In this document: positions 1 through 35,904 of the stretch, piece by piece
Layout of the letters: each line of letters begins with the position of its first letter
Position numbering within the stretch: position 1 is the first letter of the stretch
UHGV virus genome: UHGV-0042151
DNA: 35,904 nucleotides
Origin: a virus
Strand: one strand, 5' to 3'
The notes under the pieces: generated by a model
Told to the model about the DNA's origin: nothing
Database searches by the model: none
Seen by the model: only the letters and a program-made list of their open reading frames with translations
Program-made: the position numbers and the translations under genes

Positions 1-49
1 ATGTTTGCAGTTTCAAGGCATTTCCTTAAATCTGATGGTGATGCCCTGT

Positions 50-700
50 TCATGCTGCACGCTCCCGCCCCTGGTTGTCTGTTGGTGACAGCGGAGCATT
101 GCTGAATGCATTTGTTAATCTGGCAATATCCAACGCGTATCCAGGGTGTAGTTGCACTGCCGGGTCTTCGCACTGATTACCCCAAACATCGAAACCATGA
201 GACGACTGGCGGGCGAACAGTTCAATGCGAGAAACATCGCCTAACAATTGCACAAGTTTTTCACGAACGATATCTGGTTTTCTTGAATGCTCAAGCCGCG
301 GTGCGGTAAATGACTGAACGATCCCTGCATTAATGCGCGTAGGTAGTTTTCCCTTTACTGCAAACAGGCAATCTTCACTATTGGCGCGAGTCATGTGACC
401 CATACCCATAACCAGTTTATCTGGTTGTCGACTACCACATTTTATCCACGTGAATCCCTTCATGGTCATCAGACGGAATCCCCAGGCCTCAACAACTTTT
501 AGTGCTTCGAGTGGTTGTGTTGGCACCCACCACATGGCCAACAGACAGTTTTCATCGGCCAAATCCCACACAGGAAGGCGGCAGATATCCAGCACACTCA
601 TAACCGGATATTTAAAACCGGCACCGCGATTACCATCTGCGGCTTTGTCCCGGTATACCCAGGGTGGATCTGCATAGATTAGTGTGTATTTCTTAGTCAT
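50..700 (-). CDS. DNA N6-adenine methyltransferase (MT-A70 / phage Dam-like family)
   Basis: ORF 50..712(-); catalytic DPPW motif in 'LIYADPPWVYRD'; likely ATG at 700 (track start at 712 is GTG); stop TGA 50-52. Confidence 0.8.
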   Translation of the reverse strand: MTKKYTLIYADPPWVYRDKAADGNRGAGFKYPVMSVLDICRLPVWDLADENCLLAMWWVPTQPLEALKVVEAWGFRLMTMKGFTWIKCGSRQPDKLVMGMGHMTRANSEDCLFAVKGKLPTRINAGIVQSFTAPRLEHSRKPDIVREKLVQLLGDVSRIELFARQSSHGFDVWGNQCEDPAVQLHPGYALDIARLTNAFSNAPLSPTDNQGRERAA

Positions 701-959
701 AAACCACCCCACAACATCCTATGCCGCTATAGTCGCCACGGCGAAGGCCGTTACCTTTTGTGATACATTGGTCCCTGCGAACCGCGATCCTTGCACGCTC
801 AACATCACCAGAAGCAACATCCATACACTGAAGCCAAAGGTGAGCGGCAATGCGGAACTGCCCTTTTTTCTCTCTTTCAATCGCGCGTTTTTCGATCTCT
901 ATCGCCGCAGGAGTAACGGCGACAATCTTTGACGGACTGCGCATTGAAACCTTGTTCAT
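693..959 (-). CDS. hypothetical protein (88 aa), overlaps MTase start by 8 nt
   Basis: In-frame ATG at 959 within ORF 693..992(-); no clear SD; no recognisable motif. Confidence 0.3.
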   Translation of the reverse strand: MNKVSMRSPSKIVAVTPAAIEIEKRAIEREKKGQFRIAAHLWLQCMDVASGDVERARIAVRRDQCITKGNGLRRGDYSGIGCCGVVYD

Positions 960-1101
960 GTGATATTTTTCAAGTCGGCTTAACTTTCTCACTTAATCCA
1001 ACCCTCTCTGAAAATTAATGCCAGCAGATAAAGCCATGCTGAAACAGAGGCCAGGAATAAGTACCATCCTGACCATTTGCTCCAGTGCCTTAGCAGCACA
1101 C

Positions 1102-1350
1102 TCATGCCGCGTTGCTCACGGGACGATATACACGTTGCTGAACAGGAGGTTTTTTACCCTGGAACTCTGCCGGGCTTGCTGCCTGACGTTCATCAAGCCA
1201 ACGCTCAACTTCATCACGGTTCCATGCGCAGCGTTTATCGGTGATATACCAGCGTTTAGGAAATTCCCCTGCGCGCTCCATACGGTCGATAGTGCTCCAT
1301 GACAGTGGAACCACCGCCAGGAGTTCCTTCTTACCTAATGCACCTTTCAT
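1102..1350 (-). CDS. AlpA-family (prophage CP4-57 regulatory protein-like) HTH transcriptional regulator
   Basis: 82-aa ORF with ATG at 1350; 'LLAVVPLSWSTIDRMERAGEFPKRWYITDKRCAWNRDEVERWL' matches the AlpA/phage-Xis-type HTH pattern. Confidence 0.75.
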   Translation of the reverse strand: MKGALGKKELLAVVPLSWSTIDRMERAGEFPKRWYITDKRCAWNRDEVERWLDERQAASPAEFQGKKPPVQQRVYRPVSNAA

Positions 1351-1399
1351 AAATACCTCTCTTGGTTGCAGTGCGGCGCGCGTGGCGCCGCGGTGGTGG

Positions 1400-2341
1400 T
1401 TACATAGATGTTTCGTTTAATTCTTCCCGACGAACGCTGTAAACGTCGGTGGCTTTTGCCAGCAGTTCGTCATCATCTGAAAGTTTTTGTGCAATGTATT
1501 TGTAAGCCTTATCCAGTTCGGAGACAGTGCTGTAATTCATCGCTGCGCTGGTAAAGGCCATCAGCATTTCTTCTGGATCACGGCTGTCCGATTTACGCGT
1601 TTGCTCATCAGGCTTTTTCGCTGGTTTAGCGTTGATCAGACTGTTCATTCCCGCAGCAGTGGTCGTTTGCGGAGTAATGTCTCGCTCAACGCGCGGTGCC
1701 GTTTCCTGTAATTCGTCTGGGGTGTAGACGCCCATGATTACGTCAGGACAGTGCAGGCGAGACCAGCGTTTTGTCGCAAGGTATGCGAGTTGTTGTTTCG
1801 GATCACTGGCCCAAAGTGTGGAGTTTCTTACCTGTGCTTGAGACAGCATTAACTCAAGCACTCGAGGTTGATCCTCGCCCTTCATGGTTGCCCATACGCG
1901 AACACCGCAGCCTTCTTCGTCTTTTAGAGTCCAGCCTGGTGCGATATATGGATTGCCGTTTTTGGATGTTTTCTCAACAAACTTACCGATCACGCGTTCC
2001 CACGGCCCGAACCACTCGTAGTTGATGCGATCTTTTGTTGGCGACATCGTTGAGATAACTGCGTTTACTAATTGGGCTTCATAACCTAGCGTGCCGTTCA
2101 CAACATGGGTTTTCTGAGCCACGGCAAACGGGTTCATTCCCCACTGCGCAGCCTGCATTGCCACGGCCATGCAATCAGCTGGTTTCCCGGCGAGGTGCGC
2201 CGGTACCGTTACGCGGCTTTGCGCCATTACCTCGGCGAATTTCATCAGTTGGTTCAAGCCGTCTGGGCTGAAAATAGTTGCAGCAGTTCCAGCGATTGCT
2301 GTGTCTACTGGTGCGTTGATGTTTGCGATGTCGTTGCTCAT
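1400..2341 (-). CDS. single-strand annealing protein, Bet/RedBeta-RecT superfamily
   Basis: ATG 2341 overlaps upstream stop (ATGA); 'AAQWGMNPF' and 'ERDITP' resemble lambda Bet segments as recalled; lies downstream of an exonuclease gene. Confidence 0.7.
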   Translation of the reverse strand: MSNDIANINAPVDTAIAGTAATIFSPDGLNQLMKFAEVMAQSRVTVPAHLAGKPADCMAVAMQAAQWGMNPFAVAQKTHVVNGTLGYEAQLVNAVISTMSPTKDRINYEWFGPWERVIGKFVEKTSKNGNPYIAPGWTLKDEEGCGVRVWATMKGEDQPRVLELMLSQAQVRNSTLWASDPKQQLAYLATKRWSRLHCPDVIMGVYTPDELQETAPRVERDITPQTTTAAGMNSLINAKPAKKPDEQTRKSDSRDPEEMLMAFTSAAMNYSTVSELDKAYKYIAQKLSDDDELLAKATDVYSVRREELNETSM

Positions 2342-3159
2342 ATGTACATATCCTGTTTGCGTGCCCACTCAGGGCGTTTAATGATTTCCACACCGCCCCA
2401 TTCATCATTGATGCGGCATTCGTGATAGGTATTCAGATCCCGGCGGAACAGAGCGTGCCCGGCATCGACATCCTGCGCATCCAGCTCGAACACGCGTACC
2501 GGATACCGACCACAATCAATGCTTTCGCTCACGGCAAGAAAGAAAAAACCATGCGGCTGACCAGTAACCCTCATTGCGCCTTCGCGGTACATTGCGTCCT
2601 GCACGTGGTAGCGGAATTCCTCGATGTGGCGTGCAAAACGGTCCATATCTGCAACCTTTTTCACGTCGACGATCACGTTGTGCTCGTTCAGCCATTTGTC
2701 TGGACGAATTCGGCACAACTCCCCCGTCTCTTCATCGTTCCAGTACATTGATGCTTCGCAGTAACCAGGTGCTTCCAGCATCCAGCGTGCCGCCGGGTGA
2801 GCCATTGCGCTATCACGCATCAGCTCCAGTTTCCGCCACTGCTCGGCATCAAGTACCGTAATCCCCATATCCGCCACATCACGAAGAAATTCCTCTTCGT
2901 CAGCTTTACCTTGTTTCGTCCGACGATCGAATTTCGGTGAAACAATGAAGCGTTTGTCGAACTCTCCAGGCTCCAGAAGCAGACAGTGCAATGCGGTTCC
3001 CATATCCAGTGCAGACTTTTTCTCTTCGTCTTCTGGTGCTGCCTGAACCCATTTAAGAAGCGCCGGATTCTTGGCAACCATGTCCAGTTGCGACTTACTC
3101 ACGCCGTCACCGGCGTGGTAGTCTTCGTTGCTGATGTCGAAATAAATTCCCGGTTTCAT
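2338..3159 (-). CDS. putative PD-(D/E)XK-family exonuclease (RecE/YqaJ-like partner of the annealing protein)
   Basis: 273-aa ORF; 'VIVDVKKVAD' D-x-K type motif; ATGA start/stop overlaps with both neighbours (3156-3159 and 2338-2341). Confidence 0.6.
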   Translation of the reverse strand: MKPGIYFDISNEDYHAGDGVSKSQLDMVAKNPALLKWVQAAPEDEEKKSALDMGTALHCLLLEPGEFDKRFIVSPKFDRRTKQGKADEEEFLRDVADMGITVLDAEQWRKLELMRDSAMAHPAARWMLEAPGYCEASMYWNDEETGELCRIRPDKWLNEHNVIVDVKKVADMDRFARHIEEFRYHVQDAMYREGAMRVTGQPHGFFFLAVSESIDCGRYPVRVFELDAQDVDAGHALFRRDLNTYHECRINDEWGGVEIIKRPEWARKQDMYI

Positions 3160-3455
3160 GCCGCGTCCCTCTGCCCATCAAGCTGATCAGCCAGATCCCA
3201 GCGGGCGATAATTGCCATTGCCTCGCGCCGGTAGGCATCCATTAGTTCTTCGAACTCAGGGCTGTCTTTAGCGGCCTCCAGTACTTCCTGGCGAACGCCT
3301 TTAACTGTTACAACGTCGAAAGTTGATGCCAGTTGATGAAGCCGGATACTCTCAATCAGTTCAACTTGTCGGTCATATAGCTGTTCTGACAGACGGTAGT
3401 CCTTGTCGAATGCCAGCATGATTTTTTGAAGATTTTTCTGCTGATTAACGTTCAT
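3156..3455 (-). CDS. hypothetical early protein (99 aa)
   Basis: ATG 3455 preceded by GGAGGG SD with 6-nt spacing; stop overlaps exonuclease start. Confidence 0.5.
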   Translation of the reverse strand: MNVNQQKNLQKIMLAFDKDYRLSEQLYDRQVELIESIRLHQLASTFDVVTVKGVRQEVLEAAKDSPEFEELMDAYRREAMAIIARWDLADQLDGQRDAA

Positions 3456-3457
3456 TA

Positions 3458-3610
3458 TCAGCCCTCCCATATCTCGTTATCGTTGGCCACATCGCGAGCT
3501 TCTTTGCTGACGAAAGCCCACTTAATGCCTTCCTGTAAGGTGCGGAACTTCCAGCTCATGAATCCGCATGCAGTAACGCAGTACCAACCGTTGATGATTT
3601 TCCACTGCAT
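3458..3610 (-). CDS. small hypothetical protein (50 aa), first gene of early-left operon
   Basis: Hand-translated 'MQWKIINGWYCVTACGFMSWKFRTLQEGIKWAFVSKEARDVANDNEIWEG'; GAGGT SD 9 nt upstream of ATG 3610; not in the >=60-aa ORF track. Confidence 0.35.
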   Translation of the reverse strand: MQWKIINGWYCVTACGFMSWKFRTLQEGIKWAFVSKEARDVANDNEIWEG

Positions 3611-3629
3611 AACTTGTTACCTCGGTCTG

Positions 3630-3644
3630 TTACCGTTGAGGTAA
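3630..3644. promoter_or_regulatory. palindromic site TTACC-N5-GGTAA (proximal operator of early-left promoter)
   Basis: TTACCGTTGAGGTAA; lies between -10-like element and ATG 3610. Confidence 0.5.
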
Positions 3645-3672
3645 TAATTATGCGTATATGGTTTGATGTCAA
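3644..3672 (-). promoter_or_regulatory. putative sigma70 promoter of early-left operon
   Basis: Minus-strand -35 TTGACA (3672..3667), 17-bp spacer, -10 AATTAT (3649..3644); flanked by two palindromic sites. Confidence 0.45.
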
Positions 3673-3691
3673 TAGATATGAGTTAAAAAAA

Positions 3692-3706
3692 TTACCCGTT
3701 AGGTAA
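3692..3706. promoter_or_regulatory. palindromic site TTACC-N5-GGTAA (distal operator of early-left promoter)
   Basis: TTACCCGTTAGGTAA; 20 bp upstream of the -35; centre 62 bp from site 3630..3644. Confidence 0.5.
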
Positions 3707-3786
3707 TCGAATAGGCAATAAAAAAGCCCCCCCAAAGCGGCGGTTCTTCTTTAAAAAAAAATTTTTTTTTTTTTTTTTTTTTTTTT

Positions 3787-3883
3787 NNNNNNNNNNNNNN
3801 NNNNNNNNNNNNNNNNNNNNNNNNNNNNNNNNNNNNNNNNNNNNNNNNNNNNNNNNNNNNNNNNNNNNNNNNNNNNNNNNNNN
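3787..3883. other. unresolved sequence (97 N) preceded by A9-T25 homopolymer tract
   Basis: Run of N at 3787-3883; track ORFs spanning it are artefacts (X residues). Confidence 0.95.
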
Positions 3884-3896
3884 GAAAAATATGGTT

Positions 3897-4481
3897 TTAT
3901 TGTTTGTTTTTTTCGTTATGGTTGATGACAAATTCAATGTAACTTTCGATCTTTGCTTTCTCGGTTTCGGGTAACAATGCGTAGCGCGAGCGATCATAGT
4001 TGATGGTCGCAGGGTCGTGCGGGTGAATCAGTAATTCATAGCCGTGACGCCCGAATGCGGATGCAACATTCTCCAGGGTGGAAATGGAAACGCTGACCTC
4101 ATTGTTTAACAGGCGGCTGATTGTCACCTGGGCTACGCCGGATGCGCGGTGAAGTTTTCCCTGTGTTGAAAGGTCGCGGCTTTCGCTCATCCAGCGTTCC
4201 AGGTTGTGAGCCGCCAGCTGGCCAATGTCGCTTGGGCCGACAGGCTGAAAACCTTCCTGAGAAAGCGAGCGATCGATATCAAGCCAGTTACGGGGTTTAT
4301 TGGCGGCAGCTTCAATTTTTCGTGCAACCTGGTCGCCGATAACCTTCTTGCCAAGAGCCCAGCGGTTTACCAGATTTGCCTGAGTTCCAAGTTTTTCAGC
4401 CATCCGCGTCTGAACACCATTGAATTCACGGTCGATCAAGTCGTTGAGATTTTGCCTGCGGACGTCCTGGATACTTTTCAT
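3897..4481 (-). CDS. phage repressor-like protein with two tandem XRE/CI-type HTH domains, no S24 peptidase domain
   Basis: 194 aa; HTH-like segments 'MAEKLGTQANLVNRWALGKK' and 'ASGVAQVTISRLLNNEVSVSISTLENVA'; divergent from Cro-like gene; no Ala-Gly/Ser-Lys autocleavage module seen. Confidence 0.65.
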   Translation of the reverse strand: MKSIQDVRRQNLNDLIDREFNGVQTRMAEKLGTQANLVNRWALGKKVIGDQVARKIEAAANKPRNWLDIDRSLSQEGFQPVGPSDIGQLAAHNLERWMSESRDLSTQGKLHRASGVAQVTISRLLNNEVSVSISTLENVASAFGRHGYELLIHPHDPATINYDRSRYALLPETEKAKIESYIEFVINHNEKNKQ

Positions 4482-4536
4482 TTTCTGGAAAATCGCCTCA
4501 TATATGAATCAGTAGATGATTCAATTTAAAGCAATA

Positions 4537-4551
4537 TTACCCAACAGGTAA
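4537..4551. promoter_or_regulatory. palindromic site TTACC-N5-GGTAA in repressor/cro intergenic region
   Basis: TTACCCAACAGGTAA; additional half-sites GGTAA (4563-4567) and TTACC (4586-4590) nearby. Confidence 0.5.
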
Positions 4552-4635
4552 ATGCACCCCACAGGTAACTATCCTTGATTTTTGTTACCTTATGGGTGAA
4601 TATTTATTATCTGAAATAAATATCAGGCAATAGCT

Positions 4636-4866
4636 ATGAGCGATAACGGACATTTCGATTTCAAAAAGCACTGGCTTGCACTTACTCCGGATGAGCGTGA
4701 AGCCTTCGCACAGGAAGCCGGAACGACGAGTCACTATATCCAGACTCACTTAACAGGTAAGCGCAAAATGCCAGGTAAGGTATTGATGAATGGGCTTTTT
4801 AAAGCCTGTAAAACAAGACAATGGCTGCGCTCAAAAGCAGAATTGGCATACTTCTTCTACTCATGA
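4636..4866 (+). CDS. Cro-like small HTH DNA-binding protein
   Basis: 76 aa, divergent to repressor; 'LTPDEREAFAQEAGTTSHYIQ' HTH-like; ends 24 nt before N-run. Confidence 0.5.
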   Translation: MSDNGHFDFKKHWLALTPDEREAFAQEAGTTSHYIQTHLTGKRKMPGKVLMNGLFKACKTRQWLRSKAELAYFFYS

Positions 4867-4889
4867 TATCCAGCCACAACCCTCTGTAN

Positions 4890-5024
4890 NNNNNNNNNNN
4901 NNNNNNNNNNNNNNNNNNNNNNNNNNNNNNNNNNNNNNNNNNNNNNNNNNNNNNNNNNNNNNNNNNNNNNNNNNNNNNNNNNNNNNNNNNNNNNNNNNNN
5001 NNNNNNNNNNNNNNNNNNNNNNNN
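4890..5024. other. unresolved sequence (135 N)
   Basis: Run of N at 4890-5024. Confidence 0.95.
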
Positions 5025-5046
5025 GGCGGTCTTTTCATATCTATTC

Positions 5047-5061
5047 GTACCTCAAAGGTAA
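5047..5061. promoter_or_regulatory. palindromic site, imperfect (GTACC-N5-GGTAA)
   Basis: GTACCTCAAAGGTAA, 9/10 half-site match; 80 nt upstream of ATG 5142. Confidence 0.35.
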
Positions 5062-5141
5062 TAAAAAACCAAATCTGGTTGATCTTTTTTTTGTGTCAGC
5101 ACAAAATGACCGTAATCCCAATACTAATAACAGGGCTTACC

Positions 5142-5342
5142 ATGGAAATCATTACACGTATTGATGCCGCAAAGCGCGGACTTAAACGCTACTACACCGG
5201 AAAAACATGTAAGCACGGACATGACAGTGAACGCTGGGTTTACAACGGACACTGTGTTGAGTGCACCATGGAATCAAACCGTCGTATCAGGGCAGAGATT
5301 AAGCAGATCATGATTAATTCCTCCCCACAACATTCAAGCTGA
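5142..5342 (+). CDS. small Cys/His-rich zinc-finger-like protein (putative regulator)
   Basis: 66 aa 'CKHGH...CVEC'; alternative in-frame ATG at 5106; upstream region partly lost in N-run. Confidence 0.45.
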   Translation: MEIITRIDAAKRGLKRYYTGKTCKHGHDSERWVYNGHCVECTMESNRRIRAEIKQIMINSSPQHSS

Positions 5343-5357
5343 TAGCGGAGATTAATC

Positions 5358-6155
5358 ATGAGCAGACATGCAACAGATTGGGCCTGGGAGACAGATCCAG
5401 GTAGCTCATCATTAAAGCTCATACTGCTCTCGATGGCTGACAGAGCCGATGAATATAACCTCTGCTACCCCAGCATAGAACGCCTCGTTAAAGACACTTG
5501 CCTGAATAAAAAAACCGTGCAGGCCGGGCTTATATCGCTCATGAAAATGGGGCTTATTTCAGATACCGGAGAGAGAAAGGGAGCGACAAAAAGAGTGCGG
5601 GTTTTCTCTCTTAATATAACCAAAAACGGGAACATTAAAGGCAACCGGGAGGGGGGCAATGAACCCGAAAACGGGAATATTCCCAAAAACGGGATGTTGA
5701 ATGATCCCAAAAACGGGATGTTGAATGATCCCAAAAACGGGATCCAGAACCAGTCATATAACCAGTCATTTAACCAAGAGAGGGAGAGCAGGACAAAAAG
5801 CGGGGATTCTGTGCCTCATGACCCCGGAGCAAACAACGCCGTGATGAATAACTTTGTTCCTCCTGGTGGGCCAGGGCAATTAGGCAAATTTGTCATGCAT
5901 GAACAATGGCAGCCATCAGATGACTTTCTTCGGAAAAGCTCATTGCAGGGGATCTACCTGGACAGTCTGCCAACGGCACAGGAACTTGCAGAGTTCAGAA
6001 TTTACTGGATGGCTGAGGGTAAGGCATACCATCAGGCACAGTGGGAGCAGAAGCTGGCAAGGCGGCTGCAGATTAGCAGACAGAAGCAATCAACATTACC
6101 TGATAACAACGTTCCGCACTGGAACAGCCCTGAAGCATGGGAGGATTTCTTGTGA
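5358..6155 (+). CDS. replication initiator (lambda O-like) with internal iteron array
   Basis: GGAG SD then ATG 5358; N-terminal winged-helix-like region; four iterons embedded mid-gene, as in lambda O. Confidence 0.6.
   Translation: MSRHATDWAWETDPGSSSLKLILLSMADRADEYNLCYPSIERLVKDTCLNKKTVQAGLISLMKMGLISDTGERKGATKRVRVFSLNITKNGNIKGNREGGNEPENGNIPKNGMLNDPKNGMLNDPKNGIQNQSYNQSFNQERESRTKSGDSVPHDPGANNAVMNNFVPPGGPGQLGKFVMHEQWQPSDDFLRKSSLQGIYLDSLPTAQELAEFRIYWMAEGKAYHQAQWEQKLARRLQISRQKQSTLPDNNVPHWNSPEAWEDFL
5664..5742. repeat. iteron array (candidate origin of replication)
   Basis: CCC(G/A)AAAACGGGA at 5664, 5682, 5706, 5730 (spacing 18/24/24), followed by AT-rich 'ACCAGTCAT' x2. Confidence 0.6.
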
Positions 6156-6937
6156 ACAACGTTTTTACCGCGATACAAAACCGTGACGGAGAAGCCCTTT
6201 CTCGCATGTCAGGTTATGAGCATCAGTACGTCAACAATGACAATGTGGTGAACATGTCAGCAGAGAGGCTTGTTGATGCCCTTTTTAAACAGCTGAAACA
6301 ACTGTTTCCGGCGGCAGTGGTAACCAACCTGAAGACGCCAGAGCAGGAAGTTGCTGCAAAACAGCAGTGGATTGCTGCGTTTGCCGAAGGGGGGATCCGA
6401 ACCCGTGAACAGGTTTCTGCTGGTATGCGCCACGCCCGCGCCAGTGAATCTCCGTTCTGGCCGTCTCCAGGGCAATTTATCAAGTGGTGCAAAGACAGCA
6501 AGATGGTTCTTGGCGTCACCATTGACGATGTGATGGCGGAGTTTCACCGGTACAGCAAGGAAAAAAGTTTATATCCTGGTGGTCCCGAAAGATTCCCGTG
6601 GCGACATCCGGTTATGTACTGGGTCGTATGTGATACCCGCCGTGCAATGTATCAGCGCCAGCTTAGCGAGATTGAGGTTGAGAAACACGCACGCAGGCTG
6701 CTCGATGATTGGGCGAAAAAGGTGGCTTCCGGACAGCAGATACCCGATCCGGTGATCAGCATACAGGCAAAGCCAGAGCCCATGAGTACGCCTCCGGACA
6801 CAGGGAGAGACGTTTACCATCCACCAGGGCGAAGTTTCGGGTGCATGCCTAACGCCGCCACCCTTGGGGGAATAACACCGGCGCAGTGGCTGATGGAGGA
6901 ATACAGGCGGGGAAAGGCGGCAGGATTTATCAAGTAA
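6152..6937 (+). CDS. replication protein P-like (helicase loader)
   Basis: 'EQVSAGMRHARASESPFWPSPGQFIKWCKD' resembles the lambda P motif '...PFLPSPGQFVAWC' as recalled; GTG 6152 with GGGAGGA SD overlaps O stop (in-frame ATG 6137 is an alternative). Confidence 0.65.
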   Translation: MNNVFTAIQNRDGEALSRMSGYEHQYVNNDNVVNMSAERLVDALFKQLKQLFPAAVVTNLKTPEQEVAAKQQWIAAFAEGGIRTREQVSAGMRHARASESPFWPSPGQFIKWCKDSKMVLGVTIDDVMAEFHRYSKEKSLYPGGPERFPWRHPVMYWVVCDTRRAMYQRQLSEIEVEKHARRLLDDWAKKVASGQQIPDPVISIQAKPEPMSTPPDTGRDVYHPPGRSFGCMPNAATLGGITPAQWLMEEYRRGKAAGFIK

Positions 6938-6974
6938 TACCAGCGCGATAGCGCATTTTTTTACGCCTCGACAA

Positions 6975-6989
6975 TTACCTGTTAGGTAA
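6975..6989. promoter_or_regulatory. palindromic site TTACC-N5-GGTAA (distal operator)
   Basis: TTACCTGTTAGGTAA; 20 bp upstream of -35 at 7009. Confidence 0.5.
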
Positions 6990-7008
6990 TAAAATATTCT
7001 AAAATCTA

Positions 7009-7037
7009 TTGATTTCGTGTCTTATGTGGTTTTTAAT
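7009..7037 (+). promoter_or_regulatory. putative sigma70 promoter inside the early-right region
   Basis: -35 TTGATT (7009-7014), 17-bp spacer, -10 TTTAAT (7032-7037). Confidence 0.45.
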
Positions 7038-7051
7038 TACCTCAGAGGTAA
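7037..7051. promoter_or_regulatory. palindromic site TTACC-N5-GGTAA (proximal operator, overlaps RBS)
   Basis: TTACCTCAGAGGTAA ends 3 nt before ATG 7055; centre 62 bp from site 6975..6989. Confidence 0.5.
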
Positions 7052-7054
7052 ATC

Positions 7055-7399
7055 ATGAGAAAACAGATACAGGCTCTTGGTCGACTCAAAACAGGTCAGA
7101 TGAACAAAACAGAATCTGCGTATTGCCAGCACCTTGAGCTGCGTAAACGTGCAGGAGAAATCGTCTGGTATCGATTTGAGGGTATCAAGCTGCGGTTAGC
7201 TGACAACACGTTCTATACGCCCGATTTTGCTGTGATGCTCGCCACCGGCGAGATGGAACTGCACGAAGTGAAAGGTTTCTGGACCGACGACGCCAGGGTG
7301 AAAACCAAAGTCGCCGCAGATCAGTATCCGTTCCGAATCATCGGGGTAACGGTTAAACCAAAGAAAGCAGGTGGTGGCTGGATCATCGAAGAGTTCTGA
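7055..7399 (+). CDS. putative PD-(D/E)XK nuclease (DUF1064-like small phage nuclease)
   Basis: 114 aa; 'YTPDF...ELHEVKG' fits a D...E-x-K nuclease core. Confidence 0.5.
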   Translation: MRKQIQALGRLKTGQMNKTESAYCQHLELRKRAGEIVWYRFEGIKLRLADNTFYTPDFAVMLATGEMELHEVKGFWTDDARVKTKVAADQYPFRIIGVTVKPKKAGGGWIIEEF

Positions 7400-7460
7400 A
7401 TCGACGATCTTTTTAGTTATCAATGTTATCAATAAGTTATGTGGATAAGCGAGGGTAAAG

Positions 7461-8024
7461 ATGGAAAGTAATATCAAATGGTTAGTTGCCGCCGGGCATG
7501 AGATGGCTTCTGAACTGAAAGCAGAATGTGGTGCCGTTGATATGCGCAGTGTGGCAAAGCTGATCAGCGATTTGGCAACGCAACTGGAAGTGCAACTGGT
7601 GCGTGCTAATGCGCTGGCCGAAGACCAGCAGAAAGCGATTGAGTCAATTAAGCAGGCTGATGCAGCTGTTAAGTTGGCACACGAGAAGTTTTCGGCGCTG
7701 GCAGCGGAGAATGCGGGGCTAAAGTCTGGCGCTATGGACGAAATCAAGGTTATCAACCGTGGAGGGCAGGCATATTGCGTAAAAGATGGAGTGCAAGTTA
7801 ATCCCATGTATGCAAGAGGGTGGAATGACTATCGCGCAAAGTCTCTGCAATCAGACACCCCAGCTACCGATGCTTTTCTGGCTGAAATTGAACGCAAAGC
7901 AATCCGCAAGTTCATTAACAGCATTGAACACATCCTGCGTGACAAGCTGTCTCCGTATGACACCGAAGAGATGCTTGAGGCTATGCGTATTTTTCTGGAA
8001 GAACAGAGTGGTGAGCAAAAATGA
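7461..8024 (+). CDS. hypothetical protein (187 aa)
   Basis: GAGGG SD then ATG 7461; coiled-coil-like Ala/Glu-rich middle. Confidence 0.5.
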   Translation: MESNIKWLVAAGHEMASELKAECGAVDMRSVAKLISDLATQLEVQLVRANALAEDQQKAIESIKQADAAVKLAHEKFSALAAENAGLKSGAMDEIKVINRGGQAYCVKDGVQVNPMYARGWNDYRAKSLQSDTPATDAFLAEIERKAIRKFINSIEHILRDKLSPYDTEEMLEAMRIFLEEQSGEQK

Positions 8025-8338
8025 CAATCACAAAACAACGGGTAGAAGAAATCATATCCCGCATTGAAATGTATGGACATGGTGCAGGATATACCGCTGA
8101 CGAGGTTTATGACCTAGCTGTACTGGCGCTGAATTTATCAAATATCGCAAACCTGAAGCGATACGAGCTTGATATGGGTGGTTGTGACTCGTGCGGTCAG
8201 GATTGTGGCGCTGACATGACTGAAGATTCTGATGGCAATTATGTCCTGTTTGATGACGTGGTTAAGTTGTTTGAGTTTGATACAACCACTCAGAAGTTAG
8301 AAGGCCCAGCAAAGGAGGCAACCAGTGAGCAAGATTGA
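8021..8338 (+). CDS. hypothetical protein (105 aa)
   Basis: ATGA overlap with upstream gene. Confidence 0.45.
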   Translation: MTITKQRVEEIISRIEMYGHGAGYTADEVYDLAVLALNLSNIANLKRYELDMGGCDSCGQDCGADMTEDSDGNYVLFDDVVKLFEFDTTTQKLEGPAKEATSEQD

Positions 8339-8900
8339 CTATCAGGCACTGCGTGAAAAGGCAGAGAAAGCAACGTGTGGTGTGTGGTCGCTCGAATATG
8401 GAGAGGGACGATTTGATGGTGATGATGCACTAATTCATCGCGAGGTTGCTGGATATATTCCTATTTGCAGAATTGAAGGAGCGCATCCTGAAAGCGGTTT
8501 CGATGAAGATTTCCAAACTGAACAGCAGGCCAATGCTGAATTCATCGCCGCAGCCAATCCGGCTACTGTGCTGGCGCTTCTGGATGAACGGGAAAGAAAC
8601 CAGCAATACATCAAATCACGCGACCAGGAGAACGAGGATATTGCGCTAACGGTAGGGAAGCTGCGCGTTGAGCTGGAAGCCGCAGAGAAGCGCATAGCAG
8701 AACTGGAAGCGCGGGAAGTTCAATTACCGACTCGCTACGACCTTCGATATGGACATCCGATAAATGCAGATGAGCGACATGTCATGATACCTAAAGAAAA
8801 TGGCAGTTGGCTTTACCTGATTGACCTAGAACACGCATTACGCGTCGCTGACATTCGCATCAAAGGAGACGCAGGAGAACAAAACGATGAAAAACCGTAA
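8325..8900 (+). CDS. Ea22/ead-like protein
   Basis: GTG start with AAAGGAGG SD; 'AANPATVLALLDE' and coiled-coil region resemble ead/Ea22-like early proteins as recalled. Confidence 0.55.
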   Translation: MSKIDYQALREKAEKATCGVWSLEYGEGRFDGDDALIHREVAGYIPICRIEGAHPESGFDEDFQTEQQANAEFIAAANPATVLALLDERERNQQYIKSRDQENEDIALTVGKLRVELEAAEKRIAELEAREVQLPTRYDLRYGHPINADERHVMIPKENGSWLYLIDLEHALRVADIRIKGDAGEQNDEKP

Positions 8901-9249
8901 AGCAAAATTACTTCTTTTATCGCGTTCGACGGGGTACGAGAGGCTACCAATCAGCAATCACAAACGGGCGGTGATCGGCATGTTTGGTAGGGTGGTATTC
9001 GCATTTAACTATAAACCCACCGCGTCGCGGAACAGACGAGAGAAGGGGGACGCAGTGCGATGAAAAACCGTAAGGAAAAAATTCTGTTAGCTCGCAGAAA
9101 CGGTGTTGGGGTCTGGCGATGGTTGAGGATTAGTAACAGACGAGTGAGGTTGACGGGGTGTTGCGGGGTGATGGGGCACAGTTGTTGCAAAAAGCCCAGC
9201 GCGGCGCAAAACCGCTGGAAAAACCACCTGCGCGCTAAAGGAGACTGAT

Positions 9250-9459
9250 ATGGCTATTGCCGCAAGTTACACCATGCATCTCTACTGTGATTGTCGCCAG
9301 TGTACAAATGGTAAATATCAAACGCCAGACTTCGGTGAGTATATCGGTACGTCATGGGCTGGCTGTGCAAAAGAGGCGCGCAAGGACGGCTGGCGAATAA
9401 GCAAAGACAAAACACGTGCTTTTGCGCCAGGGCATAAAGTTTTAAGGATTAACAAATGA
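9250..9459 (+). CDS. small Cys-rich hypothetical protein (69 aa)
   Basis: AAAGGAGA SD then ATG 9250; 'CDCRQC'. Confidence 0.4.
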   Translation: MAIAASYTMHLYCDCRQCTNGKYQTPDFGEYIGTSWAGCAKEARKDGWRISKDKTRAFAPGHKVLRINK

Positions 9460-9968
9460 CCACTATTACCAGAGAACAGGCACAGAAAATTATTGAAGCA
9501 GCCGATGAGGTTATTAGTGCGCTGGCCGGAACTAATGAGGATGTTAACCCTGATAGCGATAACATGCTACGTCTGTGGGATGACCTGAATGACCGTCACG
9601 CGCCCCCTGAAGTTGTGCGTGAGCTGGCACGTATTGTGCTGGCATCGCTGGAAGCAGAACCGATGGCATGGCGATATCGCTACGTGAAAAAAGGCATTAC
9701 GGACTCACAGGGGGAGCCGTGGGTTGGTGACTGGAAATATGTACCGACAAAAGAGGATTGCAACGACAGACCGAACTATGAAATTCAGGCGTTATTCACT
9801 GCCCCGCCTGTGCCACTGACACCAGAAGGATTGATTAAAGCAGTGCGCTTCTATGAACAGGTTAAGCGTGAGAATCCGCCAGTCGAAACCGGAGCATGGA
9901 AAGACGCTGTTGACTGGGTGCTCAAAGAGGCTTGCCAGGCTGTAAACATTGGTACCAAAGGAGAGTGA
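9456..9968 (+). CDS. hypothetical protein, 'MTTIT' paralog 1
   Basis: Shares N-terminal domain with 10164 and 10579 genes ('ARIVLASLEAEP', C-terminal 'TKGE'). Confidence 0.55.
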   Translation: MTTITREQAQKIIEAADEVISALAGTNEDVNPDSDNMLRLWDDLNDRHAPPEVVRELARIVLASLEAEPMAWRYRYVKKGITDSQGEPWVGDWKYVPTKEDCNDRPNYEIQALFTAPPVPLTPEGLIKAVRFYEQVKRENPPVETGAWKDAVDWVLKEACQAVNIGTKGE

Positions 9969-9969
9969 G

Positions 9970-10161
9970 ATGAACGGACAAATATCAATTGTTCGACCGG
10001 GAGCATGTGACGATAGCGAGATACGAATGATTATTCGTCTGGCGATGGGGAAAACAATAACCGCTCTCATTACTCCAGAAAATCTCGCATTAGCATTAAC
10101 CGGAAAGTCAGACCTACCAGTAGAGCTAAAGCTGCGAAATGTTGAGATTAAGGTGAAATAG
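9970..10161 (+). CDS. small hypothetical protein (63 aa)
   Basis: AAGGAG SD 7 nt before ATG 9970 (track start 9949 is an alternative codon). Confidence 0.4.
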   Translation: MNGQISIVRPGACDDSEIRMIIRLAMGKTITALITPENLALALTGKSDLPVELKLRNVEIKVK

Positions 10162-10163
10162 CT

Positions 10164-10577
10164 ATGACCACTATAACCAAAGAGCGACTACTGACAATCA
10201 AGCAGTGGCGCGAAACATACGGACCTGGTAGCAACGTTGTACTGCCAGCAGAAGAAGCGGAAGAACTGGCGCGGATTGCTCTGGCAGCGCTGGAAGTCGA
10301 GCCGATAGGTTTCCGTTGCAGGCGCAATGATAACCTTGGTGATTGGAGTTACGTATATCATCGAGAGCCAGATGATTTTGAGCGCAAACATTTAGTGATA
10401 GAGGGCATTTACGCCGCCCATCCAGCACCGGTAGTGCCTGAAGAAGCAACTCCGGAAAACGTAGAAATGCTCTCTGGCTATGTTTCCACGTACAAATTAA
10501 CCGATAGCGAGCGCGATATTGCTGCCGAAAGATGGAACGCCTGCCGCGCCGCCATGCTTCAGGGTAAAGGAGAGTGA
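10164..10577 (+). CDS. hypothetical protein, 'MTTIT' paralog 2
   Basis: 'MTTITKERLLTIKQ...ARIALAALEVEP...QGKGE'. Confidence 0.55.
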   Translation: MTTITKERLLTIKQWRETYGPGSNVVLPAEEAEELARIALAALEVEPIGFRCRRNDNLGDWSYVYHREPDDFERKHLVIEGIYAAHPAPVVPEEATPENVEMLSGYVSTYKLTDSERDIAAERWNACRAAMLQGKGE

Positions 10578-10578
10578 T

Positions 10579-11142
10579 ATGACCACTATAACCGATAAGA
10601 AACAGTATCCAGGCGAGCAATATCTTAATGAGCTGATCACCAACATAGAGTTTGCTGCAAGGGCACCAGTTGAAGTCGTGAGAGCAATGGCAGCAGAGCT
10701 ACAGAAGCGGCGCGAAGCTGATAGTGCAGAACCTGTAAGTAATCATGAAGAGTTGCCGCTTGATTATCTCCAAGGTCAAAAAGATGGTCTTGAATGGGCT
10801 GCGCAGCTTGCAGAAGCAAATCACCCACAAACTGGCGACTGGCTTTACGATGACCCGCTGGAGCTGGCTAAAGCTATCAGAAAAGGTCCTGACATGCCTG
10901 AATTCGATGGACCAACTCCGGTAACTACGGATGGTTGGATAAGCTGTAGTGATCTAATGCCGGAAGACACCAAAATGTTACTGGCATTTAGTCAAGGTGA
11001 AATCGTGGCAGCATATTGGAACTGGGTTGTAAATCCAATTGATTACAAAAAATATAGAGCTTTCACGTATTTATCAGGAAATATCTTGGATGACGTAACT
11101 CACTGGATGCCGCTACCAGAGCCGCCGCAGGAGGTGAAGTGA
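10579..11142 (+). CDS. 'MTTIT' paralog 3 fused to DUF551-like C-terminal domain
   Basis: AAAGGAGAG SD then ATG 10579; C-terminus '[23 protein letters not shown]...[10 protein letters not shown]' resembles DUF551. Confidence 0.55.
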
Positions 11143-11483
11143 TGGACTATTCACAGTTAAGTGATTTTGAAATTAACAGAATGGTAGGAGACATAATTTT
11201 TAAAGGCCTTTGGGCATGTAAACCGGAAACATCAGGGAATAACACCAACAAATGGTATTACGGAAATACTGATACAACTTTTGAGCCATTAAACCATTTA
11301 CCTGACTACTGCAATGATCCTAGCGCCTCATGGCCGATTATTGAGAAACACAGGATTTCTATCTTAGACCAGTTAACTGAATGGTGTGTTGATGCAAAAG
11401 GCGTAAGACCAATATTTGATACCAGACCTCTCCGCGCCGCCATGATTGTATTTCTCATGATGCAGGAAAATCAGAATGGCTAA
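11142..11483 (+). CDS. hypothetical protein (113 aa)
   Basis: TGATG overlap with upstream stop. Confidence 0.45.
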
Positions 11484-11814
11484 ATCAGCAGCAGAGCGCA
11501 AAGCCGCTCAGAGAGCCAGACAAGCTGCATCTGGTGTGCGTAAGCTGGAAATTGTGCTTGATGCTCAGGAAATTGAAATGCTGGAGCGTAACTGCGCCGC
11601 CCGGCGCCCTGGTCGCGATCCCTATGAAATGGCCGAGTACATCGCGCTGCTGATCCGCCAGGATGATGCACGCGTGCGCGGGCGTATAAAATCGATCAGC
11701 AGAAAACGTTGCGGTAAGTGCGGCGAGAGAGTTCCAGTTAATTCATGCCCGTGTAATGGTGACTCGCAATGCTGGGTGACTAAAGGCTGGCATGAAACGA
11801 AATTAATAGTGTGA
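11476..11814 (+). CDS. small basic protein with C-terminal Cys cluster (candidate regulator, last early gene)
   Basis: AGGAAAA SD then ATG 11476; '[23 protein letters not shown]'; directly followed by intrinsic terminator and terminase genes. Confidence 0.45.
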
Positions 11815-11822
11815 CATGTCAC
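11811..11822. promoter_or_regulatory. 12-bp perfect palindrome GTGACATGTCAC (copy 1 of 3)
   Basis: Overlaps stop codon of 11476..11814 gene; 40 bp upstream of terminator. Confidence 0.35.
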
Positions 11823-11863
11823 GAGTAGATTATGCATGATGAATTTGATGGGTTTTGAATACT

Positions 11864-11889
11864 GCCGCCAACTATGGCGGCTTTATTTT
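11864..11889 (+). terminator. rho-independent terminator at early/late boundary
   Basis: GCCGCC-aactat-GGCGGC hairpin followed by TTTATTTT. Confidence 0.55.
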
Positions 11890-11900
11890 GCATGGTATTA

Positions 11901-11915
11901 TTACCACAACGGTAA
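11901..11915. promoter_or_regulatory. palindromic site TTACC-N5-GGTAA upstream of terminase genes
   Basis: TTACCACAACGGTAA immediately after -10-like TATTAT (11895-11900), 18 nt before ATG 11933. Confidence 0.5.
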
Positions 11916-11932
11916 CAATTACCACGGTGGTT

Positions 11933-12529
11933 ATGATGCCTGCTGAACCTAAAACCTATAAACGCAAATCAACGCAATTTAAGCCGCTCACAGCAATGCA
12001 GGAGGCTTATTGCCAGTCATACATCAAAACGCCTGAAAACCAGACTCAGGCAGCGATTAACGCAGGATTCTCCCCAAATACAGCGGCAGTTAAAGCCAGT
12101 GTCATGATGCGCGATGAACGCATTCAAAAACGGATTGCCGAGTTGATGGAGGAGCGCAACAAACGAATGCGCGTCAGTGCTGATTACGTTCTCATGCGCT
12201 TGGTGGAGATCGACCAGATGGACGTGATCGATATCCTCAACGACGATGGGAGCCTTAAACCAATCCGTGAGTGGCCGAAAATCTGGCGCACTACGCTTAG
12301 TGGCTTTGATCTGTCATCGACCATCATGAACATGAACGAGGATTCGATAGAGACAATCCTCAAAAAAATTAAATGGCCTGACAAGGTGAAGAACCTAGAA
12401 CTGATTGGTAAGCATGTTGATGTCAACGCGTTCAAAGAACGTCTGGATGTTAATGTGAATGTGACAATTGCTGATCGCATAGCAGCAGCCAGGAAGCGAC
12501 TCAAAGAACGTCAGGATGGTAATCAGTGA
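11933..12529 (+). CDS. terminase small subunit
   Basis: 'LTAMQEAYCQSYIKTPENQTQAAINAGFS' matches the conserved terminase-small N-terminal pattern; start set at ATG 11933 (track start 11855 is TTG). Confidence 0.7.
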   Translation: MMPAEPKTYKRKSTQFKPLTAMQEAYCQSYIKTPENQTQAAINAGFSPNTAAVKASVMMRDERIQKRIAELMEERNKRMRVSADYVLMRLVEIDQMDVIDILNDDGSLKPIREWPKIWRTTLSGFDLSSTIMNMNEDSIETILKKIKWPDKVKNLELIGKHVDVNAFKERLDVNVNVTIADRIAAARKRLKERQDGNQ

Positions 12530-14001
12530 CAGATACAGCGTTATCTCCTGAAGAGCAGTTGATCGAGGATATTGCAGGGTTCACTCACGATCCGCTTGGC
12601 TATGCCCTCTATGCGTTCCCGTGGGGGGAAGAGGGGACTGAATTAGCACATGCCACCGGTCCACGTAAGTGGCAGGCTGATGCGTTCCGAGAGATACGTG
12701 ATCACCTGCAGAATCCAGAGACGCGCTATCAGCCGCTTATGCTGGCACGTGCTTCTGGTCATGGTATTGGTAAATCCGCATTCATCTCAATGCTGATCAA
12801 CTGGGGCATGTCCACTTGCGAGGATTGTAAGGTTGTGGTGACCGCCAACACCGACAACCAGCTACGAACGAAGACCTGGCCGGAAATTATCAAGTGGTCG
12901 AACCTTGCCATCACGAAAGACTGGTTTACCTGTACCGCTACCGCGATGTACAGCAATGATCCTGGGCACGACAAGCGGTGGCGAGCTGACGCAATCCCCT
13001 GGTCTGAGCACAACACTGAGGCATTCGCCGGACTACACAACGAGCGCAAACGCATCATCGTGGTATTCGATGAAGCGTCGAACATTGCGGATCTGGTGTG
13101 GGAAGTTGCTGAGGGTGCGCTTACGGACGAAGACACTGAGATTATCTGGGTGGCGTTCGGAAACCCTACACGTAATACCGGGCGTTTTCGCGAATGTTTC
13201 CGCAAATACAAACACCGCTGGAAAACTGCGCAGATTGACAGCCGGACGGTGGAAGGTACTAACAAACAGCAGTTGCAGAAATGGGTTGATGACTACGGGG
13301 AAGACAGCGACTTCGTTAAAATCCGTGTGCGCGGCATATTCCCTGATGCATCTGAATTGCAGTTTATCCCTACCGGTCTTACTGATGAGGCAATGAAACG
13401 GGTGGTAACCGCTGCGCAGGTGGCTCATGCTCCGGTGATAATCGGTGTTGACCCGGCATATTCAGGCGTTGATGACGCGGTGATATACCTGCGGCAGGGG
13501 TTGCATAGTAAGGTGCTATGGACTGGCAACAAGACCACTGACGATCTGATTATGGCGAAGCGTATCGCTGACTTTGAAGACCAGTATCAGGCTGACGCGG
13601 TGTTCATCGACTTCGGTTACGGAACCGGTCTGAAGTCAATCGGTGACGGCTGGGGGCGCACATGGCAACTTGTTCCGTTCGGTGGTGCGTCAACTGACCC
13701 TCAGATGCTCAACAAGCGCGGGGAGATGTTCAACTCATGCAAGACATGGCTGAGGTTGGGCGGGATGCTGGATGACCAGGAAACAGCGGACGATCTGTCG
13801 GCGGCAGAGTACAAAGTTCGCGTGGACGGTAAAATCGTTATCGAACCGAAGGAAGATATCAAAGAACGACTTGGGCGTTCGCCGGGTAAAGGCGATGCGC
13901 TACTGCTGACGTTTGCTTTCCCTGTGTCGAAGCGTCTGCGAATTCCCGGGCAGCAGAACCAGCAAGGCAAGGCCATCACAGATTACGATCCCTATGCTTA
14001 A
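12526..14001 (+). CDS. terminase large subunit
   Basis: 491 aa; Walker-A-like 'ASGHGIGKSAF'; GTG 12526 overlaps TerS stop; position after TerS. Confidence 0.75.
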   Translation: MTDTALSPEEQLIEDIAGFTHDPLGYALYAFPWGEEGTELAHATGPRKWQADAFREIRDHLQNPETRYQPLMLARASGHGIGKSAFISMLINWGMSTCEDCKVVVTANTDNQLRTKTWPEIIKWSNLAITKDWFTCTATAMYSNDPGHDKRWRADAIPWSEHNTEAFAGLHNERKRIIVVFDEASNIADLVWEVAEGALTDEDTEIIWVAFGNPTRNTGRFRECFRKYKHRWKTAQIDSRTVEGTNKQQLQKWVDDYGEDSDFVKIRVRGIFPDASELQFIPTGLTDEAMKRVVTAAQVAHAPVIIGVDPAYSGVDDAVIYLRQGLHSKVLWTGNKTTDDLIMAKRIADFEDQYQADAVFIDFGYGTGLKSIGDGWGRTWQLVPFGGASTDPQMLNKRGEMFNSCKTWLRLGGMLDDQETADDLSAAEYKVRVDGKIVIEPKEDIKERLGRSPGKGDALLLTFAFPVSKRLRIPGQQNQQGKAITDYDPYA

Positions 14002-14051
14002 TCCGCTGGTGGGGATAATGTCGTTGATATCCTCTGATGAGGATAAAACAA

Positions 14052-14079
14052 AGCCAGCTCATCGGCTGGCTGTTTGTGA
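14052..14079. terminator. bidirectional intrinsic terminator
   Basis: AGCCAGC-tcatcg-GCTGGCT hairpin with U-rich flank on + strand; lies between convergent genes. Confidence 0.45.
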
Positions 14080-14087
14080 CATGTCAC
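14076..14087. promoter_or_regulatory. 12-bp perfect palindrome GTGACATGTCAC (copy 2 of 3)
   Basis: Directly abuts terminator hairpin downstream of terminase large subunit. Confidence 0.35.
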
Positions 14088-14091
14088 GGTG

Positions 14092-14511
14092 TTATTTAAT
14101 GGCATTAAATCCAGCGTTGATGGCTTCCGCAATATTGATGGCACTTGTTTTATCGAAGTGCCCATTCTGAATAAGCGCCGCATGCAGGCATTGTAACTTC
14201 ATGTTGTATAAGTGTTCGCTCATGTAATCATTATCACTTTTTGCTTTAGCGTAAACAGCGCGAGAAATATCAAACACATCGCCTTTTTCCATTTCAGAAC
14301 GTTGTGCTGTTATCCAGTCATGGAACGTAACGCTAGTACCATGGTCTTCGCTAAGAGTTAACCCGGCCAGTCCCTCACTCTGAATTACTTCGTAATGCAT
14401 TTCATTATCAGCAAAAACGCCATAAAAAATGCAGTCTTCAGCCTGAACGATACGAGAATATTTTAATGGCCATTCATTTAGATACTTAGCCAACATATCA
14501 ATTGTCTTCAT
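14092..14511 (-). CDS. hypothetical moron protein (139 aa), opposite strand to packaging genes
   Basis: AAGGTGAG SD then ATG 14511; no recognisable domain; embedded between TerL and portal. Confidence 0.5.
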   Translation of the reverse strand: MKTIDMLAKYLNEWPLKYSRIVQAEDCIFYGVFADNEMHYEVIQSEGLAGLTLSEDHGTSVTFHDWITAQRSEMEKGDVFDISRAVYAKAKSDNDYMSEHLYNMKLQCLHAALIQNGHFDKTSAINIAEAINAGFNAIK

Positions 14512-14522
14512 GATCTCACCTT

Positions 14523-14546
14523 AAAAAAATGCCCGGCGAACCGGGC
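14523..14546 (-). terminator. rho-independent terminator (minus strand) downstream of tRNA-Arg
   Basis: GCCCGG-ttcg-CCGGGC followed by U7 on minus strand; U-run abuts the SD of the 14511 gene. Confidence 0.55.
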
Positions 14547-14709
14547 GAACTGGAAGCAATGAGTTATGCCTTCCGTGGCTGTACGGGTTTACAGCATGAA
14601 GTCATCGCAATGGCGTCCTGCTGTAAAAAGGGCGGTGATAGTCCTTCAAGGGAAACTATCACCGCCAAGCACCTGGAGCTTCTGGCATCACGGTCCTTAG
14701 GCGTGATTC

Positions 14710-14786
14710 TGGCGTGGCATGCAGGATTCGAACCTGCGACCAACCGCTTAGAAGGCGGTTGCTCTGTCCAACTGAGCTAATGCCAC
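14710..14786 (-). tRNA. tRNA-Arg (anticodon UCU)
   Basis: Hand-folded cloverleaf: acceptor GTGGCAT/ATGCCAC, D-arm GCTC-AGTTGGACA-GAGC, anticodon arm ACCGC-CTTCTAA-GCGGT, T-arm GCAGG-TTCGAAT-CCTGC, 3' GCCA; similar to but distinct from E. coli argU as recalled. Confidence 0.9.
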
Positions 14787-15108
14787 AACGCTGAGAGCAC
14801 TTAGCCTGTTAAGGCGCCACACTTTGTCGCGGCTCCATAAATGCTCTCATCGTTGTACCCTCGTCTCTTCCGAGGCGTCACACCGAATCGCCGGGATGGT
14901 GAATCCCCGTGCGCGGAATAAAACCGCTCGACTTGCACATTCCGGCTACCTGGTTCGTTTGCCCGAGCAAGGGAGGGTGCCCCTTAAACGTATCCAGACC
15001 GCTATCGGCGCATGTGCCATACGCCGTACTGCTCAAAATAAAAGCTCACTCCACCTGTTCAATTTAACGACAAGCCAGTCAGGTTAGTAACCGGAATGAA
15101 CTCTTTGG

Positions 15109-15123
15109 TTACCTAAAGGGTAA
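15109..15123. promoter_or_regulatory. palindromic site TTACC-N5-GGTAA upstream of portal operon
   Basis: TTACCTAAAGGGTAA, 90 nt upstream of ATG 15214. Confidence 0.45.
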
Positions 15124-15213
15124 TAATTAGCGCGTTAAATGTCAACTTTCTACGATAAATAAATCATATGTGGTTAAATTGGTAATAATTTAATTGCGTA
15201 CGGAGTCATTGAT

Positions 15214-15420
15214 ATGTGCATGGGTAGCTCACCATCAGTGCCTGCAACACCAGAAGTTCAGGCAGCACCACAGGAGCAGGATGCCGCCGTTGTTGATGCC
15301 CGCGACGAAGAAACACGTCGCCGTCGCGCTGCTGCTGGTCGTAGTTCTACGCTGCTTACCGGTTCTCAGGGCGACACATCAACTGCTAATACCAGCGGTA
15401 AAACGCTGCTTGGTCAGTAA
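15214..15420 (+). CDS. small hypothetical protein (68 aa)
   Basis: CGGAGTCATTGATATG RBS context repeated at the portal start (15421-15437). Confidence 0.4.
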   Translation: MCMGSSPSVPATPEVQAAPQEQDAAVVDARDEETRRRRAAAGRSSTLLTGSQGDTSTANTSGKTLLGQ

Positions 15421-15434
15421 CCGGAGTCATTGAA

Positions 15435-17114
15435 ATGGCGGAAACAACTAAAGAGCGATTGAACAAACAGTTCGCACAACTTGAAAGCGAGCGTCAGTCG
15501 TTCGAGCCGCACTGGCGCGAGTTGAGTGATTACATCAACCCGCGTGGTTCCCGCTTTCTGACTTCTGAGGTCAACCGTAACGATCGACGCAATACACGCA
15601 TTATTGATTCGACCGGGACTATGGCGGCGCGCACTCTCGCCAGCGGCATGATGTCAGGCATCACAAGCCCTGCGCGTCCGTGGTTTCGCCTGGCTACGCC
15701 AGATCCTGAAATGATGGATTATGGTCCTGTTAAGTTGTGGCTCGAGGCGGTGCAGAACCGCATGAACGATATGTTCAATAAGTCGAATCTCTACCAGTCT
15801 CTTCCGCAGTTATACGGAAGCCTCGGCACATACAGCACTGGTGCAATGGCGGTGCTGGAGGATGACGAGGACATCATTCGCACAATGCCATTCCCGATAG
15901 GCAGTTACTACCTGGCTAACTCACCTCGTGGCAGTGTGGACACCTGTTTTCGCAAGTTCTCTATGACTGTTCGTCAGCTTGTTCAGGAGTTCGGGCTAAA
16001 TAACGTCAGCGAATCCGTAAAAAGCATGTGGGAAAGCGGCACCTACGAGAAGTGGATTGAAGTGATGCATTCGGTTTACCCGAACATTGACCGCGATACA
16101 TCGAAGCTGGATAGCAAGAACAAGCCATTCAAATCGGTTTATTACGAGTTTGGCGGCGATAACGACAAGTTGTTGCGTGAGTCCGGATTCGATGAGTTTC
16201 CAATTATGGCTCCGCGCTGGGAAGTTAACGGCGAAGATGTTTATGGATCATCATGCCCGGGTATGCTGGCGCTTGGACCTGTTAAGGCATTGCAGCTTCT
16301 CCAGAAGCGCAAGTCGCAGTTGATTGATAAAGCCACCAATCCGCCGATGGTTGCTCCGACTTCCCTCAAGAATCAGCGCGCCTCCCTTCTTCCTGGCGAC
16401 ATCACGTATATCGATCAGATTACTGGTCAGGATGGTTTCAGGCCTGCTTATCTGGTTAACCCCAGTACAGCAGATCTGGTAGCAGACATTCAGGACACTC
16501 GTCAAATCATTAACAGCGCCTACTTTGTCGATCTGTTCATGATGTTGCAGAACATCAATACCCGCTCGATGCCTGTTGAAGCGGTGATCGAAATGAAAGA
16601 AGAAAAACTTCTGATGTTGGGTCCGGTTCTGGAGCGTCTGAACGACGAATGTCTTAATCCTCTCATTGACCGCGCTTTCTCGATGATGGTGCGTAAAAAC
16701 ATGCTGCCGCCACCGCCAGACGTGATGGAAGGTATGCCCCTGAAGGTCGAATACATTTCCGTCATGGCTCAGGCGCAGAAGTCTATCGGCCTGTCCAGTC
16801 TGGCGTCCACGGTTAACTTCATTGGTCAACTTGCGCAAGCGAAACCAGAAGCTCTCGACAAACTCAACGTTGATCAGGCGATCGATGCATTCGCTGATAT
16901 GTCCGGAGTGTCTCCAACCGTCATTGTTCCGCAGGAACAGGTTGAGCAGGCTCGCCAGCAACGAGCACAGCAACAACAGCAGCAACAAATGATGGCGATG
17001 GGGATGGCGGCGGCACAGGGTGCCAAGACGCTAAGCGAAGCTAAAACTTCGGATCCGAGTGTTTTGTCAGCTATGGCGAATGCAGTTAGTGGTCAGGGGG
17101 GGCAATCACAATGA
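15435..17114 (+). CDS. portal (head-to-tail connector) protein
   Basis: 559 aa; size and position ahead of scaffold and capsid, T7-like order. Confidence 0.7.
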   Translation: MAETTKERLNKQFAQLESERQSFEPHWRELSDYINPRGSRFLTSEVNRNDRRNTRIIDSTGTMAARTLASGMMSGITSPARPWFRLATPDPEMMDYGPVKLWLEAVQNRMNDMFNKSNLYQSLPQLYGSLGTYSTGAMAVLEDDEDIIRTMPFPIGSYYLANSPRGSVDTCFRKFSMTVRQLVQEFGLNNVSESVKSMWESGTYEKWIEVMHSVYPNIDRDTSKLDSKNKPFKSVYYEFGGDNDKLLRESGFDEFPIMAPRWEVNGEDVYGSSCPGMLALGPVKALQLLQKRKSQLIDKATNPPMVAPTSLKNQRASLLPGDITYIDQITGQDGFRPAYLVNPSTADLVADIQDTRQIINSAYFVDLFMMLQNINTRSMPVEAVIEMKEEKLLMLGPVLERLNDECLNPLIDRAFSMMVRKNMLPPPPDVMEGMPLKVEYISVMAQAQKSIGLSSLASTVNFIGQLAQAKPEALDKLNVDQAIDAFADMSGVSPTVIVPQEQVEQARQQRAQQQQQQQMMAMGMAAAQGAKTLSEAKTSDPSVLSAMANAVSGQGGQSQ

Positions 17115-17407
17115 CAGATTACGAAGACGATCAACTGAAAGAAGAAAACGCCCGTAAGCAACGTGACATGGCAAAGCGTGAAATTGATGACATTCGCTTT
17201 GTCATGAGCAGTGAACAGGGGCGTCGCGTTGTCTGGTCTGTGCTGGAGAAAGGCCGGGTGTTTTCCGCTATCTCTCCGATGGATGCTATGGCAATGGCAT
17301 TTAATGAGGGGCAACGCAATCTGGCGCTGGAACTGTTTCAGCGCGTTATGGCGCATTGCCCTGAACAGTATTTGAAGATGGCCAAAGAGGCCAGTGAACA
17401 GGAGTGA
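17111..17407 (+). CDS. hypothetical head-assembly-associated protein (98 aa)
   Basis: ATGA overlap with portal stop. Confidence 0.45.
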   Translation: MTDYEDDQLKEENARKQRDMAKREIDDIRFVMSSEQGRRVVWSVLEKGRVFSAISPMDAMAMAFNEGQRNLALELFQRVMAHCPEQYLKMAKEASEQE

Positions 17408-17409
17408 TC

Positions 17410-18105
17410 ATGAATTTATTTGAGCGTTTGCTGTATCGCCGTCTTTGCAATGAGCAGCCAGCCGATGGCGGGGCAGCTCCGGCTGCGTCAGAACCGTCAG
17501 CGCATGCAGGTGATAACCCTGCTCCAGTTGGTGATCCATCACAACAGGAAGGTGATAAGCCACAACCTGTTGCTGATGGCGATAAACCTGCTGATGACAA
17601 AAAGCCTGAAAACGATAAGCAGGGTGAAAAAAAGGACGGCGATAAACCAGAGGGTGCGCCTGAGAAGTACGAGTTTCAGGCTGCCGAAGGCGTAGAGCTG
17701 GATACAGAAGCGTTGAAGGAATTCGAGCCGGTGGCGCGAGAACTTAACCTGACCAACGAGCAAGCGCAAAAGCTGGTTGATGCTTATCCGAAGATTCTGG
17801 CAGGTGTTCAGCAGCGCCAGGCAGAAGCCTGGCAGAAAACAACCGAGCAGTGGGCTGCGGATGTAAAAGCTGACAAAGAAATCGGTGGCGACAAGTTGAT
17901 TTCTAACCTTAGCGCCGCACAGCGTGCGCTTGACCAGTTCGGGACACCTGAGCTCAAAGAATATCTGAACACCACCGGGCTGGGTAATCACCCTGATCTG
18001 GTCAAAACGTTCGTGAAAATCGGAAAGGCGATGTCTGAAGATGGCATGGTCACCGGTGGTAATGAAGGCCAGCGTAGTGCGGCCGAAGTGCTCTATGGCA
18101 AATAA
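17410..18105 (+). CDS. scaffolding protein
   Basis: Acidic, low-complexity, helical 232-aa protein immediately upstream of capsid gene; GGAG SD then ATG 17410. Confidence 0.6.
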   Translation: MNLFERLLYRRLCNEQPADGGAAPAASEPSAHAGDNPAPVGDPSQQEGDKPQPVADGDKPADDKKPENDKQGEKKDGDKPEGAPEKYEFQAAEGVELDTEALKEFEPVARELNLTNEQAQKLVDAYPKILAGVQQRQAEAWQKTTEQWAADVKADKEIGGDKLISNLSAAQRALDQFGTPELKEYLNTTGLGNHPDLVKTFVKIGKAMSEDGMVTGGNEGQRSAAEVLYGK

Positions 18106-18119
18106 GAGAGGAAATGACA

Positions 18120-19106
18120 ATGGCTGTTAAAGGCTTAACTGCGCTAACGCTGGCTGACTGGGGTAAGCGCGTCGATCCAAACGGGAAAGTCGATAAGATT
18201 ATCGAGCTTCTCGGTCAAACTAACCCGATCCTTCAGGATATGCCTTTTGTCGAAGGGAACCTTCCTACCGGACACCGAACCACCATTCGTTCTGGTTTAC
18301 CTTCAGCTACCTGGCGTTTGCTGAACTATGGCGTACAACCAAGCAAATCAACAACGGTGCAGGTCACTGATTCCATTGGCATGCTGGAAACCTATGCTGA
18401 AGTCGATAAGTCTCTGGCTGATCTGAACGGTAATACTGCCGAATTCCGCCTGTCTGAAGACCGAGCATTTATTGAAGCGATGAATCAGGCGATGGCGCAG
18501 ACGCTGTTTTACGGTGATTCCAGCGTTAACCCTCAGCAGTTTATGGGACTGTCCTCCCGCTATTCCAGCCTGTCTGCGGGTAATGCTCAGAACATCATTG
18601 ATGCTGGTGGCACGGGTACAGATAACACTTCAATCTGGTTAGTGGTGTGGGGCGAAAACACCGTGCATGGCATCTTCCCGAAAGGGCAGAAGGCTGGCAT
18701 CCAGATGGAAGATAAAGGCCAGGTGACACTGGAAGATGCTAATGGCGGCAAGTACGAAGGTTATCGTACCCATTATAAGTGGGACAACGGGCTGACATTG
18801 CGTGACTGGCGCTATGTTGTTCGCATTGCAAACATCGATGTCAGCAATCTTGACGCTCCTTCTACTGCTGCGAATATCGCAAAACTGATGATTCGTGCCC
18901 TTCATCGAATCCCAAATCGTGGGATGGGACGTCCTGTTTTCTACATGAACAGAACCATTAACGAAGTGCTTGACCTGCAATCTCTGGAGAAGAGTTCTCT
19001 GGCGATCAGCGTGAAAGAGACAGAAGGCGAATGGTGGACAGAACTTCGTGGTGTGCCGATTCGCGAAACTGACGCACTTCTGGAAACAGAAGCCCGCGTG
19101 GTGTAA
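18120..19106 (+). CDS. major capsid protein
   Basis: 328 aa after scaffold; GAGGAA SD then ATG 18120; strong stem-loop just downstream. Confidence 0.65.
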   Translation: MAVKGLTALTLADWGKRVDPNGKVDKIIELLGQTNPILQDMPFVEGNLPTGHRTTIRSGLPSATWRLLNYGVQPSKSTTVQVTDSIGMLETYAEVDKSLADLNGNTAEFRLSEDRAFIEAMNQAMAQTLFYGDSSVNPQQFMGLSSRYSSLSAGNAQNIIDAGGTGTDNTSIWLVVWGENTVHGIFPKGQKAGIQMEDKGQVTLEDANGGKYEGYRTHYKWDNGLTLRDWRYVVRIANIDVSNLDAPSTAANIAKLMIRALHRIPNRGMGRPVFYMNRTINEVLDLQSLEKSSLAISVKETEGEWWTELRGVPIRETDALLETEARVV

Positions 19107-19123
19107 CGCCTGTTATTAACCTG

Positions 19124-19143
19124 TGGGCCGCAACAGGCCCACT
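19124..19143 (+). other. GC-rich stem-loop after capsid gene (mRNA stabiliser or partial terminator)
   Basis: GTGGGCC-gcaaca-GGCCCAC, 7-bp stem, no U-tract. Confidence 0.4.
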
Positions 19144-19157
19144 AATGGAGAAAGAAG

Positions 19158-19595
19158 ATGATCACCGACAAACTGTTGATGTTCTCCGAAGCTCAGGCGG
19201 TTACGAATACCGCGGCTTCTACTGACGTAATCGATCTCGGTCCAATTGATGGAAACCGTCGCGATATCGGCGTGGGTTATCCGCTTGAGTTTTGGGTGCT
19301 GGTTAACGAAGCCGCCACGGCAAGTGGTGAGGCAACTGTAAACATCCAGTTGCAGACGAGTGAGAATAACAGCTCATGGTCCACTATTTATGATAGTGGC
19401 GCACTGGCAAAGGCCACCCTGACAGCAGGTAAGCGAGTTGTTTCTGCAAAGGTGCCAGCCGGTGTTCAGCGATATCTGCGTGTTAACTACTCCGTCGCAA
19501 CTGGCCCACTAACGGCTGGCAAATTCACTGCGGGTATCAATCTTGATGTTGATGCCAATACGCCGTATCCGATCCGCTCAAAAGTAACTGGTTAA
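19158..19595 (+). CDS. virion structural protein (145 aa)
   Basis: GGAGAAAG SD; position after capsid. Confidence 0.45.
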   Translation: MITDKLLMFSEAQAVTNTAASTDVIDLGPIDGNRRDIGVGYPLEFWVLVNEAATASGEATVNIQLQTSENNSSWSTIYDSGALAKATLTAGKRVVSAKVPAGVQRYLRVNYSVATGPLTAGKFTAGINLDVDANTPYPIRSKVTG

Positions 19596-19605
19596 GGTGA
19601 TATTG

Positions 19606-19941
19606 ATGTCAGGTGAGAAACCAAGATACCGCGTTCTGCGCCTCTCTCATATCCATAACACTCTGTGGCCGGAGGGGGCAGAAATCGAATACGAAGGTGA
19701 GCCTGGTAGCGCACTGGAACCTGTTAACGATGCAGCCAGACAGGCAAAAGCAAAAGTTGCAGGAAAGGTGTCAATGGCAGCAACCAGCACCAAAATCATC
19801 AACGATGTGTCAGATGATGGTGAACTGGATAAGCTCCGTGAAGAGTACGAATTGCTCTTTAACGAGAAGCCACACCATAACGCCAAAGCCGAAACGCTCC
19901 GCGAGAAGATCGCAGATAAGCGTAAAGAACTGGGCGTGTAA
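19606..19941 (+). CDS. hypothetical structural-module protein (111 aa)
   Basis: AAGGTGA SD then ATG 19606. Confidence 0.45.
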   Translation: MSGEKPRYRVLRLSHIHNTLWPEGAEIEYEGEPGSALEPVNDAARQAKAKVAGKVSMAATSTKIINDVSDDGELDKLREEYELLFNEKPHHNAKAETLREKIADKRKELGV

Positions 19942-19959
19942 GCCTCGCGAATCAGACAA

Positions 19960-19979
19960 GGGGCTTCGGCTCCTTTATT
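19960..19979 (+). terminator. weak intrinsic terminator or attenuator inside structural operon
   Basis: GGGGC-UUCG-GCUCC hairpin (one G.U pair) followed by TTTATT. Confidence 0.35.
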
Positions 19980-19991
19980 GCAGGAGTGTAT

Positions 19992-20315
19992 ATGGAACTC
20001 GTAAACCTCAAAACCGGCACTGACAGCTACCAGGATGAGAGCGGAGAAACCAGAACTCGCGATGAATACCCGTGGGGGCTGTGCATCACTCTTAATAACG
20101 ACACATTGAATAAGCTGAAGGCACAACCTCAGGGCGTCGGAACAGAAGTGATGATAACTGCAAAGGCTGTTATTCGAGGCCTGTCTGCCAGAGAAACTGA
20201 CGATGGTGTTAATCGCAGCGCCGATCTGCAGATCACTGATATGGCGATCGCTCCTGTTTCCGGGGATGTAGAAAAATCAGCGGCTGAAACTCTGTACGGT
20301 AACGGAGGTGAGTGA
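19992..20315 (+). CDS. hypothetical structural-module protein (107 aa)
   Basis: CAGGAG SD then ATG 19992 (track start 19986 is GTG). Confidence 0.45.
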   Translation: MELVNLKTGTDSYQDESGETRTRDEYPWGLCITLNNDTLNKLKAQPQGVGTEVMITAKAVIRGLSARETDDGVNRSADLQITDMAIAPVSGDVEKSAAETLYGNGGE

Positions 20316-20920
20316 TGGCCTCTGTAGTAGAGATCTGTAATCGTGCGCTGTCCAATATTGGCAATAGCCGCAGCATTAACAGCCTGACGGAAGCCAGCAA
20401 GGAAGCGGGGGAATGTTCGCTGCACTTTGAGGCCTGCCGTGATGCTGTGCTTTCTGATTTTGACTGGAACTTTGCTACCAAACGCGTGGCGCTTGCAGAT
20501 ACGAGCAATCCACCGCCTGACTGGGAATATGCGTACCAGTACCCGTCCGATTGTCTGCGCATTACTGAAATTATGCTTCCTGGTGTACGCAATCCAACAG
20601 CAGCAATGCGCGTTCAGTACGAAGTAGGTGTAGACACCAACGGAACAGGAAAGTTGATCTACACAGACCAGCCTCAGGCATGGCTCAAGTATGTCTCTCG
20701 CGTTACAGATGTGAACATGTTTGATGCCATTTTTATGGAGGCGTTGGCCTGGCGTCTTGCGGCAGCTATTAACATGGCGCTGACTGGGAATGCAGACCTC
20801 GGTACGTTTGCCCTCAATATGTACAATCGCGTGATTCTTAGTGCTGGCTCGCATAGCCAGAATGAATCACAGGAACCACAGCCACCGGTTGACGAGTTTA
20901 CCATTGCGAGGTTGTCCTGA
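20315..20920 (+). CDS. tail tubular protein A-like (by size and synteny)
   Basis: 201 aa directly upstream of the 823-aa protein; T7 gp11/gp12-like arrangement. Confidence 0.45.
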   Translation: MASVVEICNRALSNIGNSRSINSLTEASKEAGECSLHFEACRDAVLSDFDWNFATKRVALADTSNPPPDWEYAYQYPSDCLRITEIMLPGVRNPTAAMRVQYEVGVDTNGTGKLIYTDQPQAWLKYVSRVTDVNMFDAIFMEALAWRLAAAINMALTGNADLGTFALNMYNRVILSAGSHSQNESQEPQPPVDEFTIARLS

Positions 20921-23391
20921 TGGCTATCAGTTGGATCCAGCCCAGCTTTGCCGGTGGTGAGATTGGACCGTCGTTGTACGGTCGTATCGACATGGCGAAG
21001 TACCAGGTGGCTTTGCGCAAGTGCGATAACTTTATCGTGCGGCAGTATGGCGGCGTTGAGAATCGACCTGGTACGCGTTTTGTCGGTGCCGCCAAATACC
21101 CAAATCGGAAATGCCGCCTGATCCCGTTCCAGTTCTCGACGGTTCAGACCTATGCTCTGGAGTTCGGACACCAGTACATGCGCGTTATCAAAGATGGTGC
21201 GTTGGTGCTGAACAGCAGCAATGTTATTTATGAAATTGCCACGCCATATACTGAAGCCGATCTGTTCCGAATTAAATTCACGCAAAGCGCAGACGTGCTT
21301 ACGCTGGTTCATCCGGCATACCCGCCGAAAGAGTTGCGCCGCTATGCGCATGACAACTGGCAACTGGTTGATGTGGTAACGAAGAACGGGCCATTTGAAG
21401 ATATCAATATTGACGAGTCAGTGACGGTTTATGCCAGCGCCAGCACCGGGACAATTACGTTAACGGCAAGCGCCTCTATTTTTGGCGCGGAGCAGGTAGG
21501 CAAATTGTTCTATCTGGAACAGCCTGCAGTGGATTCAGTGCCGGTATGGGAAACCAGTAAGAGTACGTCGATTGGCGATATTCGCCGTGCAGACAGTAAC
21601 TACTATCGCGCCGTTACAGCAGGCAAAACAGGCACTTTGCGCCCTTCGCATACAGAAGGCACATCATGGGATGGCTGGGGCGGATCCGGTGATGATGATA
21701 CTGGCATTGAGTGGGAGTATCTGCACAGTGGTTTTGGCATTGCCCGTATAACTGCTGTAAATGGCACTACTGCAACTGCTGAGGTGATTTCCTATATCCC
21801 TTCGCAGGTCGTTGGCGAGGATAATGCCAGCTATAAATGGGCTAAATATGCCTGGAACAGTGTTAATGGTTATCCTGGCACTGTTGTTTATTATCAACAA
21901 CGTCTTTACTTCGCCGCATCGACTGCGTTCCCTCAGACTATCTGGGCCAGCCGTACTGGGGATTATAAGGATTTTGGCAAAAGCAATCCTACGCAGGATG
22001 ACGACAGAATTATCTACACCTATGCCGGGCGTCAGGTTAATGAGATCCGCCACCTGATTGATGTCGGTTCGCTGGTGGCACTGACTTCCGGAGGTGAGTA
22101 CGTCATCACCGGCGACCAGAACAAAGTGTTAACCCCATCATCATTTGCATTCAGCTCTCAGGGATCAAATGGCTCAAGCAACGTCCCACCAATTGCCGTG
22201 GCGAATATTGCTCTGTTCGTCCAGGAGAAAGGCAGTGTTGTCCGTGATCTGGCCTACTCATTCGATGTTGACGGCTATCAGGGGAGCGACCTGACCATCC
22301 TTGCCAATCATCTTTTTCAGAAGCACAGCATTGTTGACTGGTGCTTCTCTATTGTCCCTTACTCCAGCGCCTTCTGCATTCGTGATGACGGTAAATTACT
22401 GGTGATGACCTATTTGCGTGATCAGCAGGTTTTTGCATGGGCACCACAATCCAGTACCGGAAAATATGAAAGCACATGCAGTATCAGCGAAGGAAATGAA
22501 GATGCGGTGTATTTCGTCGTTAACCGAACCGTTAACGGGCAAACAGTGAGATACATCGAGCGACTGTCCAGCCGTTTATTTACCAGCGATGAAGATGCTT
22601 TCTTTGTTGATTCTGGCCTTAGCTATGATGGAAGAAACACGTCTGACAGAACGATGACCATCACTGGTGGTTCTGGCGAATGGGATTACCGCGCGGAATA
22701 TACAATCAGTGTTTCTGGTGGTGCGTACTTCACCAGTAGTGATGTCGGTGCGCAACTACAGTTCCCTTATACCGGAACTGATCCTGATACTGGCGATGAA
22801 GTGTCAAAAGAATTACGTTGCGACATTATTTCTGTAACCAGCAACACCGCTGTAGTGGTTCGTGCTAACAGGAACGTCCCGCCATCCCTCAGGAATGTGG
22901 CCACCACGAACTGGCAGATGGCGCGCCGGGCATTTGGCGGCTTGTCTCATCTTGAAGGTCAGACCGTAAACATCCTCTCTGATGCGAACGTGGAACCACA
23001 GAAAGTAGTTTCCGGAGGTGCCGTCACGCTGGAATCACCGGGGGCTGTAGTGCACATCGGCCTGCCAATAACTGCTGAATTCGAAACACTGGATATCAAC
23101 ATTAACGGACAGGAAACGCTGCTGGACAAAAAACAGGTGATCCCATCCGTTACTCTGGTTGTGAATGCCAGCCGCGGCATCTGGGCGACTACGCCCGGCG
23201 GTAAATGGTACGAATATCCACAGCGTGAATTCGAGTTCTACGATGATCCTGTTGATGACGCTACCGGAAAAGTAGAAGTGAAACTGGACAGTAACTGGGG
23301 CAAAAACGGACGTGTAAGAATCCGTCAGCTTGACCCGTTGCCGCTGTCTGTTCTTGCCGTTATTCCTCGTCTTACTGTTGGGGGATTCTGA
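20920..23391 (+). CDS. tail tubular protein B-like large structural protein
   Basis: 823 aa; TGATG-coupled to upstream gene; synteny. Confidence 0.55.
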   Translation: MAISWIQPSFAGGEIGPSLYGRIDMAKYQVALRKCDNFIVRQYGGVENRPGTRFVGAAKYPNRKCRLIPFQFSTVQTYALEFGHQYMRVIKDGALVLNSSNVIYEIATPYTEADLFRIKFTQSADVLTLVHPAYPPKELRRYAHDNWQLVDVVTKNGPFEDINIDESVTVYASASTGTITLTASASIFGAEQVGKLFYLEQPAVDSVPVWETSKSTSIGDIRRADSNYYRAVTAGKTGTLRPSHTEGTSWDGWGGSGDDDTGIEWEYLHSGFGIARITAVNGTTATAEVISYIPSQVVGEDNASYKWAKYAWNSVNGYPGTVVYYQQRLYFAASTAFPQTIWASRTGDYKDFGKSNPTQDDDRIIYTYAGRQVNEIRHLIDVGSLVALTSGGEYVITGDQNKVLTPSSFAFSSQGSNGSSNVPPIAVANIALFVQEKGSVVRDLAYSFDVDGYQGSDLTILANHLFQKHSIVDWCFSIVPYSSAFCIRDDGKLLVMTYLRDQQVFAWAPQSSTGKYESTCSISEGNEDAVYFVVNRTVNGQTVRYIERLSSRLFTSDEDAFFVDSGLSYDGRNTSDRTMTITGGSGEWDYRAEYTISVSGGAYFTSSDVGAQLQFPYTGTDPDTGDEVSKELRCDIISVTSNTAVVVRANRNVPPSLRNVATTNWQMARRAFGGLSHLEGQTVNILSDANVEPQKVVSGGAVTLESPGAVVHIGLPITAEFETLDININGQETLLDKKQVIPSVTLVVNASRGIWATTPGGKWYEYPQREFEFYDDPVDDATGKVEVKLDSNWGKNGRVRIRQLDPLPLSVLAVIPRLTVGGF

Positions 23392-23855
23392 TGATCGATG
23401 TTCAAATTATTCCCGCCACCGAAGAGCATCTTCAGATGATTTTGCCGGATGTTCGTCAGGCTGATATTGACGAACTGTATGCGGTATCGCTGATGACTAC
23501 CGAAGATGCGCTGCGTGTTGGTCTTCGCACTGCGACTATGGCCTGGTCAGGATTTGCGAACGGAGAACTGGTAACCATGTTTGGCGTATCTCCGGCGTCA
23601 ATGATCGGTGGCAATGGTACGCCCTGGCTGGTAGGAACCAGCCGTATTGAAAAATATCAGAAGACATTTCTGCGCCACTGCCGCCCTGTATTGCAGCAGA
23701 TGCTGGCAGTTTATCCGCGCCTGGAAAACTACGTCGACGAGCGAAACCATGTTGCCAAAGCATGGCTGCACTGGCTTGGATTCAGGCTTGAAGAAGCCGC
23801 GCCTTATGGTGCTCTTGGTCTTAATTTCCACAGATTTCACATGGAGAGAAAATAA
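23391..23855 (+). CDS. internal virion protein A-like (154 aa)
   Basis: Synteny with T7 gp13 position; ATGA coupling. Confidence 0.45.
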   Translation: MIDVQIIPATEEHLQMILPDVRQADIDELYAVSLMTTEDALRVGLRTATMAWSGFANGELVTMFGVSPASMIGGNGTPWLVGTSRIEKYQKTFLRHCRPVLQQMLAVYPRLENYVDERNHVAKAWLHWLGFRLEEAAPYGALGLNFHRFHMERK

Positions 23856-24400
23856 TGTGCGATCCGGTTATTGCTGGTGGCGCAATGCTCGCCATGAGTG
23901 GCATTCAGGCATACACCCAGTACCAACAGGGAAAGTATGCCTCGAAGGTTGCAGAAGCGAACGCAGATATAGCCACAGCTCAGGCAAATGATGCAATAAA
24001 CAGAGGTAACGCTGAAGCTGAGCAACGGCGCAGAGAGACCCGACAGCGGCTTGGTACACAGGCGGCGACAATGGGGGCTACCGGCGCTGATTTATCTACA
24101 GGTAACGCGCTGGATATATTTGGCGACACTGCCCAGTTTGGCGCTCTTGATTCTCTGACGACGGTGAATAACGCGCAACGCGAGGCTTACGGTTATCAGG
24201 TTCAGGCTGCCAACTATAAAGCAGAAGCCAGTTCAGCCCGTAAACAGGGGAATGTGGGAGCAGCAACAACATTGCTCACTGCGCCTCTGAAGGCATACGG
24301 TGCGTACCAGATGTTTGGTGGGACGTGGAGTCCGTTTACTCAAAGCACCCCTGCGCCAATCGGAGCAGCAGCAGGAACCAGATTACCCGGAGGATTATAA
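23855..24400 (+). CDS. internal virion protein B-like (181 aa)
   Basis: N-terminus 'MCDPVIAGGAMLAMSGIQAYTQYQQG' resembles T7 gp14 N-terminus as recalled. Confidence 0.55.
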   Translation: MCDPVIAGGAMLAMSGIQAYTQYQQGKYASKVAEANADIATAQANDAINRGNAEAEQRRRETRQRLGTQAATMGATGADLSTGNALDIFGDTAQFGALDSLTTVNNAQREAYGYQVQAANYKAEASSARKQGNVGAATTLLTAPLKAYGAYQMFGGTWSPFTQSTPAPIGAAAGTRLPGGL

Positions 24401-26913
24401 TGCCAGTCGTACCAACAGTATCCGGACGTCAGGTTGAGAGCCGTGGAGTTCAGTCAGCAGGCTTGCAGACGTTTTCTCAGCCAGGTATTGGTGATGCTTT
24501 TGTTCGGGCAGGGGCAGAGGCAATTGATGTTTTGGGGCAGGCAAAACAGCGTGCCAATATTGCCTTGGCTCAGGAGGCATCTCTTAACCTCAGTCAGATA
24601 AGCAGTGATTTGCTGAATAATCCTGAAACAGGATTGCTTAACCTGAAAGGGAAAAATGCTATTGGAAAAGGCCATGAGTATACGCAGCAGTTTGATGCTC
24701 AGGTCGAACAATTGGCTATGTCGCTGCCGGATGAACAGGCTCGTAATGCTTTCATGCAGCAGGCGCAGCAGCAGCGCATTCAGTTCACTACGCAGGCCGG
24801 GCGGCACGAGATAGGGCAAATAAATGCCTACGAAGAAGGCCAGTTTCAGGCTACGCTGCTGAACAATGGTAAAAATGCCGCAGCATTGTATGGCGACAAC
24901 GCCGCATACGTATTGGCTAATAAGCAAACTTTCCAGCAAATTGAGGATTACGGCATTGCACATGGCTGGAGTGACGAGCAAATCCAGGCCAAGAAAATCG
25001 AGTTTAAAGAAGCAACAGCAAAAGCAACTGCTCAAAATGCTATTGGAGCAAACTATCTTCAGGTAAGATGGCAAAACGGCGAGTTAAGCGATACTGCTGC
25101 TGGATCTCGCCGTGCTGTAGCAGATAGTGGCTCTTCCGATCGTACCCGCGGTATACGCAACAATAACCCCGGCAATCTTGAATACAGCAAAACTAATCCG
25201 TGGGTTGGGCAGACTGGTGATGATGGTCGCTTTGCCAAATTCGAAACCCCTGAACACGGTATTCGTGCATTAGGGCGGAACCTGATGTCGTATCAGCGGC
25301 AGGGTATTGATACCGTCAGCGAGATAATTAATCGCTGGGCACCGCCTACTGATAAAAATGACACTATGTCGTATATCAAAGCAGTGTGCGAACAACTTGG
25401 CGTTTCTGCTGATGAGCCTCTCGATGCATCAAATCCTGATACCCTGAAGGCGCTTTGTGCAGCCATTATCCATCATGAAAACGGTAGCCAGCCATACAGT
25501 GATCAGCAGTTAACTGCAGGTGTTAGTGCTGCGCTGGGGCTTTCTCAGCTACCGACAAAAAATAAACGTTATACCGGTGTAGCCTGGTTCGATGCTTTAA
25601 GTGAATCAGATCAGGCCAGCGTGTTGCGACAGACTGATGCACTAGCCAGACAACAGCAGGCTGAATATAAAACGATGCTCGACAGCCGGGTTCGCGATGC
25701 GACGGCTGCGTATATGCGTGGCGTTGAATTTCCTAACCCACCTGGTGAGGATGATTTTATTGCAGCTTATGGAGTCAGAGAAGGAAACCTGCGATATACC
25801 GAGTTTAAGAATACGCAGATCGCCGGACAGTATATAGGCTCTTTCCGCAACATGCCGACAAGCAGCATTACAGCATATGTTGAGCAATTACGCCCGGATA
25901 CTGGTGATACAGGGGAGGGGTATGCGGCACGCGCAGCTCTTTATGACAACGTTGTTTCGGCTGCAAATCAGGTGATAAAGCAGCGGCAGTCGGATCCTGT
26001 GCAGTTCTCTCTTGCCTCCGGACAGGCAAAGCCTATCGACATGAGCAATAAGGATAACTTTGGACAGAGCGTTGCCTTGCGTGCCGCTCAGGTCAGTGAC
26101 CTTGCTAAGTCATATGGCACTCCACTGACGTTCTTTTCCAAAGACGAGGCCAATCAGATCGGTGTTTTCTTTCGTGATGCGCCAGTTTCCCAACAGGCAG
26201 CATATCTCGATACCATCAGGCAGAGCACTGGTGGTGGGCAGGTGTATATGTCAGCACTACAGCAGATCAGTGCCAACGCTCCATCTGCTGCCGTTGCCGG
26301 GATACTGATGGATAAGCCTGGTGGTATTTTGGCAGAAAAAAACTGGTTTAATCCTGATGTTTCCGTGTCTCCTGAAACCGCAGCGCAGACAATTCTTGCT
26401 GGTGCGGCGGCTCGTAAAGGTACTGATGACGCGAAAGGTATTCCGATGCCTAAAGATGCTGATCTCCGCATTGAGTTTTCTGACATGGTGAAGGATGCAT
26501 TTGCTGGTGATGCTCAGGGGGCATCAATGGCATACGAGATCGCAAAGGACTATTACGCTGGTGTGATGGCGAAAAAAGGCGTGGTATCAGGCGAAATTGA
26601 CAATGATATCTGGAAACAGGCTGTTAACGTAGCTACAGGTGGCGTGCATGACTATAACGGAATGGGGAATGTTCTTTTGCCGTGGGGAATGTCTGCAGAG
26701 CAATTCGATAAGCAGGTTAATCAGGCTTGGAATGAACAAGTTGTCGGCACAGGGATAAAAACACCGCTTGGTCAGTATGGTTTGCAAAGTTACGGCGATA
26801 GTCAGTACCTGGTGAAACTTGGTACTGGTTATCTGCTAAAAGATGATGGTTCTCCCGTTGTTCTTGATCTGACACAGAAGCGTCAGAGATTCTCCGGAGA
26901 TATTCCGCAATGA
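24400..26913 (+). CDS. internal virion (ejection) protein C-like, 837 aa, possible cell-wall-hydrolase region
   Basis: GGAGG SD then ATG 24400; segment 'GIRNNNPGNLEY...HHENG' looks enzyme-like, unverified. Confidence 0.55.
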   Translation: MPVVPTVSGRQVESRGVQSAGLQTFSQPGIGDAFVRAGAEAIDVLGQAKQRANIALAQEASLNLSQISSDLLNNPETGLLNLKGKNAIGKGHEYTQQFDAQVEQLAMSLPDEQARNAFMQQAQQQRIQFTTQAGRHEIGQINAYEEGQFQATLLNNGKNAAALYGDNAAYVLANKQTFQQIEDYGIAHGWSDEQIQAKKIEFKEATAKATAQNAIGANYLQVRWQNGELSDTAAGSRRAVADSGSSDRTRGIRNNNPGNLEYSKTNPWVGQTGDDGRFAKFETPEHGIRALGRNLMSYQRQGIDTVSEIINRWAPPTDKNDTMSYIKAVCEQLGVSADEPLDASNPDTLKALCAAIIHHENGSQPYSDQQLTAGVSAALGLSQLPTKNKRYTGVAWFDALSESDQASVLRQTDALARQQQAEYKTMLDSRVRDATAAYMRGVEFPNPPGEDDFIAAYGVREGNLRYTEFKNTQIAGQYIGSFRNMPTSSITAYVEQLRPDTGDTGEGYAARAALYDNVVSAANQVIKQRQSDPVQFSLASGQAKPIDMSNKDNFGQSVALRAAQVSDLAKSYGTPLTFFSKDEANQIGVFFRDAPVSQQAAYLDTIRQSTGGGQVYMSALQQISANAPSAAVAGILMDKPGGILAEKNWFNPDVSVSPETAAQTILAGAAARKGTDDAKGIPMPKDADLRIEFSDMVKDAFAGDAQGASMAYEIAKDYYAGVMAKKGVVSGEIDNDIWKQAVNVATGGVHDYNGMGNVLLPWGMSAEQFDKQVNQAWNEQVVGTGIKTPLGQYGLQSYGDSQYLVKLGTGYLLKDDGSPVVLDLTQKRQRFSGDIPQ

Positions 26914-28712
26914 GTTACTTTGGCCTTAATCCAGTAAACCAGAATCAGCAGCTTGACGAAGCAGCATCAAATCCAGCTGGCTTTAACAGCGATGTTGGTT
27001 TTTTCGACAATGCTGTAGGAGCGGCATTGTCTGGTTTGTACTCCGGGCTGGTGGCAAAGCCAGATCAGTTGCTCTGGGCAGGGATGGATAAAATCGTATC
27101 CCCGATTGCTCAGTTTGTTAACGAAAACACCTCGCTCAATGACACTTCAGTTTCATACATTGCCGAGCAGAGAAAACTAGCAGAGCAGCAGGTTAAGCGG
27201 CTGACGCCTGATGCCGCGACAACTGGAACCGCCGGGCAGGTTCTTTATGGGTTGTTCGATATGGGCGGGCAGGCTGTTGTTGGTACAACGCTCGGTGGTC
27301 CGGTCGGAGGTGCTGCGGCGGTAACTTCGCTACAGGGTTTTTCTGAGTTTGAACGGCTGACAGCACAGGGTGTTGATTTCAGGACGGCGCAGGAAGCGGG
27401 ATTAGTGCAGGGCATTACTGCTGGTGCCGGAACGCTGATCCCTATAAGCCTCGGGTTACGTGCTGGTGGTGCGCTGGCGGAAGGTGTGGCGGCTCAGCTT
27501 GCGCGGACGGGTGAAAGTTCAGTGCGACGCGCCGCAGCAACAGCAGTACGTGCAACGCCAGATATTGCCTATGCCGCAGGTACAAATATTGCGTTCGGTA
27601 TGGCACAGCGTGGGCTTACTGCAAAAACGCTTCGTGATGGTGGCTATAGCGAAATGGCTAATCAGTATGATGTGTTGGATCGACAGGCAATTGCTATTGA
27701 TGCTGTTCTTGGAGTGGCGTTTGGTGGTGTCGGCAGATTTATTAACTCTCGCGGCGAGTCTACAAGCGCACCAAATTTTTCACCAGTTGATGTCGATGCT
27801 GCACTGGCGGCGAATGCCGCTCATCATGCTGAAATTGATATTGCTCCCGGTGTGCCGATCAACGTGCTTTCGCGTAATTCGCACATTCAGGCTCTGCGAA
27901 AAGCCATGTCTGATGTTAGCCAGGGGAGACCTGTAGACGTTGCCAGCATTGTTGAGTCTGCATCTTTCAGTGAAATTCCTGGGCGCAAGAGTCTGCTTTC
28001 TCAGGCAGTTAATGAGGCTCTGTCATCTGTAGATGATGGAGTAACGGCGCGCGCTATAGAAAATCGGTTGCTTGAAGAACAGGCCGCGCAGCTTTTGCCG
28101 CGTGGCGATAGACAGGTTTACCAGTCTGAAATCGCTAATAGCCAACGAATTATTGAAAATCTCACTGAACAGCGCGCACAAATTCTTGCAGAAGAGCCAA
28201 CCGGTAGCGGTAAAGCTTTGTCTCGTGCTCGATCAGATAAACAGGCCAGACTTCGCGATATTGATCAACGAATCCGGCAGGCACAAGAACGCCTGGAGTT
28301 TTCCCGTAACGCGTTGGCACCGCACGAGCCTGGCGGTCAGTTTTTTGAAGCTCGAGCAGAACTGGCACGACGACAGCAGGCAGAAAGTGAACTTAATGCT
28401 CAGGCTGTTTCATTCTATAAAACAGCAGAGGTCAGGACGCCAGACGAAGTAGCTCCTTTTGAGCCCGGTAAGATATTGCAACAGACAGAACAAAAAATGA
28501 TGGCAGATCCGGCAGGAGATATTGATCTGCGTATAGCTGAAGACTCGCTGCTTGAATCTCCGGACATGATAATCACCGTGCTGGATGATGATGGTAATCC
28601 ACAATCGCGCAGTGCGCGTGAAGTACTGGATGAAGCGAACAGGGAAAGTGAGCAGGCAATACAGGATTCCAGCCTGTTTGATGTTGCTGTGGCGTGTTTC
28701 TTGAGAGGTTAA
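26910..28712 (+). CDS. internal virion (ejection) protein, 600 aa
   Basis: Translationally coupled; Ala/Gly-rich N-terminus, coiled-coil C-terminus. Confidence 0.5.
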   Translation: MSYFGLNPVNQNQQLDEAASNPAGFNSDVGFFDNAVGAALSGLYSGLVAKPDQLLWAGMDKIVSPIAQFVNENTSLNDTSVSYIAEQRKLAEQQVKRLTPDAATTGTAGQVLYGLFDMGGQAVVGTTLGGPVGGAAAVTSLQGFSEFERLTAQGVDFRTAQEAGLVQGITAGAGTLIPISLGLRAGGALAEGVAAQLARTGESSVRRAAATAVRATPDIAYAAGTNIAFGMAQRGLTAKTLRDGGYSEMANQYDVLDRQAIAIDAVLGVAFGGVGRFINSRGESTSAPNFSPVDVDAALAANAAHHAEIDIAPGVPINVLSRNSHIQALRKAMSDVSQGRPVDVASIVESASFSEIPGRKSLLSQAVNEALSSVDDGVTARAIENRLLEEQAAQLLPRGDRQVYQSEIANSQRIIENLTEQRAQILAEEPTGSGKALSRARSDKQARLRDIDQRIRQAQERLEFSRNALAPHEPGGQFFEARAELARRQQAESELNAQAVSFYKTAEVRTPDEVAPFEPGKILQQTEQKMMADPAGDIDLRIAEDSLLESPDMIITVLDDDGNPQSRSAREVLDEANRESEQAIQDSSLFDVAVACFLRG

Positions 28713-28717
28713 ATTAA

Positions 28718-31192
28718 ATGAGACAGGAATGTATACAAGCGGTCCAGCAGGCGGCGCAGCGCACGTTAACGGCGCGAGAAATACAGAACATTGAAGACCG
28801 CATTTATCGAAATATGCGCTCCATTGCTCGTGATGACCCGATGTCGTGGCGACAACTTTCCGAATCAGAACGGTTGTATCGTGCAGCACAATTGGCATCT
28901 GAAGAATTACAGCGAGAAGCGGCATTAAAGAAACGTCGTGTGGCCCTCACTATAGCCGCACGTCAGAGATTGGATAAATTTATCAATAGCTATCAAGGGG
29001 CTGATGGGAAACTTGGCGCTCTTAACCGTACTATTGCTTTTAATGCAGACGGTAAATCGAATTTCCTCTCTGTTGAATCCAGAACAAAAGCCACCCGTGA
29101 TTATGCATTGAGTCAATTGCAGGAGGCATTCGAAGCAGTTGATCCTCGCTTTTTTGGTCTGTTTGAAGATGAAGCGGGCGTACGTGACCTGGTATATGAA
29201 ATGCGGGGGCAAAATACTGGCAATGCTAAAGCAAGAAAAGGTGCTAAGGCGTGGAGAGAAGTTACAGAGCTGCTGCGCCGCCGGTTTAATGATGCTGGTG
29301 GGGACATTGGCTATCTCGAAAACTGGGGGATCCCTCAACATCATTCTATGGAAAAGGTTGGGGCGGTATCAAAGGATAAGTGGGTTAGCGATGTTATAGG
29401 TAAGCTGGATCGCAAATATTATACCCGAGCCGATGGACAACTGATGAACGATGCCGAGTTGTCTGAATTTCTTGGAGAGGCTTATAACACGATCGCTACT
29501 GGTGGGCTGAATAAGCTTACTGATACCGGAATGCGAATTTCCGGCGCACGTGCTAACCGTGGTAATGCATCACGACAGATACATTTCAAAGATGCAGATT
29601 CCTATCTGCAATATCAGCAACTTTATGGCGATCGCTCTCTATGGGAAATCATGGTCGGTCACCTGGAAGGTATCAGTAAAGATATTGCGCTGGTGGAAAC
29701 ATATGGCCCAAACCCCGATCATGTTTTCCGCTCCCTTCTTGATCAGGTTAAGGCAGAAACGGCAACAGCTAACCCGAGTAAAACCGGTAGCGTCGAGCGT
29801 CTGGCGAACAAAACAGAGAACTTGTACAACTTTATTTCCGGAAAAACACAGCCTGTAGCGAATCCGCACATCGCGCGATGGTCTGACAATATCCGCAACT
29901 GGCTGGTTGCCAGCAGACTCGGATCCGCGTTGCTGTCATCGTTCTCTGATCTTGGAACCATGTATCTGTCTGCGAAGGTTACCAACCTTCCAATGAACCA
30001 GTTATTTCGCAACCAGCTTGAAGCTATGGACCCAACGAACCGTACAGAACTTGCGCGGGCGCGCCGCGCTGGCCTGGCGATGGAATCTCTACTTGGCAGC
30101 GTTAACCGCTGGGCGATGGATAATATGGGGCCGTCTGTGTCTCGTTGGGCGGCAACGGCGGTAATGCGTGCCAGTGGGCTTACAGCATGGTCAGATGCGC
30201 ACAAGCGCGCCTATGGCGTAACCATGATGGGAAGCCTGGGAGAAGTAGTGTCACGGACACCAGACCTTCGTAGCCTCGATGACTCTGATTTTCGTATCCT
30301 GAAAAGCAAAGGGATTACTGACACAGACTGGAGCGTATGGAAGCTGGCGCAACAGGAGGACTGGGGGAACGGTAATAATACGATGCTGACACCGGAAAGC
30401 ATTATGCGTATCCCTGATTCAGCAGTTAAACATCTTGGTGAGCCTGAACGCGTGAAATTTGAGGCAATGCGTAAACTGCTCGGTGCCGTAACTGAAGAAG
30501 TTGATATGGCTGTTATTACACCGGGCGCACGTGAACAGATGTTCGTAGGGTCTGGTCTTCAGCGTGGAACATGGAAAGGTGAATTAACGAGAAGTGTTTT
30601 CCTGTTTAAATCGTTCCCTATCTCGGTAGTTATGCGTCACTGGCATAGAGCTATGGGGATGCCGTCTGCTGGTGGGCGTGCGGCATATATAGCAACGTTT
30701 TTAGCAAGCACAACCATGCTTGGTGCTCTTTCCATGCAGATTACTGATCTTATTAATGGGAGAAATCCAAAAGAAATGACCGGTGACAACATGGTTAAAT
30801 TCTGGATAAATGCATTTTTAAAAGGTGGTGGGGCAGGGTTGTATGGTGATTTTCTTTTCTCTGACCACACCAGGTACGGGAGCGGCGCACTAGCGTCGAT
30901 GCTTGGCCCGGTAGCTGGTCTGGTTGATGACGTAGTGAAGATTGCTCAGGGCATACCGTTAAATGCTGTGGAAGGGAAGAATGAGCAGACTGGTGGTGAT
31001 CTGGTTAAGCTTGGGAAAGGTTTGATGCCTGGTGCGAATCTCTGGTACTTGAAGGCGGCTCTCGATCACATGATCTTTAATCAGATGCAGGAGTATTTTT
31101 CACCAGGCTATTTGCGTAAAATGGAGCAACGTTCGAAGAAAGAGTTTAACCAGACATACTGGTGGCGACCTCAGGATGTCACTCCGCAATAA
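28718..31192 (+). CDS. internal virion (ejection) protein D-like, 824 aa
   Basis: Last large gene before accessory island; synteny with T7 gp16 region. Confidence 0.5.
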   Translation: MRQECIQAVQQAAQRTLTAREIQNIEDRIYRNMRSIARDDPMSWRQLSESERLYRAAQLASEELQREAALKKRRVALTIAARQRLDKFINSYQGADGKLGALNRTIAFNADGKSNFLSVESRTKATRDYALSQLQEAFEAVDPRFFGLFEDEAGVRDLVYEMRGQNTGNAKARKGAKAWREVTELLRRRFNDAGGDIGYLENWGIPQHHSMEKVGAVSKDKWVSDVIGKLDRKYYTRADGQLMNDAELSEFLGEAYNTIATGGLNKLTDTGMRISGARANRGNASRQIHFKDADSYLQYQQLYGDRSLWEIMVGHLEGISKDIALVETYGPNPDHVFRSLLDQVKAETATANPSKTGSVERLANKTENLYNFISGKTQPVANPHIARWSDNIRNWLVASRLGSALLSSFSDLGTMYLSAKVTNLPMNQLFRNQLEAMDPTNRTELARARRAGLAMESLLGSVNRWAMDNMGPSVSRWAATAVMRASGLTAWSDAHKRAYGVTMMGSLGEVVSRTPDLRSLDDSDFRILKSKGITDTDWSVWKLAQQEDWGNGNNTMLTPESIMRIPDSAVKHLGEPERVKFEAMRKLLGAVTEEVDMAVITPGAREQMFVGSGLQRGTWKGELTRSVFLFKSFPISVVMRHWHRAMGMPSAGGRAAYIATFLASTTMLGALSMQITDLINGRNPKEMTGDNMVKFWINAFLKGGGAGLYGDFLFSDHTRYGSGALASMLGPVAGLVDDVVKIAQGIPLNAVEGKNEQTGGDLVKLGKGLMPGANLWYLKAALDHMIFNQMQEYFSPGYLRKMEQRSKKEFNQTYWWRPQDVTPQ

Positions 31193-31201
31193 GGAACAAC
31201 A

Positions 31202-31615
31202 ATGAAGGAATTATTGCTGTTATCGGTATTTTTGATATCCGCTTGCTCGACATCCTATGATGTTTATGACGGTGTTGATAAGGCATATTGCGACAAAGTT
31301 AAAATGGATTTTTCTCTTGCCAAGACGGCGAAGGATAGTTGTATTGATCACTACGTCAAGACTTATACCAAGCCAGCCTCATCGGCATCTGATATTGCTG
31401 AAGGTGCTGTGTTTGAGTGTAACAAGGTGATATCCATCGCAGCGAGTTCTTCATACGATGCTGCTGTATGTGCAATGGCTGAAAGAAACGGCATGTCAGT
31501 GCAAAAAATTAATAGCATGATAAGCAGTAATGACGAAGCCAAAATAAGAACTGATATCAGCTCGGTGAAAAAAGATGCCATGAACAGAGTTGTAAAATAT
31601 CAGTCATCTTTATAA
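31202..31615 (+). CDS. lipoprotein (137 aa), candidate superinfection-exclusion or moron product
   Basis: Signal peptide plus lipobox 'LISAC' then Cys; own terminator. Confidence 0.55.
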   Translation: MKELLLLSVFLISACSTSYDVYDGVDKAYCDKVKMDFSLAKTAKDSCIDHYVKTYTKPASSASDIAEGAVFECNKVISIAASSSYDAAVCAMAERNGMSVQKINSMISSNDEAKIRTDISSVKKDAMNRVVKYQSSL

Positions 31616-31618
31616 GTC

Positions 31619-31630
31619 GTGACATGTCAC
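31619..31630. promoter_or_regulatory. 12-bp perfect palindrome GTGACATGTCAC (copy 3 of 3)
   Basis: Immediately 5' of terminator hairpin. Confidence 0.35.
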
Positions 31631-31631
31631 A

Positions 31632-31655
31632 GGCCGCTTTCGCGGCCTTGTTTTT
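31632..31655 (+). terminator. rho-independent terminator
   Basis: GGCCGC-tttc-GCGGCC followed by TTGTTTTT. Confidence 0.6.
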
Positions 31656-31815
31656 AACGAATGCCACCGCCACCCGGGCGGGAATCCGCAGAACGCCCAC
31701 CGCAGCGGGAGCCGTCAGCAGCAGTGTCGCTGTCGTGCTGACAACGACCGGCAAAGGCCTGAGTTGAAGCTACCAGAGACAACAAAACGAACAGTGCAGC
31801 AAATGCTTTTTTCAT
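31654..31815 (-). CDS. small secreted peptide (53 aa precursor)
   Basis: 'MKKAFAALFVLLSLVASTQAFA' signal peptide then 31-aa Gly/Arg-rich tail with 2 Cys; upstream TTGACG-17-ATAGAT promoter-like. Confidence 0.4.
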   Translation of the reverse strand: MKKAFAALFVLLSLVASTQAFAGRCQHDSDTAADGSRCGGRSADSRPGGGGIR

Positions 31816-31886
31816 TGTGAAATTTCCATCTATAAGCCACCTCAATGTGGCGTCAATGAGTGTAGCACTGACTTTTGTTTCGCCCA

Positions 31887-31909
31887 CAAAAAAGCCCGCA
31901 GCGCGGGCT
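31887..31909 (-). terminator. rho-independent terminator (minus strand)
   Basis: AGCCCGC-gcu-GCGGGCU then U6 on minus strand, starting at the stop codon of the 31908 gene. Confidence 0.5.
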
Positions 31910-32348
31910 ATTCTTCTTCATCATTAAAAAGCGGATTGTTGTTTCCATCTGATGAAAGGAAAGGTATGTGTTCTCTTGAAAATCCAACAATGACAATTTC
32001 ATTATCATTTTTTGCATAATGAATGCATTCATTAGAATGCCTTCCGCCAGGGTTGAAATTTAAGTTAATGGTATAATTCTTAAATGTGTTTGGATACCAT
32101 GTTGGCCCACAATGATAATGCCAATAATTCTCTTGCTCATAATTGTCTGAGCCGGGAATTTTATCATGGTTATCATCAACCCACGAGGGCTTGTTTTTTC
32201 CAACAAGCGCCCTTCCATTGGCAACATCCTCTAAAAAACTTTGTATGATTTTTATTTCATCATCAGTAAGGAAAGGTCCGTCTACAGCGAAAGGGGTGTT
32301 GCTTTCCCCATGTAGAAAACTATTAGATATTCTAATGTTAAACTTCAA
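31908..32348 (-). CDS. hypothetical AT-rich protein (146 aa), second gene of two-gene operon
   Basis: TTG start 32348 with AGGAG SD 6 nt upstream (the track's ATG 32489 start has no SD and overlaps the small ORF); no recognisable domain. Confidence 0.4.
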   Translation of the reverse strand: MKFNIRISNSFLHGESNTPFAVDGPFLTDDEIKIIQSFLEDVANGRALVGKNKPSWVDDNHDKIPGSDNYEQENYWHYHCGPTWYPNTFKNYTINLNFNPGGRHSNECIHYAKNDNEIVIVGFSREHIPFLSSDGNNNPLFNDEEE

Positions 32349-32368
32349 GGAAAACTCCTGATGTGCTT

Positions 32369-32536
32369 CTATTTGGAGCGAAATGCCGCCTTGAAGTCGC
32401 TGAAAGATGTTCCTGTCTGGTAAACCATATCCTTGTCGCGCTCTTTGCTTGCGCGGCCAAGCATAACTTTTCCAATGACATCCCAGCATTGCTTGGCTTG
32501 TTCATTGTGCTGAGTACGATTTTTCAACGCTGTCAT
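32369..32536 (-). CDS. small hypothetical protein (55 aa), first gene of two-gene operon
   Basis: AGGAGG SD 6 nt before ATG 32536; 'MTALKNRTQHNEQAKQCWDVIGKVMLGRASKERDKDMVYQTGTSFSDFKAAFRSK'. Confidence 0.45.
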   Translation of the reverse strand: MTALKNRTQHNEQAKQCWDVIGKVMLGRASKERDKDMVYQTGTSFSDFKAAFRSK

Positions 32537-32548
32537 ATCGCGCCTCCT

Positions 32549-32563
32549 TTACCTTTAAGGTAA
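32549..32563. promoter_or_regulatory. palindromic site TTACC-N5-GGTAA at promoter of two-gene operon
   Basis: Minus-strand TTGCAG-17-TACTAT promoter-like element abuts the site; site abuts SD. Confidence 0.5.
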
Positions 32564-32611
32564 TAGTACGCTATTCACCCACAGTCTGCAATCTGTACAG
32601 AATTATTTAAA

Positions 32612-32627
32612 GGCACATCCCTGTGCC
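32612..32627 (-). terminator. possible terminator after Bro-N gene
   Basis: GGCACA-GGGA-TGTGCC hairpin with A/U-rich 3' flank on minus strand. Confidence 0.3.
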
Positions 32628-32635
32628 GCCGCCCG

Positions 32636-33322
32636 TCAGAAGAACCCAGCCTTGTCGTTGATGTACTCCGCGTGGGTCTGGATATCACGCAGGCATTTGC
32701 TCACACCAACAATGTAGCAGAACATGGTGGTCAGCTCCGCCGCCGCGCCCGATACGTCGTGCCCGTCTTCCTGTAACTGGTTCAGCAGATTCATCAGCAG
32801 TGAGTTCTCCGTCAGGCCGAGAACACCAGACGGAGAATGAATCAGGCTGCGGTAGCCGGGCTTCAGTGGGGCACTGTAGGTTTTGTTCTCTATCTTCATT
32901 GCCTGCATCACTGCTGATGCTGTGGCGTTGGCTACCTGGTCGGCAACTATCTTTATGCGTTCTTCCTGCGGGAGCGAGTTTTTAATGTAACTTCCGGTGC
33001 GGCGGATCTGAGGAAGAACCTCACCTGTAACCCATTTACGAAAGCGGTAGGGGATAGTGCCTGGTGTCACTGCGTCGCGGCAGCGGAGGATCAGTGTGTA
33101 GAGGCCTGACTCGTTGATAATATTGGTTTCACCTTGACGGCCTAAGTTAAATTTAGCCCTTTCATCATCATCAAGAGATTTTATTGACATAGTGGGGTTT
33201 GTCAGTTGAAGAGCTTTAATAACGTCTTTGGCAACAAACCAAGGATTTCCATCAATAACAATGGCTCGAATGGTGGCTTCTGATTCAAAATGAAAAACAG
33301 ATGGGGTTACGTTAGCAGTCAT
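32636..33322 (-). CDS. Bro-N domain antirepressor-like protein
   Basis: N-terminus 'IRAIVIDGNPWFVAKDVIKALQL...GLYTLILR' fits Bro-N; C-terminal domain homologous to the 34473..34730 product; AGGTGA SD then ATG 33322. Confidence 0.65.
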   Translation of the reverse strand: MTANVTPSVFHFESEATIRAIVIDGNPWFVAKDVIKALQLTNPTMSIKSLDDDERAKFNLGRQGETNIINESGLYTLILRCRDAVTPGTIPYRFRKWVTGEVLPQIRRTGSYIKNSLPQEERIKIVADQVANATASAVMQAMKIENKTYSAPLKPGYRSLIHSPSGVLGLTENSLLMNLLNQLQEDGHDVSGAAAELTTMFCYIVGVSKCLRDIQTHAEYINDKAGFF

Positions 33323-33481
33323 AGTGATCACCTTTTAGTATGGTTAATCACCACCTGAGGTGCAAATCTCGTTGGTGGTGAGACGTACAGGGTTTGCACT
33401 ACCGGCTAAAAGGACCCGGCGCACCTTTCGGTGCCCCTGCACGTCCCACCATAATTCTGGCATGACTGTGCTATACGCATA

Positions 33482-33503
33482 AAAAAACCACGTCTGGCGT
33501 GGT
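33482..33503 (-). terminator. intrinsic terminator inside Bro-N upstream region (possible sRNA or attenuator 3' end)
   Basis: Minus strand ACCACG-CCAGA-CGTGGT followed by U7. Confidence 0.4.
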
Positions 33504-33593
33504 ATGCGCCTTTTAGTAATCCGGGGTGCAAATCCCGGCACTGGATTTTGCCAGTGCCCGATTACTATGGCACAAGAGGAGTGCGATGTAAAT

Positions 33594-33608
33594 TTACCGA
33601 AAAGGTAA
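33594..33608. promoter_or_regulatory. palindromic site TTACC-N5-GGTAA
   Basis: TTACCGAAAAGGTAA; about 90 bp upstream (minus sense) of the 33482 terminator. Confidence 0.45.
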
Positions 33609-33686
33609 TGATAAGCGCGAAAAAACATTAAAATCAACCGTATTTGGTTGATTGCGTTTAACGCTTGATCACCTGAAAGCAAGATA

Positions 33687-33701
33687 TTACCTTTAAGGTA
33701 A
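33687..33701. promoter_or_regulatory. palindromic site TTACC-N5-GGTAA upstream of 33722 gene
   Basis: TTACCTTTAAGGTAA, 20 nt before ATG 33722, just 5' of GAGGA SD. Confidence 0.5.
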
Positions 33702-33721
33702 TGTTATTGTGAGGAAAAGCA

Positions 33722-34450
33722 ATGGAAGTTTTCTGGATAGTTGTTGGTGTGGTTGCGGTGATTATTTACGTTATCAACCAGAACAAGACTAAGATCTCTG
33801 ATCGTACGGTCGTTAATCAGAACAAAACGATAAAGACCGAAGATGGGGAGATAACGATTAATCGTACACAGGTGATAGAGCACACATCTACTCAGTTTCA
33901 AAAAACTGGAGGTAACGCGCCTGATATTTCCGTACCTCCTGCTTATGATAGTGCGGTAATCCAGACATATTATAAACAGCAGGAGTTAGCAAAAGAGAGG
34001 CAACTGATTCAGCCAAAGCCGTTTACAGCTGAGCTTCCACCTGGAGTGTCAACGCGTCCGGCATATCATGGAAGATTCCCTGGTGATGACATATCGTCTC
34101 AGTCATTTAAAAAAGCACCTCAGGCAGTATCAGAGCCAGCAAGAATATCTTCTGTATCGCCGCCAAAAGAAGAATCAGCTAACAGAGTTTCAAGCGGTAG
34201 CAAGCAGTGCTTGCGATGCAGAATAAACCTTCCATATGAAAAATTCAGGAAATCGTCAAAAAATCCGGATGGATTGACTAAGTGGTGTGCAAGGTGTCTC
34301 GATGGCCCAAAGAATACACGTCATATGAAGTGGTGCCCAATTTGTAATGTCCGCAGAAAACGAACCAGCTTTTACCCTAATAATCAAAATGCGGACGGCT
34401 TAATGGCATGGTGCAAAACGTGCTGGGACGAGCACAAAGCGAAACGATAG
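33722..34450 (+). CDS. membrane-anchored protein with duplicated C-terminal zinc-ribbon (CxxC...WCxxC) modules
   Basis: N-terminal TM helix 'FWIVVGVVAVIIYVI'; 'CLRCRIN...WCARCLD' and 'WCPICNV...WCKTCWD'. Confidence 0.5.
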   Translation: MEVFWIVVGVVAVIIYVINQNKTKISDRTVVNQNKTIKTEDGEITINRTQVIEHTSTQFQKTGGNAPDISVPPAYDSAVIQTYYKQQELAKERQLIQPKPFTAELPPGVSTRPAYHGRFPGDDISSQSFKKAPQAVSEPARISSVSPPKEESANRVSSGSKQCLRCRINLPYEKFRKSSKNPDGLTKWCARCLDGPKNTRHMKWCPICNVRRKRTSFYPNNQNADGLMAWCKTCWDEHKAKR

Positions 34451-34474
34451 GCCGCTCTTGCGGCCTTTAAATTT
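34450..34474. terminator. bidirectional intrinsic terminator between convergent genes
   Basis: GGCCGC-tctt-GCGGCC followed by TTTAAATTT. Confidence 0.5.
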
Positions 34475-34730
34475 ACCGGGTTTGTTTTCGTAATTGTTCG
34501 GCACAATAGTCGAGATGTGTTTGCAGATCCTGCATAGACATCTGTGAGCTGGTGACGTAGTTAATCAGTGCAGTCAGTTCGGCAAGTGGGCCATCGACAT
34601 TAAATCCATCCTTATCGAGATCCCGGAGTAATTTCATCAAGTGCGATCCCTCCACCAGTGACCTGACGCCTCCCGGCGTGTGAATCCTTTCGGTAAATCC
34701 GTCTTCCAGTGGATAGTGATACTGCTGCAT
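34473..34730 (-). CDS. small antirepressor-like protein (85 aa), SOS-regulated
   Basis: GGAGAA SD then ATG 34730; homologous to C-terminal domain of Bro-N protein ('SLVEGSHLMKLLRDLDKDGFNVDGPLAELT' vs 'GLTENSLLMNLLNQLQEDGHDVSGAAAELT'); LexA box 22 nt upstream. Confidence 0.55.
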   Translation of the reverse strand: MQQYHYPLEDGFTERIHTPGGVRSLVEGSHLMKLLRDLDKDGFNVDGPLAELTALINYVTSSQMSMQDLQTHLDYCAEQLRKQTR

Positions 34731-34751
34731 CTTATCTTCTCCATGCAATAA

Positions 34752-34767
34752 CTGTATATTTATACAG
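34752..34767. promoter_or_regulatory. LexA (SOS) box
   Basis: CTGTATATTTATACAG = CTGT-N8-ACAG with AT-rich core; extended AACTGTATATTTATACAGTA matches 18/20 of the consensus TACTGTATATATATACAGTA. Confidence 0.6.
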
Positions 34768-34806
34768 TAGCAAATAATTTGTTTGCTATCCAGCACGTTT
34801 TGCAAA

Positions 34807-34821
34807 TTACCTGAAAGGTAA
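34807..34821. promoter_or_regulatory. palindromic site TTACC-N5-GGTAA between antirepressor and tailspike genes
   Basis: TTACCTGAAAGGTAA. Confidence 0.45.
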
Positions 34822-34925
34822 TATCTATTCGTATTCACAGTCTTTCTATCCATATATGGTTTTTCAGGTAATAGAATAACCAGATATGCGGCGCAACGGG
34901 TGCTGCGACTATCTGGAGATTTAAC

Positions 34926-35904
34926 ATGACGGTCTCAACCGAAGTTGACCACAACGAATACACCGGTAACGGCGTTACGACATCATTTCCGTATACCTTC
35001 CGTATTTTCAAAAAAACCGACCTGGTTGTTCAGGTGTCTGACCTGAACGGGAACGTAACAGAATTGGTTCTGGATACCGGTTATAAGGTAACTGGAGCGG
35101 GCACTTATAGTGGCGGTGAAGTGGTTCTCCCGTCGCCGCTTGCTGCTGGCTGGCGAATTACGATAGAGCGTGTGCTTGATGTGGTGCAGGAGACTGATCT
35201 TCGCAATCAGGGAAAATTTTTCCCCGAAGTTCATGAAGATGCATTTGACTACCTGACGATGCTGATCCAGCGATGTTTTGGGTGGTTCAGACGTGCATTG
35301 ATGAAACCATCTTTGCTTGCAAAATATTACGATGCAAAGCAAAACAAAATTTCTAACCTTGCAGATCCATCATTTGAGCAGGACGCTGTAAATAATCGCT
35401 CAATGCGTAATTATGTCGATGCTGCAATCGCCGGGGTTGTTGGTGGTTTTGGTTGGTTTATACCGTCAGGAAGCGGGGCAAGACAACGAACATTTCAAAG
35501 CAAAATGAGGGATATAATTTCTCCTTGTGATTACGAAGATAATATTTTTATGATTAAGGAGTTGATATCCAAAGGCAAAAATGCCGCTGTTTTTAACTCA
35601 TATTATACTTTTGTTATTACTGTTGGCGAATGGGGTGATTACCCTACACTCAAAGATGCAATCATTGCAGCCCAGTCAATGAGACCTATGTGGGATGGTG
35701 GTAATGCTTTCTGCGAAATAAGAATTAAGACCGGGCATATTATCAACTATCAAATTGAATTCAGTTCAGGTGTTGATTTGTCTTGGATTAAAATAACATC
35801 AGAAGACTCAGTGGTTTTCTCTGACACTCGTTTGTTTACTAAAATCGTTAGAACGTATTACGAATACAAGTATTTATTTTACATTTGCGATGCAGCAAAA
35901 AGTC
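34926..35904 (+). CDS. tailspike / tail fibre protein, 3'-truncated at window edge
   Basis: Open frame from ATG 34926 to end of window; N-terminus 'EYTGNGVTTSFPYTFRIFKKTDLVVQV' resembles the conserved particle-binding domain of podovirus tail fibres (T7 gp17-like pattern) as recalled; absent from ORF track because no stop is reached. Confidence 0.7.
   Translation, partial: MTVSTEVDHNEYTGNGVTTSFPYTFRIFKKTDLVVQVSDLNGNVTELVLDTGYKVTGAGTYSGGEVVLPSPLAAGWRITIERVLDVVQETDLRNQGKFFPEVHEDAFDYLTMLIQRCFGWFRRALMKPSLLAKYYDAKQNKISNLADPSFEQDAVNNRSMRNYVDAAIAGVVGGFGWFIPSGSGARQRTFQSKMRDIISPCDYEDNIFMIKELISKGKNAAVFNSYYTFVITVGEWGDYPTLKDAIIAAQSMRPMWDGGNAFCEIRIKTGHIINYQIEFSSGVDLSWIKITSEDSVVFSDTRLFTKIVRTYYEYKYLFYICDAAKS

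Follow-up and report, generated by a model that had tools for sequence, protein, structure and literature searches.

Dispersed 17-bp palindromes as probable operators of the Rep repressor in an epsilon15-like Escherichia coli prophage

A short bipartite palindrome, TTACC-N5-GGTAA, recurs across the virus genome UHGV-0042151, and the question it raises is which protein reads it, and with what consequence for the phage. The window (the whole stretch analysed, 35,904 nt) is an E. coli prophage of the epsilon15-like kind (Uetakevirus) and stands nearest to phiV10, phiv142-3 and PAS61. Exact copies start at positions 3630, 3692, 4537, 6975, 7037, 11901, 15109, 32549, 33594, 33687 and 34807, i.e. 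11 copies as opposed to 0.02 expected from 100 dinucleotide shuffles, and with up to one mismatch the window holds 14 matches against an expectation of 0.46. A first-pass annotation made from the sequence alone had listed the same 11 exact positions, all of which we reproduced, and had proposed the shuffling control given here; its additional copy at 5047 is confirmed as a 9/10 match, but it omitted two others of that grade (4585 and 11919). A further, 8/10 copy, GCACC-N5-GGTAA at 4554, was read directly from the sequence and scores under the threshold of the position-weight matrix, whose scan of the window yielded no additional sites. In an unbiased count of all 5-Nx-5 palindromes in the window TTACC-N5 ranks first, and the full site is a symmetric 17-bp palindrome, ATTACC-WWWWW-GGTAAT.

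Sequence comparison makes it very probable that these palindromes are operators of the prophage repressor Rep (3897..4481). Virtually all transcription units of the window have such a site at or next to their promoter (early-left, rep/cro, the post-replication operon, terS, portal/head, tail fibre/ant and three accessory units):

3629..3645, minus strand: proximal operator of the early-left (PL) promoter, TTGACA-17-AATTAT, leftward; the -10 AATTAT ends in the first two operator bases
3691..3707, minus strand: distal PL operator, upstream of the -35, exactly 62 bp from the proximal one
4536..4552, no strand: rep-side operator of the divergent rep/cro region
4553..4569, no strand: weak middle rep/cro operator, 8/10 with an intact right half-site, counterpart of the epsilon15 site 33358
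4584..4600, plus strand: 9/10 operator ahead of the Cro-like gene, on the -35 and spacer of the rightward promoter TTGTTA-17-TATTAT, 48 bp from 4537
5046..5062, plus strand: 9/10 operator between the Cro-like gene and the gp40-like gene at 5142; its mismatch, CGTACC, is kept in phiV10, phiv142-3 and Tyrion
6974..6990, plus strand: distal operator of the second 62-bp module; the replication gene lies on one side of it and the DUF1064 gene on the other
7036..7052, plus strand: proximal operator of that module; its first two bases are the end of a -10-like TTTAAT, and 2 nt past it comes ATG 7055
11900..11916, plus strand: first terS operator, ahead of the terS start (11936), preceded by a terminator at 11864-11881 and adjoining an extended -10-like TGgTATTAT
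11918..11934, plus strand: second terS operator, a 9/10 copy at a distance of 18 bp from the first; both are kept in epsilon15, phiv142-3 and Tyrion
15108..15124, plus strand: solo operator ahead of the gp3-like/portal operon (15214)
32548..32564, minus strand: accessory operator, 13 nt before the small gene 32536..32372; a YafO-like toxin gene comes next
33593..33609, minus strand: operator of the isrK-like/C4-like/Bro-N antirepressor operon, adjoining the -35 of a leftward promoter, TTTACA-17-CATAGT
33686..33702, plus strand: operator of the Cys-rich insert, 20 nt ahead of the inserted 242-aa gene 33722..34450
34806..34822, no strand: operator between the divergent ant (start 34730) and tail-fibre (start 34926) genes, syntenic with the epsilon15 'repressor' feature 19895-19911

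All copies, the 8/10 one included, lie outside genes, as the first-pass annotation had maintained for its own list. The ORF map was made deliberately greedy and covers 92.6% of the window; 11 of the 14 sites fall in the uncovered 7.4%, and the other three overlap solely with over-extended or spurious ORFs. Homology places the terS start at 11936 and the ant start at 34730, and ORF 33344..33628 has no family match, while two Rfam RNAs are encoded in the same stretch. Two runs of the window are N-masked (3787-3883 and 4889-5024) and, as judged by the unmasked phiV10 sequence, hide no extra site. A third early-left operator within the first run was considered because epsilon15 has three there, and was dropped, since two is the number in unmasked phiV10.

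In epsilon15, SPC32H, phiv142-3, Tyrion and the Klebsiella phage BUCT711, too, this motif ranks first among bipartite palindromes, at syntenic positions, a comparison that the first-pass annotation had suggested, and TTACC/GGTAA is identical in 60 of the 60 exact sites of six genomes. In the epsilon15 record (AY150271.2 / NC_004775.2) seven copies carry the depositor's label protein_bind 'repressor / lysogeny', at terS, gp3, the tail fibre, the gp37-rep interval and gp43, and each of the annotated sites at terS, gp3, tail fibre/ant, gp37-rep and the post-replication position has a counterpart in the window. Since the same sites are annotated in epsilon15, this is an ordinary, already known system; the earlier estimate of its novelty was too high, the more so as structures are solved for the repressor and antirepressor of SPC32H, a sister phage (PDB 5D50 and 5D4Z). 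Full-text literature searches with the motif and six operator sequences returned nothing relevant. Epsilon15 and SPC32H/SPN1S share with the window the identical palindrome at the early-left pair, the rep/cro cluster, the post-replication pair, terS, gp3 and tail fibre/ant, as well as the Rep architecture and the 62-bp pairs, and SPC32H also shares the small Ant and its LexA box. There are differences too: the host is E. coli here and Salmonella for epsilon15/SPC32H; the rep/cro spacing is 17+31 (48) bp with weaker inner sites, as opposed to 17+30 bp; and the window has extra operators on units that epsilon15 is without, namely the isrK/C4/Bro-N operon, the YafO-like module and the Cys-rich insert. 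The distance from 4537 to 4554 is 17 bp, the spacing of the epsilon15 pair 33341/33358.

The architecture around the promoters is equally regular. The conserved module has an operator on either side of the -35, the two being exactly 62 bp apart and overlapping the -10/+1, and in an alignment of 12 modules from 6 genomes the only constants are both operators, the -35 sequence TATTGA and the base preceding the proximal operator. At PL, the -10 ending in the operator's first two bases means that the proximal operator covers about -8 to +9. Across 78 distinct IMG/VR loci the 62-bp spacing is found in 146 of 149 pairs and the 48-bp spacing in 78 of 78, the half-sites being fixed and the 5-nt spacers variable; as the retained loci all encode a 100% identical Rep N-terminal domain, these figures are a population check only. 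Consensus promoter matches near the sites show no excess over shuffles, so the promoter calls rest on conserved position and not on statistics. The regulon that had been proposed, with promoter-associated sites for one phage-encoded factor, is supported, and the regions named for it (early-left, immunity, replication-distal, packaging, portal and antirepressor) are correct and kept in six genomes. A point against the operator reading is that the solo sites of gp3 and the tail fibre precede a conserved -10-like element by about 50-60 bp, which is not the classic occlusion position.

Two HTH proteins of the immunity region have to be weighed as the reader of the palindrome:

3897..4481, minus strand: Rep, prophage repressor, 194 aa, with an N-terminal HTH and a C-terminal HTH_3-like domain
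4636..4866, plus strand: Cro-like HTH protein of 76 aa, which may also bind the rep/cro operators

Along its entire length Rep aligns with the SPC32H repressor (PDB 5D50; E 1.7e-41), with 41-42% identity overall, 54% in the N-terminal and 38% in the C-terminal domain. Its Pfam matches are HTH families only, with no Peptidase_S24. It is 99.5% identical to the ZX5 repressor, whose role was demonstrated by overexpression (PMC9782041). The NLVNRW of its N-terminal domain is invariant, in line with the invariant half-site. A distant match found by tblastn, the unrelated lambdoid siphovirus PseuP_224 of Pseudomonas, has a cI in which a Rep-like N-terminal HTH is fused to an S24 domain; TTACC-N4-GGTAA flanks this cI on both sides and occurs nowhere else in that phage, from which homologues of the Cro-like, gp49-like and Ant proteins are absent. 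This pairing of the half-site with a Rep-type HTH gives independent support for Rep as the binder. Another tblastn match, Mcat9, has repeats resembling TTAC(C/T)-N5-(A/G)GTAA next to a gene whose helix differs, a likeness too weak to count. The tandem-HTH repressor, named first among the earlier candidates, is thus the best-supported binder, by 5D50 homology, the epsilon15 labels and PseuP_224.

The Cro-like protein could instead be the main or only binder, a global repressor of the lytic phase. Its HTH, AGTTSHYIQTHLTG, is as invariant across the genus as the motif, it matches phrog_35 'transcriptional repressor', and in lambda-type switches Cro and CI use the same operators. Within the genus neither the motif nor the helix of Rep or of the Cro-like protein varies, so that covariation has no power to tell the two proteins apart; a homologue search with the Rep N-terminal domain gave near-identical fragments only. 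However, in PseuP_224 the TTACC half-site stands beside a cI of the Rep N-terminal type without a Cro-like homologue, the epsilon15 depositors assign the sites to the repressor, and silent late and accessory promoters suit a lysogenic repressor better than a lytic one. We therefore regard an exclusive role of the Cro-like protein as improbable; it is possible that it shares binding at the rep/cro sites, and to that extent the earlier nomination of this protein stands. The third earlier candidate, the Cys-rich gp49-like protein 11476..11814, is unlikely. As a regulator it would use the sites as activator boxes that switch on the late operons, which would agree with its match to phrog_536 'transcriptional regulator', with its gene closing the early-right operon immediately ahead of terS, and with sites preceding the terS, portal and tail-fibre genes. 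Yet the sites are also found at the early-left and rep/cro promoters, the best-defined modules overlap -10/+1, a repressor position, PseuP_224 has the half-site and no gp49-like homologue, and a late activator has a better candidate site in a different conserved element (15165-15190 and 34851-34876), all of which makes this role very improbable.

Still less credible is a role of the palindromes as hairpins in RNA or DNA, be it for termination, processing or pausing. Each site does fold into a 7-10 bp hairpin (-5.5 to -9.2 kcal/mol, z-scores -1.6 to -4.2), but any palindrome would; the stem never covaries, TTACC/GGTAA being identical in the 60 exact sites and the 78 IMG/VR loci while the loop varies, a terminator scan picks up none of the sites, and several lie upstream of the transcription start, so we rejected this explanation on the invariant stem sequence and the lack of a terminator call. 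The least tenable idea, a restriction-modification or methylase target or a chance repeat, draws on the bipartite form typical of Type I targets and on the methyltransferases encoded by relatives, and was rejected on the excess of 11 copies over 0.02, on the placement of all sites in about 7% non-coding DNA where a modification target would scatter through coding DNA, and on syntenic positions conserved with fixed 62-bp and 48-bp spacing.

The window also carries the following antirepressor genes and associated elements:

34476..34730, minus strand: small antirepressor Ant, 85 aa, 88% identical to SPC32H Ant
34750..34769, minus strand: near-consensus LexA box TACTGTATAAATATACAGTT, just upstream of ant
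33481..33557, minus strand: isrK-like small RNA (Rfam RF01394, 67.4 bits)
33371..33456, minus strand: C4 antisense RNA (Rfam RF01695, 77.8 bits)
32636..33331, minus strand: Bro-N domain antirepressor-like protein, downstream of both RNAs

Thus ant is probably a LexA-controlled small antirepressor gene. The 5' end of the isrK-like RNA lies 37 nt from the edge of operator 33594, the same offset in three genomes, and the start predicted from the promoter beside this operator is the exact 5' end of the Rfam match. The order operator, C4 RNA, Bro-N gene is the same in phiv142-3 and Tyrion.

From the anatomy, conservation and homology described above we infer binding, looping and an order of events as follows. 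Pairs of Rep N-terminal HTH domains would read both TTACC half-sites of the palindrome. In the two strongest modules, where the proximal operator starts inside the -10 hexamer and would cover the start site, the distal operator sits about six helical turns upstream, across the -35; with two DNA-binding pairs per Rep tetramer, a single tetramer could occupy both operators and close the promoter. Rep would thereby silence the whole prophage of a lysogen directly, with no regulatory cascade needed. Upon DNA damage LexA would leave the box before ant, and Ant, by homology, would then take Rep off the DNA; Rep itself lacks a self-cleaving S24 domain.

It is instructive to compare this arrangement with other phages. 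In phage P1, operators of the C1 repressor are scattered through the genome, and one of them, Op51, belongs to the immI (c4-icd-ant) operon. Both systems place a single repressor directly at many scattered promoters and use antirepressors, and an immI-type layout is present in the window, where operator 33594 heads an operon with C4 RNA and then an antirepressor gene. However, the P1 operators are asymmetric 17-mers read by C1, an unrelated protein, as opposed to a symmetric palindrome that would be read by an HTH pair, and the isrK-like RNA before C4 is unlike P1. Rep matches XRE-type HTH repressor families and the SPC32H Rep structure, none named C1. Mycobacteriophage L5 and cluster A have the gp71 stoperators, likewise a dozen or more repressor sites over early and late regions, all in non-coding gaps. 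Those are asymmetric, depend on orientation and block elongating polymerase inside transcription units, whereas the window sites are symmetric and lie on or beside promoters; a contrast with mycobacteriophage stoperators is noted in PMC1934351. Lambda CI at OL/OR and the PseuP_224 cI are similar in having an HTH repressor, palindromic operators of 16-17 bp and several cooperating sites per promoter, and PseuP_224 also shares the half-site and the N-terminal domain fold. In both, however, operators occur only on either side of the repressor gene and induction is by S24 self-cleavage, and in PseuP_224 the spacer is 4 nt and not 5.

The practical value of these results is modest and no new kind of regulation is involved. 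The motif is nevertheless a reliable marker of promoters and transcription units in phiV10/epsilon15-like prophages, which abound in E. coli: relatives of the Rep N-terminal domain are encoded in at least 300 IMG/VR matches, and in each of the 80 retained the domain is 100% identical to that of the window. PhiV10 itself is listed in papers among the phages used for E. coli O157 detection. The YafO-like module, the Bro-N antirepressor and the Cys-rich insert are predicted to be silent in the lysogen, and cross-repression is predicted between phages of four host genera. Finally, we put forward a joint reading that is speculative and rather doubtful as a whole, i.e. that the 62-bp pair is a dedicated promoter clamp, in which one Rep tetramer may hold two operators on the same DNA face, and that the whole Uetakevirus programme is under direct control, in which Rep may act at every promoter including those of late and accessory units. 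In this reading the Salmonella, E. coli, Enterobacter and Klebsiella members all keep a single operator specificity while the antirepressor-binding C-terminal domain of Rep diverges, and it would be the induction partner, as opposed to operator recognition, that defines the immunity groups.

The palindrome TTACC-N5-GGTAA occurs in 11 exact copies in the window, against 0.02 expected from dinucleotide-preserving shuffles, and it ranks first in an unbiased count of all 5-Nx-5 palindromes there. All exact-copy coordinates listed by the first-pass annotation were recovered, and the shuffled-sequence count it had proposed as a check came out in its favour. With up to one mismatch the number rises to 14 (0.46 expected); the one-mismatch copy at 5047 had been noticed earlier, but the copies at 4585 and 11919 had been overlooked. 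An 8/10 copy lies at 4554, 17 bp from 4537. A position weight matrix trained on 60 exact sites from six genomes indicates that the central spacer base is nearly always A/T and that an A/T flank lengthens the site to ATTACC-N5-GGTAAT; scanning the window with this matrix gave no further copies.

The earlier statement that every copy is intergenic also holds. The ORF map used here was deliberately greedy (92.6% coverage) and leaves 7.4% of the window uncovered, yet this small fraction contains 11 of the 14 sites; the remaining three meet no ORF other than over-extended or spurious ones. Homology places the starts of terS and ant at 11936 and 34730, respectively; ORF 33344..33628, for which no protein family match was found, overlies two RNA genes. 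N runs at 3787-3883 (97 bases) and 4889-5024 (136 bases) mask the terminator regions past the repressor gene and past the Cro-like gene, and ORFs 4790..5164 and 4821..5342, both of which cross N runs, were discarded as artefacts.

The window is a temperate podovirus or prophage of E. coli of the epsilon15 type (genus Uetakevirus). Closest to it are PAS61, phiv142-3, phiV10, ZX5 and HEMP4, with 95-97% identity across shared segments, and most window genes could be assigned by homology mapping. The GenBank and RefSeq records of epsilon15 contain protein_bind features labelled 'repressor / lysogeny', and these are its seven strict ATTACC-N5-GGTAAT copies:

Features annotated as 'repressor' in the epsilon15 records
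before terS, one feature
before gp3, one feature
between gp19 (the ant homologue) and the tail fibre, one feature
between gp37 and the repressor gene, three features
before gp43, one feature

The looser motif ranks first among the palindromes of epsilon15, SPC32H, phiv142-3, Enterobacter phage Tyrion and Klebsiella phage BUCT711, and in each of these five genomes the copies occupy places matching the window's sites, i.e. the search of related phages at syntenic positions, also suggested earlier, was positive. Because the epsilon15 sites were already annotated and the same places recur across relatives, what the first-pass annotation rediscovered is the operator set of the Uetakevirus genus, a system already known.

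A function of the operators as hairpins is very unlikely: they fold with -5.5 to -9.2 kcal/mol as any palindrome does, compensatory changes in the stems were never seen in the IMG/VR loci, and there the half-sites are fixed and the five spacer bases freely variable, a pattern characteristic of protein sites. The window sites are very probably operators of Rep, the putative prophage repressor (3897..4481, minus strand), which is the best candidate binder of the palindrome. This tandem-HTH protein was among the binders proposed at first, and it is favoured by homology and by the contrast with Pseudomonas phage PseuP_224. Rep matches the SPC32H repressor PDB 5D50 across its full length (E 1.7e-41; PDB 5D4Z is the C-terminal domain of that repressor alone) and shares 99.5% identity with its phiV10 and ZX5 counterparts; overexpression of the ZX5 repressor affected the lytic-lysogenic decision (PMC9782041). 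The domain search found HTH only and no S24 peptidase in Rep. Overall identity drops to 41-44% across the genus; in comparison with SPC32H the N-terminal domain (54%) is better kept than the C-terminal one (38%), and the stretch NLVNRW is invariant across the genus. The invariant stretch and the better-kept N-terminal domain fit the invariant half-site.

The Cro-like HTH protein (4636..4866, plus strand) shows a conservation within the genus similar to that of Rep, and therefore within-genus covariation has no power to separate the two. The distant phage PseuP_224 (L010) does separate them; it is a lambdoid siphovirus in whose cI a Rep-like N-terminal HTH is fused to an S24 self-cleavage domain. 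It contains TTACC-N4-GGTAA in three exact copies and one one-mismatch copy, all flanking cI on both sides, and the half-sites with the 4-nt spacer are found only in these regions (OL and OR, 10906-10947 and 11768-11822). Homologues of the Cro-like protein, the Cys-rich gp49-like protein (11476..11814) and the small antirepressor Ant were looked for in PseuP_224 and none was found. Since the Rep N-terminal domain is the only component common to PseuP_224 and the window, the TTACC half-site is tied to this domain.

The operator pairs 3630/3692 and 6975/7037 are each exactly 62 bp apart. All genomes examined keep this spacing in both pairs, except for one 63-bp pair in BUCT711, and it recurs in 146 of 149 pairs in IMG/VR (78 distinct loci). 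When twelve 62-bp modules from six genomes were aligned, only the two operators, the -35 element TATTGA and the base preceding the proximal operator were invariant. Each module consists of the distal operator, 16 nt, TATTGAca, a 17-nt spacer and a -10 hexamer whose final AT doubles as the start of the proximal operator. The early-left promoter was predicted by scan as TTGACA-17-AATTAT, ending at 3644 (minus strand); as the -10 hexamer ends inside the proximal operator, the latter spans about -8 to +9, and the centre of the distal operator lies about six helical turns upstream. According to the summary in PMC9638917, the DNA-bound form of SPC32H Rep is a tetramer, with DNA-binding pairs drawn from different dimers, so it is reasonable to suppose that one Rep tetramer would grip both operators of a module.

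Other regulatory features of the window
4537, 4554 and 4585, three rep/cro operators
11901/11919, terS operator pair, downstream of a terminator
33371-33456, minus strand, C4 antisense RNA (77.8 bits), between operator 33594 and the Bro-N gene
33481-33557, minus strand, isrK-like RNA (67.4 bits), between operator 33594 and the Bro-N gene
34750-34769, near-consensus LexA box TACTGTATAAATATACAGTT, just upstream of the ant ribosome-binding site

In the promoter scan, TTGTTA-17-TATTAT has its -35 and spacer overlapped by operator 4585. The terS pair adjoins an extended -10-like TGgTATTAT. A second conserved element, CATATrTGGTT-N5-GGTAATA(r)AAT, was detected at 15165-15190 and 34851-34876, i.e. 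62 bp (gp3/portal operon) and 50 bp (tail-fibre gene) downstream of solo operators. It is nearly invariant in six genomes and holds one operator half-site and a -10-like TAATAAT or TAGAAT; it may be an activator-dependent late promoter, with the Cys-rich 11476..11814 protein as candidate activator, or a weak proximal half-operator. A tRNA-Arg gene (anticodon tct; 14710-14786, minus strand) lies between the terminase and portal operons, in the same place as in phiv142-3 and SPC32H. The alignment of the adenine-methylase homologue (118-394, minus strand) with phiv142-3 is split into two segments, 394..197 and 195..118, that differ in reading frame, suggesting a frameshift.

A gap of 263 nt separates operator 33594 from the Bro-N antirepressor gene (32636..33331, minus strand). 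Transcription from the nearby promoter-like TTTACA-17-CATAGT is predicted to start precisely where the isrK match has its 5' end, and the operator-to-RNA offset of 37 nt is the same in phiv142-3 and Tyrion. The isrK/C4/Bro-N order, which resembles the P1 immI operon, is also shared with these two phages, and epsilon15 lacks the unit. A small gene (32372..32536, phrog_8607) follows operator 32549 and overlaps the start of a YafO-family toxin gene (unit 31908-32536, minus strand; the annotation comes from TL-2011b, and the phrog_5954 match covers residues 49-189), and the two may form a toxin-antitoxin pair under this operator. An inserted Cys-rich gene for a 242-aa protein (33722-34450, phrog_6762) comes after operator 33687; its C-terminal Cys motifs resemble those of endonuclease VII, HNH and Lar proteins. 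The insert sits between the Bro-N unit and ant, has an operator of its own and is absent from the equivalent place in phiv142-3, phiV10 and epsilon15. Beyond the window itself, all five complete relatives (L002 26882, L004 28568, L005 26960, L003 39129 and L007 12620) keep an operator with one mismatch (GGTATA half-site) immediately upstream of their integrase gene, and for this reason int may also be under Rep control.

The 85-aa Ant protein (34476..34730, minus strand) has 88% identity to the antirepressor annotated in SPC32H. In the work of Kim and Ryu in 2013 and Kim et al. in 2016, SPC32H Rep is reportedly not cleaved but removed from DNA by LexA-controlled Ant. The 88% identity of Ant is at odds with the 38% identity of the Rep C-terminal domain, which we take to be its binding target, unless Ant makes contact through the approximately 30 residues that are invariant in this domain.

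The system works similarly to the dispersed C1 operators of P1 and is less like the L5 stoperators, and membership in either family was rejected on account of the symmetric site and the different protein. The system is the same as that of epsilon15 and SPC32H, with differences in host, Rep sequence, spacing of the rep/cro cluster and added accessory units. What may be undescribed is the strict 62-bp clamp, the sharing of one operator specificity among phages of four host genera and the probable control of the isrK/C4/Bro-N unit by Rep.

What the first reader, a model, noticed from the sequence alone, without database searches (positions are those of the whole stretch)
3897..4481. Immunity repressor built from two tandem HTH domains with no peptidase module
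The 194-aa protein shows two XRE/CI-like HTH segments (about residues 25-45 and 115-140) and nothing resembling an S24 LexA-type autocleavage domain. A tandem-HTH monomer could read both half-sites of the genome-wide palindrome. The absence of a cleavage module fits the antirepressor-based induction inferred from the LexA box.
Basis: partly seen in the sequence, partly recalled or inferred. Interest (0 to 1): 0.55.

Follow-up and report, generated by a model that had tools for sequence, protein, structure and literature searches.

The report
Known Rep/Ant-type phage repressor
This gene encodes the lysogeny repressor of a phiV10/epsilon15-like E. coli phage, an orthologue of the crystallised Salmonella phage SPC32H Rep: it does have two helix-turn-helix-fold domains and no self-cleavage domain, but by homology only the first reads DNA, and the protein is switched off by a LexA-controlled antirepressor, so it is ordinary and already described.

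Summary
The ORF at 3897-4481 (minus strand, 194 aa) is real and complete.

The protein is known. It is 193/194 identical to the vB_EcoP_ZX5 ORF21 repressor, which was tested by overexpression. It is 41% identical over its full length to SPC32H Rep (PDB 5D50/5D4Z). In papers citing that structure, Rep has an N-terminal DNA-binding domain, a middle dimerisation domain and a C-terminal tetramerisation/Ant-binding domain.

The window also holds the cognate Ant (85 aa, E 4e-47 to 5D50 Ant) behind a near-consensus LexA box.

The idea that a tandem-HTH monomer reads both half-sites is not supported:
- The operator is a perfect 17-bp dyad, whereas the two HTH domains are unrelated in sequence outside the motif.
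- The second HTH is the least conserved part against SPC32H, although both phages share the operator.
- The homologue is reported to bind palindromes as a tetramer through paired N-terminal domains.

Verdict: already known, low interest.

The parts
3897..4481 (-). rep: 194-aa lysogeny repressor (stop codon at 3897-3899)
   Evidence: ORF. PDB 5D50_A Rep E 1.7e-41 over aa 1-190. 41% identity to SPC32H Rep. 193/194 identical to ZX5 ORF21.
4272..4481 (-). N-terminal DNA-binding domain (aa 1-70), HTH core aa 24-44, putative recognition helix aa 35-43 (ANLVNRWAL)
   Evidence: Pfam YdaS/HTH_3 sub-threshold hits. AF2 helices 4-19, 24-31, 35-43, 50-59. pI 10.3. N36, R40 and W41 invariant in 38 homologues. 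Called the DBD in the SPC32H homologue.
4236..4271 (-). Flexible linker (aa 71-82)
   Evidence: pLDDT below 50 at aa 75-82. Mean pairwise identity 21% among homologues.
4026..4235 (-). Middle HTH_3-fold domain (aa 83-152), HTH core aa 107-127; inferred dimerisation domain
3900..4025 (-). C-terminal tail (aa 153-194): extended segment, short helix and long helix; inferred tetramerisation and Ant-binding domain (CAD)
   Evidence: AF2 secondary structure. Aligned with SPC32H Rep aa 157-196, 45% identity. Function of the CAD as stated in PMC9986798.
4536..4552 (.). Operator in the rep-cro intergenic region, ATTACCCAACAGGTAAA (1 mismatch to the dyad)
   Evidence: The syntenic tripartite arrangement is conserved in 6/6 relatives and in SPC32H.
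4553..4569 (.). Weak middle operator TGCACCCCACAGGTAAC (4 mismatches)
   Evidence: Read. The equivalent degenerate site is conserved at the same spacing in relatives.
4584..4600 (.). Weak operator GTTACCTTATGGGTGAA (3 mismatches) overlapping the -35 of the rightward promoter-like site
   Evidence: Read. Promoter-like site at 4582-4610. Conserved in relatives.
4582..4610 (+). PR-like sigma-70 promoter-like site (TTGTTA-17-TATTAT) for the cro-like gene
   Evidence: consensus match only.
4636..4866 (+). Divergent cro-like gene (76 aa)
   Evidence: phrog_35 'transcriptional repressor', E 5.6e-13. Syntenic with phiV10p41 and SPC32H_042.
3629..3645 (.). Leftward operator overlapping the -10 of the PL-like promoter
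3691..3707 (.). Second leftward operator (perfect dyad), 62 bp from the first
   Evidence: The same 62-bp pair occurs in phiV10, SPC32H and the genome loci.
3644..3672 (-). PL-like promoter-like site (TTGACA-17-AATTAT) for the early-left operon
   Evidence: 10/12 match.
34473..34730 (-). ant: 85-aa antirepressor
   Evidence: E 4.1e-47 to 5D50_E 'Anti-repressor protein'. 100% identical to a ZX5 protein annotated as hypothetical.
34750..34769 (.). LexA box AACTGTATATTTATACAGTA, 19 nt upstream of the ant start codon
   Evidence: One match against 0.00 expected. Conserved in SPC32H and phiV10.
34806..34822 (.). Perfect operator dyad between ant and the tail-fibre gene
   Evidence: Conserved in SPC32H and phiV10.
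32636..33331 (-). Second antirepressor: Bro-N domain fused to an Ant-like C-terminal domain (231 aa)
   Evidence: aa 150-226 match 5D50_E at E 1.1e-13. 82% identical to the ZX5 ORF4 anti-repressor, which lowered lysogeny when overexpressed.
33593..33609 (.). Operator overlapping the -10 of a promoter-like site upstream of the Bro-N/Ant gene
33686..33702 (.). Perfect operator dyad between the Bro-N/Ant operon and a divergent 242-aa gene
6974..7052 (.). Operator pair (6974-6990 and 7036-7052) 62 bp apart, after the replication genes
   Evidence: Syntenic 62-bp pairs in phiV10 (35069/35131) and SPC32H (35971/36033).

Best explanation
The gene encodes the lysogeny (immunity) repressor of a Uetakevirus (phiV10/epsilon15-like) E. 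coli prophage. It is an orthologue of Salmonella phage SPC32H Rep and has three modules.

Modules:
1. A basic N-terminal Cro/XRE-type HTH domain (aa 1-70). This is the part that reads DNA.
2. A middle domain (aa 83-152) that keeps the XRE HTH fold and sequence signature but serves as the dimerisation domain.
3. A short C-terminal strand/helix tail (aa 153-194) that joins two dimers into a tetramer and is the docking site for the antirepressor.

DNA binding. Two identical N-terminal domains, drawn from different dimers of the tetramer, sit on the two symmetric half-sites of each 17-bp operator, ATTACC-N5-GGTAAT. One tetramer can therefore hold two operators. Operators occur as a tripartite set between rep and the cro-like gene. 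They also occur as pairs 62 bp apart at the early-left promoter and after the replication genes. Single sites or pairs lie in front of most other lytic operons.

Induction. Rep is not cleaved. DNA damage inactivates LexA, which frees the ant promoter. Ant, a tetramer in the homologue, binds the C-terminal tails of two Rep dimers, breaks the tetramer, captures the N-terminal domains and releases the DNA.

What is shown here:
- homology, domain folds and absence of S24;
- presence of ant with a LexA box;
- operator statistics, positions and conservation.

What is taken from the literature:
- repressor activity, from experiments on the 99.5%-identical ZX5 protein;
- oligomeric state, trans pairing and the mode of Ant action, from work on the 41%-identical SPC32H protein.

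What is inferred: that the dyad is this Rep's operator, and that the middle domain does not contact DNA.
For: Identity of the protein:
- Full-length match to the crystallised SPC32H Rep: E 1.7e-41 over aa 1-190 and 41% identity.
- Same genus and synteny as phiV10, SPC32H and ZX5.

Repressor function:
- 193/194 identical to ZX5 ORF21.
- Overexpressing ORF21 removed free phage and cut endolysin and holin transcripts by 99.99% and 99.97% (PMC9782041).

Domain roles in the homologue:
- DBD, MDD and CAD/tetramerisation-Ant-binding domain (PMC9986798).
- The tetramer binds palindromic sites, each DBD pair comes from different dimers, and an Ant tetramer binds two Rep dimers (PMC9638917; PMC6868357).

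Antirepressor and SOS control:
- Ant orthologue, E 4.1e-47.
- LexA box: 1 match against 0.00 expected, conserved with the operator in three phages.
- SOS-made antirepressors acting by protein-protein contact, citing Kim and Ryu 2013 (PMC7380047).

No cleavage module: no S24 hit and no Ala-Gly or Cys-Gly bond (sequence).

Operator:
- 14 sites with at most 2 mismatches against 0.86 expected, and none of 100 shuffles reached 14.
- After annotation transfer, 11 of the 14 lie in the roughly 8% of the window that is non-coding.
- Sites overlap the PL-like -10 and the PR-like -35.
- The same dyad flanks rep in SPC32H, in phiV10 and in 6/6 bacterial loci whose Rep is 51-74% identical.

Which HTH reads DNA:
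- The N-terminal domain has pI 10.3; the rest has pI 6.65.
- SPC32H shares the operator and has a ~90%-identical Ant. Against it, NDD is 54% identical (HTH core 52%), CAD 45%, and MDD 31% (HTH core 24%).
- The two HTH domains show no BLASTP similarity, so they cannot present equivalent heads to a perfect dyad.
Against: - Neither primary SPC32H paper (PNAS 2016, J Virol 2013) could be opened. The domain roles and oligomer model rest on three citing papers and on my recollection of the abstracts.
- No binding, oligomerisation or cleavage data exist for this exact protein. The ZX5 work is overexpression only.
- The middle domain keeps a canonical XRE signature, with Q107, Q118 and R123 invariant among 38 homologues. 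Sequence alone cannot exclude a DNA contact.
- Within the close family the two HTH cores are not very differently conserved (0.71 against 0.59 mean pairwise identity).
- The AF2 model is a monomer with pTM 0.41 and says nothing about assembly.
- That the dyad is Rep's operator, rather than or as well as a site for the Cro-like protein, is inferred from position and co-conservation. It was not tested.
Confidence: 0.85

Rival explanations
1. Rep acts as a single-chain tandem-HTH protein, and each monomer places its N-terminal HTH on one half-site and its second HTH on the other half-site of the 17-bp palindrome.
For: Both segments are genuine XRE-type HTH folds. The second keeps the canonical Q...Q..I.R signature. 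The ~23-residue flexible linker could span 11 bp. The ZX5 authors also assumed that the C-terminal HTH 'functions in DNA-binding', on the basis of a CDD hit only.
Against: A perfect two-fold dyad calls for two identical heads related by a dyad. These two domains have no BLASTP similarity and differ in charge. The homologue binds as a tetramer, with N-terminal domains paired across dimers and the middle domain used for dimerisation. The second HTH core is only 24% conserved against SPC32H although the operator is the same.
Confidence: 0.04
2. A hybrid model. The N-terminal domains read the dyads, as in SPC32H. The middle HTH-fold domains, besides dimerising, make auxiliary contacts with the DNA between paired operators (for example across the conserved 62-bp spacing) or with a second class of site.
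For: Q107, Q118 and R123 are invariant in the middle HTH across 38 homologues. The 62-bp operator pairing is strictly conserved at two loci in every relative examined, which suggests wrapped or looped DNA passing close to the protein core.
Against: The middle and C-terminal part is near-neutral (pI 6.65). SPC32H replaces Q107 with E and Q118 with P. The conserved residues may equally serve the dimer interface. Nothing in the accessible literature reports such a contact.
Confidence: 0.08
3. The protein is not the prophage master repressor. It would instead be an XRE-type antitoxin or accessory regulator, as one database record (phage BP9) labels it 'antidote protein VapI'.
For: The BP9 annotation. 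Pfam's weak 'YdaS_toxin' label for the N-terminal HTH.
Against: There is no adjacent toxin gene. The gene sits in the classical cI position, divergent from a cro-like gene and flanked by operators. The near-identical ZX5 protein shuts off lytic transcription. SPC32H Rep is a characterised repressor.
Confidence: 0.02

Closest known systems
Salmonella phage SPC32H Rep with its antirepressor Ant (PDB 5D50, 5D4Z; Kim & Ryu 2013; Kim et al. 2016)
   Same: Full-length homology (41% identity, E 1.7e-41). Same three-module layout. Same genus (Uetakevirus) and gene position. Same ATTACC-N5-GGTAAT dyads at syntenic places. Ant about 90% identical, with a LexA box in its promoter. No S24 domain.
   Different: Rep has diverged, most of all in the middle domain (31% identity). 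The window phage carries an additional Bro-N/Ant-like fusion antirepressor that SPC32H lacks at that position. OR has one strong and two degenerate sites, whereas SPC32H has three good sites.
E. coli phage vB_EcoP_ZX5 ORF21 repressor and phiV10 gp40
   Same: 193/194 identical to ZX5 ORF21, and about 97% nucleotide identity to phiV10p40. ZX5 ORF21 was shown by overexpression to block the lytic programme. The phiV10 annotation already records two HTH motifs.
   Different: Essentially nothing. This is the same protein in another isolate or prophage.
Lambda CI, P22 C2 and LexA-type repressors (HTH plus S24 autopeptidase)
   Same: N-terminal XRE-type HTH, 17-bp dyad operators, a tripartite OR divergent from cro, oligomerisation through C-terminal parts, and SOS-responsive induction.
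   Different: No S24 domain, no Ala-Gly site and no RecA-stimulated self-cleavage. SOS is sensed indirectly, through LexA control of an antirepressor.
Antirepressor-induced repressors of other phages: 186 CI/Tum, Gifsy and Fels-2 repressors (Lemire et al. 2011), N15 CB/AntC
   Same: The same logic: a non-cleavable repressor inactivated by a small LexA-controlled protein (PMC7380047).
   Different: No homology of either partner to these systems was detected in the searches run here. From memory of Kim & Ryu 2013, the SPC32H-type Ant is structurally distinct.
B. subtilis SinR/SinI and plasmid pLS20 Rco/Rap
   Same: XRE HTH followed by an oligomerisation module, a tetramer that bridges DNA sites, and inactivation by a protein antagonist. 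The Rep C-terminal tail was likened to the Rco/p53 tetramerisation fold. SinR appears among the fold hits.
   Different: Rep has an extra HTH-fold dimerisation domain between the DBD and the tetramerisation tail. There is no close sequence relationship.

Membership tests
SPC32H-type Rep (antirepressor-controlled Uetakevirus repressor) | Full-length sequence homology to SPC32H Rep | tested here: met
   phmmer E 1.7e-41 over aa 1-190 against chain residues 2-197. BLASTP 41% identity, E 1e-52.
SPC32H-type Rep (antirepressor-controlled Uetakevirus repressor) | Three-module architecture: N-terminal HTH DBD, middle dimerisation domain, C-terminal tetramerisation/Ant-binding tail | tested here: met
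SPC32H-type Rep (antirepressor-controlled Uetakevirus repressor) | Cognate Ant gene in the same genome | tested here: met
   Window 34473-34730, E 4.1e-47 to 5D50_E.
SPC32H-type Rep (antirepressor-controlled Uetakevirus repressor) | LexA box at the ant promoter | tested here: met
   AACTGTATATTTATACAGTA at 34750-34769, 2 mismatches to the consensus, 0.00 expected. Aligned with the SPC32H box.
SPC32H-type Rep (antirepressor-controlled Uetakevirus repressor) | Tetramer on DNA with trans-paired N-terminal domains; disassembly by an Ant tetramer | not testable with these tools
   Only single-chain prediction is available. Known for the homologue.
SPC32H-type Rep (antirepressor-controlled Uetakevirus repressor) | Not cleaved during the SOS response | not testable with these tools
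   Consistent with the absence of an S24 domain and of an Ala-Gly or Cys-Gly site, but cleavage itself needs an experiment.
LexA/lambda CI-type autocleavable repressors | C-terminal Peptidase_S24 domain with a Ser/Lys dyad and an Ala-Gly (or Cys-Gly) cleavage site | tested here: not met
   No PF00717 hit at E<=1 for the whole protein or E<=10 for the pieces. The model is all-alpha apart from a short extended segment. No AG or CG dipeptide.
Single-chain tandem-HTH DNA binders (two HTH units of one chain both contacting one site) | Both HTH units contact DNA; the target is normally an asymmetric bipartite site | tested here: not met
   The target is a perfect dyad. The two units are dissimilar. 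The second unit is a dimerisation domain in the homologue. Direct DNA contact could not be tested.
XRE/Cro-C1 HTH superfamily | Five-helix (or four-helix) bundle with helix 2-turn-helix 3 | tested here: met

The most novel reading that the evidence does not exclude
The middle HTH-fold domain is not only a dimerisation scaffold. It would keep a DNA-contact role, for example gripping the DNA between the strictly 62-bp-spaced operator pairs or binding a second site class. Rep would then be a true dual-HTH DNA binder, and the published SPC32H model would be incomplete.
Probability: 0.07. Interest if true: 0.45.

Novelty: already known. Interest (0 to 1): 0.12.

Why it matters
It matters little beyond correct annotation. 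The window carries a textbook-grade example of the SPC32H-type Rep/Ant lysis-lysogeny switch in an E. coli phiV10-like phage. The useful correction concerns the second HTH. Databases, and the ZX5 paper, read it as the DNA-binding part. In the crystallised homologue it is an HTH fold re-used for dimerisation, and the weakly scoring N-terminal HTH is the operator reader. That affects how operators, immunity groups and engineered switches from these phages should be interpreted.

Tried and rejected
- Opening the primary SPC32H papers by DOI and PMC id failed, as did the epsilon15 genome paper. I used three citing papers instead.
- A literature search for the operator string returned only unrelated papers. 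A search on epsilon15 operators added nothing.
- I tried to discriminate the DNA-reading HTH by conservation within the close family. Both cores are conserved (0.71 against 0.59), so this alone is not decisive. The comparison with SPC32H was more informative.
- I tested for an internal duplication of the HTH. BLASTP finds nothing. hhalign aligns only 21 motif columns at 17% probability. The two units belong to the same superfamily but are not a recent tandem duplication.
- The antitoxin reading ('VapI', 'YdaS_toxin' labels) was rejected on context and on experiment in ZX5.
- The simple terminator scan found none next to rep. Comparison with PAS61 shows that the two N-runs replace the terminator hairpins.
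- My greedy ORF map mis-scored three operator sites as coding because of spurious ORFs. I corrected this by annotation transfer from phiV10, ZX5 and PAS61.

Full report
OBSERVATION

The ORF exists exactly as stated. It lies at 3897..4481 on the minus strand, starts with ATG and encodes 194 aa. An N-run at 3787-3883 ends 13 nt past its stop codon and does not touch it.

Pfam places HTH_3 at aa 106-147. The whole protein scores E 1.2e-9 with two matched stretches. Pfam also gives a weak Cro-like HTH (YdaS_toxin) at aa 21-61. When the pieces are scanned separately:
- The N-terminal piece gives YdaS E 4e-4 and HTH_3 E 0.012, both below the gathering score.
- The middle piece gives HTH_3 at 27.1 bits against a cut-off of 23.
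- The last 42 residues match nothing.
- No piece matches Peptidase_S24 even at E<=10.

A profile-profile alignment of the two halves aligns only the HTH cores, aa 24-44 with aa 107-127 (E 0.0014). BLASTP sees no similarity between the halves.

An AlphaFold2 model built on 38 homologues (mean pLDDT 78.5) shows four parts:
- a four-helix bundle at aa 4-59;
- a disordered linker;
- a five-helix bundle at aa 83-151;
- an extended segment, a short helix and a long helix at aa 152-193.

The two-HTH, no-peptidase observation is therefore confirmed, with two qualifications. A third, C-terminal module was overlooked.

WHAT IT IS

The gene is 96-99.5% identical in nucleotides to the repressor genes of phiV10, TL-2011b, PAS61, ZX5 and other E. 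coli Uetakeviruses. The phiV10 annotation already says 'two helix-turn-helix motifs'.

The protein is 193/194 identical to ZX5 ORF21. Overexpressing ORF21 eliminated free phage. It also reduced endolysin and holin transcripts by 99.99% and 99.97% (PMC9782041).

I could not open the two primary SPC32H papers. Three papers that cite them describe the protein as follows:
- Rep has an N-terminal DBD, a middle dimerisation domain (MDD) and a C-terminal domain (CAD). The CAD makes tetramers and binds the antirepressor Ant (PMC9986798).
- Rep binds DNA as a tetramer, and dimers bind weakly. The DBD pair that reads a palindromic site comes from different dimers. An Ant tetramer binds two Rep dimers and breaks the tetramer (PMC9638917; PMC6868357).

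This agrees with my recollection of the abstracts of Kim & Ryu 2013 and Kim et al. 2016, which is own knowledge and was not re-read.

THE REST OF THE SWITCH IS IN THE WINDOW

An 85-aa gene at 34473-34730 (minus strand) matches SPC32H Ant with E 4.1e-47. Nineteen nucleotides upstream of its ATG lies AACTGTATATTTATACAGTA (34750-34769). It is the only near-consensus LexA box in the window, with 0.00 expected by chance. The box, a perfect operator dyad at 34806-34822, the ribosome-binding site and the start codon all align with the SPC32H and phiV10 ant upstream regions.

PMC7380047 summarises the logic for this class. LexA self-cleavage allows synthesis of an antirepressor, which inactivates the repressor by protein-protein contact.

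OPERATORS

ATTACC-N5-GGTAAT with at most 2 mismatches occurs 14 times against 0.86 expected, and none of 100 shuffles reached 14. After correcting a crude ORF map with the phiV10, ZX5 and PAS61 annotations, 11 of the 14 sites lie in the roughly 8% of the window that is non-coding.

Around rep:
- One good and two degenerate sites (4536, 4553, 4584) lie between rep and the cro-like gene. The last overlaps the -35 of a PR-like promoter.
- Two sites 62 bp apart (3629, 3691) lie downstream of rep. The first overlaps the -10 of a PL-like promoter.

The same dyad occupies syntenic positions in SPC32H (18 sites) and phiV10 (15 sites). It also flanks rep in 6/6 bacterial loci whose Rep is 51-74% identical, with the same tripartite OR. 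Five of the six keep the 62-bp OL pair; L008 does not. A second 62-bp pair follows the replication genes in the window, phiV10 and SPC32H.

That this dyad is Rep's operator is an inference from position, geometry and co-conservation.

WHICH HTH READS DNA

Four lines of evidence point to the N-terminal domain:
1. The homologue's domain assignment.
2. Symmetry. A perfect dyad needs two identical heads, and the two HTH domains of one chain are unrelated outside the motif.
3. Charge. The N-terminal domain has pI 10.3 and the remainder pI 6.65.
4. Comparison with SPC32H. That phage has the same operator and a ~90%-identical Ant. The N-terminal domain is 54% identical (HTH core 52%) and the C-terminal tail 45%. 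The middle domain is 31% identical, with an HTH core of 24% and with Q107 replaced by E and Q118 by P.

Within the closer family both cores are conserved (0.71 against 0.59). The middle domain keeps a canonical XRE signature. An auxiliary DNA contact therefore cannot be excluded by sequence alone, and I give it about 8%.

MECHANISM (BEST EXPLANATION, CONFIDENCE 0.85)

- Rep dimerises through the HTH-fold middle domain and tetramerises through the C-terminal tail.
- Pairs of N-terminal domains from different dimers occupy the 17-bp dyads.
- One tetramer can bridge two operators, which would account for the conserved 62-bp pairs.
- Operators in front of most lytic operons make Rep a global silencer of the prophage.
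- DNA damage removes LexA from the ant promoter.
- Ant binds the C-terminal tails, splits the tetramer and sequesters the DNA-binding domains.
- No RecA-stimulated cleavage is involved.

COMPARISON AND NOVELTY

This is a member of the SPC32H Rep/Ant family. Every defining feature that could be tested here was met. It is not a member of the S24 autocleavable family, because the S24 domain was tested for and is absent.

It works like other antirepressor-induced systems (186 Tum, Gifsy, N15). No homology of either partner to those systems turned up in the searches run here. It also resembles SinR/SinI and Rco/Rap in architecture.

The finding is already known and of low interest. Its main value is a correction: the well-scoring second HTH is not the DNA-binding element. 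The ZX5 paper assumed that it was.

Noticed in passing
window 32636-33331 (-), with upstream sites at 33593-33609 and 33686-33702: There is a second antirepressor, a 231-aa Bro-N domain fused to an Ant-like C-terminal domain (E 1e-13 to SPC32H Ant). It is 82% identical to the ZX5 ORF4 'anti-repressor', the one tested experimentally in ZX5. It has no LexA box. An operator dyad overlaps the -10 of its promoter-like site, which suggests it is Rep-repressed. It could act as a positive-feedback latch once the small LexA-controlled Ant has started induction. In ZX5 the small Ant, 100% identical, is annotated only as hypothetical.
   Followed up: partly
window 3629/3691 and 6974/7036; L001 31952/32014 and 35069/35131; L002 33603/33665 and 35971/36033; L003-L007: Operator dyads occur as pairs exactly 62 bp apart, start to start, at two separate loci. 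The spacing is identical in the three phages and, beside rep, in five of the six bacterial relatives examined (L008 lacks it). This fits one Rep tetramer bridging two sites, but it is untested.
   Followed up: partly
window 3787-3883 and 4889-5024: The two N-runs replace rho-independent terminator hairpins, as seen in the 99.5%-identical phage PAS61 (aaaaaagccgcc-ataa-ggcggctt downstream of rep; gaccgccatccggcggtc downstream of the cro-like gene). The bases just before the first run (a long A/T homopolymer and 'gcccccccaaagcggcgg') differ from PAS61 and look like an assembly or masking artefact.
   Followed up: yes
window 11900-11916 and 11918-11934: Two adjacent operator-like dyads lie inside the 5' end of the annotated small-terminase ORF (11855 TTG start; the same in phiV10 at 86-120). 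Either the true start codon is further downstream or Rep sites sit within coding sequence at the head of the late operon.
   Followed up: no
window 33722-34450 (+): A 242-aa ORF with an N-terminal hydrophobic helix and C-terminal CxxC-rich repeats sits between the two antirepressor genes, with a perfect operator dyad 20 bp upstream of its start codon. It was not seen in the phiV10 annotation at this position, so it may be a moron gene. Function unknown.
   Followed up: no
window 5046-5062: An operator-like dyad (2 mismatches) sits just after the (masked) terminator that follows the cro-like gene and about 80 bp upstream of a small zinc-ribbon-like gene (MEIITRIDAAKRG...). It is conserved in phiV10 (33111) and could be a Rep-controlled internal promoter or a roadblock.
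   Followed up: no
window 14710-14786 (-): A tRNA-Arg (anticodon TCT) gene lies in the region between the terminase and head genes. SPC32H also carries a tRNA-Arg there, and ZX5 is reported to carry one tRNA.
   Followed up: no

Follow-up and report, generated by a model that had tools for sequence, protein, structure and literature searches.

Repression through bracketing or phased operators is known from several systems, including lambda CI, with sites 5-6 turns apart, GalR OE/OI, LacI O1/O3 and pLS20 Rco. Phages in which a single repressor serves many scattered operators are likewise established, the examples being P1 C1 and the stoperators of mycobacteriophage L5.

The described system closest to the locus analyzed here is the Rep/Ant switch of Salmonella phage SPC32H, for which the Rep tetramer and its disassembly by Ant have been solved, while the placement of the tetramer on real promoters is apparently undescribed in the sources consulted. 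According to secondary literature on SPC32H, Rep binds DNA as a tetramer, dimers bind weakly and one tetramer is enough for repression. This literature also states that N-terminal domains from different dimers read each palindrome, and it likens the C-terminal tetramerisation domain to that of Rco, the loop-forming repressor of pLS20. In phage epsilon15, the RefSeq record (NC_004775) lists seven palindromes as 'protein_bind: repressor / lysogeny', an annotation that is itself a prediction; these include a pair at the early-left promoter (PL) with centres 62 bp apart and a further site upstream of the resolvase gene, which corresponds to the distal operator of the right-hand (middle) promoter, hereafter Pmid.

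The repressor family, the antirepressor, the LexA link and the operator motif are thus already known or annotated. What may be unreported is a bracket of two operators, typically 62 bp apart, that encloses each of two promoters and is conserved across 23 Rep clusters, as may be its 74-75-bp variant; a literature text search for the motif together with epsilon15 returned no match. We describe this arrangement in a 35,904-nt stretch of virus genome UHGV-0042151, referred to in its entirety as the window.

Results

A Rep/Ant/LexA switch in a phiV10-like genome

The region shares 96-98% identity with Escherichia phage phiV10 and related phages of the genus Uetakevirus and, judged by its sequence, the window is a phiV10/epsilon15-like temperate podophage. 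Residues 1-190 of its Rep align with residues 2-197 of PDB entry 5D50_A, the SPC32H Rep (E=1.7e-41), and residues 89-190 align with the C-terminal fragment in 5D4Z; overall identity to SPC32H Rep is about 41%. Pfam matched HTH families only, with HTH_3 at residues 106-147, and found no Peptidase_S24 autocleavage domain in Rep. Upstream of the ant homologue lies the sequence CTGTATATTTATACAG, which fits the LexA box consensus CTGT-N8-ACAG (Table 1). Together, the Rep and Ant homologues, the LexA box and the lack of an S24 domain point to the presence of a complete Rep/Ant/LexA switch. In the ZX5 study, over-expression of an identical repressor blocked lytic transcription; the operator was not defined there.

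Comparison of six Reps sharing 42-77% identity revealed an invariant N-terminal segment, including an 'NLVNRW' helix, followed by a variable linker with indels, and the phages of all six use the same half-site. The invariant segment and the common half-site fit Rep as the reader of TTACC, and from database annotation and co-occurrence we infer that Rep is the binder of TTACC-N5-GGTAA. N-terminal-domain-only relatives at Paraburkholderia and Hydrogenovibrio loci (L014-L018) were accompanied by no such motif. The Cro-like protein encoded beside rep shows weak HTH similarity to the Rep N-terminal domain, and its recognition helix differs from that of Rep. A first-pass annotation of the window had interpreted the palindromes as operators of one dimeric repressor. 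Motif enrichment, the 'repressor' annotation in epsilon15 and the Rep homologue all support a single repressor; as to its form, homology to SPC32H Rep makes a tetramer with two DNA-binding heads likelier than a dimer.

Table 1. Coordinates of the switch components, promoter modules and further operators in the window (PL, early-left promoter; Pmid, right-hand or middle promoter)
Feature	Position	Strand	Basis and remarks
rep; N-terminal DNA-binding, middle HTH-like dimerisation and C-terminal tetramerisation domains	3897..4481	-	PDB 5D50_A match
ant; antirepressor homologue, 85 aa	34473..34730	-	PDB 5D50_E match, E=4.1e-47
LexA box	34752..34767		Read directly; 21 nt upstream of ant start codon
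Cro-like HTH protein, 76 aa	4636..4866	+	phrog_35 'transcriptional repressor', E=6e-13
PL distal operator	3692..3706	-	Exact motif, full 17-bp form ATTACC..GGTAAT; centred at about -62; position filled in all relatives
PL -35, TTGACA	3667..3672	-	Promoter scan
PL -10, AATTAT	3644..3649	-	Promoter scan; 17-nt spacer
PL proximal operator	3630..3644	-	Exact motif; over last -10 base and predicted +1 (~3637)
First early-left operon gene, 50 aa, phiV10 gp39 homologue	3458..3610	-	ORF list and phiV10 annotation
Hairpin GCGC-GAUA-GCGC with U7 tract; weak intrinsic terminator ending the replication-gene unit	6943..6962	+	Fold -7.4 kcal/mol
Pmid distal operator	6975..6989	+	Exact motif; homologous epsilon15 site 35906-35922 annotated 'protein_bind: repressor'
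Pmid -35, TTGATT	7009..7014	+	Read directly
Pmid putative -10, TTTAAT	7032..7037	+	Read directly; 17-nt spacer; lacks A at -11
Pmid proximal operator	7037..7051	+	Exact motif; holds -10 end, predicted +1 (~7044) and Shine-Dalgarno GAGG
DUF1064 gene, first downstream of Pmid	7055..7399	+	Pfam PF06356, E=2.8e-7
Immunity-region operators, rep to cro-like gene	4537-4551; 4554-4568; 4585-4599		Exact; 2 mismatches; 1 mismatch
Operator pair with 18-bp spacing, directly upstream of small terminase gene	11901..11933
Operator in divergent region between ant and tailspike gene	34807..34821		Exact motif; homologous SPC32H site 20013-20027

The operator is dispersed over the window

Exact TTACC-N5-GGTAA occurs 11 times in the window, compared with 0.02 copies expected from shuffles, and copies with up to two mismatches number 37 against an expected 9.7. 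The motif is not confined to the two promoters. Beyond the two promoter pairs, copies lie at 4537, 11901, 11919, 15109 (upstream of the portal unit), 32549, 33594, 33687 and 34807. The same enrichment was found in six related phage genomes. What is conserved in the half-site is TTACC, followed only by a preference for T, and the distal sites of the promoter modules form the better 17-bp palindromes. A resemblance to an MqsA-like palindrome, ACCT-N3-AGGT, was considered and dropped, as the half-site is TTACC and the link to Rep is far stronger.

Several of these positions recur in relatives. Window operators match epsilon15 sites 12, 2931, 19895, 32554, 32616 and 35906 in position; the 17 + 30/31-bp spacing of the immunity-region operators reappears in related phages, and the pair at 11901-11933 is also present in phiV10, Tyrion, epsilon15 and BUCT554. 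For the single operators (15109, 32549 and 34807), a search for weak partners at a distance of 62 bp found none. The epsilon15 record omits three immunity-region operators (33341-33402) and the proximal Pmid operator (35969-35983), all exact or with one mismatch in the sequence; without the proximal site, the paired layout of Pmid is not captured in that record.

Other operators showed individual features. After the terminator of the cro-like gene (5047-5110), the one-mismatch operator GTACCTCAAAGGTAA is followed 17 nt later by TTGATC-17-CAAAAT, and this operator is kept in phiV10 (33112) and Tyrion (35365); judged by this arrangement, it may be part of a third operator-plus-promoter, with a distal-type site only, serving gp42 and the replication genes. 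The operators upstream of terS fall inside the annotated terS CDS of phiV10 (41-715), at phiV10 87-119, and the same operators lie just before the terS start codon in epsilon15 and Tyrion, so that in phiV10 the annotated start of terS probably lies too far upstream. In a cargo-like region (32500-34450), the operator at 32549 sits just upstream of a 193-aa gene, and those at 33594 and 33687, 93 bp apart, flank a divergent region; a Bro-N domain protein (32636-33331, minus strand) and a 242-aa protein (33722-34450) with a weak Stc1-like zinc-finger match are encoded there as well. Finally, two runs of N (3740-3883 and 4889-5024) fall at the very positions of two GC-hairpin terminators in phiV10, one behind rep and one behind the cro-like gene. 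An odd A9/T27 homopolymer stretch and a garbled hairpin come before the first run, and the runs look like an assembly or scaffolding artefact at hairpins rather than biology.

Two operators bracket each of two predicted promoters

Read directly from the sequence, the exact operators of the left module are centred at 3637 and 3699 and those of the right module at 6982 and 7044, a centre-to-centre distance of 62 bp in each pair. On the minus strand of the left module, the distal site is followed after 19 nt by TTGACA, then by a 17-nt spacer, AATTAT and the proximal site; on the plus strand of the right module, TTGATT and TTTAAT occupy the same places at the same distances. In both cases, the final T of the -10 element is the opening T of the proximal site. 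This overlap places the predicted +1 at the centre of the proximal site (~3637 and ~7044) and the centre of the distal site near -62.

The order of distal site, -35, 17 bp, -10 and proximal site over +1, as well as the 62-bp spacing, had been noted in the first-pass annotation, and both hold exactly at the two oppositely oriented promoters. Two details required revision: the gap from distal site to -35 had been given as 20 bp and is 19 nt when the site is taken as a 15-mer, and the modules, described as identical, are so in layout but not in sequence, with 48 of 77 bases alike overall and 24 of 47 between the operators. The inter-operator DNA has an AT content of 77-79%, compared with 51% for the window, and would be expected to bend easily. 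A T-tract or TAAAAT directly follows the distal site. In helical terms, 62 bp corresponds to 5.90 turns, and the range of 61-64 bp to 5.8-6.1 turns.

PL, which the phiV10 annotation places between the rep terminator and the first early-left gene, scores 10 of 12 against the sigma-70 consensus in a consensus scan (TTGACA-17-AATTAT). Its -35 is TTGACA or TTGACT in 124 distinct PL modules, and its -10 reads AATTAT, GATTAT, AATCAT or TATTAT in relatives, with A at position 2 in all clades. A TTGATG on the plus strand inside the PL module was considered as a -35 and discarded as an orientation artefact, having no accompanying -10.

Pmid scores 9 of 12 (TTGATT-17-TTTAAT), carries T in place of A at position 2 of its -10 and was not called by the scan. 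Since the -10 has no A at -11, it is less certain that Pmid is active than that PL is. The promoter that the scan did propose here, TCGACA-16-TAAAAT (6968-6995), was rejected, since phiV10, Tyrion and epsilon15 do not share its -35. In the phiV10 annotation, the right module is flanked by the terminator that follows the replication genes and by the DUF1064 gene. The hairpin with its U7 tract recurs in the same form in epsilon15 and a Klebsiella phage and is recorded in phiV10 as a 'putative rho-independent terminator'. The earlier placement of Pmid just upstream of a DUF1064-like gene was borne out by Pfam; its placement inside the early-right operon does not simply hold, because the conserved hairpin and U7 tract precede it and make the site look like the start of a separate transcription unit. 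On these sequence features, Pmid is probably the start of a separate 'middle' unit, with a putative weaker promoter.

The DUF1064 gene has its Shine-Dalgarno GAGG 6-11 nt before the ATG at 7055, and one 15-bp operator (7037-7051) thereby carries the last -10 base, the predicted start and the GAGG. The right operator half, GAGGTAA, is kept across clades, which indicates that the otherwise 'free' spacer of the operator is constrained here by translation signals.

The spacing is conserved across Rep clusters

Conservation of the spacing in homologous phages had been named beforehand as a point on which the proposal would stand or fall, and the bracket was present in every full-length-Rep clade examined. 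In phiV10, Tyrion, epsilon15, BUCT554 and SPC32H, it measures exactly 62 bp at both promoters; a Klebsiella phage has 62 bp at Pmid and 63 bp at PL. Eight modules from four phages aligned without gaps over 107 columns, in which the operators and 'TATTGA' (-35) are invariant and the remainder varies.

The sample was then widened by one genome-contig scan and four viral-contig scans, the first of which matched only Reps 99% identical to that of the window, while later ones were queried with divergent Reps. Counted as distinct sequences, the long spacings between adjacent operators were 62 bp (226), 63 bp (29), 61 bp (3) and 64 bp (1). Clustering 375 Rep-encoding loci at 90% identity gave 23 clusters. 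By cluster, the PL bracket measured 62 bp in 14, 63 bp in two, 61 bp in one, 64 bp in one and 74-75 bp in five, and the Pmid bracket 62 bp in 14 and 61 bp in one. The claim of exactly 62 bp is therefore correct for the window and for the mode, whereas 61, 63, 64 and 74-75 bp also occur in relatives.

All variation of PL between 61 and 64 bp stems from the length of the T-tract beside the distal site, and nearly all relatives have the proximal operator 22 nt past the -35. At Pmid, the two distances are constant at 19 + 22 nt, with the exception of one Scandinavium prophage, in which both promoters measure 61 bp. The sub-distances are conserved separately, and one-base changes are never compensated.

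To obtain an unbiased view, we also searched the viral collection for all pairs of exact operators separated by 51-81 bp, ignoring Rep, and found mostly 62-63 bp, plus other values. Pairs at 76 and 84-86 bp were considered as whole-turn variants and rejected: they are formed by the proximal operator and a third one that closely precedes the first PL gene, at loci whose bracket remains 62-64 bp. Spacings of 45-56, 66-67, 79 and 81 bp belonged to unrelated contexts, namely isolated pairs without Rep, tandem arrays or other palindrome systems. Four IMG/VR loci (L321, L327, L380 and L338) contained dense arrays of the very similar palindromes GTTACCAAATCGGTAAC or GTTACCTCCGAGGTAAC; no full-length Rep homologue was found at these four loci, which may represent other systems with a related half-site.

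A true variant of 74-75 bp, or about 7.05-7.1 turns, was found in five divergent Rep clusters (45-53% identity; IMG/VR contigs L313, L315, L331, L379 and L403). Here, distal site, -35, spacer and -10 keep their normal arrangement, the full operator lies 12 bp further downstream, and the old proximal site survives as its left half only. In L331, one of these contigs, three operators mark the counterpart of the middle promoter, at 0, 53 and 73 bp, and one falls within the -35/-10 spacer. Rep-linked brackets thus occur at 61-64 or 74-75 bp only, with none at 51-60 or 65-73 bp and none close to a half turn. This distribution suggests helical phasing without proving it, as it comprises just two classes and a single event may account for the 12-bp shift.

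A proposed clamp by one Rep tetramer and its alternatives

The reading we prefer, and hold to be moderately probable, is that PL and Pmid are two Rep-controlled sigma-70-type promoters, each clamped by one Rep tetramer and released by Ant. From the arrangement of motifs and homologues, we infer Rep-motif binding, bridging by one tetramer, the transcription starts and the activity of Pmid. PL would fire leftward from about 3637, and Pmid would fire rightward from about 7044, restarting transcription past the weak terminator and driving the DUF1064 gene and the genes downstream of it. In the repressed state, one Rep tetramer, with two heads each formed by a pair of N-terminal domains, would hold the distal and proximal operators together, which at 62 bp (5.9 turns) would lie on nearly the same helix face. 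By bending or looping the AT-rich 47 bp that contain the -35 and -10, the tetramer would shut out RNA polymerase. Upon SOS induction, LexA would leave the ant promoter and Ant would split Rep tetramers into dimers; with both heads lost together, we propose that PL, Pmid and the other operator-controlled units would open at once.

More tentatively, and with a shade less than even confidence, the 62-bp bracket may be the natural two-site substrate of one tetramer, forming a -62/+1 clamp with a micro-loop of about 47 bp at both promoters; Ant would then open all of these clamps, and the 74-75-bp form would be a clamp one turn longer. Straight DNA of 62 bp measures about 21 nm and exceeds a tetramer of about 90 kDa, so that bridging would need DNA bending or the variable linker of 15-20 residues. 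Rep would also have to work without a partner at 62 bp, given that the other operators are single or paired at 17-18 bp.

The single and closely paired operators elsewhere in the genome also fit an alternative that we consider unlikely, in which the two sites act independently and no bridging takes place. The proximal site alone would block polymerase, the distal site would block an UP-like region or raise the local amount of Rep, and the constant 62 bp would simply follow from the fixed placement of each site with respect to the -35 and -10. The T-tract or TAAAAT after the distal site lies where an UP element would sit, and the separate conservation of the 19- and 22-nt sub-distances agrees with such a layout, as do the uncompensated one-base changes, which are equally compatible with promoter-relative and operator-to-operator positioning. 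However, -62 is outside the core promoter, and its strict occupancy across 23 Rep clusters is hard to explain without an interaction between this site and the proximal one or polymerase. Moreover, SPC32H Rep dimers are described as weak binders and the active form as two-headed in secondary literature, and the only large variant, at 74-75 bp, keeps nearly the same helical phase.

Concerning Pmid, it is conceivable, if rather improbable, that the right module (6975-7051) is not an active promoter but a diverged copy of PL, bound by Rep as a roadblock or insulator that stops read-through from the replication genes into the DUF1064 and late-regulator genes in the lysogen. Read-through is plausible given the 4-bp stem of the upstream terminator, the module has its skeleton and 48 of 77 bases in common with PL, and the -10, which is TTTAAT in the window and TTTAAT, TTAAAT or ATAAAT in relatives, lacks the -11 A in all these forms and was not called by the scan of the window. 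A mere roadblock would have no need, though, of the -35 (CTA-TTGAnn; TTGATT, TTGATA or TTGAAA) and the 17-nt spacing that are kept in more than 130 distinct sequences, and the terminator followed by a promoter forms a coherent unit boundary. The Shine-Dalgarno inside the proximal operator likewise suits a start at about 7044.

Class I (CAP-like) activators are positioned at -61.5, and the position of the distal centre, which is -62 relative to the predicted start at the two promoters as well as in nearly all relatives, the better 17-bp palindromes of the distal sites and the Cro-like HTH protein encoded beside rep would suit a protein (the Cro-like one, or Rep dimers at low concentration) that contacts the polymerase alpha subunit from the distal site, activating when bound there only and repressing when both sites are filled, but PL is already near-consensus and the recognition helix of the Cro-like protein differs from that of Rep, which leaves this a very improbable reading. 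The 74-75-bp clade, in which the proximal and not the distal site moves, is neutral on this point.

Discussion

If the one-tetramer clamp is true, it would be one of the tightest natural repression loops. For structural and single-molecule studies, the 77-bp bracket provides the Rep tetramer with a concrete target on natural DNA, and shifting its operators by half or whole turns would put the 'trans' binding model to an easy test. The bracket would also explain how a single LexA-controlled antirepressor might activate the early-left, middle and late units jointly and with no need of lambda-style antitermination, and phiV10-like genomes could, on the operator positions, be annotated as divided into several Rep-gated transcription units.

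Comparison with known systems

The window resembles the SPC32H Rep/Ant switch in its full-length Rep and Ant homologues, the LexA box at ant and a Rep without autocleavage domain, and the operator motif is also that of the SPC32H genome, whose own 62-bp brackets lie at 33604/33666 and 35972/36034. It differs in belonging to the E. coli phiV10 branch, with a Rep that has diverged to the identity of about 41% given above. The dispersed 'repressor' sites of epsilon15 are the same 15-17-bp palindrome, upstream of terS and the portal unit, in the ant/tailspike region and at PL and Pmid; the difference lies in the seven listed sites, which leave out the proximal Pmid operator and three sites of the immunity region.

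With the operators of P1 C1 and L5, the window has in common that one repressor serves about a dozen sites, which are spread across the early, middle and late parts of the genome. In P1 C1 and L5, the sites are asymmetric and scattered within transcription units, whereas those of the window are symmetric palindromes at promoters or unit boundaries and come in fixed pairs (17-18, 48 and 62 bp). Lambda CI, GalR, LacI and Rco resemble it in that a single oligomeric repressor has a pair of operators, which lie on roughly one helical face and enclose promoter elements. Compared with these, the bracket of the window is much tighter, with 47 bp between the sites, and occurs at two promoters per genome, and looping is here a proposal drawn from the layout. 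A further difference would lie in the repressor itself, as each Rep head is built from two different dimers in the SPC32H protein, according to the secondary literature.

Follow-up and report, generated by a model that had tools for sequence, protein, structure and literature searches.

Genes of the c1-c3 region

The DNA analyzed here, referred to throughout as the window, is the 35,904-nucleotide virus genome UHGV-0042151, which is a Uetakevirus-like E. coli prophage. Three ORFs on the + strand encode proteins that begin MTTIT, as a sequence-only reading of the window had noticed, and they are designated c1, c2 and c3. The c1 gene (9456-9968) encodes a 170-aa acidic protein (pI 4.7) that matches phrog_660 end to end (E = 1.5e-53), and its start overlaps the stop of the upstream gene as ATGA; PGAP places the start at 9663. 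The protein is composed of a leader (residues 1-69), a beta core (about 70-118) and a helical tail (about 119-170) with the C-terminus TKGE-stop. The c2 gene (10164-10577, + strand) encodes a 137-aa acidic protein (pI 5.0) with matches to phrog_5117, phrog_60 and phrog_660; its leader (1-47), beta core (48-92) and tail (93-137) end with GKGE-stop. The c3 gene (10579-11142, + strand) encodes a 187-aa EaA-type DUF551 protein (pI 4.4) with a leader (1-52, MTTIT...EADSAEP), a middle segment (53-118) and a DUF551 domain (119-184), and residues 1-55 match phrog_6847. Gene X (9970-10161, + strand) lies between c1 and c2 and encodes a 63-aa basic protein (phrog_1222, E = 6e-41) that is unrelated to the MTTIT genes; the gene is found directly upstream of c2-type genes in many loci. 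The dN/dS values are 0.11-0.21 for c1, 0.06-0.44 for gene X, 0.04-0.29 for c2 and 0.04-0.3 across the genes of the region, and the genes are therefore coding.

The region has lambda-P-type replication genes on one side and the gene of the small terminase subunit on the other. The next gene after c3 (11139-11483, + strand) belongs to the NinX family (Pfam Phage_P22_NinX, E = 1.1e-16), which is why the region is called nin-like, the setting that the sequence-only reading had also given it. Positions 9237-11142 probably lie in the accessory (ea/nin-like) part of the early operon of an E. coli prophage of Uetakevirus type. An Ead/Ea22-like gene (8325-8900, + strand; Pfam Ead_Ea22, PF13935, E = 2.3e-34, 119.4 bits) lies 550 nt upstream of the c1/c2/c3 stretch and is drawn from the same mosaic module pool. 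Pieces of the c1-c3 region occur in 3573 of 5426 E. coli genomes and the exact c1-X-c2-c3 arrangement of the window in one of the 5426; about two in three complete E. coli genomes contain genes of the c1-c3 type. Two or three ORFs of the family were found in 80 of 164 loci.

Relationships among c1, c2 and c3

The c1/c2 family (phrog_660/5117; no Pfam model) is defined by three features: the leader ends in ELARIALASLEAEP, the beta core contains GDWxYV and (F/Y)xAPPxP, and ACxA..KGE is found in the tail. The c1 and c2 proteins of the window have all of these elements. They are 30% identical over their full length (BLASTP E = 9e-13), and the best DNA repeat between the genes, D1 (9602-9664 versus 10244-10306), is 63 nt long with 71% identity. 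On this comparison c1 and c2 are old, diverged paralogues. Each has relatives of at least 95% nucleotide identity elsewhere, in other gene contexts. Homologues of c1 with 170 aa occur in many contigs, and the 4245 homologues of c2 include many of 200-235 aa with DUF551. Members of the c2 family frequently run on into this domain, and c2 itself is the short form. The DUF551 model (PF04448) has no match in c1 or c2 at E ≤ 0.1. AF2 modeling of c1 gave a topology of three helices, three strands and two helices at low confidence (pLDDT 58.9).

The c3 protein was compared with c1 and c2 by several methods. Pairwise alignment with either protein gave E = 0.27, and the c1/c2 family profile gave E = 0.074 against c3 in a one-sequence search. 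Leader-to-leader hhalign comparisons gave P = 0.003 with MTTIT included and P = 0.3 without it. An APxEVVRxxA motif in common with c1 (7 of 10 residues) was considered as a sign of remote homology between the leaders and was rejected as not significant. What c3 has in common with c1 and c2 thus appears to be essentially the first five codons. The sequence-only reading had named sharing of the first five residues alone as the result incompatible with its claim; this is essentially what alignment gave for c3, and it is not what was found for c1 versus c2. The roughly 60-aa domain with the motif ARI(V/A)LA(S/A)LE(A/V)EP, said to be common to all three proteins, is confined to c1 and c2, in both motif and homology, and the homology extends over their whole length.

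These results bear on the proposal that an ancestral MTTIT gene gave rise to three copies in place, the third of which gained DUF551, and that illegitimate recombination shuffled the products. Three identical pentapeptide starts within 1.1 kb, a repeated ribosome-binding-site string and the homology of c1 and c2 are what such a history would leave behind. However, homology of c3 to c1 and c2 stops after five codons, the c3 type is a widespread, invariant gene itself, and gene X separates c1 from c2. The paralogues are too far apart for recent copies, with 30% identity to each other yet relatives of at least 95% nucleotide identity in other contexts, and the joints fall in conserved sequence and not at random sites. 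Genes from a recent tandem duplication or triplication would be adjacent, homologous throughout and closest to each other; c1, c2 and c3 are not. We therefore regard triplication in place as very improbable. The arrangement holds one pair of paralogues with an unrelated gene between them, and c3 belongs to a common gene type of its own that is a copy of neither c1 nor c2.

The DUF551 cassette of c3

The different C-terminal domain attributed to c3 is a full DUF551 domain (10933-11130, + strand). Residues 119-184 cover model positions 1-68 of 68 with E = 5.7e-20 and 72.4 bits, compared to a gathering score of 22. The 118-aa N-part of c3 recurs with 97-100% identity in at least 120 clusters, and source annotations call this type 'Eaa protein' or 'DUF551 domain-containing protein'. 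By these measures c3 is a complete, standard and very common gene type. The AF2 model has a helical N-part and a beta domain at residues 133-178 with pLDDT of about 80, and its overall confidence is low (pLDDT 57.7). Weak Tudor/chromo-like Foldseek matches to the beta domain (E = 0.2-0.6) are a lead only.

Alignment shows that the flanks of the domain, DGWISCS..MP and a second motif of ten residues, are conserved and that the interior is a swappable cassette. Among 101 c3-type proteins, mean identity is 98.6% in the N-part and 35.1% in the DUF551 interior. The interiors fall into 17 cassettes, 11 of which are common to two N-terminal types (c3-type and c2-type). A diversity-generating retroelement was rejected as the source of this variability: the region 9000-11600 has no TR/VR repeat of the DUF551 sequence, and the variants are discrete cassettes common to several gene types, not point-mutated copies. 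No reverse transcriptase was found among the window ORFs scanned, which are a part of all ORFs. A fusion of c2 to c3 by read-through or frameshifting was also rejected. The c3 gene is in the +1 frame, and reading past the TGA of c2 in frame adds only 6 residues before a TAA.

The cassette of c3 also raises the question of whether c2 is intact. The P0069 protein joins a c2-type N-part to exactly the DUF551 cassette of c3, including the rare PVTTDGW variant. A c2-DUF551 fusion gene of this kind could have been split by the inserted 5' two-thirds of a c3-type gene, leaving c2 as a dead fragment. Most close c2 homologues have 200-235 aa and carry DUF551, and PGAP marks the locus as partial ('incomplete, missing C-terminus'). 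On the other side, the canonical KGE-stop/SD/ATG junction closes the 137-aa form, as it does c1 and many other genes, and short forms ending in QGKGE or QGKGK exist in at least five leader/tail combinations in dozens of contigs. The adjacency of c2 to c3 recurs with identical spacing in three other loci (L037, L041 and L043), the dN/dS of c2 is that of a coding gene (see above), and c1 is a natural stand-alone protein of the same layout. A dead c2 is therefore unlikely.

Conserved starts, linkers and junctions

The element ATGACCACTATWACC occurs three times in the window compared to 0.1 occurrences expected even with 2 mismatches, and the three MTTIT starts are non-random for this reason. At c1 the start is the 15-mer ATGACCACTATTACC (9456-9470, + strand), which is nearly invariant in nucleotides across at least eight otherwise different leader types; even its three four-fold-degenerate Thr codons are almost fixed across unrelated leaders. 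MITIT, MTSIT and MTTFT variants exist.

Further conserved elements lie at module borders. The c1 linker ELARIVLASLEAEP (9621-9662, + strand) is the leader/core joint and makes up the left arm of direct repeat D1 (63 nt), of which the c2 linker ELARIALAALEVEP (10263-10304, + strand) is the right arm. Four of the 11 identical codons of the c1 and c2 linkers differ synonymously. It is therefore selection on the protein that maintains the linkers, and recombination at them may be a side effect. The c2 core/tail linker YAAHPAPVVPEE (10410-10445, + strand) is where alternative tails begin in homologues, and its PxPVVPE joint is also found in an Ead-type protein of phage ZX5.

Genes are connected by a junction string that combines a stop codon, a Shine-Dalgarno sequence and a start codon, found three times in the window compared to 0 expected. 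The sequence-only reading had seen two copies of it; both exist, each one base away from where it was placed. Junction J2, AAAGGAGAGTGAGATG (9957-9972, + strand), contains KGE codons that also serve as the Shine-Dalgarno sequence; after them come the stop of c1 and the start of gene X, so this copy does not precede an MTTIT gene. Junction J3, AAAGGAGAGTGATATG (10566-10581, + strand), consists of the c2 stop, the Shine-Dalgarno sequence and the c3 start. The additional copy, junction J1, AAAGGAGACTGATATG (9237-9252, + strand), joins a phrog_1380 gene to one of phrog_926, again ahead of a gene unrelated to the MTTIT set. In 1.13 Mb of related loci the consensus AAAGGAGAsTGAnATG has 160 occurrences, and the genes that follow it are of at least 12 kinds. 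Where gene starts are identical and ribosome-binding-site strings recur in a phage accessory region, they mark boundaries of exchange and not gene copies.

Breakpoints, chimeras and a sibling prophage

The window was compared with 161 related loci, which were picked for matching c1 or c2 and are partly redundant. Eleven linker sites covering 21% of positions 9200-11150 contain 256 of the 289 unique high-identity HSP endpoints (89%), an enrichment whose p-value is inflated by the fact that several of the sites were defined from the same data. The c1 linker has 40 unique endpoints, the c2 linker 35 and the c2 core/tail linker 28. Segments of at least 88% identity end abruptly at linkers with unrelated sequence beyond, a pattern that is a signature of exchange and not of divergence.

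All combinations of the modules occur as natural chimeras. The c2 leader is found on a c1 core and tail (P0299) and the c1 leader on a c2 core and tail (P0018 and P0047), and a c2-type tail follows the leader and core of c1 in P0319. Modules also cross to other families: the c1 tail (residues 135-169) matches phrog_250, a PHROG of the Ead group (E = 2.4e-6), and in phage ZX5 an N-terminus of Ead type is joined to the c1 tail. A sibling prophage, L163, has 95-98% identity to the window and lacks exactly the 642 nt between the c1 and c2 linker copies. The c1 linker is the site of its crossover, which lies within CGCTGGAAG, a 9-nt identity inside the 71%-identical 63-nt repeat, and represents a single event that is compatible with either arrangement as ancestral. 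The DUF551 interior of c3 (10965-11092) is replaced in L163. L163 is a clean, datable case of sub-genic mosaicism, with a crossover in a 9-nt identity between diverged paralogues. A Tad2-like gene of the sibling locus is absent from the window, where 14095-14511 (- strand) has no Pfam match.

The domain shuffling suggested by the sequence-only reading is thus borne out as abundant exchange of sub-genic modules, and the stretch, a patchwork of small early phage genes with much recombination, is ordinary. As far as the alignments tell, it is a recombination-driven mosaic, with high-identity segments that end at conserved sequences and natural reciprocal chimeras. A different explanation would have MTTIT and the linkers kept purely for the needs of the proteins (an N-terminal signal, initiation efficiency, helix caps), with the mosaic produced by selection on independently diverging genes. 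The synonymous differences between the c1 and c2 linkers and the variant starts are in its favor, and the KGE tail that doubles as a strong Shine-Dalgarno sequence for the next gene gives a functional reason for conservation. It does not account for the sharp ends of segments at linkers, for exact chimeras of the window's own alleles (P0018 and L163) or for the near fixation of four-fold-degenerate Thr codons in unrelated leaders, and we consider it improbable. Exchange between phages, in contrast to copying in place, is the probable origin of the c1-c3 arrangement. We assign a probability of roughly 70% to the overall explanation that two old paralogues, gene X and a standard EaA-type DUF551 gene were brought together, with modules exchanged at linkers.

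A candidate recombination mechanism

In the proposed mechanism, sub-genic modules (leader, beta core, helical tail and DUF551 cassette) are reassorted at short conserved linkers. The set comprises the 15-nt MTTIT start, ELARIALASLEAEP, YAAPPAPVVPEE, the KGE-stop/SD/ATG junction, which also provides translational coupling, and the DUF551 flanks DGWISCSERMP and the ten-residue motif. The MTTIT that c3 shares with c1 and c2 is a 5' boundary sequence only. The linkers would act as sites of homeologous recombination, probably catalyzed by phage annealing proteins. The window encodes a RecT-family annealing protein (1403-2368, - strand; Pfam RecT, E = 2.2e-44) and a PDDEXK-like (DUF3799) putative exonuclease as its partner (2341-3159, - strand; Pfam DUF3799, E = 9.5e-23). 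The presence of the recT gene makes RecT the probable candidate driver of the exchanges.

Illegitimate recombination, the process originally put forward, is not supported by the joints, which lie in short conserved sequences and, in L163, in the 9-nt identity. With RecT and a PDDEXK nuclease encoded, homology-guided exchange therefore fits better, and relaxed homologous (homeologous) recombination as in lambdoid phages is the better fit to the joints. Red and RecT-type proteins recombine sequences diverged by 22% and create lambdoid mosaics (PMC2327257, PMC3945230). The window resembles the boundary sequences of the lambdoid modular theory, together with Red/RecT homeologous recombination, in its short conserved module borders, its exchanges ending there and its Rad52-like annealing protein (PMC2327257, PMC3945230). 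Unlike those boundaries, the joints are often inside genes at domain borders, and the identity is as short as 9-16 nt.

Related systems and possible function

The c1, X, c2 and c3 proteins and their neighbors have zero matches to NCBIfam and PADLOC models at E ≤ 0.01. Sequence and profile searches against PDB chains returned zero matches, as did Foldseek against the PDB at E ≤ 0.001, and beyond DUF551 no structural or family match gives a function for c1, c2 or c3. A literature search on DUF551, Ea22 with anti-defense, and Eaa protein returned functional studies only for Ea22 and YfdS.

The closest comparison is with the Ea22/Ead proteins of lambda, Stx phages and P22 (PF13935), which are early-expressed, acidic and non-essential and combine a helical N-part with exchangeable C-terminal domains that are unrelated to each other. 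Ea22 genes are explicitly described as mosaic, with acidic C-terminal domains; DUF551 counts as a portable domain, which one Ea22 variant carries (PMC10834534). Ead/Ea22-like proteins in other phages also have a tail module in common with c1. Unlike Ea22, c1, c2 and c3 have no PF13935 match (gathering score 27 bits), and their leaders are short (47-69 aa) compared to the long coiled coils of Ea22. A pro-lysogenic effect is reported for Ea22. By analogy, the acidic proteins c1, c2 and c3 may be early-expressed and non-essential. The complete DUF551 of c3 resembles that of DUF551 proteins (PF04448) such as YfdS of the cryptic prophage CPS-53 and P22-type EaA; c1 and c2 differ from these by lacking the domain. 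YfdS is reported to be linked to oxidative-stress tolerance and, with yfdQR, to inhibit replication initiation when over-expressed (PMC4776307, PMC10834534).

By the same analogy with mosaic Ea22 proteins, the helical N-parts would be a constant scaffold or oligomerization element, and the C-terminal cassettes, which vary, would have host or competitor proteins as binding partners. A speculative extension, which we consider doubtful, is that c1, c2, EaA and Ea22 form one combinatorial system of constant scaffold and variable cassette. In it, an acidic N-part with hardly any variation (98.6% identity) would carry any of a large set of small exchangeable C-terminal cassettes, among them DnaJ-like Cys-rich ones and at least 17 DUF551 types that move freely from one scaffold to another, and the flanks would be kept as recombination handles with which temperate phages rapidly re-target a variable host or defense protein. 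If true, it would resemble specificity-switching systems, with recombination as its basis and early infection as its time of action. The data show in numbers how DUF551, as a cassette, reassorts between constant N-terminal scaffolds, and the module map shows experimenters which pieces are constant and which are variable.

PHROGs 660, 5117, 3323 and 60 for c1 and c2, which match end to end or per module, and 6847 for the c3 leader are all annotated 'unknown function'. One of them, phrog_60, is not a single family because it combines segments of Ead, of the c1/c2 core and of DUF551.

Two paralogues and a third gene share the MTTIT start

The genes at issue lie in a tightly packed row, all on the + strand, between 8325 and 11855 (ORF listing and sequence reading). 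An Ead/Ea22-like gene (8325-8900; Pfam Ead_Ea22) is followed by a pair of small basic ORFs, each with an MKNRK start (8887-9063 and 9060-9248), a 69-aa gene (9250-9459), c1 (170 aa, start MTTITRE, 9456-9968), the 63-aa gene X (9970-10161), c2 (137 aa, start MTTITKE, 10164-10577), c3 (187 aa, start MTTITDK, 10579-11142), NinX (11139-11483; Pfam NinX), a putative regulator and the small terminase subunit at 11855. The MKNRK ORFs (58 and 62 aa, pI about 11.7) are 42% identical, both match phrog_1380 and are a genuine tandem pair immediately upstream of the c1 region; the PGAP annotation covers the second only, and the first overlaps the 3' end of the Ead/Ea22-like gene.

The window is a Uetakevirus-like prophage. 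Its top phage matches are vB_EcoP_ZX5 and TL-2011b, and a prophage of E. coli MS 198-1 matches it at 99.9% identity. Upstream of the row are lambda-P-type replication genes and a gene for a DnaT/HTH protein, so that, with NinX present and terminase downstream, the earlier term "nin-like region" is a fair description. The left end (53-712, 696-992 and 1403-3159, all on the - strand) carries a methyltransferase of the MT-A70 family, a PerC-like activator and a recombination pair, RecT plus PDDEXK (DUF3799).

The three MTTIT starts are confirmed and are not a chance occurrence: ATGACCACTATWACC matches the window three times, against 0.1 expected even with two mismatches permitted. BLASTP aligned c1 and c2 over their full length (30% identity, E = 9e-13), whereas c3 scored E = 0.27 against each of them, and a search of c3 alone with the c1/c2 family profile gave E = 0.074. 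Comparison of the c3 leader family with the c1/c2 leader families by hhalign gave P = 0.003 with MTTIT and P = 0.3 without those five residues. PHROGs assigned c1 and c2 to phrog_660/5117/3323/60 and residues 1-55 of c3 to a separate family, phrog_6847. A Pfam search returned no match for c1, c2 or X. By these comparisons there are two paralogues separated by the unrelated gene X, plus an unrelated c3 that shares their start. The sequence-only reading had proposed a tandem triplication, which this is not, given the lack of c3 homology and the intervening X; the N-terminal domain that it assigned to all three genes holds for c1 and c2, over their whole length, and not for c3. It was correct that the third gene carries a different C-terminal domain, DUF551 at residues 119-184 (Pfam, E = 5.7e-20).

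The layout of c3 parallels that of c1 and c2: a leader (residues 1-52) with MTTIT at its start and AEP at its end, then a middle module and DUF551. Leader and middle module each occur apart from the other in further loci. The c3 leader is thus analogous by position to the c1 and c2 leaders, with no detectable sequence similarity. Two family ORFs were found in 69/164 loci and three in 11/164; among the loci compared, three strict MTTIT starts are confined to the window and its RefSeq twin. The entire arrangement occurs in 1/5426 complete E. coli genomes and pieces of it in 3573. Plasmids carry 609/6575 of the places matching 9200-11500 in E. coli genomes, many on replicons of ~90-100 kb, which indicates that the same modules circulate in phage-plasmids.

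Gene junctions and gene integrity

The RBS/start string AAAGGAGAsTGAkATG occurs at 9237, 9957 and 10566 (0 expected). Its repetition had been noted from sequence, but as two copies tied to the MTTIT genes; there are three, leading into the 69-aa gene, X and c3, so the string is not a feature of MTTIT genes. In 1.13 Mb of related loci there are 160 copies, which join gene ends of several kinds to gene starts of at least 12. In five consecutive genes (8862-10577, +) the terminal KGD/KGE codons (AAAGGAGA) serve as the Shine-Dalgarno sequence for the gene that follows; after the motif, the Ead gene and the first of the MKNRK ORFs continue for a few extra codons and have no immediate stop. The genes of the row are translationally coupled within an early operon. 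The 15-nt MTTIT start hardly varies in nucleotide sequence across at least eight unrelated leader types, including its three four-fold-degenerate Thr codons. Both the abundance of the junction string and the invariant start fit exchange at linkers.

Against diverged homologues, dN/dS was 0.11-0.21 for c1, 0.04-0.29 for c2 and 0.06-0.44 for X, values that mark them as coding. The PGAP start of c1 is an internal Met (9663; 101-aa product WP_113684759.1). The 170-aa form from 9456 is favoured because it is widespread among homologues, its start overlaps the upstream stop as ATGA, and dN/dS supports the leader. PGAP also flags c2 as "missing C-terminus". A pseudogene is quite unlikely, since the 137-aa product and c1 both terminate in the KGE-stop/SD/ATG junction, short forms are known with at least five different leader/tail combinations, and the c2-to-c3 adjacency recurs in other loci. 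The same evidence favours c2 as an intact, genuine short form. The c3 gene is intact in the window; in the RefSeq twin (E. coli MS 198-1, NZ_CP146687, 4380-4942, equivalent to window 10579-11142) a frameshift within DUF551 splits it into two CDSs.

Sub-genic modules and the DUF551 cassette

Homologue searches and alignments were used to build a module map with four kinds of swappable piece: a leader (MTTIT plus 20-45 variable residues, ending ELARIALASLEAEP), a beta core (at least three types), a helical tail (at least three types, ending ACxA...KGE) and an optional C-terminal extension, most frequently DUF551. The modules occur in all combinations. Natural chimeras bear out the domain shuffling suggested earlier: in P0299 the c2 leader precedes the core and tail of c1, in P0018 and P0047 the c1 leader precedes the core and tail of c2, in P0319 the leader and core of c1 precede a c2-type tail, and in P0069 a c2-type N-part precedes exactly the DUF551 cassette of c3. 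A ZX5 protein combines an Ead-type coiled coil with the c1 tail, and a TUM12368 protein runs from a leader through a third core type, a second leader-like piece and the c3 middle module to DUF551. The c1/c2 profile matched 2072 of 1.84 billion cluster representatives (561 at E <= 1e-10), in proteins of 62-412 aa that cover differing parts of the profile. Among 147 representatives, DUF551 was present in 30, Ead_Ea22 in 6, and a dATP/dGTP pyrophosphohydrolase domain and a YqaJ domain in one each.

Of all features of the locus, the most interesting is a constant scaffold that carries a variable cassette. In 101 c3-type proteins, mean identity is 98.6% in the 118-aa N-part and just 35.1% in the DUF551 interior, which falls into 17 cassettes at 70% clustering, 11 of them also found on c2-type N-termini. 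In P0134, P0135, P0187 and P0214, a Cys-rich CxxCxGxG (DnaJ-zinc-finger-like) or other cassette replaces DUF551 after the invariant N-part. This pattern underlies the broader proposal, unlikely in our estimate, that the c1, c2, EaA and Ea22 proteins form one combinatorial system of constant scaffolds and variable cassettes.

The low-confidence AF2 model of c1 (pLDDT 58.9) has three helices, a three-stranded beta meander and two helices; that of c3, also of low overall confidence, has a helical N-part and a beta domain at pLDDT about 80. Searches found no sequence relatives in the PDB, no NCBIfam or PADLOC matches for proteins of this row and no direct functional evidence on them. Ea22 is mosaic and pro-lysogenic, and DUF551, a portable domain without known function, occurs in YfdS as well (PMC10834534, PMC4776307). 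The c1, c2 and c3 proteins are acidic (pI 4.4-5.0), as are the C-terminal domains of Ea22. By analogy, we tentatively take them for accessory adaptors that act early and would bind host or competitor proteins through their variable C-terminal cassettes.

Probable exchange at short conserved linkers

Blastn was used to compare 8300-11900 with 161 related viral and genomic loci, and segments of high identity (88% or more) begin and end at few places. With each distinct subject segment taken once, 256/289 endpoints in the interval 9200-11150 fell within eleven short sites that occupy 21% of it, for loci picked via c1 or c2 matches and partly redundant, and with some sites defined post hoc; the enrichment at linkers is real, its p-value not literal given this sample and these sites. 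The sites are three KGE-stop/SD/ATG junctions, three MTTIT starts, two ELARI...EP linkers, YAAHPAPVVPEE, the c3 leader end and two DUF551 flanks.

One crossover was caught in L163 (Logan ERR8573688_98), a sibling prophage 95-98% identical to the window and the source contig of P0018, which is an exact chimera of the window's own alleles (c1 residues 1-65 and c2 from residue 45 to the end). In L163, window 7397-9664 is joined directly to 10263-10965, without the 642 nt between the linker copies, which comprise gene X together with the c1 core and tail before it and the c2 leader after it. The crossover point falls inside CGCTGGAAG, a 9-nt identity in a 63-nt, 71%-identical direct repeat. Among the genes of the window prophage are those for a PDDEXK-type nuclease and an annealing protein of the RecT family, and Red and RecT-type proteins recombine 22%-diverged sequences and produce lambdoid mosaics (PMC2327257, PMC3945230). 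The joints are therefore better described as homology-guided exchange at short conserved linkers than as the illegitimate recombination first proposed, and we infer a role for RecT in it. The locus is of a known kind, mosaic lambdoid-type accessory genes, to which it adds a well-resolved module map and this one crossover.

L163 also has the DUF551 interior (10965-11092) swapped between conserved flanks, and NinX is absent. Directly after its large terminase is a Tad2-like (PF11195) gene (L163 8160-8456, -); the window has at that position an unrelated 139-aa ORF (14092-14511, -) with no Pfam match, which looks like a further swap site.

Follow-up and report, generated by a model that had tools for sequence, protein, structure and literature searches.

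The DNA analyzed here (hereafter the window) is a stretch of 35,904 nt of the virus genome UHGV-0042151, and it is a prophage of the phiV10/TL-2011b/epsilon15 type (genus Uetakevirus). A megablast search with the segment 10500-13000 revealed that the DNA of the early-late junction is 94-98% identical to that of Escherichia phages ZX5, TL-2011b, phiV10, and relatives, and identity of this segment to epsilon15 was 78%. The annotated maps of the relatives and the window agree gene for gene, so both DNA similarity and common gene order place the junction in Uetakevirus; the organization of epsilon15 and phiV10 (Kropinski 2007, Perry 2009) was taken from the GenBank records only. The leftward early arm comprises a methylase, a PerC-like gene (693-992), an AlpA/Xis-like gene, RecT, and an exonuclease. 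The prophage repressor is encoded on the minus strand (3897-4481); it is of the two-HTH type, matches PHROG 8 and other repressor families, and has its counterparts in phiV10 gp40 and epsilon15 gp38. Next come a cro-like gene (4636-4866), O-like and P-like replication genes, and small accessory genes (Ead/Ea22, DUF551, NinX). The last early-right gene (11476-11814, plus strand) encodes a 112-aa protein with a cysteine cluster, referred to below as the Cys protein. It is followed by the first late operon on the same strand (11936-14001), consisting of terS (11936-12529) and terL (12526-14001), which were assigned from the relatives' annotation and from a match of the terS product to Terminase_2 (E = 1e-29). 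The ATG at 11936 was taken as the terS start; if the TTG at 11855, given in the open reading frame list and in the phiV10 record, were used instead, the terminator described below would lie inside the gene. A gene on the minus strand (14092-14511) is convergent with terL, and beyond it are the portal and structural genes, the ant/C4 region, with a P1-type C4 antisense RNA and an ant gene, and the tail-fibre gene (PHROG 5662), which starts at 34926 and in which the window ends.

Neither a Q-like nor an N-like family was found by Pfam and PHROG searches in the early open reading frames scanned, and no lysis cassette precedes the terminase genes. Both absences had been pointed out in an earlier note made from the window sequence, which also reasoned that the lysis genes must lie outside the window, and all three points hold. 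The window stops within the tail-fibre gene, and the maps of phiV10, TL-2011b, and epsilon15 show the genes for holin, endolysin, and Rz downstream of the tail-fibre gene and an O-antigen modification gene, just before int. Since the relatives keep their lysis genes after the tail fibre, the missing cassette before terminase is the norm, and the usual layout, of this genus. The same order is found at the junction of epsilon15 and phiV10, where gp49 and gp55, respectively, are the products of the last early gene, followed by a terminator, a predicted repressor site, and terS, and in no essential respect does the window differ from them.

Downstream of the Cys gene, the early-right operon is closed by an intrinsic terminator (11864-11889, plus strand), whose stem (11864-11881) is followed by TTTATTTT. 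The stem has 7 bp, of which six are G-C pairs, with a 4-nt loop and UUUAUUUU, and its folding energy of -14.5 kcal/mol (z = -4.1) was equalled by none of 200 shuffled sequences. A G+C-rich hairpin followed by a U-run is the form of an intrinsic (rho-independent) terminator, and counterparts are annotated in the epsilon15 and phiV10 records. Immediately downstream lies the hexamer TATTAT (11896-11901), and the TGg before it makes it an extended -10 element, TGgTATTAT (11893-11901, plus strand), of a putative promoter; counted over the two strands, the entire window has only three extended -10 elements that match in at least five of six positions. We aligned nine such junctions, from prophages of E. 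coli, Salmonella, Citrobacter, Klebsiella, Superficieibacter, and Rahnella and from one prophage-bearing metagenome-assembled-genome contig. Four elements were conserved, i.e. a palindrome of 12 bp at the Cys-gene stop codon, the terminator in the form CCGCC..GGCGG plus a T-run, the sequence TGnTAnnAT (in all nine, found as TGTTACTAT, TGGTACTAT, TGTTAGTAT, and TGTTATGAT), and the arms of a second palindrome, named O1, that overlaps the -10 element. There is no -35 element, because its position is occupied by the terminator stem, and a promoter of this kind may therefore be weak or need an activator. Nevertheless, the conservation from E. coli to Rahnella of a promoter-like element bearing an operator directly before terS favours fresh initiation over read-through. 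The terminator, the TATTAT with its palindromic site before terS, and the basic N-terminus and cysteine cluster of the last early protein (see below) thus agree with what the earlier note had described. In the prophage L025 of Samsonia, terS is likewise preceded by an operator and an extended -10 element, with neither a terminator nor the stop-codon palindrome upstream.

The arrangement has in common with the Q/PR'/tR' region of lambda that a regulator gene at the end of an early operon is followed by a terminator and the late genes. Our first idea was indeed a layout of this type, composed of the regulator gene, a promoter-like sequence GTGACA-18-CATGAT, a short leader, and the terminator. 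This was rejected, as neither the -10 sequence nor the spacing is conserved, and the supposed start site would coincide with the first bases of the terminator in junctions of the epsilon15 type. The stretch from the stop-codon palindrome to the terminator varies from 13 to 60 nt among the relatives and holds no conserved promoter, which rules out a Q/PR'/tR'-like layout; neither a Q-type constitutive promoter nor a Q-binding element was found between the Cys gene and the terminator, and the lone promoter-like match there is the unconserved one. The window further differs from lambda in that it has no Q homolog, its late operon opens with terminase instead of lysis genes, and the late promoter bears a repressor operator.

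The palindrome O1 (TTACCACAACGGTAA, 11901-11915) is a perfect copy of TTACC-N5-GGTAA that covers part of the -10 element and the predicted start near 11908. Its arms are invariant in the junction alignment and its centre is variable. The second copy, O2 (TTACCACGGTGGTTA, 11919-11933), has one mismatch and overlaps the terS ribosome-binding site; it is present in the E. coli and Salmonella types and missing from the Rahnella types. In the whole window TTACC-N5-GGTAA occurs in 11 perfect copies, compared with 0.03 in shuffled sequences, along with a few copies with one or two mismatches. The repressor-cro intergenic region (4537-4599) contains three of these sites, at 4537 (perfect), 4554 (two mismatches), and 4585 (one mismatch), together with a promoter-like TTGTTA-17-TATTAT. 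Another perfect copy (15109-15123) precedes the portal operon, and the remaining ones start at 3630 and 3692 (left of the repressor gene), 6975 and 7037 (after the P-like gene), 32549, 33594, and 33687 (in the ant/C4 region), and 34807 (before the tail fibre). Units in which a terminator is followed by an operator are found also after cro, where the operator at 5047 has one mismatch, and after the P-like gene. The epsilon15 GenBank record lists TTACC-N5-GGTAA as "protein_bind, repressor, lysogeny" at seven places, among them the equivalents of the site before the portal operon and a site at 12-27, upstream of terS, which is the exact counterpart of O1. There are 8 copies in phiV10 and 11 in epsilon15, and none in lambda, ZF40, Chlobot, K233, or the N15-like loci (0.88 Mb). 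Apart from lambda, all of the latter carry a homolog of the Cys protein, so that among the carriers of its gene that were compared the motif is confined to Uetakeviruses. The 11 copies, the repressor-cro position, the epsilon15 annotation, and the absence from other carriers of the Cys gene together indicate that TTACC-N5-GGTAA is most likely a negative control site of the immunity repressor. The repressor (3897-4481) is presumed to bind it, judging from the GenBank annotation and from the position of the motif between cI and cro, and the cro-like protein probably binds the palindrome upstream of terS as well. As a side observation, a motif TATGTGGTT is found 29-43 nt downstream of several operators, and its genome-wide frequency (12 matches versus 7.2 expected) is not significant.

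These findings bear on two readings of the palindromes before terS. The earlier note had suggested that late transcription starts afresh under a palindrome-binding factor, with the Cys protein as the activator to be tested. The fresh start is favoured by the conservation described above, but the palindrome is a copy of the repressor operator and is missing from other phages with the Cys gene, so the factor would be the repressor and not the Cys protein. Transcription of terS-terL is thus most likely started afresh and held off by the prophage repressor. A literature search found no transcriptome study of the genus Uetakevirus, and the published description of ZX5 is silent on late control. The second reading takes the palindromes (11901-11933) not as operators but as the pac site recognized by the small terminase. 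They do lie directly upstream of a terS of the Terminase_2 family, and there is a precedent in phage SPP1, in which the terS promoter and the pacL site overlap. However, the window holds 11 copies of this motif, some of them in the immunity and ant regions, and the epsilon15 record marks it as a repressor site, which makes a pac site extremely improbable.

The Cys protein (112 aa) has a basic N-terminus, with seven basic residues and one acidic within residues 1-23, and five cysteines arranged as C79-x2-C82, C91-x-C93, and C99. Among 56 aligned members of its family, C79 and C82 never vary, C99, R8, and R13 are conserved in at least 90%, and a cysteine is found at the position of C91 in most members, as read from the displayed alignment rows. 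The protein matches PHROG 536, "transcriptional regulator", over essentially its full length (residues 1-111, E = 1.1e-54), and RefSeq gives it the same label; its homologs include epsilon15 gp49, phiV10 gp55, and N15 gp46. The family is modest in size, with 776 clusters when sequences are grouped at 90% identity and 160 representatives when they are grouped at 50%, and its phage members infect Vibrio, Escherichia, Klebsiella, Salmonella, Yersinia, Aeromonas, Enterobacter, and Pectobacterium. A Pfam search gave no match at E < 0.01, Ogr_Delta included, and no sequence profile of the ribbon-helix-helix (RHH) class recognized the protein, the best hit being NCBIfam "LexA regulated protein" with E = 0.054, below the cut-off of that family. 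The AF2 model (pLDDT 91.5) contains helices 5-19, 30-42, 52-75, and 100-108 and a small knuckle at 76-99, and it has the strand-helix-helix fold of RHH proteins (Arc/MetJ/CopG). In a search of viral folds (BFVD) the sole match was a fragment of the same family, and a profile search of the PDB gave weak hits to TraR (E = 0.04) and YbiI (E = 0.06). The latter do not extend to a DksA/TraR C4 zinc finger, for which Foldseek and Pfam returned no match; the spacing of that finger is C-x2-C-x17-C-x2-C, whereas the Cys protein has C-x2-C-x8-C-x7-C. Based on the model, the protein is best described as a putative DNA binder of the RHH class whose N-terminal helix is basic and whose C-terminal part forms a four-cysteine zinc knuckle. 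It would resemble Arc, Mnt (P22 immI), and CopG, small dimeric proteins with the RHH fold that recognize a short palindrome, and it differs from them in the additional N-terminal helix and the knuckle.

The palindrome at the end of the Cys gene had been overlooked in the earlier note. It is a perfect 12-bp palindrome, GTGACATGTCAC (11811-11822, site P1), that overlaps the stop codon. The window contains three perfect copies of this 12-mer, compared with 0.01 in shuffled sequences. Site P2 (14076-14087) lies with a bidirectional terminator (14052-14071) between terL and the convergent gene 14092-14511, and site P3 (31619-31630) directly adjoins a terminator (31631-31648, plus strand) at the end of the structural operon. 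The three positions hold the same 12-mer in epsilon15, phiV10, and PAT1, and P3 is conserved also in TL-2011b (at 19517 in epsilon15 and 19493 in phiV10). Site P2 remains 4 nt from the terminator stem even though the terminator sequence itself differs among three types, that of the window and phiV10, that of epsilon15, and that of PAT1. None of these palindromes is annotated in the epsilon15 and phiV10 GenBank records.

A site of the form GTGAC-N2-GTCAC (hereafter P) is found at or just past the stop codon of the homolog in unrelated phages as well. This is the case in the lambda-like Chlobot, in N15 (GTGACTGGTCAC, which is repeated identically within repA), in a P2-like Yersinia phage (GTGACGCGTCAC), and in ZF40, where two further copies lie within early genes. 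Vibrio phage K233, with a homolog that is 32% identical, contains three copies, of which one lies 226 nt past the gene and another 19 nt before the terS ATG. Lambda has no GTGAC-N2-GTCAC. We counted the palindrome arms with spacers of 0-6 nt in larger sets of loci, within each of which the loci are closely related, so the counts are not independent. In 80 Uetakevirus-like viral loci (1.39 Mb) there were 129 copies with a spacer of 2 and four others, all with a spacer of 5, and P stood at the end of the gene in 75 of 80; in 49 N15-like loci (0.88 Mb) all 105 copies had a spacer of 2, and P was at the gene's end in every locus. Altogether, 261 copies with spacer 2 and none with spacer 3 were present in the gene-carrying loci (2.4 Mb), and P was at the stop codon in 14 of 21 loci from bacterial genomes. 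The ribosome-binding site of the next gene comes directly after P in N15, Chlobot, and K233; elsewhere P is found inside early operons, several hundred bases in, and in ZF40 and N15 within genes. Many carriers of the Cys gene have a single P.

The argument is carried by the recurrence on six different phage backbones, where P accompanies the gene. We therefore infer from the gene-site linkage that GTGAC-N2-GTCAC is most likely the cognate site of the Cys protein, and the conserved R8 and R13 of the N-terminal helix and the variable central dinucleotide would fit a protein that recognizes the arms of P. Such a site at the 3' end of the protein's own gene, and not at a promoter, would be a further difference from Arc, Mnt, and CopG. 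The operator TTACC-N5-GGTAA, considered as the site of the Cys protein, was rejected because the two motifs split cleanly among the phages. With the probable target at 11811-11822, the reporter fusion to 11890-11932 proposed in the earlier note for testing the protein as an activator would miss it. P sequences were not found in the literature searched, and the pair of Cys protein and P seems to be undescribed so far. We also considered an RNA structure joining P1 to the terminator and rejected it, since folding of 11805-11895 gave a weak and separate P hairpin (z = -1.8).

The arms of P are identical to those of matS, the 13-bp GTGAC-RNY-GTCAC site of E. coli (PMC3603311), which is bound by MatP, also an RHH protein (PMC3603311, PMC3330122). 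It is therefore conceivable that the protein and its sites organize or mark DNA, through MatP-like bridging of P1, P2, and P3, through interference with the host MatP/matS system, or in packaging near terS-terL. Against this, P has 12 bp and a spacer of 2, whereas matS has 13 bp and the spacer RNY, and a spacer of 3 was never found in 2.4 Mb of loci. The phage protein also has no sequence similarity to MatP by either hhalign or BLASTP, it lacks the four-helix bundle and the coiled coil of MatP and has a zinc knuckle instead, and many carriers have a single P. Membership in the MatP/matS system was accordingly rejected, and we consider a DNA-organizing role unlikely; the resemblance of the site to matS and the matching host range are a lead only.

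Two further alternatives assign the Cys protein to late-gene control. It could be a new late antiterminator that replaces Q, loads at P1, either on DNA or on a nascent GUGACAUGUCAC hairpin, and lets transcription read through into terS. The arginine-rich N-terminus could bind such a hairpin, P lies 0-41 nt upstream of three terminators, the late promoter has no -35 element, and the gene is the conserved last early gene directly upstream of the terminator and the late genes in Uetakeviruses from E. coli to Rahnella and stands at the early-late border of Vibrio phage K233 as well. Several observations speak against it, however. Sites P2 and P3 are at convergent ends, where read-through would produce antisense RNA only, and the gene-site pair is present in N15 and the lambda-like Chlobot, both of which have a Q of their own and in both of which P precedes a ribosome-binding site and not a terminator. 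Moreover, the predicted fold is one that binds double-stranded DNA, the stretch from the gene to the terminator lacks a conserved promoter, and the conserved extended -10 element and operator would be needless if read-through supplied terS. Antitermination by the Cys protein is hence, in our view, decidedly unlikely.

The other alternative is a late activator of the Ogr/Delta or Lpa kind, which would bind P1, some 90 bp ahead of the start of terS, and assist RNA polymerase at the promoter that has no -35 element after the repressor has left. The late genes of phage P1, for example, additionally need the activator Lpa; no Lpa-like late factor was identified in the window. A small basic zinc protein whose gene closes the early operon would suit this role, as would the late promoter without a -35 element, the position of the K233 copy of P just before terS, and the label "transcriptional regulator" in RefSeq and PHROG. 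P2 Ogr, P4 Delta, and TraR/DksA are likewise small proteins with four zinc-binding cysteines, and the known ones act on RNA polymerase. Yet the Cys protein, unlike Ogr and Delta, does not match the Ogr_Delta family, a terminator hairpin intervenes between P1 and the promoter at a spacing that varies by 13-60 nt among relatives, P2 and P3 adjoin no gene start, and the terS of Samsonia prophage L025 has the operator and the extended -10 element with no P upstream. An activator acting from P1 is thus very improbable. Since P2 and P3 lie between convergent units, neither activation nor antitermination makes sense at these two sites.

The explanation that we favour as a whole, with moderate confidence, is serial re-initiation under one repressor, combined with a Cys protein that acts at its own P sites. 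Rightward early transcription would stop at the intrinsic terminator (11864-11889), and terS-terL would be transcribed from their own extended -10 promoter. In the lysogen, the repressor bound to O1 and O2 would keep the late operon off directly, and the same operator would guard the two early arms, the post-replication unit, the portal operon, the ant region, and the tail-fibre gene. A series of units, each closed by a terminator and then reopened under the repressor, would thereby take the place of a Q-type antiterminator. The Cys protein, presumably as a dimer of the RHH type, would occupy P1, P2, and P3 at operon ends next to terminators and serve as a boundary element or roadblock that limits read-through and, because P1 sits on the stop codon of the Cys gene, also its own synthesis. 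This role, suggested by the positions of the sites, is a working guess held with low confidence, and it does not explain why P precedes ribosome-binding sites in N15, Chlobot, and K233 or lies inside genes. Furthermore, one repressor on every operon provides no obvious timing of early versus late genes, so an extra positive factor may exist, with the Cys protein or the PerC-like gene (693-992) as candidates. A wider reading, which we consider rather unlikely, is that the RHH-zinc protein and GTGAC-N2-GTCAC constitute an unrecognized site-specific system, widespread among the temperate phages that infect Enterobacterales, Vibrio, and Aeromonas, and that this system influences transcription where operons end; in Uetakevirus it would form the missing late switch, which opens or seals the terminator between the early and the late genes through a matS-like site at the stop codon.

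The junction itself is an ordinary, already annotated Uetakevirus feature, and the protein-site pair is the sole new item. A common group of E. coli and Salmonella prophages thus does without Q, and each operon, the late ones included, is apparently under direct control of the repressor behind a terminator. Such a design could already be read from the epsilon15 record, and it resembles phage P1, whose C1 repressor has many dispersed operators and whose immI region is organized as c4-icd-ant (Lobocka 2004). The two have in common one immunity repressor with operators at many operon starts, as well as a C4 RNA and an ant gene; unlike C1, the repressor in the window is a two-HTH protein, and its operator is different. 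If the pairing of the Cys protein with P is true, a family that is carried by hundreds of prophages under the names "hypothetical" or "transcriptional regulator" would gain a defined DNA site, one that has the arms of the host matS element, and this would bear on the timing of late genes, on the insulation of operons, or on the organization of the host chromosome.

At several rightward operon starts, the operator (TTACC-N5-GGTAA, the predicted site of the prophage repressor) is followed 29 to 43 nt downstream by a recurrent element resembling TATGTGGTT, which was found in the window at positions 7023, 15167, 34853, and 3655, and in the comparison locus L007 at its positions 2990, 19942, 24753, and 35955. 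The operons that carry it comprise the unit after the replication genes and the portal, tail-fibre, and lysis operons, and a half operator (GGTAAT) often comes next after the element. Its positional link to the operators is clear, as is its conservation in epsilon15 and phiV10; its genome-wide count is not significant (12 copies versus 7.2 expected). At terS, only GTGGTTA is present. The early-to-late junction is interrupted in the Pseudocitrobacter and Citrobacter prophages (L013, at its positions 3336-3805, and L014), where an insertion between the P1 palindrome and the operator and terS contains a LexA-box-like palindrome and a gene for a 119-aa UmuD-like protein. Apart from this insertion, the two prophages are similar to the others compared.

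Two runs of N are present in the window, one downstream of the repressor gene (3787-3883, 97 nt) and the other downstream of cro (4889-5024, 136 nt). At both positions, phiV10 and TL-2011b carry a short G+C-rich terminator hairpin, and the sequence flanking the first run (3760-3786) appears degraded. Both runs probably represent gaps in the assembly, and to their right the numbering of the window is offset from that of the relatives. Further downstream, the gene for an O-like replication initiator (5358-6155) contains five iterons of about 24 nt each with the core CCCAAAAACGGGA, and this array (5612-5746) is probably the replication origin. Between terL and the portal operon, a tRNA-Arg(TCT) gene (14710-14786) lies on the minus strand, opposite to the late genes, and is overlapped by a plus-strand ORF (14529-14780, PHROG 4647). 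The window also holds an immI module of the phage P1 type on the minus strand (32636-33557), composed of an isrK-like RNA (33481-33557), a C4 antisense RNA (33371-33456), and an Ant/Bro-N anti-repressor gene (32636-33331), with operator copies on its flanks at 32549, 33594, and 33687.

The first gene past the cro terminator and the operator at 5047 is a 66-aa ORF (about 5140-5340, MEIITRID...CKHGH...CVEC, PHROG 1081), and the C-terminal half of a 242-aa protein (33722-34450) repeats a related Cys/His motif. The leftward early arm encodes, on the minus strand, a PerC-like "transcriptional activator" (693-992, PHROG 868), a candidate positive factor for those late promoters that are devoid of a -35 box. 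Additional copies of the P palindrome (GTGAC-N2-GTCAC) occur within early genes of N15 and ZF40, with early promoters a few hundred bases upstream of them: inside N15 repA (L004 position 1735, equal to 33237 of the N15 record) and inside ZF40 cII and gp08 (L010 positions 5125 and 7622). This placement suggests that in N15 and ZF40 the P-linked Cys protein acts on early transcription or replication.

What the first reader, a model, noticed from the sequence alone, without database searches (positions are those of the whole stretch)
11811..31630. Perfect 12-bp palindrome GTGACATGTCAC recurs three times, each at an operon boundary next to a terminator
Copies at 11811-11822, 14076-14087 and 31619-31630 lie at the end of the early region, after the terminase genes, and after the lipoprotein gene, each within 0-40 bp of an intrinsic terminator hairpin. 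Three exact copies of a 12-mer at equivalent boundary positions are unlikely by chance. The element could be a protein-binding site (for example for an antitermination or packaging factor) or a recombination module-boundary sequence.
Basis: seen in the sequence. Interest (0 to 1): 0.5.

Follow-up and report, generated by a model that had tools for sequence, protein, structure and literature searches.

The report
Phage protein's matS-like DNA binding site
The thrice-repeated palindrome is real and is most likely the DNA docking site of a small, uncharacterised phage DNA-binding protein whose gene ends on the first copy; the site is the E. coli chromosome-organising signal matS with one central base missing.

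Summary
GTGACATGTCAC occurs exactly three times in the window, and none is expected by chance. In each case it lies between the stop codon of a gene and an intrinsic terminator.

The window is an epsilon15/phiV10-like prophage. Salmonella phage epsilon15, about 80% identical in DNA, has exact copies at the same three places.

The decisive result is genetic linkage. The motif travels with the 112-aa gene that ends on copy 1 (PHROG 536, no Pfam family). This holds in unrelated phages: ZF40, a lambda-like phage, P2-like Yersinia and Aeromonas phages, N15/phiKO2 and Vibrio phages.
- 34 of 36 loci from Enterobacterales genomes (34 distinct genome records) that carry the gene have the motif within 10 kb.
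- 77 lambda-like loci without the gene (about 1.3 Mb) have none.

The element is 14 bp, Y-GTGAC-NN-GTCAC-R. Only a 2-bp spacer is enriched.

The protein is modelled as a ribbon-helix-helix fold plus a Cys4 zinc ribbon. Its best, but weak, structural match is MatP bound to matS (GTGAC-RNY-GTCAC).

Best reading: this is the protein's own binding site. What the bound protein does is unresolved; a transcription barrier, DNA bridging and an effect on host condensin all remain possible. Terminator adjacency is specific to the epsilon15 lineage. No binding has been shown experimentally.

The parts
11811..11822 (.). Copy 1 of the palindrome (14-bp form 11810-11823, T...G). It contains the TGA stop codon of the PHROG 536 gene.
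   Evidence: It is exact in 75 of 79 close relatives and a single-base variant in the other 4. Epsilon15 has an exact copy at the homologous place. phiV10 has the variant GTGACATGTTAC across its record ends.
14076..14087 (.). Copy 2. It lies between convergent terL(+) and the variable minus-strand gene, 4 nt from the hairpin.
   Evidence: It is exact in 50 of 66 relatives, a single-base variant in 7 and absent in 9. At least 7 different genes abut it on the right. The hairpin sequence varies but the 4-nt gap is constant.
31619..31630 (.). Copy 3. It lies between the last, variable gene of the structural operon and its terminator.
   Evidence: It is present in 74 of 81 related loci. At least 4 different upstream genes end on it, and the hairpin follows after 1 nt.
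11476..11814 (+). Gene for the 112-aa candidate binding protein: a basic N-terminal helix, a ribbon-helix-helix-like core and a Cys4 zinc ribbon. It is the last gene of the early-right operon.
11864..11889 (+). Intrinsic terminator T1 (hairpin 11864-11881 plus T tract), 41 nt after copy 1.
14041..14071 (-). Terminator T2 (hairpin 14071-14052, T tract to about 14041). It is canonical for the minus-strand gene. On the plus strand the palindrome takes the place of the U tract.
31631..31655 (+). Terminator T3 (hairpin 31631-31648 plus TTGTTTTT), directly after copy 3.
14092..14511 (-). Variable accessory gene (PHROG 4846) whose 3' UTR holds copy 2.
31202..31615 (+). Variable accessory gene (PHROG 8691, with a lipobox) whose 3' UTR holds copy 3.

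Best explanation
The palindrome is the specific DNA recognition site, full form Y-GTGAC-NN-GTCAC-R, of the small protein encoded by ORF 11476-11814. That gene's stop codon sits inside copy 1.

Inferred mechanism: the protein is made late in the early phase of lytic growth. It dimerises through a ribbon-helix-helix core, and each subunit reads one GTGAC half-site across a fixed 2-bp spacer. This resembles the way host MatP reads matS, which has the same half-sites and a 3-bp spacer.

What is shown:
- The motif is statistically real.
- It is conserved at homologous places.
- It is tightly co-inherited with this gene across unrelated phages.
- It is absent from comparable phage DNA that lacks the gene.
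- Its information content is confined to 14 bp.

What is inferred: the binding itself, the dimeric RHH mode of recognition, and any consequence of binding.

For the consequence in this prophage, I commit to the bound protein acting as a boundary element at the 3' ends of three transcription units. It would act as a barrier to RNA polymerase that backs up the terminators. I put this at about 0.35, given that binding occurs. MatP-like bridging of the sites, or interference with host MukBEF, comes next at about 0.25. Ordinary gene regulation or autoregulation is at about 0.2.

The confidence given (0.7) is for the core claim that this is the cognate binding site of that protein, not for the downstream role.
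For: Statistics and conservation
- Three copies are found where none is expected.
- Epsilon15, at about 80% DNA identity, keeps exact copies at all three homologous places.

Linkage of the motif to the gene
- ZF40, a myovirus with unrelated structural genes, has three exact 14-mers, one of them 3 nt after the homologue's stop.
- The lambda-like phage Chlobot has one copy, 7 nt after the homologue.
- In a P2-like Yersinia phage the stop codon lies inside TGTGACGCGTCACA.
- N15 has three GTGAC-TG/CA-GTCAC sites, one on the stop codon of gene 46.
- All 49 N15/phiKO2-like contigs have the motif on that stop codon: 105 motifs in 883 kb against a naive expectation of 0.84.
- Vibrio and Aeromonas phages that carry homologues have 3 and 1 copies.
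- In 36 loci from 34 distinct bacterial genome records, all Enterobacterales apart from two unclassified MAGs, 34 have the motif within 10 kb of the gene and 22 have it within 60 nt of the gene's end. That is 50 motifs against 0.62 expected.
- Negative control: in 80 lambda-like loci (1.38 Mb) the motif occurs only in the 3 loci that hold a homologue, and never in the other 77.

Shape of the element
- Only the 2-bp spacer is enriched: 20 hits, against 0-1 for every other spacer from 0 to 8. The inverted arrangement is not enriched, and neither are half-sites.
- In 52 non-redundant contexts the position just outside the 12-mer is a pyrimidine (or a purine on the other side) in 102 of 104 half-sites. 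Nothing further out carries information.
- Inside cII-like genes of ZF40-like phages the 12-mer is exact while the flanking codons diverge.

The protein
- Four cysteines are invariant.
- The AlphaFold2 model has pLDDT 81.9.

Literature
- matS is GTGAC[AG]N[TC]GTCAC (PMC3603311), and the E. coli consensus is GTGACATTGTCAC (PMC8669397).
- The RHH domain of MatP binds matS (PMC12756933).
Against: - No experiment shows binding.
- hhalign against MatP is not significant (probability 0.14%).
- There is no Pfam RHH hit. A sub-threshold RepB-RCR_reg match turned up in one homologue scanned here, and the database marks that family for three Vibrio homologues.
- The gene is not always next to a site: in L188, L190 and L191 the site is 1.4-8.4 kb away.
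- The sites can be lost. Single-base variants occur at copy 1 in 4 of 79 loci. Copy 2 is mutated or missing in 16 of 66 loci.
- The proposed barrier role lacks a clean mechanical rationale. The site lies upstream of the terminator in the direction of canonical termination, and other lineages place sites with no terminator nearby.
- The reverse test, from motif to gene, was incomplete. Only 20 of 80 partial loci retrieved with the 14-mer showed the gene. Those loci cover a fraction of each contig, and chance hits are expected at that database size.
Confidence: 0.7

Rival explanations
1. Late-gene antitermination element, analogous to lambda Q/qut/tR'. The protein would load onto RNA polymerase at the palindrome and make it read through the adjacent terminators into the late genes.
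For: - At copy 1 the order is regulator gene, site, terminator, terS/terL, which resembles Q-pR'-tR'.
- The left half, GTGACA, resembles a -35 element. A -10-like hexamer lies 17-18 nt downstream in the window and, by my reading, in epsilon15.
- All three copies precede terminators.
Against: - Copies 2 and 3 leave 1-4 nt before the hairpin, which is no room for a promoter or pause site.
- N15 and Chlobot have their own Q-like genes, and the site there is not in front of late genes.
- The ZF40 and N15 sites lie inside coding DNA with no terminator.
- terS appears to have its own extended -10 promoter and repressor operator downstream of T1.
- The distance from the site to that promoter differs by about 1.5 helical turns between the window and epsilon15.
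- There is no similarity to any Q family.
Confidence: 0.07
2. Recombination linker. The palindrome would be a module-boundary sequence whose main role is to provide a crossover point for exchanging accessory genes between phages.
For: - Copies 2 and 3 are conserved islands.
- At least 7 different genes abut copy 2 and at least 4 abut copy 3, and the downstream sequences are also variable.
- The phage encodes RecT and an exonuclease.
Against: - The island includes the terminator as well, so any conserved 3' UTR would give the same picture.
- The motif is absent from 77 mosaic lambda-like loci that lack the gene.
- It is conserved exactly inside coding sequences.
- The strict 2-bp spacer and the Y/R flanks point to recognition by a protein.
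- 12 bp is too short for homologous exchange on its own.
Confidence: 0.1
3. Site for a host protein. Host MatP, or another host factor, would bind this near-matS sequence, and the adjacent phage gene would be only a passenger or a modulator.
For: - The half-sites are identical to those of matS, and the site equals the consensus matS minus one central T (PMC8669397, PMC3603311).
- All hosts seen are Enterobacterales, Vibrio or Aeromonas. From memory, these are the clades that have MatP.
Against: - The motif tracks the phage gene, not the host: none occurs in about 1.3 Mb of E. coli phage DNA without the gene.
- The spacer is strictly 2 bp and true 13-bp matS is essentially absent, so a MatP dimer would meet mis-phased half-sites.
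- Prophages are reported to avoid matS (PMC3603311).
Confidence: 0.07
4. RNA element. The palindrome would act in the 3' UTR as a hairpin or protein-binding RNA next to the terminator, affecting stability, processing or attenuation.
For: - In this phage lineage it is always transcribed, lying between the stop codon and the terminator.
- The orientation bias is 18 contexts with site then terminator against 2 with the reverse order.
- Zinc ribbons can bind RNA.
Against: - The hairpin is only -1.2 kcal/mol.
- There is sequence conservation rather than covariation. The central bases change without compensation for loop and stem.
- The sites occur on either strand relative to transcription and inside ORFs.
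- There is no Rfam family at these positions.
Confidence: 0.04

Closest known systems
MatP / matS (Ter macrodomain organiser of E. coli and relatives)
   Same: - The half-sites, GTGAC...GTCAC, are identical. The phage site equals the consensus matS GTGACATTGTCAC with one central T removed (PMC8669397, PMC3603311).
- Both systems use a few dispersed sites, not promoter operators.
- The hosts of all phages seen belong to MatP-bearing clades.
   Different: - The spacer is 2 bp, not 3, giving 12 or 14 bp against 13.
- There is no detectable sequence homology.
- The phage protein lacks MatP's N-terminal four-helix bundle and its C-terminal coiled coil, and has a Cys4 zinc ribbon instead.
- It is encoded by phages and expressed from a lytic early operon.
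- There are 1-3 sites per 40-kb genome, usually one on the gene's own stop codon.
Ribbon-helix-helix regulators (Arc/MetJ/CopG superfamily, including plasmid and antitoxin RHH proteins)
   Different: - The sites are not at the protein's own promoter but at the 3' ends of genes or inside genes.
- There is an extra C-terminal zinc ribbon.
- No Pfam RHH model is matched.
Lambda Q with its qut site and tR'
   Same: The regulator gene is followed directly by its presumed DNA site, then a terminator, then the late (terminase) genes. The placement favours action in cis.
   Different: There is no homology to Q. The site is not embedded in a conserved promoter. Extra copies have no promoter. The same gene and site coexist with genuine Q genes in N15 and a lambda-like phage.
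ParB/parS-type 'gene followed by its own site' cassettes
   Same: A palindromic site lies immediately downstream of the gene for its binding protein, with a few extra copies elsewhere in the replicon. The system is present in the plasmid-prophages N15 and phiKO2.
   Different: There is no partner ATPase linked to the gene. Most carriers are integrating prophages. The protein fold is unrelated to ParB.

Membership tests
MatP/matS | 13-bp site GTGAC-RNY-GTCAC | tested here: not met
   The half-sites are identical, but the spacer is strictly 2 bp: 20 occurrences with a 2-bp spacer against 1 with a 3-bp spacer in 9 genomes. No 13-mer was found in the 36 genome loci.
MatP/matS | Sequence membership in the MatP family | tested here: not met
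   No Pfam hit was found at E<=1 for 32 members. hhalign against E. coli MatP gave probability 0.14%. The MatP sequence used was verified against PDB entry 4d8j.
MatP/matS | Ribbon-helix-helix DNA-binding core | tested here: inconclusive
MatP/matS | N-terminal four-helix bundle and C-terminal coiled coil | tested here: not met
   The model has one N-terminal helix (residues 5-18) and a Cys4 zinc ribbon plus a short helix at the C-terminus.
MatP/matS | Binding to the site, MukBEF unloading, ZapB interaction | not testable with these tools
   These need biochemistry or ChIP.
RHH transcriptional repressors (Arc/MetJ/CopG) | Operator overlapping the regulated (usually own) promoter | tested here: not met
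   The sites lie at or after stop codons, in 3' UTRs or inside ORFs. Only the N15 site at 28550 lies upstream of a predicted promoter, at about -66.
RHH transcriptional repressors (Arc/MetJ/CopG) | Short symmetric DNA target read by a dimer | tested here: met
   A 14-bp palindrome carries all the information. The flanks carry none in 52-112 non-redundant contexts.
Lambda Q-type antitermination | Binding element inside a late promoter, followed by a terminator and the late genes | tested here: inconclusive
   The order is met at copy 1 only. The promoter-like match is 9 of 12 in the window. It is not seen at copies 2 and 3 or in the ZF40, Yersinia-phage or N15 contexts.
Lambda Q-type antitermination | Homology to a Q family | tested here: not met
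   There are no Pfam or NCBIfam hits.
Phage module-boundary (linker) sequences | Conserved short sequence flanked by interchangeable genes | tested here: met
   Copy 2 has at least 7 different right flanks and copy 3 has at least 4 different left flanks.
Phage module-boundary (linker) sequences | Presence independent of any particular gene | tested here: not met
   The motif occurs in 0 of 77 gene-less loci, in 3 of 3 gene-bearing loci in the same set, and in 34 of 36 gene-bearing genome loci.
Intrinsic terminator | Stable G+C-rich hairpin followed by a U tract | tested here: not met
   The palindrome alone folds at -1.2 kcal/mol and has no U tract. The terminators are separate neighbouring hairpins.

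The most novel reading that the evidence does not exclude
Temperate phages of MatP-bearing bacteria may carry a miniature counterpart of MatP/matS. A phage RHH-zinc-ribbon protein would mark phage DNA at 1-3 'matS minus one' sites in order to manipulate host chromosome-organising machinery. It might keep MukBEF or other SMC complexes off replicating phage DNA, bridge phage DNA into loops, or position it in the cell. The phage would meanwhile avoid true matS so that it does not recruit MatP itself.
Probability: 0.12. Interest if true: 0.85.

Novelty: new variant of a known kind. Interest (0 to 1): 0.62.

Why it matters
It pairs an uncharacterised but widespread small phage protein with a precise DNA target. 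The protein is found in epsilon15-like, N15-like, P2-like, lambda-like and Vibrio phages and forms 231 clusters at 50% identity. The pairing makes its function directly testable.

The near-identity of the site to matS links phage biology to bacterial chromosome organisation (MatP, MukBEF). It also fits a published finding that prophages avoid true matS.

For annotation, it explains a recurrent conserved island at the ends of variable accessory-gene slots in Uetakevirus prophages. It also provides a searchable signature, Y-GTGAC-NN-GTCAC-R next to a roughly 110-aa Cys4 protein gene.

Tried and rejected
- **Chance:** rejected.
- **CRP/FNR-type site:** the half-sites resemble TGTGA/TCACA, but the spacing is wrong by my own reading. 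It was not pursued.
- **Epsilon15 repressor operators:** these are ATTACC-N5-GGTAAT, a different sequence.
- **Physical genome end or pac site:** the phiV10 record starts inside copy 1, but only because the record was linearised after the last gene. The motif also occurs in phages with unrelated terminases.
- **Part of the minus-strand accessory-gene cassette:** rejected. Copy 2 persists with many different genes or with none of that family.
- **Methyltransferase or restriction target:** 1-3 sites per genome, tied to one small gene, does not fit.
- **Homing-endonuclease target:** there is no nuclease domain, and identical intact sites lie next to the gene.
- **TraR/DksA-like C-terminal half:** the only PDB sequence hit had E = 0.6, and the cysteine spacing differs. 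It was not relied on.
- **Pfam RepB-RCR_reg:** sub-threshold, E = 0.034, in one homologue. It is a hint only.
- **Class I activation of the terS promoter from copy 1:** the distance differs by about 16 bp between the window and epsilon15, so the phasing is not kept.
- **Foldseek against PDB and BFVD:** nothing useful. AFDB was unavailable.
- **Literature:** no held paper contains the 12-mer, its variants, or 'MatP-like' in a phage context. The vB_EcoP_ZX5 paper does not mention it.
Full report
**1. The observation**

GTGACATGTCAC occurs at 11811, 14076 and 31619 and nowhere else in the window. No copy appeared in any of 100 dinucleotide-preserving shuffles. The window is part of an epsilon15/phiV10-like (Uetakevirus) prophage. 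It is 100% identical over the tested 4 kb to E. coli MS 198-1, where the prophage sits next to guaA. The whole prophage has only these three copies, even when one mismatch is allowed.

Reading the sequence gives one common layout: gene stop, then palindrome, then intrinsic terminator, in the direction of the gene that ends there.
- Copy 1 contains the TGA stop of ORF 11476-11814. Terminator T1 (hairpin 11864-11881) starts 41 nt downstream.
- Copy 2 lies 4 nt after the stop of the minus-strand gene 14092-14511 and 4 nt before hairpin 14071-14052.
- Copy 3 lies 3 nt after the stop of ORF 31202-31615, and hairpin 31631-31648 follows directly.

**2. Conservation at homologous places**

Salmonella phage epsilon15 is only about 80% identical in DNA. 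It has exact copies at the three homologous places: on the stop codon of gp49, between terL and gp50, and on the stop codon of gp18 in front of its terminator. phiV10 has two exact copies. When its record ends are joined, the third is the one-mismatch variant GTGACATGTTAC.

Counts among close relatives:

| Copy | Exact | Single-base variant | Absent |
|---|---|---|---|
| 1 | 75 of 79 | 4 | 0 |
| 2 | 50 of 66 | 7 | 9 |
| 3 | 74 of 81 | not separated | 7 without an exact copy |

Copies 2 and 3 are conserved islands. At copy 2 the left side (terL end plus hairpin) is shared. At least seven different minus-strand genes end on TAACACC plus the palindrome. Two loci have a different hairpin sequence but keep the same 4-nt gap. 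At copy 3 at least four different upstream genes end on the palindrome, the hairpin follows after 1 nt, and the downstream DNA varies.

**3. What the motif is tied to**

ORF 11476-11814 encodes a 112-aa protein of PHROG 536, labelled 'transcriptional regulator'. It has no Pfam, NCBIfam or PADLOC family. A tblastn search finds homologues in very different temperate phages. In every one I opened, the motif is present.

| Phage | What is there |
|---|---|
| Pectobacterium myovirus ZF40 | Three exact TGTGACATGTCACA: one 3 nt after the homologue's stop, two inside genes flanking the cI/cro region |
| Lambda-like Chlobot | Homologue in the b region; a single copy 7 nt after it |
| P2-like Yersinia phage | Stop codon inside TGTGACGCGTCACA |
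| N15 | Three GTGAC-TG/CA-GTCAC sites: on the stop of gene 46, inside repA, and between gene 33 and the antirepressor operon |
| Vibrio phage K233 | Three copies |
| Aeromonas phage A051 | One copy |

All 49 N15/phiKO2-like viral contigs have the motif on the homologue's stop codon, with 105 motifs in 883 kb against a naive expectation of 0.84.

An independent sample from species-representative bacterial genomes gave 36 loci from 34 distinct genome records in more than 15 genera, all Enterobacterales apart from two unclassified MAGs. Of these, 34 have the motif within 10 kb of the gene and 22 have it within 60 nt of the gene's end. That is 50 motifs against 0.62 expected.

The negative control was 80 lambda-like loci totalling 1.38 Mb. 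The motif occurs three times there, exactly in the three loci that hold a homologue. It never occurs in the other 77 loci.

There are exceptions to adjacency. In a few contigs the gene has no site at its stop but has one 1.4-8.4 kb away.

**4. Anatomy of the element**
- In nine gene-bearing genomes, GTGAC-Nk-GTCAC occurs 20 times for k = 2 and 0-1 times for every other k from 0 to 8.
- The inverted order GTCAC..GTGAC is not enriched, and neither are single half-sites.
- In 52 non-redundant contexts that were not retrieved through the 14-mer, the base outside each half-site is a pyrimidine (or a purine on the other side) in 102 of 104 cases.
- The centre prefers AT, and no position further out carries information.

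The unit is therefore a sharply bounded 14-bp palindrome, Y-GTGAC-NN-GTCAC-R. This is the footprint expected of a symmetric protein dimer.

As RNA the palindrome folds at only -1.2 kcal/mol. Rfam has nothing at these positions. In ZF40-like phages one copy lies in the 3' part of a cII-like gene, where it encodes (C/R)DMS(Q/H). The 12-mer is exact there while the neighbouring codons diverge across phages of 38-54% G+C, which indicates constraint at the DNA level.

**5. The protein**

Alignments show a basic N-terminal segment, a conserved core and four invariant cysteines, C79, C82, C91 and C99. The AlphaFold2 model has pLDDT 81.9. It has helices at 5-18, 30-41, 52-74 and 100-108, and an extended segment at 19-29.

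All of these scores are weak. Foldseek finds nothing. hhalign against E. coli MatP is not significant, although it aligns the RHH helices. I treat 'RHH plus zinc ribbon' as likely, not proven. The family is compact: 231 clusters at 50% identity among 1.84 billion representatives.

**6. Relation to matS**

The literature gives matS as GTGAC[AG]N[TC]GTCAC (PMC3603311, citing Mercier 2008) and the E. coli consensus as GTGACATTGTCAC (PMC8669397). The enteric phage site is that consensus with one central T removed.

[quoted passage not shown] It unloads MukBEF at matS (PMC8669397). Prophages of Escherichia and Salmonella were reported to contain no true matS at all (PMC3603311).

All hosts of phages carrying the gene seen here are Enterobacterales, Vibrio or Aeromonas. 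From memory, these are the clades that have MatP and MukBEF.

The membership tests for MatP fail on spacer length, sequence homology and domain architecture. This is a resemblance in mode of recognition and not family membership.

**7. How it most likely works**

Shown:
- The motif is real and conserved.
- It has the information profile of a dimer binding site.
- It is co-inherited with one small gene across unrelated phages, and is absent without that gene.

Inferred:
- The gene product binds the motif as an RHH dimer.
- The frequent placement on the gene's own stop codon favours action in cis, as with Q/qut or parB/parS.

What binding achieves is not settled. In the epsilon15 lineage the only positional regularity is the fixed juxtaposition to terminators at the 3' ends of three transcription units. 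The orientation is also biased, with 18 contexts of site then terminator against 2 of the reverse order. On that basis I commit, at about 0.35, to a barrier or insulator role at unit borders. I have no clean mechanical model for it.

Other lineages place sites inside early-operon genes (ZF40-like, N15 repA). This would also fit a roadblock that turns early transcription down. Bridging of sites, or exclusion of an SMC complex, is the next option at about 0.25. Two unrelated phage groups show a recurrent 2.1-2.5 kb distance between two sites.

A Q-like antiterminator role is unlikely:
- N15 and the lambda-like phage have their own Q genes.
- Copies 2 and 3 leave no room for a promoter.
- terS seems to have its own extended -10 promoter (TGgTATTAT, 11893-11901). 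It overlaps a sequence matching epsilon15's annotated repressor operators, downstream of T1.

**8. Verdict**

The 'protein-binding site' reading is supported. The specific guesses of antitermination or packaging are not. 'Module boundary' is a correct description of copies 2 and 3 but not the cause.

I found no description of this site, or of a phage MatP-like system, in the searchable literature. I file it as a new variant of a known kind: an RHH-type protein with a palindromic site, recognised in a matS-like way. Interest is moderately high, because the claim is directly testable and touches chromosome-organisation biology.

Noticed in passing
window 33371-33557 (-), upstream of gene 32636-33331 (-): Rfam finds C4 antisense RNA (33371-33456) and isrK (33481-33557) just upstream of the Bro-N, antirepressor-like gene. 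This is a P1/P7/N15-type RNA-controlled antirepressor locus.
   Followed up: no
window 11893-11916: An extended -10 motif, TGgTATTAT, overlaps ATTACCacaacGGTAA. That sequence matches the 'repressor' binding sites annotated in epsilon15 (L003 12-27). The terminase operon probably has its own repressor-controlled promoter downstream of terminator T1.
   Followed up: partly
window 11855-11936: The RefSeq terS start (TTG at about 11855) runs through terminator T1. The in-frame ATG at 11936 matches the epsilon15 terS start and is the more plausible start.
   Followed up: partly
window 14710-14786 (-): A tRNA-Arg(TCT) gene lies in the variable accessory region between terL and the portal gene.
   Followed up: no
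window 33722-34450 (+): A 242-aa ORF (PHROG 6762) has two C-terminal endonuclease VII/HNH-like zinc modules. Its function is unknown.
   Followed up: no
L084 (ZF40) 7621-7634; L182 4755; L184 3380; L153 6515: In ZF40-like phages one copy of the site lies inside the 3' end of a cII-like gene and encodes (C/R)DMS(Q/H). A second copy lies 2.1-2.5 kb away (in some cases 3.3-5.3 kb) on the other side of the immunity region.
   Followed up: partly
L087 (N15) 28550-28561: The N15 site between gene 33 and the antirepressor operon is centred at about -66 from a predicted sigma-70 promoter (TTGACG-18-TAGAGT). That promoter precedes the leader terminator of the ant operon.
   Followed up: partly
L259-L338 (lambda-like TerL loci): GTGAC-N1-GTCAC occurs 38 times in 80 loci. 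This is probably one conserved coding spot shared by near-identical phages. Chlobot has one such site too.
   Followed up: no
L088 (Vibrio phage K233): Besides three 12-bp sites, this locus holds one GTGAC-N3-GTCAC, which has the matS spacing. One 12-bp site lies 20 nt upstream of the terS start.
   Followed up: no
L164 about 4863-4907; L192 about 1382-1426; L199 about 7540-7600: Some contigs show a second, degenerate copy (GTGCCATGTCAC) 21 nt after an exact site, or a cluster of extra GTCAC half-sites around it. This hints at cooperative binding in some lineages.
   Followed up: no

Follow-up and report, generated by a model that had tools for sequence, protein, structure and literature searches.

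Organization of the minus-strand block

The DNA analysed (the window, one stretch of 35,904 nt) carries an Escherichia coli prophage of the epsilon15/phiV10 type (Uetakevirus), in which positions 14092-15110 form a minus-strand unit. In the 5'-to-3' order of that strand, it consists of a leader RNA, tRNA-Arg(UCU), two terminators (T1 and T2) and an open reading frame for a 139-aa protein (ORF139). The parts and coordinates given in the original prediction, all on the minus strand, were borne out by ARAGORN, Rfam, the ORF list and a terminator scan. The features of the region are as follows.

15174-15193, no strand: perfect palindrome TTAAATT-N6-AATTTAA, lying in an invariant block of 65 bp that separates the minus-strand unit from gp3/portal
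15117-15145, minus: predicted sigma-70-like promoter (TTGACA at 15145-15140, 17-nt spacer, TACCCT at 15122-15117; start predicted near 15110)
15038-15110, minus: variable 5' part of the leader; in relatives, a stem AAAGCGCAC...GUGCGCUU with compensatory changes
14856-15037, minus: structured RNA core (covariation test on alignment A3; covariance model R1)
15026-22/15010-06, minus: core helix H1
14999-94/14953-48, minus: core helix P2
14907-04/14896-93, minus: core helix H4
14901-898/14884-81, minus: core pseudoknot PK2
14875-71/14863-59, minus: core helix H5
14786-14855, minus: closing helix H6 (14855-14840 pairs with 14801-14786), enclosing a variable insert
14710-14786, minus: tRNA-Arg(UCU) with encoded CCA (ARAGORN; Rfam tRNA RF00005, 73.3 bits against a gathering threshold of 29)
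14624-14677, minus: T1 terminator region (terminator scan; hairpin 14666-14631 with a 14-bp stem, then CUUUUUAC)
14547-14623, minus: conserved inter-terminator unit, possibly an sRNA or processing unit
14523-14546, minus: T2, canonical intrinsic terminator (GCCCGG-UUCG-CCGGGC at 14531-14546, then A and U7)
14512-14522, minus: Shine-Dalgarno region AAGGUGAGAUC, read from the sequence directly 3' of the T2 U-tract
14092-14511, minus: 139-aa accessory protein (phrog_4846) in a hypervariable cassette slot (ORF list, PHROGs, locus comparison)
14052-14071, no strand: bidirectional terminator 3' of the ORF, common to the terminase operon and the minus-strand unit (terminator scan)

The cloverleaf with anticodon UCU was recovered by both ARAGORN and Rfam. 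Upon alignment with K-12 argU (82% identity), the tRNA differed at 14 of 77 positions, which comprise three pairs of the acceptor stem, the anticodon stem and one base each of the D loop and the variable loop, in agreement with the predicted differences in the acceptor and anticodon stems. The T arm and the anticodon loop are the same in both tRNAs, and the anticodon and the T arm are also common to the tRNA-Arg(UCU) of phiV10, SPN1S and lambdoid phages. No duplication resembling an att site was seen at the tRNA, which is distinct from host argU and is not an att-site duplicate; the prophage integrates beside guaA, not in a tRNA, and its integrase and attachment site are located about 15 kb away. 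Genes of E. coli use about 2 AGA and 1 AGG per 1000 codons, whereas the prophage genes use 7.5 and 4.1, respectively, making the proposed supply of AGA decoding plausible.

The U-tract of the terminator had been predicted to run directly into the ribosome-binding site of the gene, and this was confirmed for T2, which reads GCCCGGTTCGCCGGGC and ATTTTTTT at 14546-14523 and is followed immediately by AAGGTGAGATC-ATG. The claim of a single terminator, however, did not hold, because two terminator-like hairpins are located between the tRNA and the ORF. The stem of T2 varies in a compensatory manner, being GCCCAC/GUGGGC in Salmonella phages. The 3' hairpin of T1 is of the DicF type (UUGGCGGU...ACCGCCCUUUUU; alignment A2 with K-12 dicF and mEp460). 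Assignment of T1 to the DicF sRNA family (RF00039) was rejected, since the Rfam score of 16.9 bits is far below the gathering threshold of 48 and the likeness is confined to this hairpin, the 5' half of T1 being unlike the DicF seed. The inter-terminator unit was kept in all eight loci compared, including epsilon15, and contains an invariant 15-mer, CGCCAUUGCGAUGAC, at 14615-14601; the folding z of 14512-14712 is -4.65. The terminator at 14052-14071 is annotated in phiV10 and conserved in all loci.

Upstream of the leader, the promoter-like elements TTGAC and ATTACC.TT were invariant in the eight Uetakevirus loci from four host genera (alignment A1), pointing to a promoter that is probably active. 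Its -10 box is weak (3/6), and it was therefore absent from the output of the consensus scan. The palindrome at 15174-15193 is also invariant in A1 and occurs only once in the window, and the homologous site is annotated in the epsilon15 record as a repressor- and IHF-binding site. No operator-like word was common to the cI/cro intergenic region of the prophage and positions 15095-15215.

ORF139 is listed in RefSeq as the hypothetical protein WP_000848283.1. It gave no match in Pfam, NCBIfam or PADLOC, and its PHROGs annotation carries no function; the AlphaFold2 model (mean pLDDT 67.6) is confident only in a C-terminal helical hairpin. The slot is a swappable cassette, in which the gene and the tRNA vary independently and the homology boundary of swapped cassettes falls at the start codon. 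A Tad2-like anti-Thoeris gene (PF11195) occupies the slot in some relatives (L004, E = 4e-26; L092, E = 3e-24); ORF139 itself was rejected as a member of this family for want of a Pfam match. No promoter-like site was found between T1 and the ORF. As predicted, the gene thus has no recognizable promoter of its own. A strong terminator immediately precedes it, an arrangement that persists when one ORF is exchanged for another. Read-through from an upstream promoter, as suggested before, is therefore the most economical reading.

The block had been regarded as a moron gene with a tRNA inserted between the packaging and morphogenesis genes. Among about 79 Uetakevirus-type loci, however, the tRNA is present in about 57% and the leader RNA in about 85-90%, indicating that the arrangement is ancestral to this phage group and is not a recent insertion. 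Epsilon15, without the tRNA, is a deletion derivative, the deletion lying between two 13-nt repeats; the core RNA is lost, and T2 still stands directly before its gene. The term moron is not applicable in the strict sense, given the ancestral unit and the lack of a promoter directly upstream of the gene, even though a terminator follows the gene and the slot content varies among related phages, with at least six unrelated proteins. The block is best explained as one minus-strand accessory transcription unit ancestral to epsilon15/phiV10-type phages, the parts of which would be transcribed together. The tRNA and the small gene are ordinary prophage cargo and were previously annotated (phiV10, RefSeq; the tRNA also in several other phage records); the new result is the leader RNA.

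A conserved pseudoknotted RNA in the leader

The leader of about 300 bp was described in the original prediction as ORF-free, and indeed no minus-strand ORF of 60 aa or more exists in 14787-15110. This segment is a conserved pseudoknotted RNA of about 170-250 nt. The element, defined as 168 core positions plus H6, includes five helices and a pseudoknot, and model R1 detected it as a single copy in the window at 155.5 bits. Upstream of the core, the 5' arm of the stem formed in the variable part of relatives has diverged in the window and in phiV10 (A1).

The structure was examined on A3, an alignment of 25 diverse sequences (at most 97% identical). Of the cells, 96.0% were paired, compared with 88.2% in shuffles, none of 500 shuffles reaching the observed value. 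A total of 18 pairs were changed on both sides, compared with 10.2 in shuffles and 1-6 in slid controls, and the covariation score was 0.224, against at most 0.071 for slid partners. The same helices were obtained from an independent scan of 115 unique sequences. PK2 covaries from CACC/GGUG to AACC/GGUU in the lambdoid lineage, and AACC/GGUU is also present in L141, a Kosakonia genome with another type of H4 stem. In H6, seven of the 16 pairs are changed on both sides, and one relative, L008, is fully compensated (GUAGCUCACU/AGUGAGCUAC). The last base pair of H6 in the window uses G1 of tRNA-Arg.

G.U pairs are conserved at four positions, in 13 to 25 of the 25 sequences, and are valid on the minus strand only, indicating that the RNA is made from this strand; the folding-energy z does not discriminate between the strands (sense, -2.47; antisense, -2.77). 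A DNA-level element such as att or ori was rejected for the same reason, the compensatory changes including G.U pairs valid on one strand only. A protein-coding leader was also rejected, as there is no ORF and the variation pattern tracks the helices. A small ORF ('VNAQADAQ...') after H6 in some relatives was discarded, since it is without a Shine-Dalgarno sequence and overlaps a hairpin.

The pseudoknot PK1 (GCACAU/AUGUGC) is invariant on both sides in the 25 sequences of A3, so that covariation cannot test it there; its sole variant elsewhere, in L138, breaks a pair. Long single-stranded stretches, GGUAGCCGGAAUGUGCAAG and UGGCGAU.CGGUGUGAC, are invariant, and a search of the unique-sequence scan for additional long-range helices involving invariant stretches found none. 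Rfam gave nothing for 14787-15110, either at the gathering threshold or at E<=10, and no description of the element was found in the literature on the phiV10 tRNA, put-like RNAs and the P1 ban operon.

Distribution of the leader RNA and its possible role

The element was found in three contexts: Uetakevirus phages at the position seen in the window, the ban operon of phage P1, and lambdoid phages directly after pL. In the window, it is located about 75 nt downstream of the conserved promoter-like site. The lambdoid class, the largest, accounts for 56 of the 184 instances and has a CI-like repressor gene in the same orientation upstream, at a median distance of 156 nt, and no nearby tRNA; the arrangement of the element followed by T1 is also seen after pL in mEp460 and L045. 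In P1, the element starts 14 nt after tRNA-Ile(CAU) and is separated from Pban by 2.3 kb, and ban is not preceded by an obvious intrinsic terminator; P1-type copies keep the core without H6. Within 1 kb downstream of the element, at least one terminator-like site was present in 64 of 76 loci, but the density of 1.29 per kb is barely above that of the upstream control (1.0 per kb). Several annotated 'hypothetical proteins' overlap the element and are probably not genes.

In lambdoid relatives, those with HK022-type operators, the element occupies the putL slot of HK022/HK639, providing a concrete candidate mechanism for read-through. Processive antitermination by RNA alone is known from very few systems, namely put in HK022-type phages and, elsewhere, EAR and related elements. 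We judge it an evenly balanced proposition that the element is a cis-acting processive antiterminator RNA, with which RNA polymerase would read through T1 and T2 into the cassette gene. Transcription would start at the sigma-70-like promoter (about 15145-15117), the first 320 nt of the transcript would fold into the conserved pseudoknotted RNA, and the folded RNA would act in cis on the polymerase that made it, like put of HK022 and HK639. The elongation complex would then turn termination-resistant, pass T1 and T2 and transcribe the promoterless gene, while polymerase lacking the RNA would be halted by T1 or T2, so that nothing beyond the tRNA and short RNAs would be made. Cut from the common transcript, the tRNA would help to decode AGA (and AGG), codons in which the phage is rich. 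A broader proposal, held slightly below even confidence, is that the leader represents the first known member of a new, large group of such RNAs in enterobacterial phages, which would replace put in position and function at pL of N-less lambdoids, be used also in the P1 ban operon, and drive the Uetakevirus operon of tRNA, sRNA and anti-defence cassette through two terminators.

Other roles were considered for the same RNA. A stable trans-acting non-coding RNA, freed from a tRNA precursor by RNase P/RNase E and binding a host or phage protein or RNA, would owe its position after promoters only to early expression. The element directly flanks tRNAs, as seen from H6 ending on G1 of tRNA-Arg in the window and from the 14-nt distance in P1, by which tRNA-processing enzymes would define its ends; in addition, the invariant single-stranded stretches resemble binding surfaces, and P1 offers no downstream terminator to be passed. 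Such a role is nevertheless considered unlikely, because the 56 lambdoid instances are without a nearby tRNA and have the element first from pL, exactly at the place of put, and because a trans-acting RNA has no reason to hold its position and orientation in three unrelated phage types. Less likely still is an action through host Nus factors as in rrn leaders or nut, whereby the boxA-like 3' strand of H6 would recruit NusB/NusE and shield a long untranslated transcript against Rho, with the exposure of boxA governed by the remainder of the fold. The rrn boxA is UGCUCUUUAACAA and the lambda boxA is CGCUCUUA; the 3' strand of H6 matches the boxA core at 6-8 of 8 positions and is UGCUCUCA (as in the window), UGCUCUUU or GCGCUCC in nearly all variants. 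The untranslated transcript of about 600 nt is a typical Rho substrate. UGCGCA-GGCUGA-UGCGCA comes next in mEp460, Tyrion and KpST11, with the same motif upstream of dicF in Qin, and a hairpin 13 nt downstream would, at the same low probability, cooperate in the lambdoid, Tyrion and KpST11 variants. The boxA-like strand is, however, base-paired in H6 with full covariation, being replaced by GUGAGCUAC in L008, and P1-type copies retain the core without H6. Systems based on boxA act against Rho; they are not known to overcome intrinsic terminators as strong as T2.

Two further explanations are each judged quite improbable. The element might be a 5' stabilizer or processing platform, either protective by its fold or cleaved by RNase III/E, on which the half-life and maturation of the downstream tRNA, sRNA and mRNA would depend, the polymerase remaining unaffected. 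An RNase III site is annotated in this intergenic region of the epsilon15 record, DicF of Qin is reportedly made by RNase III/E processing of such an operon, and H6 is a long near-perfect helix of 16-17 bp, but a simple stabilizer would not require a pseudoknot, five helices and over 40 unpaired bases that never vary, and transcription of the gene behind T2 would be left unexplained. The other is the functional link between the tRNA and the 139-aa protein proposed in the original prediction, in which both would act together, for instance by replacing a nuclease-targeted host tRNA-Arg. The differences from argU in the acceptor and anticodon stems, the enrichment of AGA and AGG in the prophage and, circumstantially, the Tad2-like gene in the slot of some relatives agree with it. 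This link was not sustained by the locus comparison, in which the presence of the tRNA is independent of the gene in the slot, the same protein family occurring with and without the tRNA and the tRNA occurring with at least six unrelated proteins. Moreover, the anticodon loop is identical to that of argU and thus offers no obvious escape from an anticodon-loop nuclease, and ORF139 contains no AGA or AGG codons and matches no defence or anti-defence family.

If the element is an antiterminator, it would be a second, structurally distinct solution and would explain early-left expression in many N-less lambdoid prophages, including Stx2-converting and cdt-converting phages, the expression of ban in P1 after a run of tRNA genes, and that of a swappable accessory or anti-defence gene behind a strong terminator in epsilon15/phiV10-type phages. 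It would also provide a compact genetic part for terminator read-through and a new RNA-RNAP complex for structural study. Even with a different mechanism, it is a widespread, strongly covarying RNA without an Rfam family in some of the best-studied phages.

Comparison with known systems

Counted against antitermination are the blindness of R1 to put, the different architecture, G35, the chance frequency of the signature, the terminator density, the P1 context, epsilon15 and the weak -10 box.

The dicB operon of Qin (ydfABC-dicF-dicB) is likewise an early-left-type operon in which a DicF-type hairpin/terminator stands upstream of a gene requiring read-through. The 3' hairpin of dicF is common to T1, and Qin has the motif GUGCGCUUCCGGUUGUGG in common with the sequence after the element, but it contains no copy of the core. 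With rrn and lambda nut antitermination, the element shares a boxA-like octamer at the 3' side of H6, followed in some variants by a hairpin at nut-like spacing. In contrast to these systems, the boxA-like strand is paired and no N protein is encoded nearby; rrn and nut leaders have no counterpart to the core.

The put RNAs measure about 70 nt (annotated as 126 nt in HK639) and have two stems. At about 170-250 nt, the element exceeds them two- to threefold in size, with a different arrangement of its helices, at least five in number, and a different pseudoknot; it is thus not a put-sized RNA of two stem-loops. G35, essential in put, is not conserved in the element, and the put CGGCAA interface is absent. 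Searches with R1 gave no matches in HK022, HK639 or Qin, both put loci scoring below 0 bits at best even with filters off. Rfam found nothing at HK022 putL; it has no put family and so cannot test put membership. The element also occurs beyond lambdoid phages, in the P1 ban operon and the packaging/portal gap of Uetakevirus.

The local likeness to put covers about 19 nt. The element carries the signature ACGGCG-N7-CAUGCG(U/C)CG-N(1-2)-AGCG and put carries ACGGCG-N11-CAUGCGUCG-GG-AGCG, although the 15-nt signature by itself often turns up by chance in large collections. Both have a CGGCG/CG(U/C)CG helix with a G.U pair, a CAUG bulge and then AGCG. In put, this stretch covers the helix C10-G14/C30-G34 with G12.U32, and the bulged U28, an equivalent of which is included in the element, is essential and is inserted into the zinc-binding domain of beta' (PMC9378689). 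In position, the likeness extends to the operon. As with put in HK022 and HK639, the element of lambdoid relatives is in sense orientation and is the first transcribed feature after pL, behind the same HK022-type operators, and terminators follow inside the operon. The same HK022-type OL/pL (95.6% identity across 45 nt) stands in front of put in L321 and of the element in L045, with its end 75 nt and 34 nt away, respectively. Between HK639/L318 and L161/L045, the cI regions can be aligned, and their distances match; directly downstream, L328 and L138 have 106 nt in common. These relatives may also resemble put phages in lacking N, judging from the annotation of mEp460, in which a Q-like gene is present, N is not annotated in the early and immunity regions, and the ORF that first follows the element is not N-like.

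Organization of the minus-strand block

A Uetakevirus prophage of the epsilon15/phiV10 type makes up the window, with the integration site adjoining guaA. Its region is 100% identical to the E. coli MS 198-1 chromosome, and phiV10, HEMP4, PAS61 and TL-2011b are 92-98% identical to it across the shared parts. The annotation of the window includes no N- or Q-type antiterminator.

Features of the minus-strand block
14856-15037, minus strand, core of the structured leader RNA (hereafter, the element)
14710-14786, minus strand, tRNA-Arg(UCU), the single tRNA identified by ARAGORN and Rfam
14666-14631, minus strand, terminator-like hairpin T1, a 14-bp stem followed by CUUUUUAC
14546-14531, minus strand, terminator-like hairpin T2, GCCCGG-UUCG-CCGGGC followed by AU7
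14092-14511, minus strand, ORF139, encoding 139 aa
14052-14071, bidirectional terminator 3' of ORF139

All these features are located on the minus strand. The block described in the original prediction was confirmed, including the tRNA, the 139-aa ORF and the contact between U-tract and ribosome-binding site (AAGGUGAGAUC-AUG directly abuts the U-tract of T2), except that two terminators, not one, lie between the tRNA and the ORF.

The tRNA itself is already known, being annotated in RefSeq and several phage records. Compared with K-12 argU it has 14 changes in 77 positions, distributed over the acceptor stem, anticodon stem, D loop and variable loop, with no difference in the anticodon loop and T arm; the predicted distinction from host argU in the acceptor and anticodon stems is thus correct. 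AGA (7.5 per 1000 codons) and AGG (4.1) are several-fold more frequent in the prophage genes than in E. coli genes, so that supplying these codons is reason enough for the phage to carry the tRNA.

Two other features of the window were observed. A BRO-N antirepressor-like gene (32636-33331, minus strand) has C4 antisense RNA (77.8 bits, 33371-33456, minus strand) and isrK (67.4 bits, 33481-33557, minus strand) immediately upstream, and the three together resemble a P1 immI-type module for antirepressor control, here in a Uetakevirus prophage. A block of some 65 bp (15140-15205), located between the minus-strand unit and gp3, is invariant in phages of four host genera and includes a perfect palindrome, TTAAATT-N6-AATTTAA (15174-15193), unique in the window; the homologous site is called a repressor/IHF site in the epsilon15 record.

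Structured leader RNA upstream of the tRNA

When eight Uetakevirus loci (hosts E. coli, Salmonella, Klebsiella and Enterobacter) were aligned, conservation was seen in the non-coding sequence that precedes the tRNA, with an invariant promoter-like TTGACA-17-TACC(C/U)U ahead of it. Tyrion and ST11-OXA245phi3.2 keep the element, the tRNA being replaced by a short non-tRNA segment. Pattern scans identified the element in at least 120 IMG/VR contigs, 83 GenBank phages and 22 species genomes, the last all of Enterobacteriaceae or Erwinia (six further matches were discounted as chance).

The leader is a structured RNA. Five helices and two candidate pseudoknots were examined on an alignment of 25 sequences (A3, at most 97% identical), in which 96.0% of cells were paired (88.2 ± 0.5% in shuffles, none of 500 reaching the observed value), both sides were changed at 18 pairs against 10.2 in shuffles and 1-6 with partners slid, and the covariation score was 0.224, slid partners giving no more than 0.071. 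The conservation of G.U pairs at four positions fixes the minus strand as the RNA sense. When 115 unique sequences were scanned independently for covariation, all against all, the same helices emerged and none beyond them. Pseudoknot PK2, formed by the H4 loop CACC and a downstream GGUG, is switched to AACC/GGUU in the lambdoid lineage and also in a Kosakonia genome with an H4 stem of different type; PK1, which never varies within A3, is a proposed pseudoknot. The element is closed by helix H6, whose final pair takes in G1 of the tRNA. No Rfam family matches the element, and a covariance model of the core (R1) detected one copy each in the window, mEp460 and P1. Judged by Rfam and the literature that could be searched, this structured RNA has not been described before.

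In SPN9TCW-type and some lambdoid copies (L005:2786-3084, minus strand; L011; L131), a variable insert in H6 carries T-arm-like hairpins, CUGGUUCAAUUCCAG and GUUCGAUUC, which may be decayed tRNA pieces. Some annotated hypothetical CDSs that overlap either the structured RNA or the tRNA, in most cases from the opposite strand, are probably not genes (phiV10 locus L001 2087-2338, PhiV10p04; mEp460 locus L130 2443-2811, gp37; Tyrion locus L006 2824-2985, gp54; L008 2616-2867).

Settings of the element and the gene slot behind T2

Among 184 instances of the element, about 74 are in the Uetakevirus terminase-portal gap, and about 12 lie between tRNA-Ile(CAU) and ban in P1, P7 and relatives, within the ban operon that C1 controls. 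A further 56 follow a CI-like repressor gene of the same orientation at a median distance of 156 nt, so that in lambdoid phages such as mEp460, cdtI and Stx2c/Stx2a-converting phages transcription from pL reaches the element before any other feature. In mEp460, a Q-like gene is present, no N gene is annotated across the immunity and early regions, and the first ORF past the element is not N-like. Among about 79 Uetakevirus-type loci, the element is kept in about 85-90% and the tRNA in about 57%.

ORF139, already known, belongs to phrog_4846, all 102 homologues being unnamed enterobacterial proteins, and matched nothing in Pfam, NCBIfam or PADLOC; its structure model is confident only for a predicted C-terminal helical hairpin. 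The C-terminal 50 aa (residues 90-139, window 14092-14241) form a module that recurs behind other N-terminal domains, with about 82% identity to proteins of unrelated N-terminal halves (P0093; L006 2037-2408). In related phages, homology stops precisely at the two ends of the ORF, its start and stop codons, and the slot is occupied by at least six unrelated proteins: phrog_4846 (the family of ORF139), PF13876 (phiV10, epsilon15), a Tad2-like protein (PF11195), an SPFH-like membrane protein, a 283-aa membrane coiled-coil protein and a zinc-finger protein. Of these families, several (phrog_4846 and PF13876 among them) were found both with and without the tRNA, and therefore the predicted functional link between the tRNA and the ORF139 protein is not supported. 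The Tad2-like (Thoeris anti-defence 2) members, carried by Klebsiella phage ST512-KPC3phi13.3 and two IMG/VR contigs (L004 1983-2504, minus strand; L092; L103), suggest that the slot is a site for accessory or anti-defence cassettes.

Between T1 and T2, an sRNA-like conserved unit of about 115 nt with a canonical terminator at its end includes an invariant 15-mer, CGCCATTGCGATGAC (14601-14615, minus-strand sense), also present in epsilon15. Set against L005, epsilon15 is missing the tRNA, half of T1 and the core of the element, apparently by deletion between two 13-nt copies of TTCCCTTGATGCT (L003 2250-2262), one located in the loop of helix P2 and the other in the T1 loop. The 3' hairpin of DicF (UUGGCGGU...ACCGCCCUUUUU) is also found in the T1 region (14624-14677, minus strand), but the 5' half of DicF differs from that of T1. 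A homologue of T1, a hairpin/terminator of DicF type, comes after the element in mEp460 and another lambdoid locus, L045, and a 'dicF-like region' is annotated elsewhere in the P1 ban operon. Qin has no copy of the core, and carries between ydfC and dicF (L132 19230-19300) GUGCGCUUCCGGUUGUGG and then CCGCGAAAUGGCGCGGCGGUAAGUAUGGCGGGGUUA, the sequence found past the element in L039-type lambdoid phages.

Proposed read-through and relation to put RNA

Transcription would start near 15110 on the minus strand, and the nascent element would fold and modify the elongation complex, which could then continue past both terminators into the cassette gene; this one transcript would also be processed to give the tRNA and perhaps short RNAs ending at T1 and T2. 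Read-through, already proposed in the original prediction, is the best available reading of ORF139 expression. It would explain the promoterless gene behind a strong terminator, the more frequent retention of the element than of the tRNA, and the element-plus-T1 module after pL in mEp460, where no N gene is seen, and in L045. Its weak points are the density of downstream terminators, only marginally higher than the control (1.29 versus 1.0 per kb), P1, in which no intrinsic terminator was seen before ban, and epsilon15, which has lost the core and yet retains T2 in front of its gene. A Nus-factor route is suggested by the boxA-like 3' strand of H6, but this strand is base-paired and is absent in P1. 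Alternatively, the element might be a stable RNA that acts in trans and matures alongside the tRNAs, or a processing or stability platform.

The read-through reading draws on put, the cis-acting antiterminator RNA of HK022 and HK639. A putL-like antiterminator RNA is annotated after pL in HK639, and the HK022 putL position was found by sequence. The element and both put RNAs have ACGGCG...CAUGCG(U/C)CG..AGCG in common, which in the cryo-EM structure of put spans the helix C10-G14/C30-G34 with G12.U32, and the CAUG bulge, of which the essential U28 enters the pocket of the beta' zinc-binding domain (PMC9378689). Outside this stretch the element differs from put, G35 of put is not conserved, and R1 does not score put, so that membership of the element in the put family cannot be demonstrated. 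Put loci and element loci have homologous flanks: the same HK022-type operator/promoter (95.6% identity over 45 nt) ends 75 nt upstream of put in L321 and 34 nt upstream of the element in L045; the cI regions of HK639/L318 can be aligned, at corresponding distances, with those of L161/L045; and L328 (put) and L138 (element) have the 106 nt directly downstream in common. In mosaic lambdoid genomes, positional replacement usually marks functional analogues. The likeliest reading, at about even odds, is that the element represents a new variant of RNA-mediated processive antitermination.
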